DNA of 64,000 nucleotides from positions 29,275 to 93,274 of the IMG/VR virus record IMGVR_UViG_3300025141_000046; one strand, 5' to 3'. This DNA comes from a virus. The position numbers and the translations under genes were made by a program. Under the pieces are notes generated by a model that searched no databases, was not told the DNA's origin, and saw only the letters and a program-made list of their open reading frames with translations. Shown here one piece after another: positions 1 through 64,000 of the stretch (position 1 is its first letter; every line of letters begins with the position of its first letter).

Positions 1-1795
1 TTGCATCTGCTTTATTCTCAGATGATACCTTGTATTCATCACTGTCCTCTTCATCCTGTACAATTGCTGAATGATCAACAAACGGCTTCTTTCTCTGTCT
101 CTTTCTGTTTGCGTAAGCTTTGTCATCAGCTTTTTTGTACTCAGATAATTTTATCCCTAGCGACTTTGTAATATTATCAACTCTCTCTTGGGCTTTTATC
201 GGAGATCTATCATCTGATACGCTTAGCCTTGTGAAATCGGGCTCAGTTAGAATCTTAAGGTTACCCTGATTCACATTGTCAGAGTCAGAAAGTTCTACTG
301 GAGACTCACCCGGTTCTCCTCCAGGCATAGGAATATCGGGCATAGCCGGAGGTTCAATCTCATCAGTATCTTCACCTTGTGGTGTGGGTAATGTTACCGA
401 CTCTATTCTTAGATCATCAAGCTTATCAACTTCTCTCTGTATTTTAATTTCTTCAATTTGATCATCTGTCATATTGAATAATTTCTTTCTTACCCAGTCG
501 CGACTCACTAGACCCTCAATATTATTTGCAGTAGTTGCTACATCAAACCTAGTCCTATAGAGTTCTAATTTTTGCTGCTGGGCTATTGTTGATGGATTAG
601 ATAACCTGAGTTGAAAATCTAAAAGATCTTCTCCTTCGAAACCGTTACAATAAAGGTGTATTATTGCAATTTTATTTAGTTCTGCAACAACAGTTCTCTG
701 AATTCTTGCAATAGTCCTGCTGAATCTTACATCCTCTTGCGACAGTGTTGCTTTTGCGCCCAGACCTTCATCATATCCGAGATACGCCTTTGGAATCTTT
801 AGAGCGGCAAATAGTTTCTTTTGAATATACTCTACATCTTCAATAGCAGCAGTATTTTGTCCCCCAGCAAGAGAGTCTATCTTAGTTCCAGACTCGCTAC
901 CTCGTACTGGAAGGTAATAGTCTTCATCAACAGAGAGAGGATTATATCGCAAATCAACACGTCCAGATGTTCTGTCGACGACTTGCGCTTTCTTTAAAGT
1001 TGCTTGAACTTGCTCCATGTAATTTGGAATATCTTCAGGCGGAACATTTCCAACATCAATATAAAAAACTCTTCTCTCAGGTGATCTAACAATTCTATAC
1101 ACGAGCATTGCATCTTCTACAAGTATAAGTTGACGCCAGATCCGTCTTGCCGATTCTAAGACTGACGATCCGTATGGTAAGAAAGCATCGTTTCCAAGAA
1201 CTCTCATGTGTGAAACTTGCCAATTTTCAAGAATCTGGTTTCCCTGCGTTACCCACCTAAACCTAACTGCCATGGGATCATCTGGATCAAAGCCCTCCTC
1301 TCTTTCTATTTCATTTACCGGTATTGGGAATGCGCTGATGATTCCATGCTCTGGTGATACATCATTGAATAAAAAGAAATCTCCGTACTTACACAAGTTT
1401 CTAGCCCAGGCTGTTAAATTAAACTCTACATTTAATGTGTCATAAAAGAGATCGTGCAAAAGTTTTTCTATGGTGTGATTTTCTGAATACACATGCAAAA
1501 CTTGGCCATGTTCATCTGCTGCCACTGTTTCTTCGGAGTAGATATCAAGTGCACTAGATATTTCCGGTGTGTATTCCATTTCGCTGAAATCTGAATATCT
1601 TGCCATTCTATCATAAGTGCCATATGCACTCATTGCACTGCTGTACACGTGGCTCTGGTTTTTTCTAAAGAGCTCAAAAGCTGACGAAGTTTTAATAGAA
1701 GAGTCTAGGTTCCTGACCTTTCTTTTAATAACAGGCCCACTCCTAAACAGTGTTGTGAGCCTTCTAAATAGAGATGTTGCTGGTTCTTCTGCCAT
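1..1795 (-). CDS. Portal protein, T4 gp20-like (3' end runs off the window)
   Basis: Not in the ORF track because it has no stop in the window. Hand translation from ATG at 1795: MAEEPATSLFRRLTTLFRSG...YSDFSEMEYTPEISSALDIY...WARNLCKYGDFFL...RRIWRQLILVEDAMLVYRIVRSPERRVFYIDVGNVP...EDYYLPVRG...IEDVEYIQKKLFAALKIPKAYL...EDVRFSRTI. These are gp20-family motifs. It lies directly downstream of the terminase. Confidence 0.95.
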   Translation of the reverse strand, partial: MAEEPATSLFRRLTTLFRSGPVIKRKVRNLDSSIKTSSAFELFRKNQSHVYSSAMSAYGTYDRMARYSDFSEMEYTPEISSALDIYSEETVAADEHGQVLHVYSENHTIEKLLHDLFYDTLNVEFNLTAWARNLCKYGDFFLFNDVSPEHGIISAFPIPVNEIEREEGFDPDDPMAVRFRWVTQGNQILENWQVSHMRVLGNDAFLPYGSSVLESARRIWRQLILVEDAMLVYRIVRSPERRVFYIDVGNVPPEDIPNYMEQVQATLKKAQVVDRTSGRVDLRYNPLSVDEDYYLPVRGSESGTKIDSLAGGQNTAAIEDVEYIQKKLFAALKIPKAYLGYDEGLGAKATLSQEDVRFSRTIARIQRTVVAELNKIAIIHLYCNGFEGEDLLDFQLRLSNPSTIAQQQKLELYRTRFDVATTANNIEGLVSRDWVRKKLFNMTDDQIEEIKIQREVDKLDDLRIESVTLPTPQGEDTDEIEPPAMPDIPMPGGEPGESPVELSDSDNVNQGNLKILTEPDFTRLSVSDDRSPIKAQERVDNITKSLGIKLSEYKKADDKAYANRKRQRKKPFVDHSAIVQDEEDSDEYKVSSENKADA

Positions 1796-1805
1796 ATTCT
1801 ATATC

Positions 1806-3443
1806 CTATAGGATCCATTTCCAATCATTAAGTATCTTTATTTTATTCTTTATATCCGTACTGTGAATACCTCTTTTAGCAGGCATGCGTGGATCTACAC
1901 CTTTTCTATCAGTCCCAGGGTTATTATGAGGTCTTTCGTCTAAAATTGCATCAGGAATATCATCATACGTAGTTCTTGTAACAGACATAGCTTTTATCAT
2001 TGAATCATTTAGCGTTTTGCTATCCTTGCTATATCCCTCAGATGAATCACATATCCATGTACCAATTGCAAGACTCATAACTAGATCATCATTGTGACCC
2101 TTCATGCCCTGTGCTTTCTGCCCTATCCATATAAATGTCTTAAGCTCTTCATATGTTCTGCTGCTGTAAATTTTTAACATTTTATTTCTTAACATTTCTT
2201 CAAGCTTTGTTAAAACTAGAGATCTAGTTCTACCGCTTGTTGTAAATCCTGCAAGATCAGGACTTGCATCTGGAACATAATCACCAATAAAAATAGCTTT
2301 TCTTTTCTTGTAGTATAGATTCGGATATTGAATTTCTTTCATTTTTAATATTGTTGCATATCCGTAAGAATTATTTTCTGGGCATACGACTGCATTATTA
2401 TATTTTTCGCCATATTCTGCTAGAAGTTCACCAAGCCTATCTGGCGGAATTTTCCCCTTATACTCTGCGACAACTTCTGACTCTCCTGCGTCAATGACAT
2501 GAAAAGTTGAATAATCTCTTGAATCTCCGCGAGAAACATCTGCTGAAATAATATAATCGTGTTCGCTTAGCGGGTACTTCCATGTCCACACTCCATGATC
2601 AGGGCCAGACCTTTCAATAGGCTTCCTTATTAGCTCTCTGATGTACTCTAAATCGTTCTTTGATAGAAAGGTTTCACCGGATGCTGCAAAGTCACAGAGA
2701 TACTCCTGCGCAATCTGTCTATCAGATAGATTTTTTGTTGTTTCGTCAAACCACGAGACATCTCTCTCTGGGTGTGCATCCCAGGGTAGCCTGATTGATT
2801 TAAATTCATTTAAACCTGCTTCAGCGTCTGTGTAAAGCTTGTGATACTGGCCGCCGACACCGTTGGGAGTTGATAGAATTATAACTCTTCCGCCTGTAGA
2901 AATAGTGGGATATAAACCCATCCATAGTGAATCAAAATTCTTTACAAACGCAGCCTCATCAACAATTAGCAAAGAAAGTGCTTCTGACCTACCAGCATCA
3001 TCAGATGTTGGAATTGCCTTTATGGTAGAGCCATTGCCAAATTGTAAAAGTTGCTTATTGTTTGAAATTAGCTCAGGTAGAATTATCCAGCTAGGAAGTC
3101 CCCTGAGCATTGTCTTAACTTTTGTTATGAAGTTTTGAGCTACAGTAAGCTTTGTTGCAATAACAAGTATATTTTTATCTCTTTGATAAAGTGCCATCCA
3201 GAGAGAATATGCTGCAACAAGTGTTGATAGGCCAAGTTGCCTTGATTTTAAAACTATTGAAAATCGCTCATCGAGAAATGTTTCAATACAATCGTCCTGG
3301 AACACGAAGGTGTCAAATTTTATTAGACCGCGGACAGGATGTTGTATCTTTACATAATTGTTAAAAAAATAAACCGGGTCCTTACCGCACTTAATAATTT
3401 CTTGAACTTGCTTACTTTTTGTCGGTACAGCCATCTTAATCAA
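1806..3443 (-). CDS. terL: Terminase large subunit (T4 gp17-like)
   Basis: KCGKDPVYF N-terminus, Walker A KSRQLGLST, Walker B LLIVDEAAF, coupling motif ILSTPNG, RNase H-like nuclease ISADVSRG...ENN...DDLVMS. Confidence 0.96.
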   Translation of the reverse strand: MIKMAVPTKSKQVQEIIKCGKDPVYFFNNYVKIQHPVRGLIKFDTFVFQDDCIETFLDERFSIVLKSRQLGLSTLVAAYSLWMALYQRDKNILVIATKLTVAQNFITKVKTMLRGLPSWIILPELISNNKQLLQFGNGSTIKAIPTSDDAGRSEALSLLIVDEAAFVKNFDSLWMGLYPTISTGGRVIILSTPNGVGGQYHKLYTDAEAGLNEFKSIRLPWDAHPERDVSWFDETTKNLSDRQIAQEYLCDFAASGETFLSKNDLEYIRELIRKPIERSGPDHGVWTWKYPLSEHDYIISADVSRGDSRDYSTFHVIDAGESEVVAEYKGKIPPDRLGELLAEYGEKYNNAVVCPENNSYGYATILKMKEIQYPNLYYKKRKAIFIGDYVPDASPDLAGFTTSGRTRSLVLTKLEEMLRNKMLKIYSSRTYEELKTFIWIGQKAQGMKGHNDDLVMSLAIGTWICDSSEGYSKDSKTLNDSMIKAMSVTRTTYDDIPDAILDERPHNNPGTDRKGVDPRMPAKRGIHSTDIKNKIKILNDWKWIL

Positions 3444-3822
3444 CTTTGAAAGTTGTAAATCTCCTATAATACGCAGTTCTTTTTGGAGAAAAAGGAGATG
3501 CTGTGATCACCTCTATTGAATCATTTGTATCCAGCTCTTTGCACTTTAGAGCTCTACCAGCTTGTGACTTGAACTCCTTTTTTAACTCCTTAATATACTC
3601 CTTGATAATTGCAAAAGATTCATCTTCAAAAGACTTTGCTTGATCTCTTAGATTTCTATCACTCATAAGGTTGACAATTGTAGTATATGCACACGTTATA
3701 GTGTCTCCCTGCACAGAGACATTTATACCAGCTGTAGGTACTTTTTTATTAAGGCCGCCTGGATATCCCCAGGTGTGATTTGTAATTTGCCCCAAATAAT
3801 TAATTTCTTCTGATGTAAGCAT
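3436..3822 (-). CDS. Hypothetical phage protein (128 aa)
   Basis: ORF with upstream AGAGG, overlaps the terminase start by 8 nt; no recognisable motif. Confidence 0.75.
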   Translation of the reverse strand: MLTSEEINYLGQITNHTWGYPGGLNKKVPTAGINVSVQGDTITCAYTTIVNLMSDRNLRDQAKSFEDESFAIIKEYIKELKKEFKSQAGRALKCKELDTNDSIEVITASPFSPKRTAYYRRFTTFKVD

Positions 3823-3836
3823 TTTTTTAAAAACCT

Positions 3837-4088
3837 CTAGATGTAATTATCTATCTCATTTAGAATTGAATACACACTTTTCTCATTCTGGATCTTAAAT
3901 TTTTTAATTTCATCTTTTGACGGACGCCAGCCTGCTTCCCATTTTTTACGATTTGGCTGGAAAAAAGTAAGCTCGCAGCTTCTACACACGCCTACGAGCA
4001 TTTTTGATCTATGATCTATAGAATTTAAACTCAAGACTCCGCAAGTATCACAAAATACTTTTGCTTTATTTTTATACAAATTTGACAT
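3837..4088 (-). CDS. Small zinc-finger protein (CxxC...CxxC)
   Basis: FCDTCG...VCRSCE...WEAGWRP; likely start is MSNLYK at 4088, overlapping the SbcCD stop (track start at 4148 lies deep inside the upstream gene). Confidence 0.7.
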   Translation of the reverse strand: MSNLYKNKAKVFCDTCGVLSLNSIDHRSKMLVGVCRSCELTFFQPNRKKWEAGWRPSKDEIKKFKIQNEKSVYSILNEIDNYI

Positions 4089-7000
4089 ATGAATCTTTTC
4101 CTTTTTTAATAATTTCAACAGAGTTATCAACACAATCTTTGACTGCATCTACATGTGATATTACTATAATATTTCTAAACCACTTTTTTAGTGATTCGAG
4201 CAGTCTTGTACACGCCTCTAGATTTGTTGCGTCTAGTGATCCAAAACCCTCATCAATGATCATCATATTTGTCTTTGTTAAAGATGATGTATTGATGAGA
4301 GAAACTCTTATTGCCAAAGACGCAATCATTTTTTCCATTCCGGATGCTAACTCAATAACTCTCTTACTATCACCGTAATCTATGTAGACATCAAGTGCAT
4401 TTGTACTCAAGTCTGTTTCAAGCGTCACAGTAAAATCAACGACACCTTGAAGAACTGATTCAATTTCCCTGTTTATTACGGGCAATCTTGACATCATTAT
4501 TTGGAGCGGTATACCTTTTTTTGAAACTGCTTGGGAAAATAAATCATATATTCTCATCTGCCTTTTTAGCTGGTTGTGATTTTCTTTATCATCCTCTAGA
4601 GATTTAATTGTAAATTTTAACTTAGCTATTTTTTCAATTAGTTTAGTTTGTGATTTTTCAAAATTTTCAATTTTTTCGGCAACAGAGTTTATTTTTATCT
4701 TGATGTCTGCTACTCCTTCATCCCTGTGTGTCTCTAGAAATAGAGACATTTTCTCTTTTTCCCTTTCAAGGTCGCCTAGTTTCTCTTTGCTTCTAATGAT
4801 AGATTCCTCAAGATTAGATTCTTTTTCAATATCAAGATTTATATTTCCTGAAAGATCTTTTGATTTGAGAAATAGAGCTTCATATTTTCTAATTTTTTCA
4901 TCTGGATTAATATTGTTAATAATATCTAGACTTTCTTTGCAATCATTTAATGACTGAAGAGATGCTGCTATTGTCTCCTCTTGTGATTCTATCAGTGCTT
5001 TATCTTCATGAGATGACTTGATAAACATGCACGTGGGAAATTTGTCGCCACACGGAACTTGATTAAGTCTTTCTGCAGATTCGTTTAACCTTTTAATATT
5101 TGATAAAGATTTTTCATAGTTGCTTGAAAGTGTAATCAAGCTCTTTTCCATAGCGATCTTTGCGTCTCTTTGATCTTTAAGCTCAGAAATAGAAATCAAA
5201 TTACAGACAGCATCAATTCTTTTTAACTTTTCTTTCTTTTCTATAATCGAGGTAGAAATAGAGATTTTAGTTTCTTCACTAAGCTCAATTTTTTCAACCA
5301 GACTCTTTATTTCATTTTTCTTACTGGAAAGTTCAGAAATAGTATAACAGTTCCTAGATGAAAATCCAAGCTGGGAAATTTGATTTCTCAGATCTGCTAG
5401 ATCTTCTCTTGAAGATTTAATATTTACTTTTAGCTCTTTTAGACTAGACTCTAGCTCTTTTAGTGACACCTTTTCTTCTGATATTTTTAGAGTCCAGTCT
5501 TCCTTCTTAATAGATCTAGACAGTGCCTTGATAGATCCGTAATCCTGTTTGCAAGAATCACTCATTTTTTCAAAAACTTCAAGATCTAAAAATTTTGTTA
5601 AAATACTTTTTCTGCTAGTTGAACCTTCACTAATGAACCTATTCATGTCTCCCTGACACGCGAGTGATGTCATTAAAAAGTCATCAGACGTACCAATCAG
5701 TTTTCTTAAAACTTTTTCTGTCTCTCTTCTCTGCTCTTCTGTTAGATTTTCTTTAACCTCACCATCTTTTGAAAGTTTTTGAAGATCTAGAGATGTCGAA
5801 GCATAAACTTCATTCTTTCTAGTTGTATGCTTGACTGTCCCCCTGCTTATTCTAAATCTTTCACCATTAAGCTTAATATCAACAGACGCCTTGGCGAAAT
5901 TTTTTCTACTATTTACAATGTGAAGATTTTTTACAGGACCCCTGTCTGTGGTATTAAAAAGACAGTACATAAGTGATCCAATAATTGAAGATTTTCCTTT
6001 TGTATTTTTTCCGAATATTCCAGTAATTCCTGTATTTTTAGCAAAATCAATTCTATTATCTTTCCCATACGAAAATAGATTATCAAAATTAAAACTTTCG
6101 ATTCCCCATCTTGCGTTTCTAATAGTCTCATCATCTGATGCTACTAGGGAAAAATATTTATCAACAAGATCCTTTATATCATCCCTCTCTTCTTGCTCTA
6201 GAGAAGATGCCTTGAAATAATCTCTAAAAAGTGAATAATGTGTCGATATATCACGTAAATTCGAGTCATTCTCGCTGGCAAGGCTAGCAATTTTCTTAGA
6301 GCCAGCTTGGTTTTCACTCTTGAAAACAACCTCTTCTGCTGCCATATCAGACTTAAGACGTGCTGATATTTCTTGAGAATCAGCTTGGGTGAGCTGCTCT
6401 TTTGATCTAATTCTAAACCTAGCCCCATCTTGGCATGTAGATGCTAATTGTAATGTATCAAGGACTGTCCCAGCCCAGTCAATTGTAACAAATTGAGAGT
6501 AGTGTGGTATTTTATAGAACTTACTCGTGAACTTGTCACTGCTTTCTATATCCCACAGTAAAAATCCCTTGCCTATATCCTCACCGTAATTTTGCTGAAT
6601 AGCTGACCCGCAATATGCAATTGTCTTTTTGCTATCCAGATACTGTCTTCTGTGTATGTCTCCCAAAAGGGAGAACTGAAAGTTCTCAAATAGATCAACT
6701 GTTGTGTCGCCTTCGATCTCCCAATCAATGTCTGTCTTTGATCCCCAAACGGCACCGTGAAAGAGTGCGATATTTACATCTCCGTCAATTGGTCTGACTT
6801 TCTGCCAGCCTGCTTCATCAAAGCAAGAAAAAACACACCAGTTAAAGCCAGGAGTTCCCGTTGGGTACACGCCAGATTCTTTATAGAGATGAATATTCTT
6901 ATTATCAAGTGCAGATATTATTGGAGTTATTGCATCCTGGCGATCTTTATTTAGCATTAATCCGTCATGATTGCCTAAAATAATATGAACTGGGCATATC

Positions 7001-7209
7001 TCTGCCATTGAAGTAAACCACCACACTAGTCTATCAATTAACTCTGGGGATATACCCTGAGTCTTCGAATGAACTATGTCGCCACCAACATAAATTACGT
7101 CTGGTTTAAGATTTTTACACTGTTTAAAAAATTCACTAAAAGATCTTGTATACTCTTCATGTCTAGAAAGACCCCTCCAGTGAATATCAGCAATATGAAT
7201 TATTCTCAT
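4072..7209 (-). CDS. Mre11/SbcD nuclease fused to Rad50/SbcC ATPase (gp47-gp46-like fusion)
   Basis: N-terminal metallophosphoesterase motifs HIADIH, GGDIVH, GNHD, LFHG, LGDIH, YCGS; then Walker A GKNTKGKSS, Q-loop, long coiled coil with a central Cys pair, signature LASGMEK, Walker B/D-loop IIDEGFGSLD, H-loop VISH. Confidence 0.93.
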   Translation of the reverse strand: MRIIHIADIHWRGLSRHEEYTRSFSEFFKQCKNLKPDVIYVGGDIVHSKTQGISPELIDRLVWWFTSMAEICPVHIILGNHDGLMLNKDRQDAITPIISALDNKNIHLYKESGVYPTGTPGFNWCVFSCFDEAGWQKVRPIDGDVNIALFHGAVWGSKTDIDWEIEGDTTVDLFENFQFSLLGDIHRRQYLDSKKTIAYCGSAIQQNYGEDIGKGFLLWDIESSDKFTSKFYKIPHYSQFVTIDWAGTVLDTLQLASTCQDGARFRIRSKEQLTQADSQEISARLKSDMAAEEVVFKSENQAGSKKIASLASENDSNLRDISTHYSLFRDYFKASSLEQEERDDIKDLVDKYFSLVASDDETIRNARWGIESFNFDNLFSYGKDNRIDFAKNTGITGIFGKNTKGKSSIIGSLMYCLFNTTDRGPVKNLHIVNSRKNFAKASVDIKLNGERFRISRGTVKHTTRKNEVYASTSLDLQKLSKDGEVKENLTEEQRRETEKVLRKLIGTSDDFLMTSLACQGDMNRFISEGSTSRKSILTKFLDLEVFEKMSDSCKQDYGSIKALSRSIKKEDWTLKISEEKVSLKELESSLKELKVNIKSSREDLADLRNQISQLGFSSRNCYTISELSSKKNEIKSLVEKIELSEETKISISTSIIEKKEKLKRIDAVCNLISISELKDQRDAKIAMEKSLITLSSNYEKSLSNIKRLNESAERLNQVPCGDKFPTCMFIKSSHEDKALIESQEETIAASLQSLNDCKESLDIINNINPDEKIRKYEALFLKSKDLSGNINLDIEKESNLEESIIRSKEKLGDLEREKEKMSLFLETHRDEGVADIKIKINSVAEKIENFEKSQTKLIEKIAKLKFTIKSLEDDKENHNQLKRQMRIYDLFSQAVSKKGIPLQIMMSRLPVINREIESVLQGVVDFTVTLETDLSTNALDVYIDYGDSKRVIELASGMEKMIASLAIRVSLINTSSLTKTNMMIIDEGFGSLDATNLEACTRLLESLKKWFRNIIVISHVDAVKDCVDNSVEIIKKGKDSYVKFV

Positions 7210-7269
7210 GATCCTCTTTGGACACTTGCAATTAAATTATTATACATACACACCAGATGTACAAATTTA

Positions 7270-7626
7270 TTAATAGTCATCCGTGTGCATCTTGTATTCA
7301 AGATAATCGTATACAGCACTTATTTTTTCTGCTGCTCGAGCTATTTTACTCTGCGACCACGGGGGTAAATCATCTTCATCATTAAGCATATCATACAAGC
7401 TTTGTGCTTTAGTAAAGATATAATACAGGTGCTTTTTAGCGGCGCGGCCTTCACTATCAGATGATTTTACATGACCGTAGCTTAAGTTTCTGCCCGGGTT
7501 ATCATCGCCAGGGACTTCTCTTTGTTGAACAATTCCGGGGGAGGCTCTATCTGAAAAAATCGCATCATCCTGTAAAACAGTCATTATTTCTTCATAAATT
7601 AATTTTCTAATTTCTGACATTTTCAT
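7270..7626 (-). CDS. Hypothetical phage protein, possible internal head/virion protein
   Basis: N-terminal IRKLIYEEI and a C-terminal helical domain EGRAAKKHL...DLPPWSQSKIARAAEKISAVYDYL that resembles a small domain of large T4-like phages (from recall, unverified). Confidence 0.6.
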   Translation of the reverse strand: MKMSEIRKLIYEEIMTVLQDDAIFSDRASPGIVQQREVPGDDNPGRNLSYGHVKSSDSEGRAAKKHLYYIFTKAQSLYDMLNDEDDLPPWSQSKIARAAEKISAVYDYLEYKMHTDDY

Positions 7627-7657
7627 GATTGCTCGCCGTCCTAGCTTATAAATATTT

Positions 7658-8620
7658 CTAAAAAAGAGATCCTGACTTTAAAGATCTTATTTTAAACATT
7701 AGGCTTTCATCTCTTGACCAAGATTTTGACTCTTTTGACATGACAGCGAACTCTTTTTTTGACATTTCGCCTACATCTTTTTTTGTATTGTTTTCTAATA
7801 TTCTCACACTGCAACCACGCATAGATAGATTTTTGGCAATTTTATGAGATTCTAACTTCATATCTTGATCAAGAGCAAGCAAGATAGGAGTTCTATTTTC
7901 AATAATCTTTGAATAAAGTCTGCTAGCCGTAGAAAGTTTTGATCCTAGCAGACAAGTTGAATTTCCGCTCGCTTTCATTAAATCAAAAATGCCTTCAACA
8001 AGTGTAAGCTCAGAATTCCAGTCTATATTCATTTCATTAAAAATTATTTCTGTCTTTTTTGCTTTAGAATTTAGATATTTTGGAAAACCCTTTGCATCAA
8101 TTGACCTTGATACAAAGTAATTCAAAGATCCAGACAGGTCAAATGAAGGAACTATGACTCTTCTTTTAAAGTATGAGCTTTTACATGTACCAATATTAAA
8201 GTACCACATGTCTCTTTGTGTAATATTGCGTCTCTTGCAGTATGAGATAACATCTCTAATATCAGGATCAAAACCTTGAAAAGAAGCAAGATGTACAAAA
8301 TTATCAGGCAGAATTACAAAATATTTGTCTTCTTCATTCTCAATATTTTTATTTTTTGTCCCAGACGGGAGGCCAAATAATCTCTCAAACTCTTTTGCGT
8401 GGGCTCTCGGCCTATGCTTTTTCAAAATAAAATATAAATTTTTACTTTTTTCACCACAAATCCAGCAATGACACATCCATGAATCTGTATTGATTGAAAA
8501 TTTTCCCTTCTTCTCTCCGCATGATGGACACCCAACTGCTACATTGACTCCGTCTCTAGCAATTTTTAAAGATCCGAAAGACCTTTTTAAAAATTCAATC
8601 TTTTCTGTGTGAGATCTCAT
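7658..8620 (-). CDS. DNA primase (DnaG/gp61-type: Zn finger + TOPRIM)
   Basis: CPSC...CHCWIC zinc-binding domain, RVIVPS, PKYLNS, TOPRIM LVEGIFD, LALDQD, KDVGEM. Confidence 0.9.
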   Translation of the reverse strand: MRSHTEKIEFLKRSFGSLKIARDGVNVAVGCPSCGEKKGKFSINTDSWMCHCWICGEKSKNLYFILKKHRPRAHAKEFERLFGLPSGTKNKNIENEEDKYFVILPDNFVHLASFQGFDPDIRDVISYCKRRNITQRDMWYFNIGTCKSSYFKRRVIVPSFDLSGSLNYFVSRSIDAKGFPKYLNSKAKKTEIIFNEMNIDWNSELTLVEGIFDLMKASGNSTCLLGSKLSTASRLYSKIIENRTPILLALDQDMKLESHKIAKNLSMRGCSVRILENNTKKDVGEMSKKEFAVMSKESKSWSRDESLMFKIRSLKSGSLF

Positions 8621-8644
8621 CCGTTTTAATTTTATAATTTTGAT

Positions 8645-9196
8645 CTATATTTTACAATCTATAATTCCTGCACGAGAAACAATATACGCATCAATCATAT
8701 CATGTGATCTCGGATCAACAACAATCTCTCCTTTTCTAGGACCTGATTTTAATTTTTTTTCTGGCCACTTGTAATCTACATTTGTCATAGCCCAGACATA
8801 AAGTTGATCCTTAACTGGTAAGCCGCCGTCTTTTTTTCTTTTTATTTTAATACCAAGTGATTTTCTAGCAGTGTTTACATTAAAAAATATAGGCTCAATA
8901 TTAAAAATCTCAAAGCACGAAAAAGACACTATTCCATTAAACTTTGAAAGAGTTGAAATTGTCCGCGCTGATGAAAATCCTGATCTAAATGATTGAAGAT
9001 TCTCTTCTACAAATATTTTTTCAATCTTGTACTTTTTAGATATTGCTGTCAAGACATTCTTTACAGACTCACCTTTTTTAAATATTGATTTTTCCTTGCT
9101 TGTATCAATATACCCAGTTTCAACTATTTTCTCATTGATGTCGAGCACACACCACCCTGTGCAAGAAGTTGAAATATCAAGGCCAAGTGCAATCAC
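8645..9196 (-). CDS. RuvC-like Holliday junction resolvase
   Basis: LGLDISTSCTGW, IFVEE, DMIDAY acidic RNase H-fold motifs; 183 aa. Confidence 0.85.
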   Translation of the reverse strand: MIALGLDISTSCTGWCVLDINEKIVETGYIDTSKEKSIFKKGESVKNVLTAISKKYKIEKIFVEENLQSFRSGFSSARTISTLSKFNGIVSFSCFEIFNIEPIFFNVNTARKSLGIKIKRKKDGGLPVKDQLYVWAMTNVDYKWPEKKLKSGPRKGEIVVDPRSHDMIDAYIVSRAGIIDCKI

Positions 9197-11679
9197 TAGA
9201 AATCCATCTTAAATCTTAATAGCATACTATCATCAACTCTTTTCTTAATAGGTTGCGCAAGATTTGCTCGAGCTATAACATTTAGATTTTCATCGTGGAT
9301 ATTCAGAGAATCTATATACACAAATGGCCGACCCTCATCTGACGGACTATCTGACGCTGAAAGAGATAGATACGAAGGATTACTAGATGAGTTGAACATT
9401 CCTGCAGGTAGCGGGATATTCAGTATTGATACATGTGTATTCTGCTCACCCTTCATTTTGATTTCGAAGCAATCTTTACCAAAGTAAGAAAGCGATGGAG
9501 ATTTAACAATTGCAACACCTTCTTTGTATAGAATATTACCAACATTTGACCAAACTGGATTTTTACCCTCTGCATCGGATCTATACAGTGCACCGCGACC
9601 GTTATCCCTTAGTGTTATTCTTATCTTGCCATCAGATCCAGTAAGTGAGGGATCAGATACATAGAACGTATCTGTCTGAATCTGGTCTCCGTAGTAAATA
9701 TTAGATATGTCAAAGAAGCAAATTTCATTTGATGATCTATCACGCGTTCTCTGTGCTATTGTTAAAATCGGCCCAGCAGTTCCGCCTGTACTTTCCGGTG
9801 TAACACCTGCAAGGAGGCCAGCAATTGACTCCTTGCTTAGATTATCAGGCAGAGTTGCTGCATCACCGTCTAGAGCTGCATTCATATCTGCAACAGTTGT
9901 TGTTGGAAGTCCTGGAAATATCTTTCCAGACGGAATCATATTTTCTAAAGAAACTATGCTTAAATCCTTTCCTGCATGTTTTCTAAGAAATCTATCTGAC
10001 ACAGTTGAGCTTGATAGAATATACGAAAAATTAGGATTAAAATTTCCGTTATCGTTTGGCAAAAGTGTTAAATTTCTTTTCTTTATTGATCCAGTGGAGT
10101 AAGCATATGTAGTTGCACTTATATCAACAACAGTTGTATCAATTGTCGATGCTGTTAAATTTAAGCATCTTGGCATATTGTTTGTAACAAAGTCTTTTAC
10201 ATGATTTTCAAGATTCATTACAAAACCGCCTACACCAAAAGAGAAAGTTTCGTTAAACGGCTGTGTCGACTTTACATTCTGTGTCTGAAACGGTGTGATG
10301 AGCATGTCTCTCTTTCGAACGTTTGGGATAAAAAACGGTGGAACATAAAAGAGAAGATTTTTATTACTTTCTGGGGATGATGTTCCTAGAAGAGATATCT
10401 CCTCCTTTGAGATGTGTTTATCGTATATTTTTACTTCATGAATTTCTGCGTTTAAAGGATGCCTCATTGTATACACAGGGTCGATATTTGTCCCGAAGGT
10501 TAGGGTTGGCTGGACCCCTTCTTTTAAAGTCTCTAAGTTAAAAAACTTTGCTTCATTGTCACTACCCTCATAATAATTTCCCATAACAAGCGCTGCATTT
10601 GAAATATGGGAGGGCGGCATGATAGATGAAGACGGAACAACAAACGATGTAGATACTCCATCTATATCTAGACTTCCAGTTCCACTATTATAACTATTAG
10701 TACCCCATCTGACAGTGCAATGATGCCAGTTATTTTTCTTTAATGAATTGTCTCCCGATAGAAAAATAAGATCTCTTGGGTATGTCCCAAGAGATCCATA
10801 TGCTACTTCACTTGGGGATATATCTGCACTGTGACTAAGCTGTAGCATTAATCTAAATCCGTCGACCTGACCGCTTGCGTCAACACTGCTTCCAGATACC
10901 AGGGAAAGTGCAAAAGTTGATGATAGATGTAAAATTGTGCCTGCTTTAAAATCATATCCTTTATCATTAGTATATCTTGGGTTTACATACATGTCTATGG
11001 AAAAAGAGCCGGTCGGAGAGTATGGTCTTGGTAATGCTGAAGATGTTGTAAAATTTTGATAAATTATCGCAGAGTTATCTGGTATTCTTGCTGTAGATCC
11101 AATTCCCGGTGCTCCAGATGTTTGCGGTGCAGAAAAGAAATTTAAGCTGTGATAGTTTGTATATGCCATCTCACAAAGATCGTATCTAGATTCATAAAAT
11201 GTCATCAAACTATTTCTAATCGCAGATTTCTCAATCGCAACATCATTAAGCGAAAATGGCGGGTCAAATCTTGTAATAAAAATCTTTTTTGAACTTGCAA
11301 TAGGCGCTGGTGACTGATTAACACCGAGCATATAATTTTCAACCCAAGTTCTAACATCTGCTGTAGTACCGGAAATATTTGCTGCTGATACCTGGTCAAT
11401 TGCGGTCTTTAGGCTTAGAAGCATTGTGAAATCTTCGACATTAAACGGTCTAGCACTCGGGCTAGCGTTGATATCATTGCTAGCCTGTCTAGCTACACCA
11501 GGTGCTACAAGCTCTTTTATAAAAGGACTCGGCCTTCTTCGTAATGGAACTGAACCTGACGTTCCAGGCAAAATGTCTAGTGACTCTATCGGTATACTAG
11601 AGCTTAAATAATCCGTTTCAGGGTGCAGTGTTAACGAAAATTTTTCTACTCTTTCTGGAGGTATTTTAATAATTGACAT
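9196..11679 (-). CDS. Tail/baseplate structural protein with LamG (ConA-like) domain
   Basis: FSIDMYVNP...NNWHHCTVRW...IHEVKIYDKHIS LamG pattern; C-terminus VYIDSLNIHDENLNVIARANLAQPIKKR...FKMDF is paralogous to the upstream gene's C-terminus. Confidence 0.72.
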   Translation of the reverse strand: MSIIKIPPERVEKFSLTLHPETDYLSSSIPIESLDILPGTSGSVPLRRRPSPFIKELVAPGVARQASNDINASPSARPFNVEDFTMLLSLKTAIDQVSAANISGTTADVRTWVENYMLGVNQSPAPIASSKKIFITRFDPPFSLNDVAIEKSAIRNSLMTFYESRYDLCEMAYTNYHSLNFFSAPQTSGAPGIGSTARIPDNSAIIYQNFTTSSALPRPYSPTGSFSIDMYVNPRYTNDKGYDFKAGTILHLSSTFALSLVSGSSVDASGQVDGFRLMLQLSHSADISPSEVAYGSLGTYPRDLIFLSGDNSLKKNNWHHCTVRWGTNSYNSGTGSLDIDGVSTSFVVPSSSIMPPSHISNAALVMGNYYEGSDNEAKFFNLETLKEGVQPTLTFGTNIDPVYTMRHPLNAEIHEVKIYDKHISKEEISLLGTSSPESNKNLLFYVPPFFIPNVRKRDMLITPFQTQNVKSTQPFNETFSFGVGGFVMNLENHVKDFVTNNMPRCLNLTASTIDTTVVDISATTYAYSTGSIKKRNLTLLPNDNGNFNPNFSYILSSSTVSDRFLRKHAGKDLSIVSLENMIPSGKIFPGLPTTTVADMNAALDGDAATLPDNLSKESIAGLLAGVTPESTGGTAGPILTIAQRTRDRSSNEICFFDISNIYYGDQIQTDTFYVSDPSLTGSDGKIRITLRDNGRGALYRSDAEGKNPVWSNVGNILYKEGVAIVKSPSLSYFGKDCFEIKMKGEQNTHVSILNIPLPAGMFNSSSNPSYLSLSASDSPSDEGRPFVYIDSLNIHDENLNVIARANLAQPIKKRVDDSMLLRFKMDF

Positions 11680-11688
11680 GACAAGACT

Positions 11689-12945
11689 CTAGAAGTCGAG
11701 CCTCACCCTTATAGTCAAATCCTTCTCATCGTTTTTCTCTATCGGCCTAGACGTCTTTGCGACTGCGACAAGATTATCATTCTCATCGTAGAGACCAATC
11801 GTAGTAATATATGAGAATGGTTTTTGGGTTTGCTCCTGACCTGGTTCGATAACTTTAATTCTATTTGTTGTTGTATTTACGTATGTCGGATTAGAAGAGT
11901 AGTTAAACTCATCGGCCGTAGCCCTGCAGAAAACAAGGGTAGAGTTAATGTTTGTTAAATTCTGGAATGTAATTGCTGTATTTGAACCTGATGACATTCT
12001 ACATGACGCAAGGTGGTCAACGATATCGTCAATACTAGCAGATGTAAGAAGATCTGGAATAAACTGTGCTCTCGCATTTGTACCAGGGACTATTGGGCCG
12101 CCTGTTGGGCCGCCGCCAAGATATCCTGTGCCTAGACATACCTTCCCGGCTCCAAATAATGCTTCTGTTGTTACAGCTGATATTGTCCCAGATGCATGCT
12201 GTGTTCCTGATAATATTTTTGCAAGATCAAAAACACTGATGCCATGCTGATAAAACATTAGTCCAACATTTCTAGACGTGTTTGATGCATCTACTATGTT
12301 GCCAACCTCTCCTCCGAATGAGCTTAGGACATTTGTTGATGACCCAACGTCTGTATAGATAGCTGAACCTGATTCTGATGTCTGTGTTAGATTTGGCTTA
12401 TCTGTATCAATATCATGTGATGCTGTCTGATAAAATCTCATTGCAAAAGAATCTCTTTTTATCTTGTCTCGAGAGAAAAGACGCTTAAAGGAAATAAACA
12501 TTGCCTCTTCTATATTGTCAGATGCTAATGAAGAGCCTATAAACGGTGCAGTAAACCTGCTATTTGAATTACCAAGAAGAAGCTGGGCGAACTGTCTATA
12601 GTTTGAAACCTTCTCTCTCATCATTAGAGACTGAGATATGTATAAGACTTTTCCTGCTGTATCAACTCCAGTCGATGCCGATGCACAGAGCGCTGATCCT
12701 GAATATAGTCCGACTGTCATGTCAAATACAGCATTTGCAGTTTGCAATGTGTAATCTTGATCAAAGACTGTTTGAAACAAAGAGGATGTAACTCCAGGTC
12801 CCACACCTCCTGTGACAAATACTTGATATTTTTTTCTTGAAACTGTTCCTGAAATATCTGATTCTATAACATCAACTAGCTGGTTCAAATATGATCTAGT
12901 TGACTTAATGTCTGCTGCTGCGTTAAGCTGTTTATACGTACTCAC
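11689..12945 (-). CDS. Tail/baseplate structural protein
   Basis: GTG start with AGAGG; C-terminus EFNYSSNPTY...YITTIGLYDENDNLVAVAKTSRPIEK...RVRLDF resembles fibre-attachment domains; S/T/G-rich. Confidence 0.7.
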   Translation of the reverse strand: MSTYKQLNAAADIKSTRSYLNQLVDVIESDISGTVSRKKYQVFVTGGVGPGVTSSLFQTVFDQDYTLQTANAVFDMTVGLYSGSALCASASTGVDTAGKVLYISQSLMMREKVSNYRQFAQLLLGNSNSRFTAPFIGSSLASDNIEEAMFISFKRLFSRDKIKRDSFAMRFYQTASHDIDTDKPNLTQTSESGSAIYTDVGSSTNVLSSFGGEVGNIVDASNTSRNVGLMFYQHGISVFDLAKILSGTQHASGTISAVTTEALFGAGKVCLGTGYLGGGPTGGPIVPGTNARAQFIPDLLTSASIDDIVDHLASCRMSSGSNTAITFQNLTNINSTLVFCRATADEFNYSSNPTYVNTTTNRIKVIEPGQEQTQKPFSYITTIGLYDENDNLVAVAKTSRPIEKNDEKDLTIRVRLDF

Positions 12946-12963
12946 TTAAGGTTCCTCTTATCT

Positions 12964-13671
12964 TTAAAAAACATTCACATTAAAACTTATAAATTGGCCT
13001 GAATTATAGCCTGATACTGTTACAACCCTCGAAACAACGCTATTGTTTCCTTCAGTGTGTGAATAAGTGTTAAAAATATCCCCTGCAACTTCTTTTACAA
13101 CGATAGAAAATGTAACCTTTGAAAGATTTGCAGAGTCAATAGATGCATTACATGGAATAGTGTATGTTGCAATATTATAATTATCAACAGTATCAGGAAT
13201 AACATTCTTAACAGTCATAAATGTATAATCAAGTGTCACTCTATACGAGTAATCTGTATTGTCAACATCAACTGTTGTTCCGTTTGGTGCTGTCTGTTTG
13301 ATAGTAACTGACTGTACTGTAGATCCTCCTACTTTTCCCCTGTACAAGCTCATTGTATTTGATGTAAGGGACGTTTCAAGAGCAAGTATTGGCAAAATAT
13401 ACAAGCTATTATTATTAAGACTCAAATTTCTATATTTCACACCTAGATAGCCAGTTGTACATGCCTCAAGAACAGGTGTGTTCTTTTCTATCTTCTCTTT
13501 GCCTACAGTTCTTCCAAACTGCTCTATAATGCTATAATCAACTTCATCATCAGCGAGAGCAAACTTAGCTATTGAAAAATTTCCAACACCGTTGGCTAGT
13601 AGCTCTCTACCCTTATCAGTTAAAACAGCGTCTAAAATTATATTATTTGTAGAATGATCTAGGAAACCCAA
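12964..13671 (-). CDS. Tail/baseplate structural protein
   Basis: TTG start with AAGGAG RBS; N-terminus MGFLD...ILDAVLTDKGRELLA...KFALADDEVDY resembles tail-collar/fibre N-terminal motifs; beta-rich C-terminus. Confidence 0.7.
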   Translation of the reverse strand: MGFLDHSTNNIILDAVLTDKGRELLANGVGNFSIAKFALADDEVDYSIIEQFGRTVGKEKIEKNTPVLEACTTGYLGVKYRNLSLNNNSLYILPILALETSLTSNTMSLYRGKVGGSTVQSVTIKQTAPNGTTVDVDNTDYSYRVTLDYTFMTVKNVIPDTVDNYNIATYTIPCNASIDSANLSKVTFSIVVKEVAGDIFNTYSHTEGNNSVVSRVVTVSGYNSGQFISFNVNVF

Positions 13672-13731
13672 TTTAAACTCCTTACCTGATTATATATTAC
13701 GATAATCAACTTCTGTAAATCTATTCGTTAA

Positions 13732-15753
13732 CTAGAAGATAGTTTTAACTGTTGCTGATGTCATCGGAACATCAGCAACTTCACCTGTTTGATCTGATAT
13801 AGCTATATCGAACGTTTGTGCATTTTGTAAATCAATATTAATTATTTGAAGCTTATACATGTCAGAAATTAATCTAAGTGATGTATCTACCTTAACAGAA
13901 TCTTTCCCTTCACCAGCTGTATTCGTCTTAAGAACATCATAATACTCTGGGTCAAAAAATACTCTCATTCGTGTCGACTCAGAGCTTTTAATTGTGTCAA
14001 CAAAAAGATCAGTCTTTAAATATAGATTAGGATAAGATTTTGGAGCCCCGGGGGGTGAGATTCTCTTTCTAACAATTTTATTTTTAAAACTATTAAAAGA
14101 TACTAAAACTTGCTCTGAGTATTCAGAAGTTAAACCTCGTGCGTCAACGCATGCCATTGCGTAGATATAACTCTCACTTCTTTTAAAGTCGAGGTCCTTA
14201 TAGTGCTTTCTTGGACCGCGAACTTGGTAAATCTTTTCAGGCGGTGCTATTTCAAGCGGGACTACTTTTGATGTAGACATATCAAAATCATATTCAGCGA
14301 GCAACACAAACGATTCTTCGATGCTTCCTCTTCTTAGTATTTGATATCTTACAACATCTCTTTGTGGGTTCGTAGGCTCTTCCCAAAATATGTCAAGCGA
14401 GTAATCCTGAAAATTATAATTAAATCTTAGGTTTTGAGGTGGTTCTGGGGGTATTCTTTCAATTGCAACAGTTTGAGTTTTTACGCCTTCTGAGGCCACC
14501 ATGCTAATTGCAAAAACTATCTCATCTGGTGTAGCGCCATCTGGATCTATTGCAGATGCTTCATATGCAGTTAAATATAAGACTTTTACGTTATAGAGAT
14601 ATGTTGCACCATATCTTATGTCTGAGTCTAAAATATTAAAATCTCCGTAGGTATCAATAATAATCGGCTCAAGCTGCCTAGTTGACATCTCGCTGTCTGC
14701 TCCAGCCTGTATCTCGGTTTTTTCTACATAGTAGCCTATAGGATAAGAAGATTCATCAATTACACTTTTACCTAATGTTGCATCTTCCAATGTTAGTGTA
14801 TACACGGGCGCCATCTCAAGCTCAAACTCAGAAGAATCAACTGCATATGAAGAAGCCTGGGCGACATACATATCCTGAATTAATTTCACGTCAGATTCGA
14901 CACTCATCAGCTCATCTTGATAAATATTTCCCCTGTCCTCTAGGGCACCCAAGACAACATTTGAAATTACTGCATTGTTAATTGAAAATCCAAATTCAAC
15001 AAATCTAACATCTCTCAGCGCCTCGGCAATAGTTTCAAATCTCGCATCAGCTGGTGCATAAGCAACACCTTTTGGTTGACTATTTGAAAGAGCCTTTCGA
15101 ATAGTTGAAGTAGTCTGAGAAGACTCTGCCATGGGGGAGAAGAACTGACTTGTCAAGTTGGTCATAAACTGACTATCTGTATCAGATTTTGCATATGCAT
15201 CAGAAAATGTTACAGAGCCCGTAATTTCATTGTAAAATGTATCATCAACCTGATTATCCTTGAGTATGATTGTTGAAAATCTTGAGTTTGCGATTGCACC
15301 TTCAAAAACAATTTTATCTGTCGAGGTGTTTATTAGTGTTTTTCCTTTTGCTATTGCATAATCCTTAAGAAAGCTATCAGTAGAAAGTGACGGTGGTGGC
15401 TGACTTCTTATTTTTAATATTACTGACCTTGGAGATTTATTTTGCTTTTTTATAAATTCAACATTCTGGTCACTCGATGCGATATTTACTATTGTTTGTT
15501 CACCTGTTGAAACTGTTCTCTCGTCCCTCGTGTAATAGTTATAGTGAAACTCTGACGAAAGTGAAAGAATTTCAGGAAGGTCAATAAATGTCGGCGGTGA
15601 TGATGGATATGTAGATGTACTAGTAAGCCCAAGCTCATCTGAAAGATACTCTGAGAATGATTGAATATCTAAGATTGCTGCATCTGTATACTCTTCTGCG
15701 CTAACACTCTTTTCACTTGTATCTGCATGAACTGCTGTTTCGTCAGTTGCCAT
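13732..15753 (-). CDS. Acidic structural protein with fibronectin type III-like domain(s)
   Basis: PPEPPQNLRF...LDIFWEEP...YQILRR...YIYAMACVDARGLTSEYSE is an FN3 pattern; a second D...YGATYLYNV unit lies upstream. Confidence 0.65.
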   Translation of the reverse strand: MATDETAVHADTSEKSVSAEEYTDAAILDIQSFSEYLSDELGLTSTSTYPSSPPTFIDLPEILSLSSEFHYNYYTRDERTVSTGEQTIVNIASSDQNVEFIKKQNKSPRSVILKIRSQPPPSLSTDSFLKDYAIAKGKTLINTSTDKIVFEGAIANSRFSTIILKDNQVDDTFYNEITGSVTFSDAYAKSDTDSQFMTNLTSQFFSPMAESSQTTSTIRKALSNSQPKGVAYAPADARFETIAEALRDVRFVEFGFSINNAVISNVVLGALEDRGNIYQDELMSVESDVKLIQDMYVAQASSYAVDSSEFELEMAPVYTLTLEDATLGKSVIDESSYPIGYYVEKTEIQAGADSEMSTRQLEPIIIDTYGDFNILDSDIRYGATYLYNVKVLYLTAYEASAIDPDGATPDEIVFAISMVASEGVKTQTVAIERIPPEPPQNLRFNYNFQDYSLDIFWEEPTNPQRDVVRYQILRRGSIEESFVLLAEYDFDMSTSKVVPLEIAPPEKIYQVRGPRKHYKDLDFKRSESYIYAMACVDARGLTSEYSEQVLVSFNSFKNKIVRKRISPPGAPKSYPNLYLKTDLFVDTIKSSESTRMRVFFDPEYYDVLKTNTAGEGKDSVKVDTSLRLISDMYKLQIINIDLQNAQTFDIAISDQTGEVADVPMTSATVKTIF

Positions 15754-15766
15754 TTTATACTATCCC

Positions 15767-18700
15767 CTAAAGCCTTACTAGCTCTGATATATCCAATGGA
15801 GAATCTAGCTGTTGCTGCTCTACACTCGGGTCATCTTCTCTATCCTGTGTATACTCATCAGAATACTCCTCTGGTTTTAAGGATATAGTTGCATAATACT
15901 GTGTATACTCTCCGTTTCCATAGACAGAATCTGATCTTGATGATTCTAGAAACTCTCTCAATTCACTTTCCTTATTTGCCAGCTTAAATGTGTCAGGATC
16001 AATCAAAATACAAAATACTCTTTCAAATATCTTTGGATATATTATTCTATTTCTATATTTCTGGCCACTCATAAATATTGATCTAGATATTTCTCCCTTG
16101 AGTCTATCGTAATTTAATGATGATTCAACATCTAGATCTACAAATAAAGTTCTAGCTTTTTCAACCATTGTCTGGTATATTATTTCATTTCCTGGGTCTG
16201 GACCGTCAAATAAAACATTTCCCTCAAGGAACGGAAAAACATCTTCATTTAAATCAAATCCAGTAGTTAGCTTCATAAATGTTTTAATGTAATAGTCAAT
16301 AACATGATTTTCAAACATTATGCGTGAATCCACACCGAGATCTGTACTAAAATACTTACCTTCAGAAATAATATTTCCCACGTATGTTCCGTTATTTCCC
16401 TCAGGGCCATATTTTCTTACTACTATTTTTGACATAATCTCATTAAAATCTTGAGGATCAGGAGCTGAAATTGCTGCATCAATATAGCTTGTCCACCACG
16501 AAGTTCCCTCTGCTCGTCCGGTAATAATAAATTTAGAAGTATCAAAGACGTATCTCTGGGGTGCGTATACAGCGCTTTCATTTAAAAGATCTCTTTTCCA
16601 AATAGTAATTTCAATAATATTAGAGTCTCTATACGAAGTATCACCAGTCTCATCCATCATTCTATTTCTTAGAGCTTCAATCATTCCAGCGGGAACTCCG
16701 ACCGGAGCAAGAAATCGTCGAGATGCAAATGAATTTTCTCTTTTTAAAAATTTTGATAATTTTAGAAAACCAGATAGATTTTTAGTCTGATTTACAAGGA
16801 TTGCCTTCGTAGCAGGAACGTAGCCGTACTCTCTATTTGGAACTGAAAGTGAGTCATAAAGTGCCCGATTTAGAGATAATTGATCTTTTGTAATTGATAA
16901 AAGCGATGCTTTTTGAAAATCAGGATCAGATCTAATTGGTCCCAGTGCATTATCAAAGCTATCTGAATCCATGTCTGATGATGACATGGCACTCAGCAAG
17001 TTAACAGCAGCGTTAGAAAGTTGATCAATTCCAGAGGCTGCTAGCAGACATGCAGCCATTCCTGTTTGCTCAGCATATAGTAAATTCTTTTTAAAGCTTT
17101 TAAATTTTGACAACCAGGCTTCAATAGCACCGTAAGACCCGTGGAGCCAAGTCTCAGCGCTTGATGCATAATTATCTACTACTGCGAATCGTTCTGTTTC
17201 ACTAATGTGATTTCCGCTGGATGACTCAAGTGTCTCAAGATCAATATCATATGGAAATGCTTTGTGAAAGATATCAACTGCATCACAAAATCCGCACGGG
17301 CTTCGTTGATTTACAGCATACAGAATATACACAGACGATGCAGCAAATTCATTTTGAATCTTCCCACCTGAATCTTGGCTTCTGTAAGCTGATGCTTGGA
17401 AGTAAACTGAAAGTCTAAACATGTCATGCCAGTACTCCTTGCAAACTGCTAGCGCGGCCATTATCTTTGCTTTTTGATCATAACCCCTAGAACTTGTATT
17501 CCAAGTATCTGTGAATGATGAATCAAGAGAATTTGCAACATCCTTGTGATATCTTCTAGTTGCAAAATATGGTGTTAGGAGTATGTTTTTCGGAGCATCG
17601 TTAAGAGAGTCACCTCCCCATAGGTGACAAACACCTCCCAGCTCATCGACAAGAGTTACAATATCTCTTGTATCACTAGCTACGTCGATACCAGAAGTGT
17701 TCCTCTCATAAAATTTATTATCTGTACCATCGCCGGGTATTATTCCAGATGAACCCATCGGATAGTAGAAGTAATCACTAGAAGAGCCGCCGCCGCTTGA
17801 TTGATCCCAAACCTCTTCGTGCTGGATGTTACCGTCCGGATGCGCGCCATCGCCATACCACACGACATGACCTGCACCGCTAGCTTCACCTGAATCAAAT
17901 GAATCGATGATATCTTTTTGCAATTTTTCTATTGCCTTCCACTCAAGGACATTAGCAGCTTCTTTAAGTGTGCCCTGTGTAATTTTTCCATCCTGATACT
18001 CGCAGTATGCAACATTTAATGCTCCAACATAGTATGCAATTGTTGAATCTTCTGAGGCCATTGCAGCAACTAAGAATGTAAAAAGATATGAATTTTTAAT
18101 ATCAGATACGTACTCCTGATTCCACACGAGACCTTGACCTGTTGAGTCTCTTAGGCCCTTTAAGATATAGTGGTAGAATGTACTTGGCATAATTTTTAAA
18201 CTTTCTGATTTTTTTTCGTATCCATACTGATAAAAAGAATCATCTATGTAGCTATCACTCCCTGGTGTGGGTCCACAAAGTAGACTTCCGTAATCTTTAA
18301 GGTTGTCTGCTGCTAGAGATAGTGAGCCTATTAAGCTTTGAATTCGATCTTTAGCATCGTCGTACTCAAGCGTAGGTATTTCATCACAGTAATATGACCT
18401 ACCAGTTCGAGATGAAGAAACACCATCTGCAAGCTCCGCATTTGTCTGTGTATATGACTCTATTACATCTCTAGTATCGGAGCTTGAAAAATCTCGATTT
18501 GGTGTTAGAATATATCTTGTCAGATTATCTTCTGATGTGGGTAATTTTTCCAGTATGCTTGATAAGTCTAAAGATGTGGATCTTCCAAAAGATCTTTCTA
18601 TAAATGTAGATATATCAGATACATTTGTTGAAGCTCCAGCAAGTGAGCTATTTTTTGAAAAAACTAATGTCTGGAGTGTGTCTAGAGCTGCAAAGCTGCA

Positions 18701-19882
18701 TAAATTTGCTAAAAATGCACCTATTGTTTCATTACCCCATCTATTCTCAGACATACCTGATATCATTCCATCGAAATTTCCGCTACTTAGCTCACTTGTG
18801 CTGCTAGCAGTAAGTCCCATTGTAGATGATATTCCGTCAGTTCCGGAATATGAACTGAACGACGCAATATCTTTTAAAAGAAGCAAAGAGGGCGTAGCAG
18901 ATTTTATAATATTATATCCTGGCAAAACACCCTTGACATAGCTTCCGCTGTCAGTGCCGTACCCTGGCGAAAATTTTAATCCACAAATAGACCCAGCTAT
19001 GACGTTAAACATTGCAAGCATGTGAAGTGATCCACTAGATCCGCGAAATTTCGATCGTGATGAAATACTTGTGTGTAGACCGAGAACATCTGTTAGGAAA
19101 TCAACAAAATTCATTGAAACTGTATACGGAACTTGACCTACGTTTGCGTCTACTGAGAGATCAAGTGCTGGAAAATTGGCCAATGCTGCAGTGAAGGCTG
19201 GTCGTATAGATGCGTCTACTGTCTGTTCCACGACGAAGGTGCCGTCTTCAGTGGAGTAGCGGTCCGCTCCATTAAAAATAATATGTGAAGAATTTAAATC
19301 TTGAGAGTCAATAAAGCTAGAAATTGAAAAATAAATAGTTGACAAATAATTCAAAATACTAGAAGCTTGCTCCATATTATCTGTATATTTGCTAATAATT
19401 TGATTAGCAAACTCTATATCCTCTGAAGACATGCTGTCACTTACAATATACTGACCGTTTTCGCTAGATATTCCGAGCATTAATTTAAAATAAGAATCTG
19501 CATCACTGTATCTCATTTGCTTAAGCTGGCACTGGTAGTCATATAGCTCACCGGACGGCGTTATAATATATTCTGCGCCGCTGCCATCGTCAGACCCACG
19601 CTCAAGCGGTGCAATATAATTGAACATTCCTATAATCTCAGGTCGCTGTGTTGAAAATCCCCTACTGTTTAAAAGAGACTCAAGGTCAGAATTGAGATAG
19701 AAAGAATCAGAAGTGCTTGATTGAAAAGCTACAGTTCCGCCACGAGATTGTACAAGACCTGATTCTTCTATAGGTGACGGATATAAAACTTTATCAGCTG
19801 TAGACTGTGCTGGAACTTTTGTATCTAGCTGGTCAGAATGGCTAGCATCTGGCAAAATACTAATTTTAACTGTTGGATCCAT
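15767..19882 (-). CDS. Large acidic Ser-rich hypothetical protein (1371 aa), probably virion structural
   Basis: Long ORF within the tail block; no catalytic motifs recognised. Confidence 0.6.
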   Translation of the reverse strand: MDPTVKISILPDASHSDQLDTKVPAQSTADKVLYPSPIEESGLVQSRGGTVAFQSSTSDSFYLNSDLESLLNSRGFSTQRPEIIGMFNYIAPLERGSDDGSGAEYIITPSGELYDYQCQLKQMRYSDADSYFKLMLGISSENGQYIVSDSMSSEDIEFANQIISKYTDNMEQASSILNYLSTIYFSISSFIDSQDLNSSHIIFNGADRYSTEDGTFVVEQTVDASIRPAFTAALANFPALDLSVDANVGQVPYTVSMNFVDFLTDVLGLHTSISSRSKFRGSSGSLHMLAMFNVIAGSICGLKFSPGYGTDSGSYVKGVLPGYNIIKSATPSLLLLKDIASFSSYSGTDGISSTMGLTASSTSELSSGNFDGMISGMSENRWGNETIGAFLANLCSFAALDTLQTLVFSKNSSLAGASTNVSDISTFIERSFGRSTSLDLSSILEKLPTSEDNLTRYILTPNRDFSSSDTRDVIESYTQTNAELADGVSSSRTGRSYYCDEIPTLEYDDAKDRIQSLIGSLSLAADNLKDYGSLLCGPTPGSDSYIDDSFYQYGYEKKSESLKIMPSTFYHYILKGLRDSTGQGLVWNQEYVSDIKNSYLFTFLVAAMASEDSTIAYYVGALNVAYCEYQDGKITQGTLKEAANVLEWKAIEKLQKDIIDSFDSGEASGAGHVVWYGDGAHPDGNIQHEEVWDQSSGGGSSSDYFYYPMGSSGIIPGDGTDNKFYERNTSGIDVASDTRDIVTLVDELGGVCHLWGGDSLNDAPKNILLTPYFATRRYHKDVANSLDSSFTDTWNTSSRGYDQKAKIMAALAVCKEYWHDMFRLSVYFQASAYRSQDSGGKIQNEFAASSVYILYAVNQRSPCGFCDAVDIFHKAFPYDIDLETLESSSGNHISETERFAVVDNYASSAETWLHGSYGAIEAWLSKFKSFKKNLLYAEQTGMAACLLAASGIDQLSNAAVNLLSAMSSSDMDSDSFDNALGPIRSDPDFQKASLLSITKDQLSLNRALYDSLSVPNREYGYVPATKAILVNQTKNLSGFLKLSKFLKRENSFASRRFLAPVGVPAGMIEALRNRMMDETGDTSYRDSNIIEITIWKRDLLNESAVYAPQRYVFDTSKFIITGRAEGTSWWTSYIDAAISAPDPQDFNEIMSKIVVRKYGPEGNNGTYVGNIISEGKYFSTDLGVDSRIMFENHVIDYYIKTFMKLTTGFDLNEDVFPFLEGNVLFDGPDPGNEIIYQTMVEKARTLFVDLDVESSLNYDRLKGEISRSIFMSGQKYRNRIIYPKIFERVFCILIDPDTFKLANKESELREFLESSRSDSVYGNGEYTQYYATISLKPEEYSDEYTQDREDDPSVEQQQLDSPLDISELVRL

Positions 19883-19885
19883 CTG

Positions 19886-22645
19886 CTATTTCCCTTGATT
19901 TGGAATCTTATAATCTATGTTCATAGGTTTATTCTCTAGTAAGGTTGATGATGTTATTGTTTTTTTAGATATGACATTTCCACCAACCATAACAATGGAC
20001 GCGAAATAACTTATTGTTCCAATAAATTCTTTATTAGTATAATCAATAAACACAATTTTGCCAGTTTGATCACAGTGACATGCGCCGCAGATGAAAGATT
20101 GACCATTTTTAACACATGTAATAATAATATAATCTATAAGATCTAGCGATGTCGGCTCAGAAGAAGTTACTTTGAATCTTAAGACAGGTGAGCCCTCATT
20201 AGATCTCGTAAGTGAAACCCTTGATGATGAAATTATATCATAAGATCCTAATGAAATATTCAAGTTCTTAAAGCTGAAATCTCCAGTATTATACTTTTCA
20301 AAATCATAATCTTGCGTTGCATTAACTGAATTTTCAATTTTTCCTGATGCTAACGCTTTTCCAGAAAAATATTTTTGAATTTTAAAATTATTAAATTGTT
20401 CAATTGATTCTGAAGATAAAGCTGATGGGCCTGCGGAAGGAGGAGAACGGGCGGCTAGTGTAGAGTAAATTGCAGAATTTTGTACCCTTTGAATGTATGT
20501 GGGTATTCTAATCTGGCTCAAGCTGTTAATAATATTACTATTATATGTTTGTGACATTTCAAAATAGTTTTTAATTTGTTCTGGGCTTGCAAGATAAGCA
20601 TTAACATAGTATCGATACTTGTTTCCAACTTGCGGTGGGGTAATAATTGATCCACCATCTACGAAGTCACCAGCTTGGTGGTAACCAAAGAAATCTACTT
20701 CTGAAGTTGTTATATTAACTCTTTTCACTCCAAATACGACCATATCTGAAAGTGATCCTCTAGTTGCAACAATTGTATCACTAAACAAGCTTGCCATCCC
20801 TGACGCCTGTAGTGTGTTATAGACAACGTCAGTATTTGTTTCAACAACAGTATAGCCAATTTTGAATCCAACTGCTATAGAGCCGTTTTTATCTCTTGAC
20901 CTATAAATCTCACCAATATTAACATCTATAGCATTCAAAGGATCAACCCTTACTATAGAAGATGACTGACGAGAAAATTGGTCAGCGCCATTTTTAAAAA
21001 ATAATCTTAACCTATAGTCTATGAGCTTTCCAGGATTTCCAATAGGGTCAACTGTATTGCCAACTCTTCCATTCCTAGCAACTTCTGATTTTTCACTATT
21101 TAAAACTACTACCTCTGGTTCACCGCCTATAGAAAATGATGTTTGATTCGTGTATAGCATAGGTGTATATTCAGTCTCACCCTTTATCTTTCTATAGACT
21201 GTGACGCCAGCAACATCATCAGAGTCAACAAAATATGAAATGAAAACAGCATTTTTTTGGTTAGAAGTGTAAATTCCAGAGTGAACATAGTTAAACATTT
21301 CACCGCATATGGAGTCTCCATTTATATTCATGATCTTTAAGCCTGCAACAGTTTTAGGTATAGATCTTATAATTACCATTTGAGACTTGCTCATATCAGT
21401 AATTTTACTCAGCCTGTAGCATTTTTGGTCTTTGATCTCTTTGAAACTAGTTATCTCTGATGTGGGCGAAAATTTTGAACTAGCAAGGCTGGTATCATCA
21501 CTTATTTTTCGCATAGAGAGATCGATTGATGATATTTTTTTATCAATGTTTCCAATTATACAGTTGACATATGAGTAATTACTATTCATAGATTTTCTTA
21601 AAATTGAAATATTTGGTAGTGACTCTGGAATATAATAGTTTTCTATATTTATAGTATGCGGAATTGAAAACTCAAACATTTCAGTAGTCAGACCAGACTC
21701 TGGGTCCTTTGCAGTCACAGAAAAATAAAAAGATTCTAAAGATGAGATTGTATCAGCAAATATCTTAAATACATGTCTAATAGTTTTAATCCTGCCAGAC
21801 TTTTTTTCCATAACGGCAACGCGGCCTGTAGAATTTCCAGGAAGTGAATTGATATCTGAAATATTTGACAGAGATAATGTTTCAAATTTGCTACGCATTG
21901 TATCTATATTTTTGTGTGGTATATTTTTCGGATAAAGATTTTCAATATTCTGTTTATACGCTGGAATTTTTGGAGACGGACTTGACAAGCTGCTTACAGA
22001 AAAGAATGCACTGGAGGGATCAGCGCCTAGTGATATTATTTCTCTATAAATGTCAAAAAATTCTCTATTTGACACATTGTCTGGGTTAAATGTAGAAGAG
22101 GTCTTTATAGCTAGTCTCTGAGAACCTTTATTTTTTCTTTTTTCGCTGGCGGGATCTACAAGTGAAATTTTCGCTTTTTTTCCAAAAAGTTCAATATCTG
22201 ATTTTTTATTAAAATTTCTGCTATTTGTACCTGCGTGTCTAATGTGCGAAATTAGATCTATTTTTCCTGCGCCCAGTGTTTTAGTTTTCTTGTCATATTT
22301 TAGTGCCTCATAAGATTCAGAAGTACCACCGTAGAGTGCAGCCATAACATCACTTGCAGCTCTGCTTTCTAACTCTACGAACATTCCCGCTCTTTTTTTA
22401 ACAGGTGACAGCAGTATTGAAAAATCAAGGTATTGAATATTAGACTCTATTAACTTTCTTAAGTCAATATTGAAAAATACCTCATACGTGATTGATTTTC
22501 TATCGGGTGCAGGTTCAGTTGTTTCAACGCCATTCCGAATGATAACTTTGTCAGACTTGATTTTTTCAATATTGACTATCCGGGAGCTTTGACCTGCATA
22601 TGCAGAAAGAATTCTAGTTTTTTTTGTGGGTACTAAGATTGCCAT
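19886..22645 (-). CDS. Large hypothetical protein (919 aa), probably structural with Ig/FN3-like beta domains
   Basis: VAGVTVYRK, DYRLRL, FVDGG...GNKYRYYV and FIDY...ISYF are FN3-like strands; position in tail block. Confidence 0.55.
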   Translation of the reverse strand: MAILVPTKKTRILSAYAGQSSRIVNIEKIKSDKVIIRNGVETTEPAPDRKSITYEVFFNIDLRKLIESNIQYLDFSILLSPVKKRAGMFVELESRAASDVMAALYGGTSESYEALKYDKKTKTLGAGKIDLISHIRHAGTNSRNFNKKSDIELFGKKAKISLVDPASEKRKNKGSQRLAIKTSSTFNPDNVSNREFFDIYREIISLGADPSSAFFSVSSLSSPSPKIPAYKQNIENLYPKNIPHKNIDTMRSKFETLSLSNISDINSLPGNSTGRVAVMEKKSGRIKTIRHVFKIFADTISSLESFYFSVTAKDPESGLTTEMFEFSIPHTINIENYYIPESLPNISILRKSMNSNYSYVNCIIGNIDKKISSIDLSMRKISDDTSLASSKFSPTSEITSFKEIKDQKCYRLSKITDMSKSQMVIIRSIPKTVAGLKIMNINGDSICGEMFNYVHSGIYTSNQKNAVFISYFVDSDDVAGVTVYRKIKGETEYTPMLYTNQTSFSIGGEPEVVVLNSEKSEVARNGRVGNTVDPIGNPGKLIDYRLRLFFKNGADQFSRQSSSIVRVDPLNAIDVNIGEIYRSRDKNGSIAVGFKIGYTVVETNTDVVYNTLQASGMASLFSDTIVATRGSLSDMVVFGVKRVNITTSEVDFFGYHQAGDFVDGGSIITPPQVGNKYRYYVNAYLASPEQIKNYFEMSQTYNSNIINSLSQIRIPTYIQRVQNSAIYSTLAARSPPSAGPSALSSESIEQFNNFKIQKYFSGKALASGKIENSVNATQDYDFEKYNTGDFSFKNLNISLGSYDIISSSRVSLTRSNEGSPVLRFKVTSSEPTSLDLIDYIIITCVKNGQSFICGACHCDQTGKIVFIDYTNKEFIGTISYFASIVMVGGNVISKKTITSSTLLENKPMNIDYKIPNQGK

Positions 22646-22646
22646 T

Positions 22647-23816
22647 CTAATCCATTATTATAGTAAATAAGTTAACAAATGATGGTAAACCGATTGAATT
22701 TATAAATATTTTACCCACAAAAAACACATCTTTTTTAGGATGGGCAACAGAATCTGTGTCATTAAATGTTCCATAATTTATAACATCGAGCTTTGTTAGC
22801 TTTGAAGACATTGAATCCAATTCAAACATTTGCATTACAAGATTATTTGTATTAGAAGTTTTATTAAAAAAGACTGATACTCTCTCTCTCGGTAATTCAT
22901 CTGAAGATATGTTAACAATTGATGCATTTACATTTGATGATGCAAGACCAAGTGTGCCTAGAGAGTTGAGTTGAAGATACGGTGCTGGGAGAATAGACAC
23001 GGACGGTGATATGTCAAAATCAGAATCTGGATCACCTGAAACTGCAACTGAGCCTGATTGATCAGTGAATATATTCATGTGTCTTAATATTCTACTAAGC
23101 GTTAGAGGATTTGGCCTGTGATACCTCGTGTAATCACCAAACTTCTTTGTCCTCGGAGGATTTGAAGGCACTTGACTTTCTGATGTGCTTAAAGGCTCAG
23201 TAAGCGGTGGGAGATATTTGAAGTTTATTGCATCTGATAGTCTCATGTCAAAAAATAAAGGCTCTAGATAATCGACATTTGTCGTTGCTGAAGAAATTCC
23301 TTCAATGAATGGAAACTTATTATTCATTGTAAAGCTATATCCCGAAGGCTGTATTTCCATTTGGAGATTGTGAGCTTCGTTTGATTCACGAGTACCTAGA
23401 GAGTATAGATTTTTGAATCTATCTATGGAAGAAGTTATAATTCCCTCTGCGACACTAGCAAATCCTGTTGAGTTTCCTGAATTTGCATACGTCAGTGTAC
23501 CGCTAACAGATGTTCTTCCTGAAATCACACCGTCAGTATTGTAGAATTCACTTCCCTGTACGGGATATCCCAATAGTTTACCGCTATCATCAGATTCCAT
23601 AACAATTGAGTCATTAATACACTCTGTCGGGGATTCAAAGTAAAGCCTAACAGTTGCATCAGCTGATCCACTAGCTGCTGAAGCTTCATAGTATGTGTGC
23701 TTATCTGAGACACTTGCAAATACGGACCTCAAACCTCCGTTCGCTATCTGTCGCTTTCCCTCTTGAGTTATCACTGCATCGATAACTCTAACTTTAGAAT
23801 CTAATATACCAGACAC
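22647..23816 (-). CDS. Tail/baseplate structural protein, N-terminus paralogous to 12964..13671
   Basis: MSGILDSKVRVIDAVITQEGKRQIA aligns by eye with MGFLDHSTNNIILDAVLTDKGRELLA; GTG start. Confidence 0.65.
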   Translation of the reverse strand: MSGILDSKVRVIDAVITQEGKRQIANGGLRSVFASVSDKHTYYEASAASGSADATVRLYFESPTECINDSIVMESDDSGKLLGYPVQGSEFYNTDGVISGRTSVSGTLTYANSGNSTGFASVAEGIITSSIDRFKNLYSLGTRESNEAHNLQMEIQPSGYSFTMNNKFPFIEGISSATTNVDYLEPLFFDMRLSDAINFKYLPPLTEPLSTSESQVPSNPPRTKKFGDYTRYHRPNPLTLSRILRHMNIFTDQSGSVAVSGDPDSDFDISPSVSILPAPYLQLNSLGTLGLASSNVNASIVNISSDELPRERVSVFFNKTSNTNNLVMQMFELDSMSSKLTKLDVINYGTFNDTDSVAHPKKDVFFVGKIFINSIGLPSFVNLFTIIMD

Positions 23817-23838
23817 TTTTCACCCGTCATGTTATCTA

Positions 23839-23867
23839 ATTATACTATTTAAAAAATTATTTGAAAA
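23839..23867 (-). promoter_or_regulatory. Putative sigma70-like promoter
   Basis: Minus strand TTTTCA-N17-TATAAT in the intergenic gap; very AT-rich context, so a chance match is possible. Confidence 0.35.
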
Positions 23868-23877
23868 TATGAATTTT

Positions 23878-24573
23878 CTATTCAACTGATTTACTCTCTA
23901 TCTCTTTGATTAAATTTGATATTTCAATATCGCTAAGCTTTGTTTCACCCATCCTTTCTAAGAATGCAGATATAACTTTAAGTCTAATATGGGATAATCC
24001 AAAACTTTCCCCCCACACCCAGGGAAGAGATGCTTCCATCTTTGAAATTTTATCTTTTGTTATTTTAATTCTTTCACCTAGCTTTTTGATAATAATCGGT
24101 GAATCAATATCAACATCTATATTTAGATCTAGCGCGAGATCAATTAGGCTATCGTAAGATTTTCTCTCCATGATAGTAGCAGCTTCTTGAAATATTTTTG
24201 ATGATTCATTGTCATGATTTTCCTTTGTAATGTCTGGGTGGGTTCTTCTAGCTATTTTTCTATATAGCTTTTTTGCCCAATTTGGTGTGTGTTTTTCTGG
24301 AGTATTTTCTTCAATATTATTAGATATATTTTCCCCATTGGGTGGGGGAGTAAAATCTACTATTTTTTTTGTATTTTGCTGTATAGATTGTGACTTTTCA
24401 ATATCATTGGTATCCTGTAAAAGTTTATCAAGTATTATTTTTTTATCCCTTGCCCATTCATTCTCATATTCTGATAGGATTTCGGCCATGTCTACGAGTG
24501 TTGATCTATAGAAGCTAAGTTGAGATTTTAAATATCTGATTTTTCTTTTTTGATTTCTACTCTTTAATGACAT
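23878..24573 (-). CDS. J-domain-like (DnaJ HPD motif) protein with N-terminal coiled coil
   Basis: AKKLYRKIARRTHPDITKENHDNESSKIFQEA: basic helix II, HPD, helix III with F. Confidence 0.7.
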   Translation of the reverse strand: MSLKSRNQKRKIRYLKSQLSFYRSTLVDMAEILSEYENEWARDKKIILDKLLQDTNDIEKSQSIQQNTKKIVDFTPPPNGENISNNIEENTPEKHTPNWAKKLYRKIARRTHPDITKENHDNESSKIFQEAATIMERKSYDSLIDLALDLNIDVDIDSPIIIKKLGERIKITKDKISKMEASLPWVWGESFGLSHIRLKVISAFLERMGETKLSDIEISNLIKEIESKSVE

Positions 24574-24613
24574 TTCTTAAGCTGCCCCTGTAGAAATATT
24601 TAGGTAATTTATT

Positions 24614-25096
24614 CTATGCCTCCTTCTTTTTTCTCTTTGTTTTTTTATTTTTTTCTCTCGATTTGATTTCGACTTTCTCTTCTTGTTTGGCCTCTCTAAC
24701 TTTTAGCTTATTTTCCGGTCTAGATCCAATTTTTCTTTTTTTGCCCGGTTTTTCAGATTTGTCGCTGATTGACGCCGACTGTTTCTTCTCATTTTCACAT
24801 GAAGTATAGATATCAGCTGCTTTTTCGTAGGCAGTAATTGTTACAATAATATTAGACTCAACCTTGTCAAGATACTCAAATGATTTTCTAATAATATTTG
24901 GAAGCTTTGTAAGTGCGGCACCTAGAGATCTTGCAGGACTATCTGGGTGATCATTTGCCTCAGACCTTATTGCCTGATTTATTTCGCTAGTTATAAAATT
25001 AATATGGTGCTCTGAATCAAGCCTTGCAGTTCTTACTTTGTGAAGCTCAGATTTCATATCGTGTAAAATATCTTCTACTTTATGTAAAAAATCCAT
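24614..25096 (-). CDS. Hypothetical helical protein with Lys/Arg-rich C-terminal tail
   Basis: Likely start MDFLHK at 25096 (AAAGGAG RBS); basic tail KKRKIGSRP...KKTKRKKKEA. Confidence 0.65.
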   Translation of the reverse strand: MDFLHKVEDILHDMKSELHKVRTARLDSEHHINFITSEINQAIRSEANDHPDSPARSLGAALTKLPNIIRKSFEYLDKVESNIIVTITAYEKAADIYTSCENEKKQSASISDKSEKPGKKRKIGSRPENKLKVREAKQEEKVEIKSREKNKKTKRKKKEA

Positions 25097-25129
25097 TATC
25101 ACACTCCTTTTTAAAAAAATCATAAAATT

Positions 25130-25165
25130 ATAAGAAAAAGGGACCCCGAAGTTAATCGGGGTCCC
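25130..25165 (-). terminator. Rho-independent terminator after the 792-aa fibre gene
   Basis: Perfect 10-bp stem GGGACCCCGA / TCGGGGTCCC (25140-25149, 25156-25165), 6-nt loop, followed on the minus strand by TTTTTCTTAT. Confidence 0.88.
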
Positions 25166-25200
25166 AAAGAAATTTTATTTAAACTTCTTATGTGAATTTA

Positions 25201-27579
25201 TTACTGCTGGGCAGTTGTCTTGACAATTATAACATCATCAGGTACCAATTGGAAGGCGAACCTAAGAATGCCAGGATTTGCTGCAGACTGAACAATATAG
25301 TCACCATTTGAAGTCGAGGATCCGGAAGCCAGAAGCTGACCGTTAACAAAGACATCTGTATTTGCAACTGAAACCTCAACCAGGCTGATACCGTTCTCAT
25401 CGTAACCCGTTCTATCAACAAGTGCTGCATCATTCAGCGTGAAGTTTGCGTTTGCAGCAATTGATGACGTAATTACAGCGAGACCTTTAACACCACCACT
25501 AGCAGCGCCAGCGAGTGCATTAAGTGCTCCAACGATTGTGGTGTTATCACTAAACAGAGCCTTTCCGATGAATGTTGTAAACTCACCACCATCAGCTAGC
25601 CTTATTTCATCACCTTGCATGTTACGTGAATCTGCACAACCAAAAGTGATGGCAGAACCAGACATTCCTACACCGATTGATCCAGACAGTCCGACTGAAC
25701 CGAGTAATGATTGCAACTTAATTGCCTCTGTAGAATCTCCGCCTGTGTTAACAACGGAATACTTCTCCAGACCTGCGGTGGCTGAAGGTGCTATAACAAC
25801 TTCGACACCACCAACCTTACCAAGTGACACCCCTTTCTCATCTGGGACACTGATCTGGACACCACCGGCGACGGCGTTGAGCTTAATAGCATCGAGTCCA
25901 GTACCAGCAGTGTTGGTGAGAAGGAACTTCTCACTAGCAGGAGTACCATGAGGTGATAATACCATCTCAACGGCACCAGATTTACCAAGTGCAAGTGTTT
26001 GTCCATCAGCCAGGATAGCACCCATTGTCATTGAACCAGCGGTTGAGTCAAGTGAGACTGCACCGGCTGCATCAAGGTCGAATGAAGTACCAGCATCAAC
26101 ATCAATACCGCCAGCAACTGCAGAGAGCAAAAGAGCATCCGCTGCAGTACCCGCAGTGTTGATAAGCTGCCACTTCTCATTAGCAGGAGTGCCATGAGGT
26201 GAGAATGTCATTTCAACAGCTCCAGCTTTACCAACTTTTACTGTTTGTCCATCCGCTAGGATAGCACCCATTGTTATTGAAGCAGCACTTGAATCAAGTG
26301 CAACAGCACCAGCTGCATCAAGGTCGAAACCGAGAGCAACATCGACATCAATACCACCAGCAGAAGCACCTAGCTTAATAGCATCGGCACCTGTACCAGC
26401 AGCTGTGACTATGACAGATGAATCATTGCCACCAACCTGTGCGATGAGGAGGTCTTGTCCAGCACCACTAGAAGTAACAGTAAGGTTAGCAGAAGCACCT
26501 GCTGAATCGAGTGATACACCCACTGCATCAATAGTAACCGCACCAGAAGCGTCGAGATCGAACGTAGATGAGTTAACGTCAAAAGCAACATCATTTGCTG
26601 TACCAATATTGATACCGCCGCCGCCATCGAGCCATAGCGCTCCTGTGGAAACAGCAGAAAAATCGCCTGCGGCGTCGATGTCGACACCACCAGCAGAAGC
26701 TGTGATATCAATTGCATCAGTACCTGTACCAGCAGAGTCAAGCTGAAGCTTCTGAGCTCCACCGCCGGCAGCAGCAAGAACTAAGCTCTTGGCTGCAGCT
26801 GTAACAGTGAGGTTAGAATCGTCAGTTGCATCTAGTGATAGCGTAGAAGCATCCCATGAACCAGCAGCTGAATTAATATCAACGGCACCTGTCGTGGTAA
26901 TATCAACTTCTGCAGCGTTACCAAGAATCATGACGCCGTTGTGGCCATCAACGGTTGCAACACCTGCTGCTGCGTCTACAATGAGATTTCCAGCTGTTGT
27001 AGTTATGAGTGATGTTGCTCCGCCAGAGATATTGAAATCTGAAGTTGCATCCACGTCAAGCTTTGCAGTTGCGATCTCAACTTCCCCGTCAGCATCAAGG
27101 TCTAGCTGACCGTCTACAGATGAGAAGACCTTGATATTTGAATCTCTGAACTGAAGCTGTTGAGCGCCTGCGTGTCCAATACGAATATTGGCAGAACCAG
27201 TAAGCTGTAGAACGTTTTCACCGTCCTCGTCATACTCAATAGTAACATCCTGGTCATTACCGAACAGAATCTTTTTATCGTCAGCAATGTAGAAATCACC
27301 CCACTCAGCTGTGGCTGAACCGAGGTTTCGTGTACCCACACCGTCTGGAAGTAGATTCTGATAAAATGTACCAGCAGTAGCATTCGTGAAACCGCTTGCA
27401 CCAACTCCATTTTTACCGGATAGGCGACCAATTGCGCCGGCCATCTCGCCGAGAAGGCCTGCAAGATCTGTCTCTACAACTGCACCAGCATCCGCGGCTG
27501 CTGAAGTAGAACCAGAAAAAGCTACATCTACAAGTGATCCTGTCACCTGAGGTAGCGTAATTTGTGAAAAATGTGCCAT
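25201..27579 (-). CDS. Ala/Gly/Asp-rich repetitive fibre-like virion protein (792 aa)
   Basis: Strong RBS AAAGGAG and own terminator; repeated AGTGxDAIxL...AGGxDxD units; C-terminal DVFVNGQLL domain. Confidence 0.72.
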   Translation of the reverse strand: MAHFSQITLPQVTGSLVDVAFSGSTSAAADAGAVVETDLAGLLGEMAGAIGRLSGKNGVGASGFTNATAGTFYQNLLPDGVGTRNLGSATAEWGDFYIADDKKILFGNDQDVTIEYDEDGENVLQLTGSANIRIGHAGAQQLQFRDSNIKVFSSVDGQLDLDADGEVEIATAKLDVDATSDFNISGGATSLITTTAGNLIVDAAAGVATVDGHNGVMILGNAAEVDITTTGAVDINSAAGSWDASTLSLDATDDSNLTVTAAAKSLVLAAAGGGAQKLQLDSAGTGTDAIDITASAGGVDIDAAGDFSAVSTGALWLDGGGGINIGTANDVAFDVNSSTFDLDASGAVTIDAVGVSLDSAGASANLTVTSSGAGQDLLIAQVGGNDSSVIVTAAGTGADAIKLGASAGGIDVDVALGFDLDAAGAVALDSSAASITMGAILADGQTVKVGKAGAVEMTFSPHGTPANEKWQLINTAGTAADALLLSAVAGGIDVDAGTSFDLDAAGAVSLDSTAGSMTMGAILADGQTLALGKSGAVEMVLSPHGTPASEKFLLTNTAGTGLDAIKLNAVAGGVQISVPDEKGVSLGKVGGVEVVIAPSATAGLEKYSVVNTGGDSTEAIKLQSLLGSVGLSGSIGVGMSGSAITFGCADSRNMQGDEIRLADGGEFTTFIGKALFSDNTTIVGALNALAGAASGGVKGLAVITSSIAANANFTLNDAALVDRTGYDENGISLVEVSVANTDVFVNGQLLASGSSTSNGDYIVQSAANPGILRFAFQLVPDDVIIVKTTAQQ
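25860..26330 (-). repeat. Internal tandem duplication, 246-nt (82-aa) period
   Basis: GCTGCATCAAGGTCGAA at 26066 and 26312; protein unit DLDAAGAV.LDS...MGAILADGQT...GK.GAVEM..SPHGTPA.EK...NTAGT..DA occurs twice, plus a degenerate third copy. Confidence 0.85.
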
Positions 27580-27695
27580 TTTTGTTCTCCTTTGTTTGTT
27601 AAAATAGGCTTAGGAAAACAACAAACTTTGAAGACAACAAAGTTAAAATTTTACAATAAATACAAGCAAAGAGAAAGCGAACAATTTTATATATG

Positions 27696-27920
27696 CTATC
27701 GATTATGATTTTTTAGCAAAAGTCTCAAGTTTTTTGAATACATATCATATTTTGTAAATTCTGAGTTTAAATATTCAACTGCGTATGTTTCACACCTGCC
27801 ATCTGTATTTTCAAATAGTATCTCATATGCTCCGCTACTTCGTGATGCAGATATAAGCTTACCCCCTTTTAACATGATGTAAGAGGCCAATCCGATATCA
27901 GAAGTTGAATATTTTTTCAT
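27696..27920 (-). CDS. Small phage protein, DUF5659-like
   Basis: YSTSDIGLASYIMLKG pattern; AGGAG RBS; family call from recall. Confidence 0.55.
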   Translation of the reverse strand: MKKYSTSDIGLASYIMLKGGKLISASRSSGAYEILFENTDGRCETYAVEYLNSEFTKYDMYSKNLRLLLKNHNR

Positions 27921-27940
27921 TAAAATCTCCTCTTGATTAT

Positions 27941-30070
27941 TTAGATGCTAACAACAGTAGTTATAGCATCATCTGTAAGTAGGTCGAAATTAAAGTGGAT
28001 GCTTCCAGTCTTTGCAGTATTTAGTAAATAATCTTTTAAAGATCCACTTAGCAGTAACTGCCCGTTTACAAATACATCTACCTTATTGAAATCATAGTTT
28101 ACATTTGAAAAATTTGCTGATATGTCACAGTCTTGTCCTGCACCTATTGGTGAGTTGATGATTCTGATAGATTTTACCCTTTCCTGATTCTTGAAGCCTA
28201 TTGTAATGCTTCCGTTGGAAGCACTTGATATGTTTATACCGGCGCCTCCAATAAGATAACTAGAGCCGCCCTGGAGCCTTGTTAGAGAACCTGACAATCC
28301 ATCGCTTGCGTGTATCGGCCCTTTAAAGTTGGATCCCCCGTCGGACCCAGTAAAAAATAATGTTCCCGGAGAGCTCAGTGTAATTGTTCTTTTTGTAAGC
28401 TCTGCTGATCCAGACATCTTAAGCTGGCCGCAGGCGCCATTGTGTAGATCAAATAGATCTATAATTCCAGTATAAGATCCAAGCTCTAAAGAGCTGCTAG
28501 CAAATACTTTTACTTTTCCTTTGAGATTCTGAATTCTTGCAACATCACCCAGTTCTGGATTGATATCCAAAGATCCTGTCACAGCTAGTCCACCTGCCAC
28601 CTTCAAGGGAGAGCCTCCATGAAGTGTTCCTGATATTACGACGTCACCACCAAATACTGAGGTGCCTCTTGTTGTAGTTCCTTTTGATCCAGCCGAACCT
28701 GATACGAAGAAAGCAATGTCGGAACATTTTTCTGGTTGTATTGCTGCGCTGTGCATTCCAGAACCTGAAAGAAAAATCACTTGCCTTTTATTGCTATTGT
28801 AATAGTCTCCCATCCTCAAAATTTCTTCAACTGTTGAGCCATTAAACACGTTAAATACTAAATCGTTAGTATTACCTACATGAACAATAGAGGCTCCGGT
28901 GACGCCAGCTGCTCCAGCAAAATCCAAAGTCCCGTCTTCTGCTTGAGCCTCTCTTTGTATTCTAACTCCAGGGTCTGAATCTTTTATATGAAGTGTGGTT
29001 GCTGGTCCATTCAATCCAATTCCAACTCTATTTGTATCACCCCTAATATATAGTGTGTTATCATCGCCGCTTGTCTTGACTTGGAAATCTACGTCGCCGC
29101 CATCGCCAATTATCACAGTATCTTGACTGTGTTCTTTTAGTGTCAGCAATGTTTCATTTCCGGCAGAAAACGTTATTTGATCAGATTCAAATCTTAGAAA
29201 AGTGTCTGGATCGTTTTTGTGATAAAGATACTCACCTAGATGCATGTTGCCTGCAGCACCAAGCGAGCCTGTAATTCCTACGTTTCCAGAAAATTGAGAA
29301 CCCGTCAGTGTCGCAACGACAGAATCCAATATATTCAGTGTGTAAGCATTGCCAGCACCAGCATCAACTGATGCTAAACCAATTCCCGGTGTAAAAACTC
29401 TTTCGTCAGAAAGTGATCCCGTTGCAGATAGAACAAGATATTCAGCATTTGGATCTCCTCCGCTGCCGCCGCCCGTGATCTTATCTTTTACAGATGCTCC
29501 AATATAGAGAAATGCGTCTACATATCTTGGATTCTGGTTGCTATCACCTGTTGCCGGTGGGTCCTGTTGGAAAAATATTCCATTAAAATAGTCAAGATTC
29601 CAATCTCTTGCATCTAAAACTGGTATTTGAGTCTGTACATTACTGGCTGAATGATATGGAATTGATTCATAGTCCATAGAGAATGAAGTGGGAACAAGCT
29701 GTAGAGATCCACTTGTAATGTATATGATCTGACTATTTAAAAAAGGATATGTACCTTTTTTTGAATTTGAAGAGTTTGCCTCATAGTCATCTGGTAGCTG
29801 TAATGAAAACCCATGTCTTCCGCTGGCTGTATCTGTACCTGGAATAAACGAAGCAGATAGCCTTAAATACTCGACAGCACCGCCAGTTGTAGCATATAGC
29901 GATGCCTTGCTCGGATTTGTAGGAATTACATCACCAAATATAGTCTCTGATGATAATGTGAGGCCAGTTGGAAGACCTTCATTTGCAAGATCTTTATCAT
30001 TAGAAGTTTGCGCTTTTCCACTTAACTTCTTAATCGATATATTAATTTTAGTGGTATCTGAAAGTGCCAT
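27941..30070 (-). CDS. Tail fibre-like protein (709 aa)
   Basis: NRVGIGLNGPATTLHI fibre motif, Gly/Ser-rich beta repeats; C-terminal VDVFVNGQLL domain shared with 25201..27579. Confidence 0.72.
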   Translation of the reverse strand: MALSDTTKINISIKKLSGKAQTSNDKDLANEGLPTGLTLSSETIFGDVIPTNPSKASLYATTGGAVEYLRLSASFIPGTDTASGRHGFSLQLPDDYEANSSNSKKGTYPFLNSQIIYITSGSLQLVPTSFSMDYESIPYHSASNVQTQIPVLDARDWNLDYFNGIFFQQDPPATGDSNQNPRYVDAFLYIGASVKDKITGGGSGGDPNAEYLVLSATGSLSDERVFTPGIGLASVDAGAGNAYTLNILDSVVATLTGSQFSGNVGITGSLGAAGNMHLGEYLYHKNDPDTFLRFESDQITFSAGNETLLTLKEHSQDTVIIGDGGDVDFQVKTSGDDNTLYIRGDTNRVGIGLNGPATTLHIKDSDPGVRIQREAQAEDGTLDFAGAAGVTGASIVHVGNTNDLVFNVFNGSTVEEILRMGDYYNSNKRQVIFLSGSGMHSAAIQPEKCSDIAFFVSGSAGSKGTTTRGTSVFGGDVVISGTLHGGSPLKVAGGLAVTGSLDINPELGDVARIQNLKGKVKVFASSSLELGSYTGIIDLFDLHNGACGQLKMSGSAELTKRTITLSSPGTLFFTGSDGGSNFKGPIHASDGLSGSLTRLQGGSSYLIGGAGINISSASNGSITIGFKNQERVKSIRIINSPIGAGQDCDISANFSNVNYDFNKVDVFVNGQLLLSGSLKDYLLNTAKTGSIHFNFDLLTDDAITTVVSI

Positions 30071-30077
30071 TAAATTC

Positions 30078-32510
30078 TCACAGCCACGTTATAGAAACGG
30101 TGTTAACATTTCCAGTAAATGAAGCATCTGCCTCTATTTTTAACATAATATACTCATTGGAGTCTACGAATACGGTTCCAAATGTTGCATCATTTGTTGC
30201 ATTTAGCGTGCTATCTAAAGATCCATTAAGGCAACCATCACCATCTCCTGTTTGCCCTGTTGAGAATGCAACTGCAAGATCCATCCAGCCAGTAGTCTGA
30301 TTTCCTGATGTTGTAGGCAGCTTGGCAAGAACTGAAATATTTCCAGTTCCAAGGTTAGTTCCTTGTGAAACTATAGTTCCAGATCCATTAACTGAAAGTC
30401 TAAAATCTGTCTTTGCGCCGCCTGTATTGTTTTGAAAATATCTATAAAATGTTCTCTTTCCAGAGCCTATATTGCTATAATTTACATTTTCATCAGGCCC
30501 GTTTGAAATTGACCCTCCGTCAGAAGTGTTTCTAAAATCTCCACTATTTGCCCCTTGCTGTGGCGCACGAAGTCTACTATTGTAAAACATAAGGCCGTCT
30601 TCATATCCAACATTTGTTCCGCTCATGTGAACAGATGACACCCAGTCATTAGAATTGCTAGTAACGTCTGACTGTGAACCGTAACTTCCAGAAATTTTTC
30701 TATAGTTTTCTAATCTAAACGTCTCAGATGTCGACGTAGAAGTGTTTGATAAGTTATAAAGTAGTATTCCGCTTATCGACTCTGAGCCGCCACTTGAAAT
30801 ATTGGACTTGAGTGGGTGCGGAACATTAACGCTTACAGATATAGAATTGTCTAAAATTGGGTCTGAATTTATTGTAGCTGAACCTGTTATGTGAAGAACT
30901 TTTTGCTCGTTTTCTCCGTTGCTATAATCTATAACAGGGAGAGCCTGTGAGGAGACACTGCAATTAGTTCCATTAAATGTTATGTTATTTTGAGAATAAA
31001 CATTTCTATATGCGTTTGTGACTCTAGCCCTGTACTCTGCAGTTCCTCCTGTATTGTATCTTACACCTGATAGTGTATTCATGCCTGTCATAGAAAGTGT
31101 ATCTAGAGCTGAGCCAGCTGCTGCTAAGGTATTGTTATCACTATCATTTACCCATTCTACGTAATTGCATGTTGTGTCAACACCTGAGATTGTGTGAACT
31201 ACTCTTAAATAGTTCCACCCGTTTCTTTGATCAGATGTTGCGACCGTATAGGTTCCTTGACGGTGCTGGAATGTGTCAAAATTGCTACCATTACTAAAAT
31301 GACCGGGTGTGGTCACAGAAAGATTGAACCCAGAACCGTTTCCATTCACAGAATTTCCAGATCCAAATGAGCTGAGATCTACAGAATGAATCTCTGTCGA
31401 ATTATTGTTCACAAAAAGCTTTAGAATCCCCTGATTGCCATTTCCAAAAGAATCAGCTGCGTAATTCGGACTATCTGCCGGAACGTCTGCGTTAAGTGTA
31501 CCATCTATTACTGTCGCTCCGGTAAAACACGCAACGCGCACATCATTACTAACTGTTGTAGAGCTATAGCTTCCATTAATATTAACGTCAGACAGGCTGG
31601 AGGCAGGTGATGAAAGAGTGGATGGCTGAGCATTTATATACCCTACGATCGACTGAGTCGATCCAAATGAAAGATTTGCATTGGCACCCGAATCATTACA
31701 GTCTATATCGTCTAGTGATGGTGCTGCTGCAGGAGCAAGACCCTTCAGCACCTCGTTGAATCTATCAATAGCTGTTCCAACTGGTGTCCCAGAAAAGAAA
31801 TCAGTAAATAGACCGTCAGAATAAGATCCGTCTTCTGCATTTCCTATTGATCCTGTTAGTGCTACTACACCTGCACCTTCATCACTCAGGATTGCCAAAT
31901 TCGTTACATTAAGCTGCGTTACATTTCCAACATCAGTAGATCCAGATTTAACGTTAGACCCATTATCTGTAGAAGAAACAGTTATTTGACCAGCTGAACT
32001 TGATGATATTGTGACATTGTTTCCTGCAGCTATAAAAGAAGCACCGCTAGGCAGACGAGTTAGTGAAGCTGAAAGATTGGAAACCGTTAGTGTGTTTGTA
32101 GTCTTGTTGAATGTAAAATTAGCGTCGCCGCCGAATGCTGCGCTGTCATTAAACTGAACCTGTGTATTAGATCCGCCTGGATTTCCAGAACCTCCGCTTC
32201 CAAATGCGGTCCATTGCGGATTTAATCCGACATTATTTTTAAATTCGAGAGTTCCATTATTATCTCTGAATCCATATCCAGATGTTCCAGGTGCAATTCC
32301 AAAATTTATGTAATCACTAGCAGAGACAAGAAGGCTTCCTGAGACTGATACATTTCCGTAGACATGGAGTCCCTCTCTAAAGTACGGACTGTCAAGACCT
32401 ACTTCTGTCCTATTTGGAAATTGTATCGAATGAATATTACCCGTTCTGCTCTCTCTAGTGACTAATCTATCAGATTTTTTTAATATTTCATTTTTTACTT
32501 TGCTTCCCAT
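30078..32510 (-). CDS. Tail fibre-like protein (810 aa)
   Basis: GGSNTQVQFNDSAAFGGDANFTFN fibre motif; YGFRDNNGTLEFKN; shares an SLTRL...I.SS..G.IT module with 27941..30070; S/N/T/G-rich. Confidence 0.7.
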   Translation of the reverse strand: MGSKVKNEILKKSDRLVTRESRTGNIHSIQFPNRTEVGLDSPYFREGLHVYGNVSVSGSLLVSASDYINFGIAPGTSGYGFRDNNGTLEFKNNVGLNPQWTAFGSGGSGNPGGSNTQVQFNDSAAFGGDANFTFNKTTNTLTVSNLSASLTRLPSGASFIAAGNNVTISSSSAGQITVSSTDNGSNVKSGSTDVGNVTQLNVTNLAILSDEGAGVVALTGSIGNAEDGSYSDGLFTDFFSGTPVGTAIDRFNEVLKGLAPAAAPSLDDIDCNDSGANANLSFGSTQSIVGYINAQPSTLSSPASSLSDVNINGSYSSTTVSNDVRVACFTGATVIDGTLNADVPADSPNYAADSFGNGNQGILKLFVNNNSTEIHSVDLSSFGSGNSVNGNGSGFNLSVTTPGHFSNGSNFDTFQHRQGTYTVATSDQRNGWNYLRVVHTISGVDTTCNYVEWVNDSDNNTLAAAGSALDTLSMTGMNTLSGVRYNTGGTAEYRARVTNAYRNVYSQNNITFNGTNCSVSSQALPVIDYSNGENEQKVLHITGSATINSDPILDNSISVSVNVPHPLKSNISSGGSESISGILLYNLSNTSTSTSETFRLENYRKISGSYGSQSDVTSNSNDWVSSVHMSGTNVGYEDGLMFYNSRLRAPQQGANSGDFRNTSDGGSISNGPDENVNYSNIGSGKRTFYRYFQNNTGGAKTDFRLSVNGSGTIVSQGTNLGTGNISVLAKLPTTSGNQTTGWMDLAVAFSTGQTGDGDGCLNGSLDSTLNATNDATFGTVFVDSNEYIMLKIEADASFTGNVNTVSITWL

Positions 32511-32519
32511 ATTGCCCCT

Positions 32520-35500
32520 TTATGGTCCCGGTGTCCAGGGACCAAAGAGCACAGGACCTGTCATGTATGGCGATATTGTTGGTTCTGGTCCAGTAGGCGG
32601 AGTCATTGTAGTACCGCTGGATCCGCCGCTGCCTGGAGTAAATGTTGCTCCTCCGTATGTAAAGCCAGACCCGATCAAGGCTGGTGATGCAGAGATTGCC
32701 GAGCTGGTTGAGCTGCTGGTGCTTGATGTGAATGTCCCAGGCGCGGTCACGACGGGGATTCCTGGAACCATTGTAACGAGCTCACTACTCACGAGCAGCG
32801 GATCCGCTGAAGATCTGTCAGAATACGGATATGAAGATGTATACTCAAAGCTAAAGTTAGCAGAATCTGTGGCAAACGGGCTTACTGTAGTTGAACCATT
32901 AAGGCTGCTTACAAATTTTACCTGAATGGGTGATTCATCAATTGCTGCATTTCTCCCACCCGCTACTGATAGAAAGAACTTCCCATACGGTCTTTGCTCT
33001 AGCATATCTCTAATTTGTCCAAACCTGTCTCTTCTAAATTTTGCAACTGGTTTTGCAAGAACAGGGCTAATCATCCCATATCTTGGCCCGAAAGATCCCG
33101 TGATATTATATGAAAATTCGTTCATATTAGTCGGTCCTATTTTTGCTCTATACGAAAATCCTCTGTTAAAGAGCGTAACATATGATAGTTTGCTATAATC
33201 TGTTGATAAAACTTCTTTCACCCTGGTTGATGAAAAAGATCCAGATGAGGGTATAAGCCTAAGATAGAAGTTTTGATGTGTGTATCTATCCGGGTTTCCC
33301 TTATATGGGTACGCTGTAACTCGGTGAAGATTTGCAACGTCTGCATAAATCCTGTGTGTAAATGTTCCAGATGAAATTTTCCAGGCTCTTATAAAGTTAG
33401 TCTGATCTCTCTCGGCAAAATCCACTACATCGGGAGCCATGCTGTCGTAATATGTCTCGATCATATCTGGGAATGATACAAATCTCTGAAGTGAGACGAT
33501 ATTGCTAGCTCCCATCACAGCAGAGGTTTTCTTTGTAACGAAGTGTGGATCTCCCGCGAGCTCTTTTATATTTCTATTCCATATCACAAAGTCATTGTCA
33601 TCATCTCCGATAAAGGACGCAGGTGATCCGACTTTATTATCTGCTGTCGGGGATGAAATAACACTGGGATTTGTTGATGCTCCGTCGATACCTCTTCTAT
33701 TTTTTGAGTGAAGTGAGACTACTGAACGTGCTGTTCTAAACCCAGCATCTGTATTAATTCTATTAAATGATGGTTCTGCTAGCGGAACACTATTTGAAAA
33801 ATTGAGCGCATTTTGTGAAACGTTAAGTTTACCATATACAAAATTATCAACATAAGATCCCGAGAGATCGAGCCTGCTGGCAATATCAAACTGATCTAGT
33901 ACACGTCTTGTACCGATTGCCTCATGAATTGCATTTGATGTAAGTCCTTGATTTGTCGTAACCAGGACTTCGCTGTTTAGCTTGACCTGGCTACCAAAGA
34001 GAGTCAGACTCGCACTACCGGTCAAAATCTTCATAAAGGATCCTGACATGCAACCTAGAATTTCCATAGGTGACAATGATCTGTAAAATCCAAGGTCACG
34101 GCCAGCATCTACGGGTGTTGCACGACCAATATAATTAGTCATTGTCCCAGGTCCACCTCCAGCGAGGCCACTCGATGAGCATGGCAGCATAGATATGCCA
34201 GCATCGATGCCAAGTATTAACTCATCACCTGGCTGAAAAAGGTATGGTGACACCTCAGACGAGGGTCTTGCACCAAAGAGAATTGGATAGGAAGGTGTGC
34301 CAGAGATACCCCAGTCGTGGCCAGTATATCCTAGCATTCCTATGCTTGATAGATTGCTATTTATAGTCCCATCACTATCTTGAAGTGAGTGAAGGTCATC
34401 TCCGTCTATATTAAATTTGCCAGCGCCCAGATATGTCTTAAATTGTCTCGGGTCTCTCACAACACTGTCAGAGCCTACAGACTTCATAGTATCCCGTATG
34501 TAGGATGGAGCCTTATTGGATGATGTAAGCGCAAAGGGCACTAATCCCGCTGCGAGCTGGTCACCAGCGATGAACACATCTTCATTTGAAACAACTGTAT
34601 TTATTGTACTATTGGCAGTCAAGCTTGAAGAAGGTATTTGATCACCGCCCTGCCACCAGTCCTGTGTTATTACTGATCTCTGCGTTGGATTCAAGAACCC
34701 AGTATTAGATGTTCCAGAGCCCTTAAGATCGCCAAGAACGGGAAATCTTGTTCCGCCCACGGGTTGACCATTTGGCACAGCAGCCTGCATCTCAATTCTA
34801 ATTGTACCTGAGAATGCCTGAATTATTGCTGGATTTTTTGAAGGATCTGGATAGGCGTTGACTTTATAGTTAAAATCGTGTGAAAAAGAAGGTGTATGGG
34901 GCAAGCCATGTGATTTTATATGATCGACAACCTTACCTGAAAAAGCATAGCTATTGTAAAACGCGGCTGATCCGGATGCAACAAGTGTTCTTCTAGAGGT
35001 ATTCACATGATTGGTTGAGTCGGCTGGGTTGCTTTCGTCTCTAGTTTGTCTATACAGAAAAAAGACGTAATTATCAATATCTCTACATGATTCATAAAAT
35101 CTTGCCGGCAGTTCCCCGTGCGAATCACCTCTCATCCTCTGCACTGTCACCGGGATCTCAATTACAGCTTTTTCAAGCAAGAAATCACTTCCTAGATATT
35201 CAGAAAGAGAAAATACCTGACTTGCTGTTGCATGATACTGACTATGATACGGTGCCAGGCCTGACTGCGTAGGACAGCCAATTTTATCATATCCTAAGCT
35301 GGATGTAAGAACTGACGCAGGATCAGCTCTTGTGCCCGCGTGTATATCAGCTACGGAGTCAACAAATACACCCATGTGATCTGACATTTTAAACTGTTGA
35401 ACTTTTGGAAAGGGTGTATATGGACTCGACCACGTCCAGGCAGAATTCTCCGGGGCTATGGTGCCACCAAGCCGCACTGTATTTGCGTTCATGGAGTTAC

Positions 35501-37055
35501 TGGATCCAGAATACATCATGTAATAGTTAGAATCTAGACCCTTATCTTCCCACTGGTTTCCAGAAAAGTTATAATAATAGAACCCTGTTGAATAGAAGCC
35601 GAATGGGAAAAGGCCGATATTTGAGATCGAGTTTCCGCTGCTGTCTGTGTAGTTAGACGGGACGCCGTTTCTTGAGTATCTTGTGATATATTTTTCTGAT
35701 GAGTTATTTATTGGAAGCTTTATAATAATCTTATCCCTTAGTGGTGATCCGAAACCGGGATAGTCTTTAGCTGTTGTTCCTGACATGTAGAAAGCATCTG
35801 ATTTGTCTAGAAGGAATATATTTGAATCATTAAAAGGTGTAAAGTTTATGCCAGTATCAACAACTTCTTTTATGCCCTGTGCAGATAAAAACGGATTTGC
35901 TCTTCCAGCAATAGATCCACTAGCCATATTTGAATTCTGATTTGGGCTTGGAATTAGATAAGATAGATCTGCATTTTTAAGGTTTTCTTCATTTTGAACC
36001 AATGGCCAGATTGAGCCAGTTTGTTCAAGAAAAGTTTGAGTAACTGTATCGTTAAAAGTTACTGTCTTATTTCCCTTAAGCGGTCCTCTTGCGCCAGTAG
36101 TTCTGAGATGATTTGGATACTCGCCCCTTACATCGTCTTCGTCTCTAAGCCTGACTCTATTTGGCAGAGACAGTATTCCTGATTGTGCTGTGTATGCACC
36201 AGCAGTAGAGTGATAAAGCGCTTTTATATTCTCTGCGCTTAGGGCAACATTCCATATTCCAAACTCTGCCATGAAGCCTTCGAGCTCGACGGCACTGTTC
36301 CAATTTGCACCAATGTTCCAGCTTGGAGTTAGCGATGTATTCATTCCGACATATGTACCTATGAGTGCATGTGATGTATTTAAAAGATTTCCATTAATGT
36401 AAATTTGAGCACTGCTTGGTAGCGGGCCAGGATCACCAGAATAGCTAACTGCTATGTGATGCCACGTGTGCATTGGAATTAAGTGAGATTTATTATGAGG
36501 CCCAGTAGTATTTGATGCCACATAGGAATGGCCACCTCCATTGACAGTATCCTGGACTGCAAATGCTACCAGCCAGTCTCCCGTAGCAGTGCCAGGGTAG
36601 ACTCCGAGTTCTGTGGCGTAGTTTGTGCTAATATCATTTGGACATCCAAATATATAAGAGTAAGGTGGTCCAGGGAGGAAACGAACCCAGGTAGCAACTG
36701 TAAATGGTTTATCTGACCCGACAGATGGTACTGGTTGACCAAAAGCTAGTTGCGGTGACGGGGCTGTTTGCGCGGAGGAAACACCAGGTCTAAATCTAAC
36801 TACTGGAATATCTATTATTCTTGAAATTTCTTTATTTGGTATCTGCTGGTTTGAAAAGGCCAATGGCGGGGCCGTATACCCTAGGGAAATTGAATTATTG
36901 CTGAGATCATCAGGTCCAGTAGGAGTCATTCTAGCCCAAAGCTGGAGCGCTTCTGCTGTCTCCTTCGTGTATATACCGCCGCCTGCGACGAATGGTTCAT
37001 TTAGATCGTAGACCGCGAGTCCCTTGGGTCCTCTTTTCTTAATATAGACTGGCAT
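32520..37055 (-). CDS. Large virion protein (1511 aa) with N-terminal LamG domain and S/T/P/G-rich C-terminal tail
   Basis: PFTVATWVR...TWHHIAVSY...QIYING...GFMAEFGIWNVALSAENIKALY is a clear LamG; FRRDRFGQIRDMLEQR near the C-terminus. Confidence 0.75.
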   Translation of the reverse strand: MPVYIKKRGPKGLAVYDLNEPFVAGGGIYTKETAEALQLWARMTPTGPDDLSNNSISLGYTAPPLAFSNQQIPNKEISRIIDIPVVRFRPGVSSAQTAPSPQLAFGQPVPSVGSDKPFTVATWVRFLPGPPYSYIFGCPNDISTNYATELGVYPGTATGDWLVAFAVQDTVNGGGHSYVASNTTGPHNKSHLIPMHTWHHIAVSYSGDPGPLPSSAQIYINGNLLNTSHALIGTYVGMNTSLTPSWNIGANWNSAVELEGFMAEFGIWNVALSAENIKALYHSTAGAYTAQSGILSLPNRVRLRDEDDVRGEYPNHLRTTGARGPLKGNKTVTFNDTVTQTFLEQTGSIWPLVQNEENLKNADLSYLIPSPNQNSNMASGSIAGRANPFLSAQGIKEVVDTGINFTPFNDSNIFLLDKSDAFYMSGTTAKDYPGFGSPLRDKIIIKLPINNSSEKYITRYSRNGVPSNYTDSSGNSISNIGLFPFGFYSTGFYYYNFSGNQWEDKGLDSNYYMMYSGSSNSMNANTVRLGGTIAPENSAWTWSSPYTPFPKVQQFKMSDHMGVFVDSVADIHAGTRADPASVLTSSLGYDKIGCPTQSGLAPYHSQYHATASQVFSLSEYLGSDFLLEKAVIEIPVTVQRMRGDSHGELPARFYESCRDIDNYVFFLYRQTRDESNPADSTNHVNTSRRTLVASGSAAFYNSYAFSGKVVDHIKSHGLPHTPSFSHDFNYKVNAYPDPSKNPAIIQAFSGTIRIEMQAAVPNGQPVGGTRFPVLGDLKGSGTSNTGFLNPTQRSVITQDWWQGGDQIPSSSLTANSTINTVVSNEDVFIAGDQLAAGLVPFALTSSNKAPSYIRDTMKSVGSDSVVRDPRQFKTYLGAGKFNIDGDDLHSLQDSDGTINSNLSSIGMLGYTGHDWGISGTPSYPILFGARPSSEVSPYLFQPGDELILGIDAGISMLPCSSSGLAGGGPGTMTNYIGRATPVDAGRDLGFYRSLSPMEILGCMSGSFMKILTGSASLTLFGSQVKLNSEVLVTTNQGLTSNAIHEAIGTRRVLDQFDIASRLDLSGSYVDNFVYGKLNVSQNALNFSNSVPLAEPSFNRINTDAGFRTARSVVSLHSKNRRGIDGASTNPSVISSPTADNKVGSPASFIGDDDNDFVIWNRNIKELAGDPHFVTKKTSAVMGASNIVSLQRFVSFPDMIETYYDSMAPDVVDFAERDQTNFIRAWKISSGTFTHRIYADVANLHRVTAYPYKGNPDRYTHQNFYLRLIPSSGSFSSTRVKEVLSTDYSKLSYVTLFNRGFSYRAKIGPTNMNEFSYNITGSFGPRYGMISPVLAKPVAKFRRDRFGQIRDMLEQRPYGKFFLSVAGGRNAAIDESPIQVKFVSSLNGSTTVSPFATDSANFSFEYTSSYPYSDRSSADPLLVSSELVTMVPGIPVVTAPGTFTSSTSSSTSSAISASPALIGSGFTYGGATFTPGSGGSSGTTMTPPTGPEPTISPYMTGPVLFGPWTPGP

Positions 37056-37918
37056 TATTTAGTCAAGCCTCCAAAGGCCAAAGAGTCAATACCTGTAACG
37101 TTTCTAATTCCAGTTGCCCCTATAGATACAGATCGCTTTGACTGAAAGTTAAATGCAGTATTACACTCCATCTTTGAAATTATCCCAACTCCGACAAAAT
37201 CGTTAAAGAGAGAATTAGATTGAATCATGAGATCATTTTTCTTAGCAGACCTATCACTATCATCATACGGTGCTACCGGTGTAGGCTCAAAATCTGATAT
37301 TCCATCAGACTTAAGGCTAAACTTGCCAATAGACATCTTTGTATCCTGTGAATCTATAAACTTTGAATCCTCATTGAAACCTGCAGGATAGCTACTTGGG
37401 TCTATAGTATACATTATGGGAGGGTTAAAAAGAGTTGACCGTATTGTATGTGCAACAAACGGAGAATCAATAGATGCCCCTGCAAGAGTTCCCCTCACAT
37501 CAAGCGGTTCAATTATACCATTCATCTGACCAGGTGACAGCCAGTTTGGACTAAGCATTATATTCGGATATGCTGTGATTCCAGTATCTTGTAAAAATTT
37601 AACAGGGTCTCTTAGCGTTGCAATATCCTGATATGCTGATACGTCAATTTCATTGTCACTGTCAGTGAAGAGTCTAACAATGCCGTATGTTGTCTTTTCA
37701 AGAGAGAAGTCTATTGGATTTCTAGTTGTTGCAGGGAAACCCATAGACGTAAGGAGGGGAGTCAATTTTTGAAATACAACTGTCATATCCCTGACTGAGA
37801 CGCCTTGCATGAATGGTCTTACGTCACCAGAGGCCATTGAGCCTGTGGTCAATGTTACAGTTCTATAGGCCTGATTTAAATTCACCCCCGGTCTATCAAT
37901 AAAAGGCTGTATTGGCAC
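37055..37918 (-). CDS. Hypothetical structural protein (287 aa)
   Basis: GTG start with AAGGAG RBS; NGIIEPLDVR, GIDSLAFGGL C-terminus; in baseplate block. Confidence 0.6.
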   Translation of the reverse strand: MPIQPFIDRPGVNLNQAYRTVTLTTGSMASGDVRPFMQGVSVRDMTVVFQKLTPLLTSMGFPATTRNPIDFSLEKTTYGIVRLFTDSDNEIDVSAYQDIATLRDPVKFLQDTGITAYPNIMLSPNWLSPGQMNGIIEPLDVRGTLAGASIDSPFVAHTIRSTLFNPPIMYTIDPSSYPAGFNEDSKFIDSQDTKMSIGKFSLKSDGISDFEPTPVAPYDDSDRSAKKNDLMIQSNSLFNDFVGVGIISKMECNTAFNFQSKRSVSIGATGIRNVTGIDSLAFGGLTK

Positions 37919-37929
37919 TTTAAACTCCT

Positions 37930-40900
37930 TTAAAACTTCTTAAGTTGTCCGACATATTGTGATAAAAGTATATCTCCTCTATCAAAAGATCTCTCATTTG
38001 ACAGCAGGTATATATCATCAAATAAATATCTAAATTTATTTCTTTCTAGCGGATGAGACTCGTAGACAAAATCAACTCCTAAAAACGTAGTATTTCTTGG
38101 AACTAGCTGCTCAATAATATACGTTAAAGATTTATTAAACCATTTAAACATTGAAAAATAATTTTGAAACTCAGGCTTTGCAAAAAGCCTTCTGAAATAC
38201 AGCTTTCTCGCCTGGTCGAGGTCTGGATATATTTCATCAAATAGTAAGTCTGGCCTGCCAATAGCATTGTCAAAGAATATCATATCAGAAAACATAGACA
38301 TTATATCCTCATCAAGTGCCTTGACAGAAGAAAATTCAATTGCAAATCTACTATCGTCGTCAGGCTCTTCAGATCTCAAAACTTCATAAACTGGTGCAGG
38401 TCTAGCATAGTCATGATTTTCTAAAAGCTCAGCTGTATTAAAGCTTCTAACCCGTATTTTATTATCTGTTTGTGAAAGATCAAACTTTGGTGAAATTTCA
38501 GAATAAAATACTAGCTCATCACTTATAATTTTCTTAGAGTTTTCAAAGTTTCTAGCTTGCATATCTCCAATTTCTTGTGTAAAGTTTGTTAAAGTTAAAT
38601 TTCCAGAAGCGTCACTTGATGTTATAGGTTGTGTTAATTGAATATCCTGTCTTATTCTTTCAAAAGACCCGGTGCTCATTGATGTAAAATCGTATCCTAC
38701 TCTTGGATTATGACTTCCATATGAAGAGGGATTTAGCGTGTGTTCTCTTCTCTGCTTACCTGTTATAGCTGATGACCAGAATTTTATTTTTCCAACTCTA
38801 CCTGCAAAGTCTGTCGTGCTAGCCATTGATAAGTCACCAGATGAAAATCCTGAAACTGAATCTAGCCCAGTATCTGTTAAAAATAAATTAGTATAGGTTC
38901 CTAAACTTTGTGATCCGATTACTGCAAAAGTTCCACTTACACTATGAGTTGTATTTATATTTTCAAAAGCTGACTCAAGACCTTCATCGCCAAGAAGCCC
39001 TGATTTAAAGAATGACTCTTTAATATTTCCGTTTGCAGATCTTCCGCAACTAAGAAAATATGATGATGACCCTTCAGTTGATATTGGAAGTGCTGTATAG
39101 CTCTGTGACATTGAAGACCTGATATCATCACTTCTTACTCTTCCGAAAGATATGTACCACGGATCACCGTTGAATATCTCGGCACCGGTTAAGACTAGCT
39201 TTATTCCAGGCTGCGATGCTTGTAAAGATGACCTGACATACAGATTTAATGTTGTGGGCCTATCCTGTGTTCCGGAAACTGCAACAAGATTGGCGACGAT
39301 CGCGCCCCTGGCAATACTAGAACCTGTTACACATAATCTAGCAAGACTCTGGCTTACAGGTTGATTAAACTTTGCCCTAGTTTTTTCTAAAAATCTATAG
39401 TATCCCTCATAGGAAAATGAGCCAGACGTTAAAAGACCGTCATCTACATTGTTAGAAATACCGTTTCTAAGAGATGGAGATCTTCCAACAAATGCACCCT
39501 GTATTTTTGGGTATCCTGGTTCAACTCTTGATGAGCTAAGATATGGAGATATTGAATATGGAATATTTTCAAAAAATCCCTGGGCATCTTCTGTACCGGG
39601 AGTTGCTGTAATGCTACCAGAAAAGTCAAGCAATGGTAGATTTTTTATAATATTTTTTCTTAAATTATCTAAAGATCGTTTTGACGGGCCGCCAAACTCT
39701 CTGACAGTCAATATGCTGTCTGGGTTTATACCGAAAGATCTAATTGTTGACTTTATGCTCTCTGTTGTACCTTTTGACCTTATAACATACGGAAGATTTA
39801 TGAGAAATCTTTTCCAAAGTTGATTCTGAAGATCTCTTAGTGATTTTGGTGCAAATGCATATGCGTCACCAATGTCCTCCCCGTCTATAAATTCAAATAT
39901 ATTGGATGAAGAAAATAAATCTGGCAGTTGAATTCCATAGTATTTTGCAACCATGGGTATTAGCTGGTCAGGTGTCGTAGAGTATCCGTCGTAGTCAACA
40001 TTAAGAAAATCAGATATGCTATCGATTACTATTTTTATTTCGTCAAAAAGTTTTGCGTATATGAATAGGAATCCGGTCAGCATTTGAGATGATCCAAGCT
40101 TTGCAGATCCTGGTATTGAATCTCCTGTAATAGGATTGTAAAGTTCACCCTGCAAATTTTCAAATCCGTCCGCGGCCTGGCCCTCTAGAAATAAATGTGA
40201 AGGTACGAGTCTTGTAATAATATTTGGATTTACAAGATCATATCTGCTTGCTGATAAAAGTAACCGCTGATTGAAATTTTTAACTAAGTAGTGATCCGGA
40301 AATAGAATCGGCGAAAGATTTATCTTTTCTGCCGTCATTGGGCTTAAAATCGATCCTGTCAGCCTGAGAGAAGTTTTATAGTTGTTGATAATGCTATGGA
40401 GTGAATTACCTGAAGAGTCTAGCACTACATCATTAGGTTTGTAAGAACCTGATGCCTCGTTAAATTTAAAGTAAAGTTTCAAATCATCAGATGCGTATAT
40501 TGTTTTTGAGCTATACTTCTTAAAATCTAATTCGGATCTTATACTATGGAAGACTCGAAGCTCATCAAGTGATCCTGAAAATGTTTCGAGTGGTGTGAAA
40601 GTTGATGAGCCTCCAGGCATCTCTTTTGAATTTACAGATATTGTTGTGCCAGATCCGATAAGAAAGTCTGCTCTAGATAGATTTAGTGTATCAAACAATG
40701 CAGAATTTGAAGATGTTGAAGACAACAATGAATTTATGTATATTTTTGCCTTGTTATCTGAGCCTCTGTCATAAACAGATGAAACTTGATTAAACTTTCC
40801 TTTTTCTATAGACGATGAGACAAACAGTGAAATTGATCCTGAATTGACTCCGAAAATTAATTTACATGTACTTGTTGATAAAGATTCGCTTAGCGCAAGG

Positions 40901-41514
40901 GTAACAGTCTTGTTTTGTGCTAAGCTTTTCTGAAAAAGAATCTGATTGTCATTTGTAATATCAGGAATATAAAGTTGAAACTCCATGGTAAAAGGTTTTG
41001 TAGAAAAATCAATTATTGTTGCTCCATCTCTTTTGCTAGAAAATCCAGGAAAAAGATATCCGCTAGAGTCATAAACTCTAATATAATTTCCATCACTATC
41101 TGGTGCTGGACCTGCGGCGCCTGAAAAGTTTAGATATCCTACGTGCTTTGGAAATTTATCAAAGATATATTTTTCATAACCTGTTAGACCATCAAGGAAC
41201 GCTTCAACCTCTTTCCCAGTACCATCAAATGGAAATTCATTAATAATCTGGTCGAAAGCAATATTAACTTTAGACTGTGCTGAATCGAAAAAACAATGCT
41301 TTTCAAACTTTTCCCAATTTACAGGAATTTGCTGTGTCGACTTTATTCCCTGACCAGGTGAGTCATACCTGAATGATGATGTGCTTAATATGTTTGTATC
41401 TGCGAGCTGTTGGAGTAAAATATTACTATTATTTGAAACAAAATTATTCCTTCCAGGTTTCGTGGAAAAAAGAGAAGGTCTTTTGTTTATTTTTTTATTT
41501 CTGTCTCTTGCCAT
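37930..41514 (-). CDS. Baseplate wedge-like protein (P2 gpI/T4 gp7-like core) with LamG insertion(s)
   Basis: TPDQLIPMVAKYYGI...INLPYVIRSKGTTESIKSTIRSFGI gpI-like core; LamG FTMEFQL...KIYINS...FSGSLDELRVFH...LKLYFKFNE...VLDSSGNSLH. Confidence 0.75.
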   Translation of the reverse strand: MARDRNKKINKRPSLFSTKPGRNNFVSNNSNILLQQLADTNILSTSSFRYDSPGQGIKSTQQIPVNWEKFEKHCFFDSAQSKVNIAFDQIINEFPFDGTGKEVEAFLDGLTGYEKYIFDKFPKHVGYLNFSGAAGPAPDSDGNYIRVYDSSGYLFPGFSSKRDGATIIDFSTKPFTMEFQLYIPDITNDNQILFQKSLAQNKTVTLALSESLSTSTCKLIFGVNSGSISLFVSSSIEKGKFNQVSSVYDRGSDNKAKIYINSLLSSTSSNSALFDTLNLSRADFLIGSGTTISVNSKEMPGGSSTFTPLETFSGSLDELRVFHSIRSELDFKKYSSKTIYASDDLKLYFKFNEASGSYKPNDVVLDSSGNSLHSIINNYKTSLRLTGSILSPMTAEKINLSPILFPDHYLVKNFNQRLLLSASRYDLVNPNIITRLVPSHLFLEGQAADGFENLQGELYNPITGDSIPGSAKLGSSQMLTGFLFIYAKLFDEIKIVIDSISDFLNVDYDGYSTTPDQLIPMVAKYYGIQLPDLFSSSNIFEFIDGEDIGDAYAFAPKSLRDLQNQLWKRFLINLPYVIRSKGTTESIKSTIRSFGINPDSILTVREFGGPSKRSLDNLRKNIIKNLPLLDFSGSITATPGTEDAQGFFENIPYSISPYLSSSRVEPGYPKIQGAFVGRSPSLRNGISNNVDDGLLTSGSFSYEGYYRFLEKTRAKFNQPVSQSLARLCVTGSSIARGAIVANLVAVSGTQDRPTTLNLYVRSSLQASQPGIKLVLTGAEIFNGDPWYISFGRVRSDDIRSSMSQSYTALPISTEGSSSYFLSCGRSANGNIKESFFKSGLLGDEGLESAFENINTTHSVSGTFAVIGSQSLGTYTNLFLTDTGLDSVSGFSSGDLSMASTTDFAGRVGKIKFWSSAITGKQRREHTLNPSSYGSHNPRVGYDFTSMSTGSFERIRQDIQLTQPITSSDASGNLTLTNFTQEIGDMQARNFENSKKIISDELVFYSEISPKFDLSQTDNKIRVRSFNTAELLENHDYARPAPVYEVLRSEEPDDDSRFAIEFSSVKALDEDIMSMFSDMIFFDNAIGRPDLLFDEIYPDLDQARKLYFRRLFAKPEFQNYFSMFKWFNKSLTYIIEQLVPRNTTFLGVDFVYESHPLERNKFRYLFDDIYLLSNERSFDRGDILLSQYVGQLKKF

Positions 41515-41516
41515 TT

Positions 41517-43055
41517 TTAATTTTCTACCCTAAACTTAGCAGATTTTCCTTCAAATAGCTGGCTTATTTCACCTTCATTAATTTGAAAATCTATCGTGTA
41601 AAGTCTTCCTGGTGCAAGTGAGTCCATGTAAAAATCAAAATACATACCTTCAGAATCTGTTGAACAAAGTGTCGACTTTCTATCCTTTTCAAATGGAATA
41701 ACTATATCTCCTGAGATAACATCTCTTACTCGATAGTACATCTTTGTAAATATTTGACTTTTTGTTTCAATTGGTAATTTCTTAAAAACAATTGGTCTGT
41801 CAATATCTTCTGCAAAAATTCTAAATCTTACTTTGTCAGATTTTTTATAAACTGGTTTTAAATTTGTTATCTTCACCAGTATTCTGCTTGTATCATTATC
41901 AAATGCACTCCTAATAGATCTATGAATGACAAGCGATCCAGATAAAAATGCAAATGATTCATCCATGGGAGTCCAGACTGTTGTAAAACTAGCACTTGAA
42001 GCTTTTTTAACATGTGAAAATAAAGCAGTTTGTTCAAACTCACTAATAGCAAAGGATGCTGAGTATACACCTGTCATATACGTTAGCCCAAATTTATGCT
42101 GTGAGCCTGTTATATATTTTTGAAATAATGAACCGCTATCTATAGATCCGCTAACAAGCTTTAAGAGTAAGCAATCATCGCCAGTTATTTCTGTACCAGC
42201 GGATCCGGATATTAGATTTTTCTTTGCGCTGTTTAAACTATTATTCAAGAATAGACTTCCTGTTGTTTCAAAGAAAAATGATCTATGATGATCATGAATA
42301 GTATCATCATACTGGATGATTAATGCTGGCTTTTTAACATAGTTACTTGTCTGCAGGGATGAGAATCTCTTGACAAATCGCGTGTATTCATCTGTCTCTT
42401 CAGATCCAGAATAAGAGATTCTAAAACCACAATCTGGAATTGTATTTTTCAAAGTTGCAGATATTATTTTTGTTACATCTACTACGAGATTCTCATCGCC
42501 TGTTGCAAATGTTTGAGATTTCCATAAATTGACAACACCGTTTCCATCATTTAAATTTCCGCTAGATATGATATCAATATCGTCTGATCCGAGCAATCCT
42601 TGCTTATTTGCACCAGTTACAAACCATAAATCTGGAGTATCAGATAGAACAGATGCTGTTACAAAATTGCATGAATCTAAATCAGAATACTTTATAACGT
42701 CACGACCCATTCCCTCATCGAAAGATTTTGATAATGGAAATACTATTAGCTTAAAGTTATCAGGGGTGGTCTGGCCGCCGTAGACATCACAAAGCCTTAG
42801 CTGTACTTTGAATCTTTGTGAATTTAAGTCTAAAAAAGATGCAGTCATAGCTCTAATTGGGTTTAAATCAAATTTAACTAGAGCCCTACTAATTTCAATA
42901 GGATTTTCAATTGATCCAGAGCTAGATTCACCATACAGTTTGAACAAGTCAATAGTTGATGCCTTTCCTACATTTGCATCGGTTGCTCTAAATGAGTTTA
43001 CTATTATCTTATTTGTAATGTAAGTGTCTTTACTAGCAGTTAAAATTCTATACAT
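41517..43055 (-). CDS. Baseplate-associated structural protein (DNRLRE-like jelly-roll N-terminus)
   Basis: ASKDTYI...NVG...SRALVKFDL...PALIIQY pattern; lies between the wedge genes. Confidence 0.6.
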   Translation of the reverse strand: MYRILTASKDTYITNKIIVNSFRATDANVGKASTIDLFKLYGESSSGSIENPIEISRALVKFDLNPIRAMTASFLDLNSQRFKVQLRLCDVYGGQTTPDNFKLIVFPLSKSFDEGMGRDVIKYSDLDSCNFVTASVLSDTPDLWFVTGANKQGLLGSDDIDIISSGNLNDGNGVVNLWKSQTFATGDENLVVDVTKIISATLKNTIPDCGFRISYSGSEETDEYTRFVKRFSSLQTSNYVKKPALIIQYDDTIHDHHRSFFFETTGSLFLNNSLNSAKKNLISGSAGTEITGDDCLLLKLVSGSIDSGSLFQKYITGSQHKFGLTYMTGVYSASFAISEFEQTALFSHVKKASSASFTTVWTPMDESFAFLSGSLVIHRSIRSAFDNDTSRILVKITNLKPVYKKSDKVRFRIFAEDIDRPIVFKKLPIETKSQIFTKMYYRVRDVISGDIVIPFEKDRKSTLCSTDSEGMYFDFYMDSLAPGRLYTIDFQINEGEISQLFEGKSAKFRVEN

Positions 43056-43062
43056 TTATAAA

Positions 43063-44913
43063 CTACCCCGCTGTTCCGATGATATCATCTTCTGGAAATC
43101 TAAATTCAAAAATACTACCTGGCGGACAATTTATAATACCTTTGTTTGTCAAAGAATCTATTGACTCGCTAGTATTGCTATAAACTCTATCCTCATACGT
43201 CCCAGATATATTATAAAAGCTTAGACTGACAAGCGACTGTACATCCGGTGTATTAATTATAAGGTTTACTATATCTGTTGTTATAATTGGTGTGCCTATT
43301 TGAAAATTTTCAATTTCAAAATAATTTTTTAGCTGGGTATTGATTTTTTGAATAACAGTGTCAGTATTTGCTGTCATTGATGCAGCAATACTATAGTTTA
43401 AACCTACATTTAAAACTGCTGCATCAACTATATCAATTGCGTCAGATATCAATCTTGATTCATTTAAATATGTTTTTAGATTACTCTTAAGCGTATCAGA
43501 AGATATGACAAGTTTTTCATCCTTGTCCCTGCTAATAATTGAAATAACTGCTGCAAGTGGATTGTGGGGATTTGATCTAATTCCTACTCTAAAAACCCTT
43601 CCAAATTTACTTGGCATTGTATATATTCTGGCTATTAAGTCGTCTTTTGTTACCATTCTATTTTGTGAATTTCTACTAAGGTTTGCTATTGTCCGCATTT
43701 CATTAATAGTAGGTGCTCTTTCACCACCTTTGGCTGTGTCTCTATTTATAACCTCTAGCGATGCTCTTATTGAAGAGATATATGAAGCAGATACTGCAGA
43801 ATTAAATTTAGTAATTAGACTTCTTACTGTTCTTATTGATCCCTCGCTAACATTATGAGAGACTCCGCCGCCGTATCTATACCTTACAGTTAAAACTGTA
43901 TTTTGAGGAGCAACTCCCAAGGTTGTTGTTGAAAGAAGCTTGTTAGGATCAATTGTAAAATTAGTAATAGTTGTCCTTTTACCGTAGAGCGGCAGAGAGA
44001 GCTCTGAGGGATCTGGTAGAACGTCGTCGTCTGTTGATAAAGCAGATCCTCCTCCGAATCTTAGAGTTGTTTTTCTACTATTTGAAGAAGTTGATGCTAC
44101 AAATCTCCTGGGAGCCGGTATAACTTCGAGCTCTTCTGCGACTGAATCTCTATCGGGCATAGTGTTAATAACTCTCCTGTAGACTGTATCTCTTGTTAGT
44201 GCCTCGACCTCATACCATTCATTTCCGTCAGAGTCAATTACAGAAATTATCTCAGTTATATCTGTCATTCCTAAGCTCACAGTTCTAAACGGAACAAAAG
44301 AGTTTGAAATTGCAAATGTTTCTGTTCTATTGGCTGAAGATATACATGTCCCTGATCTCATTATAGAAAAGCTGGTTGGATCTCCGCCTGAATTTGATTT
44401 CATGGTAACATATGATGCATATAGTTCACCAGATGCCCTCTTTTTTCCCATGTCAATATCATCTGCAAGTGTAAACGTGATGCCGCCGCCAGAAGAAACT
44501 GTTGTACCAGCTCTGATGATAGGCATATACGTCGGATCGGGAACATATGTTCCGTCCACTTCCTTTGCAGGAATTTCCATATAAAATTCGACTTCAACAA
44601 TTGCAGGAGACGCTCCAACAATTTTAACGCCTGCATTTCTAATAAGCCTTTCGATATTTGACGTTTCAGATGCCTCGTCTAAACTTAGTTCTTGAAATTG
44701 ATGATCCATATAGTAAGACATAACATCGCCAACATAAGAAGTTAGCTCAATAAGCATACCTGCAAACCCATTTTCACTAAAGTCTGATATTTTATCAGAA
44801 AAGAATGTTCTAGAATATTGTGTTAAAGATGATCTAAATGAATCAAAATCTCTATTCAGATAGGACCGCTGAGAGTCTCTGATACTTTTTATTTTATTTT
44901 TTCCTGATCCCAT
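43063..44913 (-). CDS. Baseplate wedge subunit (T4 gp6 / baseplate J-like)
   Basis: YLNRDFDSFR...GMLIELTSYVGDVMSYYMD...LRFGGG...YRYGGG...GGERAPTINEMR...QNRMVTKDD. Confidence 0.88.
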   Translation of the reverse strand: MGSGKNKIKSIRDSQRSYLNRDFDSFRSSLTQYSRTFFSDKISDFSENGFAGMLIELTSYVGDVMSYYMDHQFQELSLDEASETSNIERLIRNAGVKIVGASPAIVEVEFYMEIPAKEVDGTYVPDPTYMPIIRAGTTVSSGGGITFTLADDIDMGKKRASGELYASYVTMKSNSGGDPTSFSIMRSGTCISSANRTETFAISNSFVPFRTVSLGMTDITEIISVIDSDGNEWYEVEALTRDTVYRRVINTMPDRDSVAEELEVIPAPRRFVASTSSNSRKTTLRFGGGSALSTDDDVLPDPSELSLPLYGKRTTITNFTIDPNKLLSTTTLGVAPQNTVLTVRYRYGGGVSHNVSEGSIRTVRSLITKFNSAVSASYISSIRASLEVINRDTAKGGERAPTINEMRTIANLSRNSQNRMVTKDDLIARIYTMPSKFGRVFRVGIRSNPHNPLAAVISIISRDKDEKLVISSDTLKSNLKTYLNESRLISDAIDIVDAAVLNVGLNYSIAASMTANTDTVIQKINTQLKNYFEIENFQIGTPIITTDIVNLIINTPDVQSLVSLSFYNISGTYEDRVYSNTSESIDSLTNKGIINCPPGSIFEFRFPEDDIIGTAG

Positions 44914-44924
44914 ATTTTTACTAC

Positions 44925-45443
44925 CTACATTAAGTTAAAAGATACTTTAAGAATATTATTCATCGAGTTATACGATGGTATGCTATATCTGATATTCATT
45001 TGAACTATAAGAGTAGCTGGGTCATTATTTTCAATAAAGACACTATTGAACTCTCCAAGCTGTATCATTGGTAGATACCTCCTGACAGCGGTTTGAATTT
45101 TTATCATTGCTGCACCGTCAAAATCATCAATTTTTGAATATTCTGCGCATAGAGGCCTTAGATTTGCACCATACTCTTCCATCATTGGCCTCTCACCGTG
45201 ATTTGTCATAACTAGCATTCTAAGATTTGTACTTATTGCGTTTACAACATCATAGTTCATTGCAAAGAGACCTGATCTTTCCGTACCTGGTGCTAGCGGT
45301 AAAATTACACCAATTGGATTTGGGGGCATGGTCTCTTCAAAAGACCCGCTCATAGCTGGTATATCAGCTAAAACAGCTGGAGTATCGCCTGCTGAGAGCC
45401 AGTCATATTCAAAATCAACTGTATCGGGTGTCGTAATACCCAT
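44925..45443 (-). CDS. Baseplate protein gp25/GPW-like
   Basis: AISTNLRMLVMTNHGERPMMEEYGANLR...IQTAVRRYLP. Confidence 0.85.
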   Translation of the reverse strand: MGITTPDTVDFEYDWLSAGDTPAVLADIPAMSGSFEETMPPNPIGVILPLAPGTERSGLFAMNYDVVNAISTNLRMLVMTNHGERPMMEEYGANLRPLCAEYSKIDDFDGAAMIKIQTAVRRYLPMIQLGEFNSVFIENNDPATLIVQMNIRYSIPSYNSMNNILKVSFNLM

Positions 45444-45513
45444 AAAAACCTCTAGTTACTAATTATGCTGAAATCGAAAAACATAGAATTTGATTCTAGC
45501 TAAATTATTGATA

Positions 45514-45702
45514 TCAGTTTTTTTCAAATTTAACGTAGGGCTTTAATAGCGTATCTGTGCTATTAATAATATTTTCGCAAACATTCGCAACGTCTGCTGT
45601 TTTAACAACAGATGCTCCCTGCATATTCCTATCAAGTGATTTGTAATATCCAATAATATAGTTTCTAATCTCAGCCAGCATTGTAATCTCTTCTTTTTTC
45701 AT
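45514..45702 (-). CDS. Small hypothetical protein
   Basis: Likely start MKKEEI at 45702 with GGGAGA RBS. Confidence 0.55.
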   Translation of the reverse strand: MKKEEITMLAEIRNYIIGYYKSLDRNMQGASVVKTADVANVCENIINSTDTLLKPYVKFEKN

Positions 45703-45751
45703 TTTTTCTCCCTTGCATTTCAAATGCACATGAGGATTCTAACAAAGTATT

Positions 45752-46015
45752 CTACTCTGGTATACTTTTCCATTTCTCCTCTGGGCATGATTTTGATTTT
45801 GAATACACTAGTGCTGGGAAAACACAGCCACATTTCCTGCACATTCCCCAGTGTAATCTTCCATTACTTTTTGAAATTACTTTGAGCATTGGACATGCTG
45901 AGCATATCTCTACTCTTTTTTCAACTTCTTTTCTAAACTTACTATCAAGAGATTTTCTATTAATAGACCTCTTTATAAAATTTAGCCACCCTTCATTCAT
46001 TTCTTTTATGCTCAT
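45752..46015 (-). CDS. Small Cys-rich metal-binding protein (DUF6171-like)
   Basis: RVEICSACP...CRKCGC...SCPEEKW. Confidence 0.65.
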   Translation of the reverse strand: MSIKEMNEGWLNFIKRSINRKSLDSKFRKEVEKRVEICSACPMLKVISKSNGRLHWGMCRKCGCVFPALVYSKSKSCPEEKWKSIPE

Positions 46016-46024
46016 ATTAATATT

Positions 46025-46567
46025 CTATTCACAAATTGAATCATCGCCTTCCAGGACTGCGCCTAGTGCAGCAATTGGAATCATAATAATCTCAGCAACA
46101 CATTCTAAATCAATGCTTGGATCAAAACCGAGGTCTATCATAAGCTCAACTATAATGTCTATTGTGGGAAGAGTGGGTAGTTCTGGAAGATCTGCTGCCC
46201 ATCCAATAACAAGATTAATCGGTATAAGCAACATTCCTAAAGCTATCTCTAGAGCTGCAAGCGTAAATTCAACATCGATGTCTGTTTTCAAGCTAACATC
46301 AAGACCCAATAGGATGCTGGGAAGATCAATGTCGCCAAGTTCAAATAACTTGAGTGGGTCTAGAGCAAGCTCTGGAAAGTCCAATCCGATACTTATAGCT
46401 AGATCAAGTGCAACTTGTATATCTTTTGGTTTATACAGTGCTATACAGACTGGCTCCAAGATGGGCATTACTGACACCATCATTGCTTCTACGATTGGAT
46501 CAAAGAACTCTGTAAATGTCTCGTCAGGTGCCGATAGGCAGTCTGCCATTGGTGATGTAACTCCCAT
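46025..46567 (-). CDS. Very acidic, Leu/Ile/Pro-rich hypothetical protein next to the spike gene
   Basis: 180 aa, almost no K/R; LPELPTLPT repeats; follows the spike gene by 6 nt. Confidence 0.6.
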   Translation of the reverse strand: MGVTSPMADCLSAPDETFTEFFDPIVEAMMVSVMPILEPVCIALYKPKDIQVALDLAISIGLDFPELALDPLKLFELGDIDLPSILLGLDVSLKTDIDVEFTLAALEIALGMLLIPINLVIGWAADLPELPTLPTIDIIVELMIDLGFDPSIDLECVAEIIMIPIAALGAVLEGDDSICE

Positions 46568-46573
46568 AGATTC

Positions 46574-48010
46574 CTACTTGATAAATACTTCTTCACTGAG
46601 CGCCTCAGCCACCGCAGTTGCCAGTGTTGAGCATGCTGCAGCTATTCCACCATCAACTATCGTTCCGCCCATATTTCCAAATGTAAATGGCATGGCTAAG
46701 CCAATAGCAGTGCTAAAGTCAGCCATAGCTTTTGCTAAATCTTCTCCGCGTATAACCTTTTGAGCAGATCTTGCAGAATTTGTTCCCTCGATGACAATTT
46801 TTCCGTCTGACGTGATGCATATCTCTGCTTGTGAAGATCCCTCTTTTATCATTCTAATGCTACCACCGTCTCTTGCTACCAGCCTTATCTCTGTTGACTT
46901 TGCAACTATATAGGGCATTGCCTCGACCTGCGGTGCTGATGAGTCTGTAAATTCTAGACCGAAGTTAGAATCTCCATCTGTCTTCATGGAAACGTAAATT
47001 CTTGAAAGATCATTCTCAAAATCAGGGTGGCCCTCAATCTCATTGGGAGATTCACCGGAAAAAGATGGGAACTTGTCACCTTCAAAATAGCTATAAAGAT
47101 CCTCACCTCTCTTTTCTATCTCTACGTCTGAAATTTTGGTCTCATCAGTCTGGCCTCGACCTGCAACTATATCAATTGTTCCTCTTCCAAAATCTGTACC
47201 TAGTAAATCTTGCACTTCTGACGGTTGTACAAGAGATGGTCTATCTTGCCCTAAATTAACCAGCGTGTTATGCGAGCCCTCTATTGTAAAATCACCAAGA
47301 AGAGGTGAGAATCGTGGAACTGGCTCTCCGCTAAATTGTGTTATGTAAGCGGTCGAAGAGGCTACAATTTGATCATATGAATTCTCACCAGGAAGTGTAT
47401 TTTTACTTGAGTTTCCGTTTCCGCCAGCAGGGAATCCAAAAACATCCTCTTGATCAAAATCTGCCGCCTCCTCGTCCGCGGCTTCGAGTGCACTTGTATT
47501 CTCTGTTGGGACATGCGAATATAGAAATTCTCTATCTGCGTGGGTATAGTTAGGATCGTCAACTTTTATATCAGAAGTAATTCTTGATACCCAATATCCC
47601 CTCCTAGATTTTTCACGCTGTAGTGTTTCGTATATTACCCATATCTTTTCGCCTGGCTTTACCGGCATTGACATGTGCGGGAATAATGGATAAAATATCT
47701 CCGGTGATGGTTTTGACCATGCTTCACCATCTGAAACCACTACTGCGGTGATAGACCTTCTAGGCATTTTTGATATGAGGTCCGTATTTGAAACACTGTT
47801 TATACCCTTGAGAAGAGACTCGCCATACGTCATCTCAGGATCGTTAGTCGGGTTTATTGCGAGATCTACGACAGGATTTGAGAAAAAATCTTTAACAACT
47901 GCTTCATATAAAATTCTACCGCTTCCGCCGCCTGCGGGTGAATTTAAATTAGCATTTGGATTTGTTTTTGTGCTATTTGATGTAGGTTCTCTGAATCTCT
48001 TAAGAGACAT
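46574..48010 (-). CDS. Baseplate hub/central spike protein (gp5/gpV-like)
   Basis: OB-fold YPLFPHMSMPVKPGEKIWV...YW; GDFTIEGSHNTLVNLG; beta-helix-like IVAKSTEIRLVAR...IVIEG; VIRGEDL...LSEEVFIK end; next to gp25 and gp6. Confidence 0.7.
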   Translation of the reverse strand: MSLKRFREPTSNSTKTNPNANLNSPAGGGSGRILYEAVVKDFFSNPVVDLAINPTNDPEMTYGESLLKGINSVSNTDLISKMPRRSITAVVVSDGEAWSKPSPEIFYPLFPHMSMPVKPGEKIWVIYETLQREKSRRGYWVSRITSDIKVDDPNYTHADREFLYSHVPTENTSALEAADEEAADFDQEDVFGFPAGGNGNSSKNTLPGENSYDQIVASSTAYITQFSGEPVPRFSPLLGDFTIEGSHNTLVNLGQDRPSLVQPSEVQDLLGTDFGRGTIDIVAGRGQTDETKISDVEIEKRGEDLYSYFEGDKFPSFSGESPNEIEGHPDFENDLSRIYVSMKTDGDSNFGLEFTDSSAPQVEAMPYIVAKSTEIRLVARDGGSIRMIKEGSSQAEICITSDGKIVIEGTNSARSAQKVIRGEDLAKAMADFSTAIGLAMPFTFGNMGGTIVDGGIAAACSTLATAVAEALSEEVFIK

Positions 48011-48014
48011 CTTG

Positions 48015-48374
48015 CTACCCCTCTATTTTTCCATAAATATCATTCACATCAATAGCTTTGTCTTCTTCTTTTGCTATGATCTCAGCAAGTCTCAAAATTT
48101 GATCATTAGATTTTGACATTCTTTCGAGATATTTTGACAAAATTGATCCGTAGGTGGCGTGATTGGTCAAGTTTCCCTGGGTCTGGAATAAAAGATCTGT
48201 AAGCAAAATACCTGCGTTCTCCCTATCACTCAGCGCATTTTCATATATTTCTTTCCACAGAAGTTTTTTCTTATCTGCTGTACTCTCTAGGGAGTCAAGA
48301 AGTTCAGAAAATTTTGATATCTTTTCTTCTTTTTCCCTTACTTTCTTCATGAATGACTTTTTTTCATTACTCAT
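48015..48374 (-). CDS. Helical protein, possible terminase small subunit
   Basis: 119 aa, all-helical (LWKEIYENALSDRE...YLERMSKSNDQILRLAEII); function is inference only. Confidence 0.4.
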   Translation of the reverse strand: MSNEKKSFMKKVREKEEKISKFSELLDSLESTADKKKLLWKEIYENALSDRENAGILLTDLLFQTQGNLTNHATYGSILSKYLERMSKSNDQILRLAEIIAKEEDKAIDVNDIYGKIEG

Positions 48375-49108
48375 ATTTTATCTCCAAAAAATAAAAGAAA
48401 ATCTCCCTTTCCGGTAATATCCCTGTAGTGTTTTCTAATTTTAGACATGGTTACTGACAGCTGTTTGGGTGAAAGGTTAGATATGTCTCGCAAGTACACA
48501 AAAACAGCTCTCTTATTAAGTAGCTCGAGATCGTCAACTCTGTCAAAAAGTGATATTATAGCATCCATACATGCATGCTCCCTTTCTGTCTTGAGCTGGT
48601 TTTTTATATCAGAAAGTATCTTTTCAAGATCTTTTCTCGATTCTCTTCTCATGATAGATACTTCTTGATTTGGGCCTACTTTAAATGATTCGTGTAGGTT
48701 AGCCGGTGAACCAGTCATCTCCTCAAGAGCATCTATACTTACATGCCGCTTGTTTAGCTTTGCAGTCTTTTTACTTTGTATGATGAGCCAATTTTTTGCC
48801 ACAACATTAAAATATGAAAATGCTTTGGTTCCTCGATCTGGATCAAATTTATGAAGGGTTTCGTATAAAAATGTTACGCAGTCACACTTAAGTCTCCCAA
48901 ATGCCTCTGGAGATTTTGCAAATTTGTGAATAAATATTAAATTTTCTGCAAGCTTATTAAATGCTGGAAGTATCTTTACAACGTATATTTCATGTTTCTC
49001 AGTAATCTGCGGTGCATTTTGAAAATCTCTTATTGCATCGTGAGTATCCATTGTAAAATAATTATTTTTTCCCTTTCCCTTCCTCCTCTTGATTGTTCTT
49101 TTTTTCAT
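48371..49108 (-). CDS. Phage late-transcription sigma factor (T4 gp55-like)
   Basis: NYFT...AFNKLAENLI...LHKFDPDRGTKAFSYFNVVAKNWL matches the sigma region-2 FDP...AF.YF pattern. Confidence 0.75.
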   Translation of the reverse strand: MKKRTIKRRKGKGKNNYFTMDTHDAIRDFQNAPQITEKHEIYVVKILPAFNKLAENLIFIHKFAKSPEAFGRLKCDCVTFLYETLHKFDPDRGTKAFSYFNVVAKNWLIIQSKKTAKLNKRHVSIDALEEMTGSPANLHESFKVGPNQEVSIMRRESRKDLEKILSDIKNQLKTEREHACMDAIISLFDRVDDLELLNKRAVFVYLRDISNLSPKQLSVTMSKIRKHYRDITGKGDFLLFFGDKI

Positions 49109-49422
49109 TTTTCAATACTTTCCTTATATTCTTCCAAAGAATCATCGGTTAATCTATTTGCAATCACTAAAAGTGAATCACGAGTCCTTCCTATGTCGTC
49201 AACAACCTGTCTTACTTCGACAGAGTCGAAAAAAATAGGTATTTCTAAAACTTTTGACATAGAGGTGTATCTTTGATCAATACTGTCTAGACATTCTTCA
49301 ATTGCATCTTGCATTCTTAATATGATTATTCCGTGCTTTATGTTAAAATAAATAGATATAACAAGAAGGACAAAAAGCAATAAAGACATAGCAAGAAGAA
49401 TATTTGAAAACCCTATTGACAT
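49105..49422 (-). CDS. Small membrane protein (N-terminal TM helix plus coiled coil)
   Basis: ILLAMSLLLFVLLVISIYF hydrophobic segment. Confidence 0.6.
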   Translation of the reverse strand: MSIGFSNILLAMSLLLFVLLVISIYFNIKHGIIILRMQDAIEECLDSIDQRYTSMSKVLEIPIFFDSVEVRQVVDDIGRTRDSLLVIANRLTDDSLEEYKESIEK

Positions 49423-50585
49423 TTTTTAATTATTTCTCCAATAACTTTATCGTATATTTGGCAAATAGACTTTCGCGAGTATTCAGACCTAATTCTTTCT
49501 CCAAGCTGTATAGACCACTTTTTTGGCTCATGCGACTTAGATTTGAATTTTTTAACTTTTTTCTTAAAGTCTTTTTCACTTGGGTTTGCCCAAGATGAAT
49601 TGTCAACAAAAATTCTATTATCAACTTTTTCAGGTGGTATTTTTATTAAATCGTAGCCTATTTTTAAAAATTTTCCGAGAGCTAGAAACTCTGTATGCGC
49701 GGACCAGTTTGTAGCAATTACAGGAAGATCTGATGCTGCGGCCTCTAAAAGAGGTAATCCAAAGCCCTCGCCTCTAGTTAGGCTAATGAGAGCTTTTATT
49801 GATTCATTTTTATACATTCCTGCAATTTCGTCGGGATATAAGTTTCCGTGGACGAGGTGAATCTTCGGGTATTGCCCCTTTCTAACTTCAGAAATTAATT
49901 TTCTGACAAGATCGGTTGTTAGCTGTCTATCTATTGTTGTCCCTCTTCCGTGATTTGTCTTCAATACTATTCCAACATCCGGGTCATCATGAAATGCTTC
50001 ACAGAGCCACTTTATTGTATAGAAAATATTTTTTCTATCAGTTGCTGGAGTTTGTCCTGTAAGCTGTGATAGCAGCAAGAAATTAAAATTAGTATCAAAA
50101 TTCATCTCGGAAAACTTTTTACTTAAATTTCCAGAAGATATTTCTTCAAAAAACCACTCAGGAATAACGTAGATATCAACTTCGATATTTCCTGAATTTT
50201 CGAGACATGATTTTGCATGTTCTGACGGTACTATGACTGCATCCATTTTATTGCATGCTTCTATCCAGTTTGGGGGACACATATCTGTTTCAACTATAGC
50301 TGATATCCCAATATTTATTCTTGCCATATTTGGATCCCACTCATCAGGCAGCTGAACCTGAAAAGATATATCAGCGATCTGATCGCTAGTCTGAGTCATT
50401 GACATAATTCTTCCTATCATTCCGGACTCTAAGTCAGAATTAATAAGCCAGGGCGTATTTCCCCAGTTCACTACTTGAGTCTCTACATCAAACATGCTTG
50501 ATTCATCAAGATATGAAAATATTTGCCTAGAGTGAACTCCGTAGCCACTCACAGATAAAAGCGGTGCTCTAATTATTGCTCTCAT
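49413..50585 (-). CDS. Glycosyltransferase, GT4/GT-B fold
   Basis: SGYGVHSR, IVPSEH, DRKN, TRGEGFGLPLLEAAASDLPVIATNWSAHTEF. Confidence 0.92.
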   Translation of the reverse strand: MRAIIRAPLLSVSGYGVHSRQIFSYLDESSMFDVETQVVNWGNTPWLINSDLESGMIGRIMSMTQTSDQIADISFQVQLPDEWDPNMARINIGISAIVETDMCPPNWIEACNKMDAVIVPSEHAKSCLENSGNIEVDIYVIPEWFFEEISSGNLSKKFSEMNFDTNFNFLLLSQLTGQTPATDRKNIFYTIKWLCEAFHDDPDVGIVLKTNHGRGTTIDRQLTTDLVRKLISEVRKGQYPKIHLVHGNLYPDEIAGMYKNESIKALISLTRGEGFGLPLLEAAASDLPVIATNWSAHTEFLALGKFLKIGYDLIKIPPEKVDNRIFVDNSSWANPSEKDFKKKVKKFKSKSHEPKKWSIQLGERIRSEYSRKSICQIYDKVIGEIIKKCQ

Positions 50586-50600
50586 TTTTTAAAAATCCAA

Positions 50601-51842
50601 CTAAATAGTGTTGACTTTATACCTCTCATAGGTTTCCTCCCAATTATTAATTTTTTTCCAAAGTAGCTTATCCCACTCATCAATCATATCCTGATAGTTG
50701 AACTCTGATTCGACATATGACATTACTTTTTGTGAAAGTGATAGCTTATCTTTATCTGACATATCATATAATTTCATAATTGCCGAGCCTACTGTAGATG
50801 TGCTGACATAGTCCTCATAGATGTATGGGACGTTCTGAGATCCCACTAGTGTTCTAAACTCTATCGGCAGCGCGATGCCGTTCTCAGTTCCATCTCTATG
50901 ATCTTCGACCTGTCTAGTCAGACCGCCTGTTTTAGTTGCGATGATAGGTGTTCCTGTCATCATTGATTCAAGTGTTGATAGACCGAAACCCTCTGCAAAG
51001 CTAATGTTTAGACAAAAATCTGATATATTGTAAAGTGTATTCATCTGGTCAAAATCTATTCTATCTCTTGAGAAAAGAACGTTATCTTGAACATTTAACA
51101 TTTCTGCAACCTGAATTAAATTTGCGCCCTCACTGTCGTGAGGGTCACAGTGCATAACCATTGTTGCTTTTCTATGCCCATGCTTTCTCTCTAGCATGTC
51201 TAGGAATATTTTCCAAGATTCTAAAACATCTGAAGATCTCTTTCTTTTTGCATTTCTATTGATCCATATTCCCACAAAGTGATCTTCACGATTGCTTCCA
51301 ATAAGTTCTTTTTTACTCTCGAGAATTTTATCCTCTGGAAGCTTAAAGAATATGTTCTTTGGAACCGTGTGAGGTACAAAATTTGTTTTTTCAGGATAAT
51401 GCTCAGATATCTGTGTATAAGTGTGATGTGAGTGACAATTTAAAAGATCAGTTGAATCATAAAGCGGTGAATTAAATTTTGGATACGGTGTATTATCCCA
51501 GACATGCCACCATACTATAGGGCACATCTGGTGTATTTCATCCTCCATTTCAAAAAGCCAGATAAAAAATCTTGGATCAGTAAATATTAAAAGAGCATCT
51601 GGCTTCTCTGTTGCAAGAGTGACCCTTAGCATGTCCCTATTGCCAAAGCCATCTATCGGCTTAATGATAAAGTCTTCATTGACAACAACTGTCCGATAGT
51701 CGTTGTGCTTAAGAGCTGCTCCAAACTGTCTAAATGTATACCTATTTTTTTCTAAGAGGCCTTCAATTAGATGTCTTGTTTGTACACCTACACCAGAAGT
51801 TGATAGTGCATGATCTGAAAGCACCAGTATTTTCTTTTTCAT
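50601..51842 (-). CDS. Glycosyltransferase, GT4/GT-B fold
   Basis: Likely start MKKKILV at 51842 (GGAGA RBS); SGVGVQ, NRNAKRKR, SFAEGFGLSTLESMMTGTPIIATKTGGL. Confidence 0.92.
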   Translation of the reverse strand: MKKKILVLSDHALSTSGVGVQTRHLIEGLLEKNRYTFRQFGAALKHNDYRTVVVNEDFIIKPIDGFGNRDMLRVTLATEKPDALLIFTDPRFFIWLFEMEDEIHQMCPIVWWHVWDNTPYPKFNSPLYDSTDLLNCHSHHTYTQISEHYPEKTNFVPHTVPKNIFFKLPEDKILESKKELIGSNREDHFVGIWINRNAKRKRSSDVLESWKIFLDMLERKHGHRKATMVMHCDPHDSEGANLIQVAEMLNVQDNVLFSRDRIDFDQMNTLYNISDFCLNISFAEGFGLSTLESMMTGTPIIATKTGGLTRQVEDHRDGTENGIALPIEFRTLVGSQNVPYIYEDYVSTSTVGSAIMKLYDMSDKDKLSLSQKVMSYVESEFNYQDMIDEWDKLLWKKINNWEETYERYKVNTI

Positions 51843-51901
51843 TTGTTCTCCAGCAGGTAAATAGTACACATTATTATGTGCCTGTTAAAGATAGAAACGT
51901 G

Positions 51902-52744
51902 TTATCTACAATCGTCAGTATTGTAATACGGGCAATACTTGCAAGAATTTCTATTTTTTAAATAGGCTCCATTCTCGACTGCGACAATCATATTTCGCAT
52001 AAGTTTCACACCTCTATCTAGAGTTTTTTGTCCTACAGATACAGCAACTAATTCACAAATTTTTCCAGGCTTACCGCCCCTCTTAAGCAATATAAATCCG
52101 CATCTAATATCTTTAAGGTCAATATTATGCTTTCGAGACCAAAAGTACTTATACAGAATAAGCTGTGCTGTCATACCGAGATCTTGCTTTTTATCTCTTC
52201 GCCATCCCCAGGCACCTGCAGTCTTCCAGTCAATAATCCAGTAGTTGTATCCCGTGCCTTTTTTCTTTGGAACTTTTATAACTCCATCGATGAATCCTTT
52301 AAATAAGACACTTTTGTTTTCAACAGTTTCGTATAGTGACTCTTCTGCATTAAAACATTCCCACTCTGGAAATTCTTTGTCTAAAAATTCAGGTATTTCC
52401 GCCCACATATTTTCAGCCCAGGAGCACCATTCATCAACAGGGACATGTTTGTACCAGCCAGGCTGAGCATTATACCATTCGGGATTTTCAAAACCATTCT
52501 TTTCCCATGCACTTCTTATTTCACTTAAAAGTTTTTTCTTATCAACTTTTTTTGCATCCAGGATTGTCTCACAACCAGCGTGGACTGCTGTACCAAAATC
52601 AAGGTATGGCGATGGTTCAAACTTATCAATTTTATCAATATAGGCTAGTTTGTGTCGCCAGGGACATTCTTTCCATATTTTTATCTCTGAGAATGATATG
52701 TGCGGTTTTCCAGTGGGAAAGCTAGATTTTAATAAATTTTTCAT
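51902..52744 (-). CDS. PD-(D/E)XK nuclease, RecB/Cas4-like with Cys cluster
   Basis: Likely start MKNLLK at 52744 (AGGAGA); ISFSEI...CPWR, FGTAVH, GFIDGV, IIDWKT, QLILY, CKYCPY...C. Confidence 0.88.
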   Translation of the reverse strand: MKNLLKSSFPTGKPHISFSEIKIWKECPWRHKLAYIDKIDKFEPSPYLDFGTAVHAGCETILDAKKVDKKKLLSEIRSAWEKNGFENPEWYNAQPGWYKHVPVDEWCSWAENMWAEIPEFLDKEFPEWECFNAEESLYETVENKSVLFKGFIDGVIKVPKKKGTGYNYWIIDWKTAGAWGWRRDKKQDLGMTAQLILYKYFWSRKHNIDLKDIRCGFILLKRGGKPGKICELVAVSVGQKTLDRGVKLMRNMIVAVENGAYLKNRNSCKYCPYYNTDDCR

Positions 52745-52810
52745 TGTTTCTCCTACTTTTATTCTACACAAAAATATTGCAATTTTTAAGAATATAAGCC
52801 TAAATTTTAT

Positions 52811-53431
52811 CTAATGATAGTAGCCTAGAAATCTAGCAAACTCAATAATTTTCTGATTAATAGCAACTGTGTCAAACATATTTCTATTTTTTATATAAAA
52901 TCCTGGCTCACCTAAAGATTTTTCATTGATGTGGCCGCCGTGCAAATGAGATAGATTGTCAATTATTCCAAAATTTTTACTATTTGAAATTTCTATATTT
53001 CTCTCTATGCATGTTTGATCTTTTATCTCTTTGAGCTTGTCTATGCTTATTTTTATATTTAGAAAATCAGCTATTATCTGTATTCTTTTTTCAGGATTGT
53101 AATAATATTTCTCATATTCTATAAACAAAACATTTCTTCCAATATTTGAATCTCTTACTAGATTCTCATAGTTTGATTTTTGAATCATTATTCTTCTGCT
53201 CGCATGACGAGCTGCTACTGATTTTGGGTAAACGTCGCTTAATTTTAAGAATAGTGAAAAGTATGCCTCAATTGGATTTCTATAAGTGTATATGCAACTT
53301 TCTAGACCTGGAACATACTCATGCGTCTTTTCAAGCCTTTGTCCTAACAATAGTGATGATATTTGCCATGATACAGTAGATCCAGATCTTTCCATTCCTA
53401 TACAAGTTACAAAATCTTCCAATAAATTCAA
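52811..53431 (-). CDS. PAPS-dependent sulfotransferase
   Basis: 5'-PSB loop GMERSGSTVSWQI; 3'-PB YRNPIEAYFS; IEYE...IADFL. Confidence 0.8.
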   Translation of the reverse strand: MNLLEDFVTCIGMERSGSTVSWQISSLLLGQRLEKTHEYVPGLESCIYTYRNPIEAYFSLFLKLSDVYPKSVAARHASRRIMIQKSNYENLVRDSNIGRNVLFIEYEKYYYNPEKRIQIIADFLNIKISIDKLKEIKDQTCIERNIEISNSKNFGIIDNLSHLHGGHINEKSLGEPGFYIKNRNMFDTVAINQKIIEFARFLGYYH

Positions 53432-53445
53432 CCTGTCGCCCTTTA

Positions 53446-54336
53446 TTAATACTTGTGTATTTTATCTTCTAGGGAGTAGAGAGGAGTCCACCCAAGGTCT
53501 ATTTCTGTTCTAGTAATATCTGCAAGTGTTTCTCTCACCTCGGCTGGTCTCTCACTAATGTGCTCAATTCCAGCACCCATGTTTATCATATCAGCTATCT
53601 CAATTATTGAATAATTCTTGCCCGTTCCAACATTATAAATTTTATGCTCTATCTCCGACTCAATTGAGCAAATGTTGGCACTGACAACATCTTCGACATA
53701 AGTGAAGTCTCTTCTTTGCAATCCATCGCCTACAACTGTTACTCTTTTCCCCTCGCTAGTCTGTCTTTTAAAGAGGCCAATTACAGGTGCATACTGTCCT
53801 TTAATAGGTTCCCGGGGACCGTAAACATTGAAATATCTTAAAACTATTGAATTTAAGCTGTATAGCTGAAAATATAACTTGCAAACTTGCTCACCCATCC
53901 ACTTTGACATTGAGTATGGATTTAGACAATATGGGGGCATATTTGGCTGGAATGGAATTGTATTCTGTTGGCCATATAGTGATGACGTACTAGAATATAC
54001 AATCTTCTTTGCAGAGTACAACCTGGACCACTCTAGGACCCTCTGTGTACCTACTACGTTAACATCGAAGCAAGCTCCGGGATTTTCAATAGTAGGTTGA
54101 ATCCTACTACGAGCGGCAAGATGAAAAACATAGTCGACACCACTAAAAATATCGCTACAGTCATCTTTAGAAATATCTTTTTTCCAATAGTTGGCTTTGT
54201 CATTATAATAAAATTCCTCATTTTCCTGTGCAGATAAATCATCTATAACTCTAACATCATGACCCAGATAGACAAGCCTGTCAACAATATGACTTCCAAT
54301 AAACCCGCAGCCTCCAGTTACAAGACTAGTCTTCAC
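53446..54336 (-). CDS. NAD-dependent nucleotide-sugar epimerase/dehydratase (extended SDR)
   Basis: LVTGGCGFIGSH, VFHLAA, YSMSK, LRYFNVYGP, RDFTYVEDV. Confidence 0.93.
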   Translation of the reverse strand: MKTSLVTGGCGFIGSHIVDRLVYLGHDVRVIDDLSAQENEEFYYNDKANYWKKDISKDDCSDIFSGVDYVFHLAARSRIQPTIENPGACFDVNVVGTQRVLEWSRLYSAKKIVYSSTSSLYGQQNTIPFQPNMPPYCLNPYSMSKWMGEQVCKLYFQLYSLNSIVLRYFNVYGPREPIKGQYAPVIGLFKRQTSEGKRVTVVGDGLQRRDFTYVEDVVSANICSIESEIEHKIYNVGTGKNYSIIEIADMINMGAGIEHISERPAEVRETLADITRTEIDLGWTPLYSLEDKIHKY

Positions 54337-55165
54337 TTACAGCTCTTCCCTTCATGGTAATCCAGTCTTTATTTTTTCTATATCTACCATTTGAAAAAGA
54401 TACATTCTCCAATAGTGATACATTAACATCTCTCTCAGTTCCAAAAAATATCATAGCTGCCAAGTCTTTTGGAAAGCAGTGGCCACCAAAGCCCCTGTCG
54501 CCATCAGGCCCGGGAACTGCAAGATGACTATTTCCAATTCTTTTATCAAAAAGTGCATATTCACAAACTTTATCATAATCTACACCAGAAGCTGCGCATA
54601 TATCATACATCTGGTTGGCAAATGTAACCTTTGTAGATAGAAAGCAATTTATAAAATACTTTACAGATTCTGCTGTATTTGATCCTGTTTTAATTATTGG
54701 AATTGTCGGAAATGCTTTTCTAAACATTTGTTTAATCTTTCCAGTAGACGGTCTTGGTCCACCAATTATAATTCTTGTCTGATTTTTAAAATCTTCAAAT
54801 GAGTTAGCCTCAGTTAGAAATTCAGGGCTGAAGCATACGTCAACCCTTGTACTTCTATTTATTCTTTCCGTCGTACCGGGTGGGATTGTAGACTTTATTA
54901 CAATAATCGGGAACGTATTATAAAATGCACACTCATCATCAATTTTTTGAATTGCTGACTCAAGAATTCTAGTATCACACTGACCTGACTTTTTCATAGG
55001 AGTTGGCAAGCAGACAAATATAATATCGGCGCATGAAGTAATTTCTGAATGTGAGTTTTTTGACAATGTTGAATCTATGTCATACGCCATTATTTCATAA
55101 AAGTTTTTCAAACCCTCTCTTACTGCAGATCCAACAAATCCTTGTCCTATTATTCCAATTTTCAT
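54326..55165 (-). CDS. UDP-glucose/GDP-mannose dehydrogenase family protein (short form)
   Basis: GIIGQGFVG, VCLPTP, IKSTIPPGTT, FSPEFL, catalytic GFGGHCFPKD; ends at 279 aa. Confidence 0.9.
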   Translation of the reverse strand: MKIGIIGQGFVGSAVREGLKNFYEIMAYDIDSTLSKNSHSEITSCADIIFVCLPTPMKKSGQCDTRILESAIQKIDDECAFYNTFPIIVIKSTIPPGTTERINRSTRVDVCFSPEFLTEANSFEDFKNQTRIIIGGPRPSTGKIKQMFRKAFPTIPIIKTGSNTAESVKYFINCFLSTKVTFANQMYDICAASGVDYDKVCEYALFDKRIGNSHLAVPGPDGDRGFGGHCFPKDLAAMIFFGTERDVNVSLLENVSFSNGRYRKNKDWITMKGRAVSED

Positions 55166-55199
55166 CTATGACCTCTTTTTATATTATCTAGCATAGCTA

Positions 55200-56147
55200 T
55201 TAGCTCATGTATCCTAGACTTTCCATATCATATTTTGATACCCATGATATAAAGTCTCTCAAGCCAGACTCGAGTGAAAATTTAGGCTCATATCCAAAAG
55301 ATCGTGCTTTGGATATATCAGCTAGAAGCTTAAAAACCTCACCCGGTCTTGGTTCAGTGTGGACTATCTTTGACGAAGATCCAGAAATTTCTATAATTTT
55401 TTGTGCTATATCATTGATTGTAAAATCTTTGCCAACTCCAGTATTCATAATTGTGCCACTAGGCGTATTTTCTGAGACTATATATCCAGATACTGCATCT
55501 TCAATATATTGATAATCTCTTGTCTGTGTTCCATCACCGTATATTAAAATGGGCCTATTATCAAGTGCTCTTCTAACAAATATAGATATAACTGCTCCGT
55601 AACCTGAAGATTTCTGTCTTGGGCCGAATGTATTAAAATTCCTAATAACTCTAGCATTGGTTCCAAATGTATGATGATATGCTGTACATAAAGATTCAGC
55701 AGCAACTTTTGATGCAGCATACGGTGATTGCGGATTTAGAGTTGACGATTCTGAATGAATGCCTTCGCCATACACCTCTGCTGATGATGCCAATGTCATT
55801 CCTATACTAGAATTTTCTTTACAAATTTCTAAGAAATTTTGTGTGGATGTTAAGTTGATATCTAGTGTCTCTTTCGGCCTGATTATAGATTTTTCCACAT
55901 GAATCTGGGCTGCAAGATGGAAAATATAGTCGCAACTATTGGATATTTCTTTCATTCGAGAAAAGGATCTAACATCTGCTTCGATAAAGTGAAAATCAGG
56001 ATAGTTAAAAAGCCCTCTAATATTATTTAGATTTCCATTATAAAAATTGTCTACACACACTACTCTATGACCATTATTTAAAAGCTTTTCACACAAATGT
56101 GAACCTATAAATCCGGCGCCGCCGGTAACCAAATATCTTTTTTGCAT
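55200..56147 (-). CDS. NAD-dependent nucleotide-sugar epimerase/4,6-dehydratase (extended SDR)
   Basis: LVTGGAGFIGSH, HLAAQIHV, SSAEVYG, PQSPYAASK, RNFNTFGPRQ. Confidence 0.93.
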   Translation of the reverse strand: MQKRYLVTGGAGFIGSHLCEKLLNNGHRVVCVDNFYNGNLNNIRGLFNYPDFHFIEADVRSFSRMKEISNSCDYIFHLAAQIHVEKSIIRPKETLDINLTSTQNFLEICKENSSIGMTLASSAEVYGEGIHSESSTLNPQSPYAASKVAAESLCTAYHHTFGTNARVIRNFNTFGPRQKSSGYGAVISIFVRRALDNRPILIYGDGTQTRDYQYIEDAVSGYIVSENTPSGTIMNTGVGKDFTINDIAQKIIEISGSSSKIVHTEPRPGEVFKLLADISKARSFGYEPKFSLESGLRDFISWVSKYDMESLGYMS

Positions 56148-56168
56148 ATTAGTCTCCTAAAATATTAT

Positions 56169-56816
56169 TTAATAATTTTCAATTGGTGTAATATTATACC
56201 ACCAGTAGGGATGAGTTAAAACATACAAGTTTTTTAAATCTTTTTTTGTTAAATTTTCATAAAAAGATCCGTCTCTCCACATGCAGCTACTATCTGATAT
56301 GTATTTGAACTTTTCAAGCAACATATTGTCGTATGCTTGCGTTAGATTTTTTTCGCTATCAATATAAAAAGATTTTGTCCTTGTAGGCTCGTGTGGACAA
56401 ATTGACTCTATCGATATGTCAAAAATATCCTCTAAAATATTAATCTCTTTTTTTAAAAAATCACAAATAGGCTTATTAATCAAGTGATAAAAATCAGACT
56501 CATAATGTAAACCTATTTCATGACCCATATTTTTAATTTCCCGGATTTTATCAAAATCTTTCAGGCACAGCGGATTATAGCCGTGTGAGTGAAGCCTAAT
56601 AAAATAAGTTGCATTGATATTGTTTTCATTTTCTAGGGTGGCCATTTTGACGGCTGTATCTACCTGCGTGTCGACATCATGCCTTAGTATAGCCGACCCT
56701 TTTTCTTCCGACTTTTTCCAGTCTTTAAGCGTATAAAATTTAAATCCTAGATTATTAGCTAACTTGAGACACCTATCATAATTTGCTAAGCTAAAATTGT
56801 CTTCTTGACTTTCCAT
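56169..56816 (-). CDS. Polysaccharide deacetylase-like protein (WbmS-like)
   Basis: ILRHDVD, ATYFIR, GHEIGLHYE, HEP, YISDS, LTHPYWW. Confidence 0.72.
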   Translation of the reverse strand: MESQEDNFSLANYDRCLKLANNLGFKFYTLKDWKKSEEKGSAILRHDVDTQVDTAVKMATLENENNINATYFIRLHSHGYNPLCLKDFDKIREIKNMGHEIGLHYESDFYHLINKPICDFLKKEINILEDIFDISIESICPHEPTRTKSFYIDSEKNLTQAYDNMLLEKFKYISDSSCMWRDGSFYENLTKKDLKNLYVLTHPYWWYNITPIENY

Positions 56817-57472
56817 AGCCCCTCATGTAAAATTAAATCTACGACGCTGATGTGATTATCTTCTATTACTGGTAAATCAAATTGATTTTCCATATAAGCT
56901 AATTCAATTCCGTGATTTTCAAAAACTTGCTCACTTTGATAATTTTTTGCACCTTGTCCCGAAATATATGTTTTCCCGTCACACAGGTTAATAATTTCAA
57001 TTAGCATATATTGATTTTTCGCATCTCTTTCAAATGATAAACTAGAAGATTTTACAAGCTTGGTATCTATTTCAAGATAATCACAAATAATCTTTATAAG
57101 ATCAATATTAAAATTTGAAAGATTTATTGTACTGTGAGATAGTTTTTTTTCATAATGATTTATAATACTATCTAAAAATTTAGTTTCTCTAGTTTTTGAA
57201 TGTCTCATTTTAAGATGTTTTATATGCTTTTTTAAATTTGATGTATTGCACTCTACGTCTAGTATTTTTTTACTGTAAGAATCCTTTCCAATCGGACATG
57301 ACAGCCAGAAGCTACTCTTAAAATTCTTATCAGCTGAAAATCTATTTCTATTAAAGAATGAATTTTTTGAGCATTTTGCTGTATCTAGAAAAACAAATAT
57401 ATCGCTAGCATGAATTTTTTTAAAAAATCCTGCCCATGGAAGAAAGTTAGGCTGGTGTATTCCAACCTTCAT
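56786..57472 (-). CDS. wbqC: WbqC-family protein (putative glycyl/acyl transferase)
   Basis: IHQPNFLPWAGFFKKI..SDIFVFLD, NRNR, YISGQGAKNY, SVVDLI. Confidence 0.88.
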   Translation of the reverse strand: MKVGIHQPNFLPWAGFFKKIHASDIFVFLDTAKCSKNSFFNRNRFSADKNFKSSFWLSCPIGKDSYSKKILDVECNTSNLKKHIKHLKMRHSKTRETKFLDSIINHYEKKLSHSTINLSNFNIDLIKIICDYLEIDTKLVKSSSLSFERDAKNQYMLIEIINLCDGKTYISGQGAKNYQSEQVFENHGIELAYMENQFDLPVIEDNHISVVDLILHEGLWKVKKTILA

Positions 57473-58275
57473 CCTAAACTTTCTCTGATCTTTTTAGCAA
57501 TATTCTCTGCTATTGGACAATTTCCCACAATTCCTCTTGAAACATACGCTGGTTGTTCATAAACTACATTTGGATAATGTCCTTGATCTGGACCTCTCAA
57601 TCCAAGCTCAGACTTAATTCCCTCCATGTGTAGTTTCATTTGCTCGTACGCCATTAGACAAAGAGGCTCAGCAAGTCTAAAATTAAAACCTATTCTAACA
57701 TGGTTGTATTTACCGTCCTGACCTTGATTACAAATAGACCGAATCTTTTTTGAATTTAGGCACGAACCTTTTGGAATACAGATCATTCCGCCTTCAAATG
57801 TTGAAATATTCTTAGTCTTGTAGAATGAAAATGTTCCGCAGTCTGACATCATTCCTGCATATTTTCCTGATTCATGCTCTGCACCAAAGGCTTGAGCTGT
57901 ATCTTCTATGACTACCAGGTTATGCTTTGCAGCTACAATGCCTATTTTTTCCATAGCACAAATGCGACCATAAAGATGGACAGGAATAATTGCCCTAGTC
58001 CTATCTGTTATAGCTTTTTCAATCTTTTCAGGATCTATTAGATATGTTTCAGGATCTATATCAACAAATACAGGCGTGCCGCCAGCAATTATTATAGCAT
58101 TAGATGTTGCAATATAGGTAAACGGAGTTGTGATAACTTCATCGCCTTGCTGTAGATCTAGAGACCATAACGGTGCAATTAGAGCCGATGTTCCATTGTT
58201 GACAGCTATACAATCTTTCAGATCAAATCTTTCTTTGACATAGTTTTCAAATATATTTCTTACTATTGCTGGCAT
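57469..58275 (-). CDS. DegT/DnrJ/EryC1/StrS sugar aminotransferase (compact, 268 aa)
   Basis: AVNNGTSAL, GDEVITTPFTYIAT, IIPVHLYG, IEDTAQAFGA, FSFYKTKN (PLP Lys), EGGM, GFNFRL. Confidence 0.9.
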   Translation of the reverse strand: MPAIVRNIFENYVKERFDLKDCIAVNNGTSALIAPLWSLDLQQGDEVITTPFTYIATSNAIIIAGGTPVFVDIDPETYLIDPEKIEKAITDRTRAIIPVHLYGRICAMEKIGIVAAKHNLVVIEDTAQAFGAEHESGKYAGMMSDCGTFSFYKTKNISTFEGGMICIPKGSCLNSKKIRSICNQGQDGKYNHVRIGFNFRLAEPLCLMAYEQMKLHMEGIKSELGLRGPDQGHYPNVVYEQPAYVSRGIVGNCPIAENIAKKIRESLG

Positions 58276-58745
58276 TATTTTTTTCTCAGTAGCCTTGCTG
58301 GATTTCCAACGACAACAGTGTTATCATCTACGTTTTTTGTCACTACTGATCCTGCGCCGACCAATGCGTTGATACCTACTGTATTACCGCAGATAATAGT
58401 AGAATTTGCACCGATACTGCTGCCATCCCTGAAGTGTGTTTCTTTGAATCTTTCCTTCCAGTCTCCGCTAGCAACTGGTTCAATGTCATTTGTTGTTATA
58501 ACATTTGGACCGATGAAAACATTATTACCTATGACGACACCCTCGTAAAGCAATGAATGATTTTGAACTAAACAATTATCACCAATAATGACATTATTTC
58601 CAATATGGACACCCTCACCAATAATGCAATTTTTTCCAATTTTTACACCCGACATTACATGAGAAAATGCCCAAATCTTTGTATTTTCACCAATGTCTAC
58701 TTCAAAATCAACTATGGCAGTTTCATGTATAAAAATATTGGTCAT
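58275..58745 (-). CDS. Hexapeptide-repeat sugar N-acetyltransferase (WbpD/WlbB-like)
   Basis: FIHETAIVD...IGENTKIW...VFIGPNVITTND...SIGANSTI...VGAGSVVTKNV...GNPAR. Confidence 0.9.
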   Translation of the reverse strand: MTNIFIHETAIVDFEVDIGENTKIWAFSHVMSGVKIGKNCIIGEGVHIGNNVIIGDNCLVQNHSLLYEGVVIGNNVFIGPNVITTNDIEPVASGDWKERFKETHFRDGSSIGANSTIICGNTVGINALVGAGSVVTKNVDDNTVVVGNPARLLRKK

Positions 58746-58766
58746 ATTCTCTAGCTTTTATTAATA

Positions 58767-58795
58767 ATTCTATATTTCACAAGTAAAGTTTACAA
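58767..58795 (-). promoter_or_regulatory. Putative sigma70-like promoter for the acetyltransferase/aminotransferase genes
   Basis: Minus strand TTGTAA-N17-TAGAAT about 20 nt upstream of the ATG at 58745. Confidence 0.45.
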
Positions 58796-59046
58796 AGAAC
58801 TTTACTGCATCGAGGTAAGTTTTATTAATAAATTTTTGTGGACCTTTTGCAAACCAGATTTTGTTGTCAGAGAAACAAGTCTTTTGGCGCAATTCTAATT
58901 TTTGATTTATAAAATTTTAACTCCACAGGATCTGCTGCAAAAATAATTTCCGGCTTAAATCCAGATATGCAAAGATTTTGAATTCCTGCCTGAGTTTTCC
59001 AGCGCTTAAAGTTATATGCAAATACTCCAATTCTTAAGTTTGTCAT
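58770..59046 (-). pseudogene. Probable gene remnant(s): 59-aa truncated ORF overlapping an out-of-frame C-terminal fragment
   Basis: ATG 59046 MTNLRIGVFAYNFKRWKTQAGIQNLCISGFKPEIIFAADPVELKFYKSKIRIAPKDLFL-TGA (58867); a shifted frame reads SDNKIWFAKGPQKFINKTYLDAVKFFVNFTCEI-TAG (58770). Confidence 0.5.
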
Positions 59047-59063
59047 TTTTTTCTCAAATGCTT

Positions 59064-59792
59064 TTATTTAGATCTTATTTTTTCTAAAATACTAGAAGCA
59101 TCTTTAATTGAAATTTTATTATCAATTATAATCTTTTTACAATCTTTGTCATAATAGAAAGCCCCGGGCCAGGGCGAAGCAAGTGCCCTAATTAAATTAT
59201 ACACCTGATCTTCAGTCATAGTAGGAAGTATTTCTCCATCACAGGGATATCTTTTTCTACATTCAAATTCATCACCAGTTATATCCTGGTCACGAAAAGT
59301 CAAGCTTTTAGATTCTAACTGGCTAGAAAGCTGAAGAAGGATATCAGCTGAAGTTGATATTCCATTTTTCAATACATCATTGGCGTCATCATGTATTGAA
59401 ATTTTAAACTTTTTCTGAATTATTATTTTTCCACCGTCTATCTTGGGAGAAAGAGTATGAAGTGTTACTCCAGATATTTTTTCCCCATTTATTATTTGCC
59501 AATTAAGTGCATGTGATCCTGCGTAATTTGGCAATAGTGATCCATGAAAATTGGCTGCAATGAGCTTTGGAATAGACAGTATTTCAGACTGTATTATCCT
59601 GCTATAGTAGAAGCTTAAAATTATATCAGGAGAATAGTCATTGCATTTTTTTAAAAATAAGGGATACTGAGTATCTACTCTTTTAGGATGATTATCAGGA
59701 TAGATAAAAAGAATATCATCAAATATAGTTTCTGCTAAATCTATGAATTCTTTATATGCTTTGTTTCTTGTTGTGAATATTATTGCTTTCAT
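59064..59792 (-). CDS. Sugar N-formyltransferase (ArnA/Fmt-like)
   Basis: PDIILSFYY, NFHGSLLPNYAG, SGVTLH, IDGG, LIRALASPWPGAF. Confidence 0.9.
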   Translation of the reverse strand: MKAIIFTTRNKAYKEFIDLAETIFDDILFIYPDNHPKRVDTQYPLFLKKCNDYSPDIILSFYYSRIIQSEILSIPKLIAANFHGSLLPNYAGSHALNWQIINGEKISGVTLHTLSPKIDGGKIIIQKKFKISIHDDANDVLKNGISTSADILLQLSSQLESKSLTFRDQDITGDEFECRKRYPCDGEILPTMTEDQVYNLIRALASPWPGAFYYDKDCKKIIIDNKISIKDASSILEKIRSK

Positions 59793-60954
59793 CTAGAATC
59801 TTATTTCCTGAAAGGTTAAGACACTTAACTAAAGTTTCTTCACATACATCGAAGAAATCTTTGTCCCCCCAGTTGTGATTTTTTATAAAATTTTCCTTAC
59901 TTGTTCTTAGTACAGCCTCAGATATCTTTTTATTTAAGTCATTGGAAATACTTTCGTCATAGACCATGCACGACTCTTTATAAAAATCTGGAATAGTAAC
60001 CGGCTTATTACAAATTGTCAGACACCGTGCTCCAATACTTTCACCGAGAGTCCTAGGGTATCCTTTAGGTTGTCCAAAAACTCTCATATCCATGGGTATA
60101 AGTGATATTTTACTAAGACATTTAATTTCGTGTGCTAGATCTTGGCACACAGACCCAATCAAGTAATAGTCTAAACCTTTTGCGTCACAGACTTTAATAA
60201 TTTTATTAACATAGTCGATGTGCTGTGTTGTTCCCATTATTACTATCTTGAAGTCTTTGACAATGTTTGGATCTATTTGATTAAACATGTTTAGCTGATT
60301 CTTTACATGCCACAGTGTCCCGCTTACAGCTATTAAATCTTTCTTTTTATTTTTTATCAAAAATTTATTAAAAAATCTCTGCATGTGAGGATCAGGAGGC
60401 TCACAGAGCTCTTCTTCTTCAAAGTAGTAATTAGCAAATTGATAATTTGGCTTATATGACATAGTTCTAACATTGATAACAAACTTAGAATTTTCCACAG
60501 TCTGTCTATCATCAGGTCTTCTCATCATATTCATTAGAGCAGAAGACCTTGCTATGATTATGTCATATTTCTCTTCTAGCTTTGCTTTTTTGACTACTTT
60601 ATTTCCGTCTATTGTAAATCTCTTATATGCTTTAGAGCCTTTATCATATGTTAAATCTATCATTGATCCCATAAGTGATTTTGACGCATACGATGGCAGG
60701 CCAAGGGCACCCAGTTCATACTGGTATGGTGAAAAATGAGAAAATAATATTTTTATAGGATTTTCAATATTAATAGCTTCTGGATTTATTAAATCAATTA
60801 GCTCACTATTGTCAAAAAAATCTCCCTTCGTTCTGTGACTATTAAACTCTCTTGGGTGGAGTCTTATATCTTCCCTCTTTGACCACTTATCAAAAAGAAC
60901 TGGATTGTCATGTAAGAATCTAGATAGATCTATATCAACTTTTCTCTGCATCAT
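59752..60954 (-). CDS. Hypothetical protein, probable divergent GT-B glycosyltransferase
   Basis: SGTLWHVKNQ and YPRTLGESIGARC resemble the GT4 K-N and P...E..A.G motifs; context. Confidence 0.5.
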   Translation of the reverse strand: MMQRKVDIDLSRFLHDNPVLFDKWSKREDIRLHPREFNSHRTKGDFFDNSELIDLINPEAINIENPIKILFSHFSPYQYELGALGLPSYASKSLMGSMIDLTYDKGSKAYKRFTIDGNKVVKKAKLEEKYDIIIARSSALMNMMRRPDDRQTVENSKFVINVRTMSYKPNYQFANYYFEEEELCEPPDPHMQRFFNKFLIKNKKKDLIAVSGTLWHVKNQLNMFNQIDPNIVKDFKIVIMGTTQHIDYVNKIIKVCDAKGLDYYLIGSVCQDLAHEIKCLSKISLIPMDMRVFGQPKGYPRTLGESIGARCLTICNKPVTIPDFYKESCMVYDESISNDLNKKISEAVLRTSKENFIKNHNWGDKDFFDVCEETLVKCLNLSGNKILDESNNIHNKKQSI

Positions 60955-60964
60955 TTTTAAAAAA

Positions 60965-61663
60965 TTATCCGATATTGCTTTGTATCACTAAGTCTTCGTC
61001 TGTGTTTCTTATTTCGTTTAAAAAGTTCTCAAAAAATTCAGACGGAGATGGTCCTAGCCAATCATTGTTAAATACTTCAAAATCAACACTATCTTTCCAT
61101 ACAATAAACACTTCTTCTATTGCGGGATGTGATATATTGCCAATTGGATCAAATGCTTTATTTTCTACAATTGTCACCTTTGGAAAAAATTTCAGCTTCT
61201 TATTTTTTATTGTAATGATCCATCTGTGATGACTATACCCTCTAATTGTTCCGTCTAGCTCAAATCTTTTAAACTCTCTATATTTTGATGGAAAAGATAT
61301 AATCCCAGATTTAGAAATTTGATTGATTTTTTTTAAAACATATGCTGGATGCGCAATATCTTCAAGGGTATGAGTACAGATACAATAATCATATTTTCCA
61401 TTCTCTTCCACATCTTGATCAACTTTTTCCCACAAAAATGGATCATTAATATTTCCTGAGAAGTGCTTTATATTGGGCTTGTTGACATCTCTAAAGTCCA
61501 TCGTTGCATCGATAAAGTCAAATTTATCACTAACATGCTTTTCTTTTCCTCCTCCGATATCAATAATCCTATATTCAGGATTGCTTTTTTTAATTTCCCT
61601 AAGTCGATTAAGCTCTGCGACTTTTTTATTAGCTATGTAGCCTAGTCCTGCTTCAACTATCAT
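60965..61663 (-). CDS. Class I SAM-dependent methyltransferase-like protein
   Basis: IIDIGGG, YDYCICTHTLEDIAHP, HHRW. Confidence 0.7.
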   Translation of the reverse strand: MIVEAGLGYIANKKVAELNRLREIKKSNPEYRIIDIGGGKEKHVSDKFDFIDATMDFRDVNKPNIKHFSGNINDPFLWEKVDQDVEENGKYDYCICTHTLEDIAHPAYVLKKINQISKSGIISFPSKYREFKRFELDGTIRGYSHHRWIITIKNKKLKFFPKVTIVENKAFDPIGNISHPAIEEVFIVWKDSVDFEVFNNDWLGPSPSEFFENFLNEIRNTDEDLVIQSNIG

Positions 61664-61679
61664 TTTGTATCACCCATAT

Positions 61680-62438
61680 TTAAAACTCCATGCACTGTTC
61701 GATAATCCTAGACTCAAACTCTTCTAAGTCTTCAAGATTATAATTAAATTTTCCAAAATGAACCTCTCTATCATAATGTATGTGATATATTCTTGGTTCC
61801 ATATGATCTTCTCCAAATTCATTCTTTAAGTTTCTAACTTTTTCCCTAGTAGCTTTTCCCCTAATGTTATATTCAAAAGGAAATGTATGTATTTTAACGC
61901 TGCTATTCCAAAGCGATACTCTGAGGCTTACCTGGTCCCAGCCGTTTGTCTGCTGATAGTATTTATAAAAATACTTCTGCCACATATCTAGAAATTCCCT
62001 TGTTGCATCAGATGAGTTATATGCCATTATTCCGCCGTTAAACTCAGAAAATCCATAAGGTATTGCCTCATACTCCGGTACAAGCTTTGAATATTTCAAT
62101 CTCTTTCTAGCATAGTCATGAACAAGACCTACATCAAATCTATCAAGCACGTCAAACATGTCTGATATATTTCTAACAATAACTGTATCTGAATCTAGAT
62201 ATACTGTTTTTGCAAATGGTGAACTTCCAACAAAATCAACCTTGACTCTAATGTGTTGCGGTTCTATCTTTCCGTAAATATCAACCAATCCGGAAAAATC
62301 TTCTGTTCTTGGCTGATCTGTAAATAATGCTACTGGCTCACTGTTGAATCTTTTTAACGTCTTGATTGACATTAATGCCTCTTTCGTAAAAGATTCACCA
62401 AATGCTATATACAAAAACCCTTTATCAATTTTTTCCAA
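61680..62438 (-). CDS. GT-A fold nucleotide-diphospho-sugar transferase (GT8-like)
   Basis: SPFAKTVYLDSDT (DxD), EFNGGIM, WDQVSLR, FEYN. Confidence 0.82.
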   Translation of the reverse strand: MEKIDKGFLYIAFGESFTKEALMSIKTLKRFNSEPVALFTDQPRTEDFSGLVDIYGKIEPQHIRVKVDFVGSSPFAKTVYLDSDTVIVRNISDMFDVLDRFDVGLVHDYARKRLKYSKLVPEYEAIPYGFSEFNGGIMAYNSSDATREFLDMWQKYFYKYYQQTNGWDQVSLRVSLWNSSVKIHTFPFEYNIRGKATREKVRNLKNEFGEDHMEPRIYHIHYDREVHFGKFNYNLEDLEEFESRIIEQCMEF

Positions 62439-62441
62439 AAT

Positions 62442-63167
62442 TTATTCCTCACCTTTCTTAAATTTAAAAATCGCTGAAAGATCTTCGGAAAGATCATTAT
62501 CTATATCATAAATTGCTATATCACGCTTTGAAACTTCTTTAATGTATTGTAAAAAATTGTCATGTGTAAACGTATCTTGCTTATGTGTGCAATGTATATA
62601 GTTTGGATGACCGCGGTGGGGACCATGAGTTCCTTTCCAGCATGGAAGAATATAAAATAAAATTGCATCCGGATTAATATGTTTCTTAATTGATTCAAAG
62701 TGAAGCGATGGATTTGAAAGATGTTCTAGGTTATGACTACTATAGACAACATGAACTTTCTCATTTTGAAAAATATCTGATATTTTTAGTGATCTCTCTA
62801 TTTGAAAGTTTTCAACATTTCCCTGAAATATCTCATTAAAAAATGAGGGTGCTAGATCAATGCCTATACAATTTATTCTATTGTCTATGCTCTTAATGAA
62901 GTCTATCTCATTGATATCTCTGCAACCGCAAGCTAAAATGTTTATCTTCTTTTCACCCTTAAAGGACCTCGACAATAGTAATCTAAATTTTTCTCTAAGA
63001 TTTTCTAAATAATCTCTATTTTTTTCACCATGCCATTTCTCATGGGACCTTTTCTTTCGAGTTTTAATGTGTTCGTGACCTGTATTAAACTGGTAGTGTT
63101 CATTAACTTTTATATTATCATAATAAAAATCATCATGTAATAATGTGTAAGTTTTATAATTTTTCAT
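62442..63167 (-). CDS. Class I SAM-dependent methyltransferase-like protein
   Basis: Likely start MKNYK at 63167 (ATGA overlap); ILACGCR, IGIDL, VYSSHNLEHL. Confidence 0.68.
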   Translation of the reverse strand: MKNYKTYTLLHDDFYYDNIKVNEHYQFNTGHEHIKTRKKRSHEKWHGEKNRDYLENLREKFRLLLSRSFKGEKKINILACGCRDINEIDFIKSIDNRINCIGIDLAPSFFNEIFQGNVENFQIERSLKISDIFQNEKVHVVYSSHNLEHLSNPSLHFESIKKHINPDAILFYILPCWKGTHGPHRGHPNYIHCTHKQDTFTHDNFLQYIKEVSKRDIAIYDIDNDLSEDLSAIFKFKKGEE

Positions 63168-64000
63168 TTTTTTGCCCTGCTTATTTTCAAAATTTCTCTG
63201 TAATATCGAAATGCCCATTCATGAGGATCATAATTCTTCTTTAAAAAATCTTTTGCATCTTTGGCTATGATATTTCTATTTATAGGATCTGATAGCCTTG
63301 AAAGAGATCGGAGCCACCCTTTTTCACTGTGTGCTACATATCCGTTCTTCTCATCACCAAATAGATGAAAATTGCTTGGACTAAAATCAGCAACTACAGG
63401 AACACCAAGTGCCATAAAAGCTAATGCTCTGCCGTTATTTGTCTTATTTTTATATCTCATAATGAAATCAGTATTAAACTTTCCGTATTCGTTATTTACA
63501 TCTTTTGACAATGAAGTCAAGTCATGGACACCAGGACAAATTCCAATATCACAAGACTTTATATCTTCTTTTATTGTATCAATATTCCACTTTTTATAAA
63601 CTATTGGTATATCAGGCTTGCCAAGTTCCGGAGTCCAGTTTATTTCATCTTCTGTCTTTTCACTTATGATATTTAACTCAATATCTCTACTTTTTGAAAA
63701 ATTTTCAAGTGCAGATTTTAATCCGCCTACGAATGAAAACAAGTGAGGAGTCCAGCCGTGATAACATATCTTCAAAATATCAACTTTGTCATGCTCAACG
63801 ATACTGCTGTTGTGATATAGAGATTCTATATGTGCATTTAGTATTACATTTTTATGGAAAGAAAGACTATCTGCCTCCTCTAGTGAGCCAACCATGACAA
63901 AATCAAAATCAACAGAAGTCAAATCTCTCGGTGGCGTGATTGTACCGACAATTATACTCGGGTTTACTAGTTTAATCTGGTGAAAAACTGAATGAATATA
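63164..64000 (-). CDS. Probable GT-B glycosyltransferase (5' end outside the window)
   Basis: Frame stays open to 64000; YHG, CDIGICP, KNKTNNGRALAFMALGVPVVAD, NGYVA...W...L. Confidence 0.7.
   Translation of the reverse strand, partial: YIHSVFHQIKLVNPSIIVGTITPPRDLTSVDFDFVMVGSLEEADSLSFHKNVILNAHIESLYHNSSIVEHDKVDILKICYHGWTPHLFSFVGGLKSALENFSKSRDIELNIISEKTEDEINWTPELGKPDIPIVYKKWNIDTIKEDIKSCDIGICPGVHDLTSLSKDVNNEYGKFNTDFIMRYKNKTNNGRALAFMALGVPVVADFSPSNFHLFGDEKNGYVAHSEKGWLRSLSRLSDPINRNIIAKDAKDFLKKNYDPHEWAFRYYREILKISRAKK

Follow-up and report, generated by a model that had tools for sequence, protein, structure and literature searches.

Recurrent [ST][GA]S tripeptides on Far-T4 phage tail proteins as candidate acceptor sites for phage-encoded virion glycosylation

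Glycosylation of phage-particle proteins is documented in few groups only, and to our knowledge no short sequon has been reported in this context. An initial annotation of a 64,000-nucleotide stretch of viral DNA (the window) proposed one: the tripeptide [ST][GA]S, recurring on tail and baseplate proteins beside genes for a soluble glycan pathway, was read as an acceptor site for phage enzymes. The locus raises the question of whether the tripeptide is truly in excess and what might read it.

A 93-kb contig from an uncultured marine T4-like phage ends with this window, on whose minus strand lie the eight motif carriers, the wedge gene, the GT4 pair with its nuclease neighbour and the tailoring cassette described below. 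In terminase, portal and capsid trees, this phage formed one clade with G001, Mel-JY01, immuto, LR756508 and RM378 (100/100 support), apart from T4, KVP40, Syn9 and HTVC008M. Its structural and packaging genes thus group with RM378, which places it in Far-T4, the RM378 clade that is separate from the T4, cyano-T4 and pelagiphage groups (Roux et al. 2015, PMC4360716).

Tripeptide excess on tail and baseplate proteins

The densest carrier is a 512-aa baseplate-associated all-beta protein (41517..43055), whose gene adjoins that of a gp6-like wedge protein. It contains 13 motifs, as originally counted; the rough estimate of about one expected from composition was computed as 1.23 (z=10.7), and 0 of 2000 shuffles reached 13. 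The count of 16 in a 709-aa modular fibre (27941..30070), conserved in its N-terminal third and variable in its C-terminal part, was likewise reproduced, against 2.9 expected (z=7.9). When residues were shuffled within blocks of 12 or 30, z stayed at about 10 and 8, respectively; local composition is therefore not the cause of the excess.

Six further carriers had been credited with roughly 6-11 motifs each, a range that one of them exceeds. Four were individually significant under local-block shuffling (p 0.003-0.02): an 827-aa LamG-like tail protein (9196..11679; 8 motifs, p=0.004), a 418-aa tail protein (11689..12945; 6 motifs, p=0.007) whose C-terminal 90 residues are common to the 827-aa protein, a 1511-aa LamG-containing tail protein (32520..37055; 12 motifs, p=0.017) and a 1194-aa baseplate protein in the gp7 position with a LamG domain (Pfam Laminin_G_3; 37930..41514; 9 motifs, p=0.012). 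A 792-aa Gly/Ala-rich fibre-like protein (25201..27579) and an 810-aa fibre-like protein (30078..32510), with 7 motifs each, were not individually significant in the same test (p=0.07 and p=0.18).

The terminase, the SbcC-like protein and the portal had no motif, in agreement with the annotation, and the gp6-like inner baseplate wedge protein (43063..44913; PHROG 219) was a motif-poor internal contrast, with 1 against 1.9 expected. In four large Ser-rich proteins (13732..23816), 6 sites were counted where 9.7 were expected; tagging thus does not extend to all large late proteins.

Across the whole 93-kb contig, SGS (56 versus 23 expected) and TGS (38 versus 15) were the most over-represented frequent tripeptides. 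Pooling this contig with Mel-JY01, immuto and RM378, and leaving out two low-complexity proteins, gave 193 SGS against 76 expected (z=13.5) and 141 TGS against 59 (z=10.6), ranking first and second among all tripeptides with at least 15 expected. Neither was over-represented in T4, Syn9, Ma-LMM01, HTVC008M and KVP40 (ratios of 1.33 and 0.89). Codons at the motif follow background usage, and the signal is therefore at the protein level. The hydrophobic flanks noted earlier were also borne out, at frequencies of 0.56 at position -1 and 0.50 at +3 compared to a background of 0.33; these residues are mostly L, I, V, M, F and A, and no preference for Asp or Glu was seen in the flanks. The excess of [ST][GA]S on tail and baseplate proteins holds over shuffled sequences and is confirmed.

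Conservation and placement of the motif

Virion orthologues from the clade were compared for observed and expected motifs: 52/16.9 in the contig studied here, 50/16.3 in G001, 38/9.0 in Mel-JY01, 29/8.9 in immuto and 6/2.6 in RM378. Those of control phages contained 1-4, with about 2 expected. Orthologues at 25-40% identity kept the excess while most sites did not coincide, and 22 of 27 motif columns in the sheath alignment were unique to one sequence. The motif may have spread convergently over the tail proteins, as the annotation had supposed. Clade-wide, the family of the 512-aa protein held 676 motifs against 107 expected (79 homologues) and that of the 1194-aa protein 544 against 125 (40 homologues).

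Within the clade, motif hydroxyls were kept more than other Ser/Thr residues (p=2e-6). In the 512-aa protein, 11/13 sites were kept as [ST][GAS][ST] in 118 homologues, and motif hydroxyls were retained in 89-92% of homologues compared to 64% for other Ser/Thr. Some proteins were depleted: the gp6-like protein had 49 motifs against 102 expected in 80 homologues, the gp25-like protein 6 against 14.5, and GT4b, one of the glycosyltransferases considered below, 3 against 8.9.

Carriers span different folds (CBM/Ig-like, LamG, sheath-insert and capsid-insert), and no sequence domain common to them was detected, which upholds the earlier view that no single repeat structure explains the motif. The AF2 model of the 512-aa protein is all-beta (pLDDT 82.5), with Foldseek matches to CBM- and Ig-like sandwiches, and places 9/13 sites within or at the ends of beta-strands. 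The monomer model of the 709-aa fibre is poor (pLDDT 66.9, residues 411-600 below 50), and for this reason six of its sites cannot be placed. In the sheath, 15/17 sites fall within the 180-660 insertion; none of the 5 capsid sites, which are N-terminal and internal, is in the HK97 core, and the tail tube has 0. The annotation had expected surface loops; the motifs were instead found at or inside beta-strands with hydrophobic flanks.

A GT4 pair and a sugar-tailoring cassette

Two adjacent genes encode the GT4-family glycosyltransferases GT4a (49413..50585) and GT4b (50601..51869). They score 35.7 and 43.5 bits against Pfam Glycos_transf_1 (gathering cut-off 26.4), EX7E is intact in both, and EGFGLxxLE shows at least 95% conservation across 44 GT4a and 39 GT4b homologues, which places both among the retaining GT4-type enzymes of CAZy. 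Neither matched a named family. GT4b weakly matches chlorovirus B736L (3oy2, E=4.5e-6). The two proteins are predicted to bind as a heterodimer, with an ipSAE of 0.84 versus 0.00 for the best control; the mark used for this score is reached by 58/80 solved complexes and 2/110 mismatched pairs. Three runs shared at least 95% of contacts, with partner pLDDT of at least 91.

Profile-HMM searches detected GT4a in 5/5 genomes with the excess and in 0/6 without a strong excess, and GT4b homologues are present in immuto, Mel-JY01, RM378 and LR756508. The co-occurrence suggested by the annotation was thus observed: the excess travels with GT4a and is absent from five phages that lack the pair. All motif-excess genomes fall in one clade, however, so the GT4a association rests on one gain and one partial loss. 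RM378 has GT4a, yet its sheath and capsid motifs are at expectation; LR756508 lacks GT4a and shows a mild excess in three tail proteins (12 versus 4.3).

Every locus extending as far as the pair retains it, and the pair occurs in phages of cyanobacterial, Bacteroidota and Rhodothermus hosts (three phyla). It is the only non-structural, non-replication gene set of the 93-kb contig common to immuto, Mel-JY01 and RM378, where it sits among replication genes; the immuto annotation calls one of its two GT4 proteins 'RfaG'. A PD-(D/E)XK nuclease (Pfam; 51902..52771) is a conserved syntenic neighbour, a position that implies no role in the system. It adjoins the pair in all IMG/VR loci reaching it and in immuto and Mel-JY01; in RM378 the ORF found there carries the annotation 'similar to DNA polymerase I' and has no BLAST match to the nuclease.

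From 52811 to the contig end at 64000, Pfam and NCBIfam identified a soluble sugar-tailoring cassette. It encodes a sulfotransferase, two SDR epimerase/dehydratases, a short UDP-sugar dehydrogenase, WbqC, a DegT aminotransferase, an LbH acyltransferase, an ArnA-like formyltransferase, two methyltransferases, a GT8-like protein and two weak GT-like ORFs. The tailoring set is full; no glycan enzyme has a TM-like segment, as claimed earlier. At least three clear and two probable glycosyltransferases had been proposed; the two GT4 proteins are clear, while the GT8-like protein is marginal (23.3 bits versus a cut-off of 22) and the two GT-like ORFs are weak. No flippase, polymerase or lipid-carrier priming transferase was found in the window, which ends with the contig. 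Cassette content varies between relatives, and the sulfotransferase had no match in any of the 80 loci compared, few of which extend that far.

Known systems, competing readings and significance

We give about an even chance that [ST]-[GA]-S is an acceptor sequon for phage-encoded O-glycosylation of virion proteins. The excess, its occurrence on outer virion proteins of different folds and its co-occurrence with the GT4 genes favor this reading; strand placement and restriction to a single clade weigh against it. The tripeptide between hydrophobic residues would act as a short tag for O-glycosylation in the host cytoplasm, with a GT4a-GT4b heterodimer, both subunits catalytically competent, putting the first sugar or sugars on its Ser/Thr. 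For elaboration, the variable cassette upstream may then supply nucleotide sugars of unusual kinds (amino, formyl, acetyl, methyl, sulfate). The tag would be built up on outward-facing parts, namely sheath and capsid insertion domains, outer baseplate proteins and fibres, and selected against in the inner baseplate and some cytoplasmic proteins. That the GT4 enzymes act on the motif, which residue they would modify and whether the glycans would serve shielding, stability or adsorption are inferred. Neither enzyme could be matched to a named family, and both may act on an acceptor other than the motif.

Several known systems resemble parts of this scheme. GtfA and GtfB, which prime serine-rich repeat adhesins with O-GlcNAc, are adjacent cytoplasmic GT-B proteins that act as a complex on S-[A/G/V]-S-type sequences, GtfB being non-catalytic; here the complex is predicted only, both GT4 subunits keep EX7E, the tripeptides are single and scattered in folded beta domains rather than in long disordered Ser-rich repeats, and the accessory Sec system is absent. 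GT4a and GT4b scored 15.2 and 17.7 bits against the GtfA equivalog (TIGR02918, cut-off 574.6), and neither is assigned to it. Chloroviruses and mimiviruses, giant viruses with glycosylated capsids and fibrils, also use their own soluble glycosyltransferases and nucleotide-sugar tailoring enzymes. With these, and independently of ER/Golgi-type machinery of the host, they build virion-protein glycans that contain unusual amino, formyl and methyl sugars. Their hosts are eukaryotic and chlorovirus glycans are N-linked at atypical sequons; beyond generic GT4 similarity, there is no evidence of common descent. In eukaryotic proteoglycan xylosylation the acceptor is also a Ser beside Gly, but that site needs acidic flanks and those found here are hydrophobic.

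We know of no short sequon for virion glycosylation in mycobacteriophages. As there, phage-encoded glycosyltransferases would decorate virion proteins; in the account of Freeman et al. (2023) given in PMC12619734, the glycans are on C-terminal tails of capsid and tail-tube subunits. Compared with that account, the motif here is internal, concentrated in baseplate, fibre and sheath-insert domains, with capsid sites N-terminal and internal and none in the tube, so a system of that type does not fit. In the hyperglycosylation of autotransporters by BAHT heptosyltransferases (TibC/TibA, AAH/AIDA-I), too, a soluble cytoplasmic GT-B enzyme adds many sugars to Ser before Gly/Ala, and does so at turns in a beta-rich, folded surface protein; TibC modifies Ser rather than Thr where these lie in ..NSGG.. 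and ..TSAA.. sequences within a folded beta-helix (PMC4358343). The relative Mel-JY01 encodes a GT4a-like domain fused to a methyltransferase and a true TibC homologue (PDB 4rap, E=2e-69; Cys pattern kept); the gene for this fusion immediately follows those for a collagen-like protein of G-[ST]-S repeats and for an SGS-rich fibre. No such BAHT homologue (TibC-like domain, four-Cys iron finger) was found in the 93-kb contig, G001, immuto or RM378. The candidates here also differ in being GT4 rather than GT9-like, and in having virion proteins of many folds as putative substrates instead of one adhesin encoded beside the enzyme.

A serious rival, which we consider unlikely, is that the motif is structural: a strand edge, bulge or tight turn centred on Gly/Ala, with a Ser/Thr cap, and favored by the beta-sandwich and fibre modules of the lineage, with the GT4 pair and cassette unrelated. 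Sites at strand starts, ends and interiors, seen in the 512-aa model and wherever the 709-aa model is confident, together with the hydrophobic residues at -1 and +3, suit such an element; some motifs fall in a LamG region, fibre N-termini show a 6-residue motif spacing, and within the clade positions are kept as well as would be expected of structural residues. This does not sit easily with the lack of a detectable common domain or with T4, KVP40, Syn9 and HTVC008M, which have comparable beta-rich tail and fibre proteins without the excess. Moreover, deep orthologues keep density rather than positions, and depletion of the gp6-like and gp25-like proteins below composition is unexpected from a neutral structural preference.

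Such turnover at constant density, depletion elsewhere and hydroxyl conservation point to a trans-acting reader without naming it. The motif might then be a tag for another lineage-specific factor (phosphorylation, acylation, sulfation, cross-linking or an assembly chaperone), the link to GT4a reflecting shared ancestry only, and the near confounding of GT4a distribution with phylogeny, the mild excess in LR756508 and the presence of a sulfotransferase and two methyltransferases are in keeping with this. We judge it distinctly improbable: neither a kinase nor any other candidate reader came to light, relatives do not conserve the sulfotransferase, the GT4 pair is the sole shared gene set of its kind, and the fusion in Mel-JY01, to a glycosyltransferase family proven to act on protein Ser, speaks for glycosylation. 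Very improbable, in our estimate, is that the glycan genes modify the host envelope or phage DNA, in the manner proposed for cyanophage LPS genes and T4 glucosylation, with virion proteins unglycosylated and the motif excess unrelated. DNA glucosylation and serotype conversion are the best-known activities of phage glycosyltransferases (PMC12619734), and the neighboring nuclease, the replication-gene setting in relatives and the 'RfaG' label agree with such roles. Immuto DNA digests, however, contained only dA, dC, dT and fdPreQ1 (bioRxiv 10.1101/2023.04.13.536721), with no glycosylated nucleoside, making DNA an unlikely target. Against an envelope role stand the solubility of all the enzymes and the missing flippase, polymerase and priming transferase in the window, and a core pair shared across hosts of three phyla fits a phage-borne acceptor better; the motif excess would also be left unexplained.

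Returning to virion O-glycosylation, a literature search on Mel-JY01, immuto and RM378 found no glycan, mass shift or stain reported for lineage members; all three are in culture, so the prediction is directly testable. More tentatively, and at somewhat below even chance, we propose a virion glycosylation code across the abundant aquatic phages of Far-T4, in which a conserved heterodimer of two active GT4 enzymes would read a three-residue sequon in a hydrophobic strand-edge context on folded outer proteins. Exchangeable nucleotide-sugar cassettes would give each phage its own coat, and the sequon would be gained, lost and avoided under selection, like N-glycan sites on animal-virus envelope proteins. 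Should the tag prove real, glycans that are self-made and vary by strain would cover the tails, sheaths and capsid decorations of thousands of Far-T4 phages from marine, freshwater and hot-spring habitats. This would provide a compact sequon and a two-protein soluble transferase for glyco-engineering. It would also matter for adsorption and stability, for how grazers and host defences recognize these phages, and for the question of why large phages have polysaccharide genes that are commonly attributed to remodelling of the host envelope.

Motif counts and lineage restriction

The window forms the final 64 kb of one 93,274-bp viral contig, and all of its genes lie on the minus strand. Its terminase, portal, capsid and gp6-like proteins identify the source phage as a distant T4-like myovirus. 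Among cultured phages it is closest to Microcystis phage Mel-JY01, Flavobacterium phage immuto and Rhodothermus phage RM378. In terminase, portal and capsid trees, the contig, these three phages, the IMG/VR contig G001 (160 kb) and the uncultured LR756508 (484 kb) formed a single clade with 100/100 support, with T4, KVP40, Syn9 and HTVC008M outside it. The clade corresponds to the 'Far-T4' phages described by Roux et al. (PMC4360716).

The initial annotation proposed that the tripeptide [ST][GA]S is over-represented in tail proteins as an acceptor for phage-encoded glycosyltransferases. Its hand counts of 13 in the baseplate-associated 512-aa protein (41517..43055, minus strand) and 16 in the 709-aa fibre (27941..30070, minus strand) were exact on recount. 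Those for six secondary carriers were near our recounts of 8 (9196..11679, 827 aa), 6 (11689..12945, 418 aa), 7 (25201..27579, 792 aa), 7 (30078..32510, 810 aa), 12 (32520..37055, 1511 aa) and 9 (37930..41514, 1194 aa, gp7 position), and the terminase, SbcC-like protein and portal again gave 0 each. Enrichment held against composition-shuffled controls, with z=10.7 for the 512-aa protein and z=7.9 for the 709-aa fibre. Shuffling in blocks of 12 or 30 residues changed little for either protein, which rules out local composition as the cause of the excess. In these local shuffles four of the six secondary carriers reached significance on their own, the exceptions being the 792-aa and 810-aa proteins. 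Under a first-order Markov null, a ratio of 1.2-1.4 remained in the lineage, compared to 0.8-1.1 in the controls.

SGS and TGS were the top over-represented among frequent tripeptides of the whole contig. When the contig was pooled with Mel-JY01, immuto and RM378, two low-complexity proteins being excluded, SGS ranked first (z=13.5) and TGS second (z=10.6), the next tripeptide having z=7.3. TGT, NGS and DGS showed no enrichment, and this is therefore a true tripeptide effect. A DNA-level origin was ruled out, as the 133 sites derive from 91 distinct 9-mers and motif codons mirror background usage; selection therefore acts at the protein level.

Genome-wide observed/expected ratios were 1.85 for the contig, 1.55 for G001, 2.05 for both immuto and Mel-JY01, and 2.2 for RM378, with 2-7 proteins per genome at Poisson p<1e-3. 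Control ratios were 0.79 (T4), 1.16 (Syn9), 0.99 (Ma-LMM01), 1.37 (HTVC008M) and 1.21 (KVP40), and none of these five genomes had a protein at p<1e-3. As motif counts in T4 gp7, gp10, gp12 and gp34-37 were at or below expectation and the other four controls lacked any significant protein, a general property of T4-type tails was ruled out. The motif excess is a trait of this lineage.

Motif carriers and site conservation

Motif carriers comprise the baseplate proteins after gp6, LamG-bearing tail proteins, fibres, both sheath paralogues, a gp13-like adaptor and the capsid protein. The motif had been described as spread over unrelated folds, and indeed all-against-all BLAST found no sequence domain common to the carriers, whose folds include LamG and CBM/Ig-like sandwiches; a single promiscuous domain was thereby rejected as its source. 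Fifteen of the 17 sheath sites fall inside an insertion at 180-660 relative to the sheath profile (P ~4e-4 by hand arithmetic, the segment being 46% of the length), and none of the five capsid sites falls within the part that matches the HK97 core. The two sheath paralogues, encoded upstream of the window at 11466..14561 and 14596..17805 of the contig, are adjacent and intact; each exceeds 1000 aa, and they are 33% identical by BLAST, with most motif sites in the large middle insertion.

Across 80 IMG/VR loci, the motif was enriched in the 512-aa family (676 observed, 107 expected) and the gp7-like family (544 and 125), and depleted in the gp6-like (49 and 102; 43063..44913, minus strand, in the window), gp25-like (6 and 14.5) and GT4b (3 and 8.9) families. 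These sequences are related, so that independence is overstated, but the split between enriched and depleted families is clear despite this. Four consecutive large Ser-rich proteins at 13732..23816 (673, 1371, 919 and 389 aa) differ from their neighbours in being unenriched (6 observed, 9.7 expected); they matched no known family, and BLAST recovered no counterpart in immuto, Mel-JY01 or RM378.

The 512-aa protein has more than 2,000 metagenomic homologues; tblastn against cultured phages gave no match, and BLASTP detected weak homologues in Mel-JY01 and immuto. Among 118 homologues at 53-75% identity, 11 of its 13 sites were kept as [ST][GAS][ST], and motif hydroxyls were kept in 89-92% of homologues versus 64% for other Ser/Thr (p=2e-6).

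The GT4 pair and the sugar-tailoring cassette

GT4a (49413..50585) and GT4b (50601..51869), both on the minus strand, are clear GT4-family proteins in which EX7E is conserved, and neither matched a named equivalog. Both are soluble, in agreement with the earlier description of enzymes lacking membrane spans. Together with a PD-(D/E)XK nuclease (51902..52771, minus strand) they were present in every IMG/VR locus reaching far enough, and they are adjacent also in immuto, Mel-JY01 and RM378. The Mel-JY01 GT4b homologue (83441..84932) is divided between two ORFs of 190 and 302 aa; the division may be genuine or may stem from a frameshift or a sequencing error.

The suggested co-occurrence of motif enrichment with the GT4 pair was borne out. 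Profile HMMs detected GT4a in all five strong-excess genomes and not in LR756508, T4, Syn9, Ma-LMM01, HTVC008M or KVP40, but LR756508 retains a mild excess without GT4a. This genome, nested within the clade, was chosen as an out-of-sample positive for its GT4b, which the HMMs also detected, and proved to be GT4a-less with a weak excess (ratio 1.36, no significant protein). Its sheath, adaptor, capsid and 512-aa homologue held 2 sites versus 2.2 expected, and three other tail proteins held 12 versus 4.3. It thus represents a partial, not a clean, co-loss of GT4a and the excess. GT4b adjoins a nuclease homologue there (LR756508.1 305432..306748) with no detectable GT4a, and so can persist alone.

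The predicted GT4a-GT4b complex scored an ipSAE of 0.84, versus 0.00 for the best control, a level that 58 of 80 solved complexes attained but just 2 of 110 mismatched pairs. Runs had at least 95% of contacts in common, with partner pLDDT of at least 91, and docked the GT4b C-terminal tail on GT4a residues 241-249. The prediction supports binding between the two proteins.

No flippase, polymerase or lipid-carrier primer was found in the window's part of the sugar-tailoring cassette (52811..64000, minus strand), the contig ending at 64000. An ArnA-like formyltransferase (59064..59792; matching the N-terminal domain of ArnA at E=4e-44), a UDP-sugar dehydrogenase and SDR (54326..56147) and a DegT aminotransferase (57469..58275) jointly resemble the UDP-4-formamido-4-deoxy-arabinose (Ara4FN) route. 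The dehydrogenase ORF (54326..55165, 279 aa) matches model positions 71-296 of 413, without the N-terminal Rossmann start and C-terminal domain, and the DegT ORF (268 aa) matches profile positions 29-235 of 360; truncation, splitting or an unusually compact architecture could account for both. Two weaker GT-like ORFs (59752..60954 and 61680..62438) had no significant PDB sequence match. A sulfotransferase-domain protein (52811..53431) had a counterpart in 0 of 80 related loci, few of which reach that far, a distribution consistent with an exchangeable tailoring module.

Candidate acceptors and competing readings

A 1227-aa protein of Mel-JY01 (PP395634.1, L102:4747-8430) combines a GT4 domain, which is closest to GT4a (E=2e-9), with a middle region that has no assignment, a class-I methyltransferase and a full-length homologue of the TibC/BAHT protein O-heptosyltransferases (PDB 4rap, E=2e-69), with the four-Cys pattern kept. 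Its gene directly follows those of a collagen-like protein of 805 aa with G-[ST]-S repeats (635..3052) and of an SGS-rich fibre (3065..4591). To our knowledge, no BAHT domain has previously been described in a phage. Enzymes of the TibC family attach glycans to Ser, but not Thr, on a folded beta-helix adhesin, at mapped sites within ..NSGG.. and ..TSAA.. (PMC4358343).

Like our contig, immuto carries both GT4 enzymes along with a glycan cassette, and digests of its DNA contained only dA, dC, dT and fdPreQ1 (bioRxiv 10.1101/2023.04.13.536721); DNA is therefore disfavoured as the target. As the hosts of the cultured relatives come from three phyla, a phage-borne acceptor would be favoured over one in the host envelope.

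The motif could instead be a structural element of strand edges. Placement in surface loops had been expected; in the 512-aa model (pLDDT 82.5) four sites lie in coil or helix caps, but most are at or in strands (four starting strands, three ending them, two mid-strand). Interpretable sites of the 709-aa fibre were similar; six could not be placed because its AF2 model is too poor over residues 411-600. Given the hydrophobic residues at -1 and +3, both motif hydroxyls would point away from the core. A turn or edge motif suits the modelled context just as well as a tag read on folded proteins. Orthologues of the sheath, adaptor and 512-aa families at 25-40% identity are still enriched with most sites unaligned, a turnover possibly exaggerated by insertion domains that align poorly; such a pattern would be expected if number or density were selected, not fixed structural positions. 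We consider a strand-edge role rather unlikely, and recognition of the motif by some other reader, for which the mild excess in GT4a-less LR756508 leaves room, less likely still.

We conclude that the motif excess is genuine, specific and conserved, and that it shows the behaviour of a tag with a trans-acting reader. The best-supported reading, on circumstantial evidence, is glycosylation of these proteins by a GT4a-GT4b heterodimer, and we give it about an even chance of being correct.
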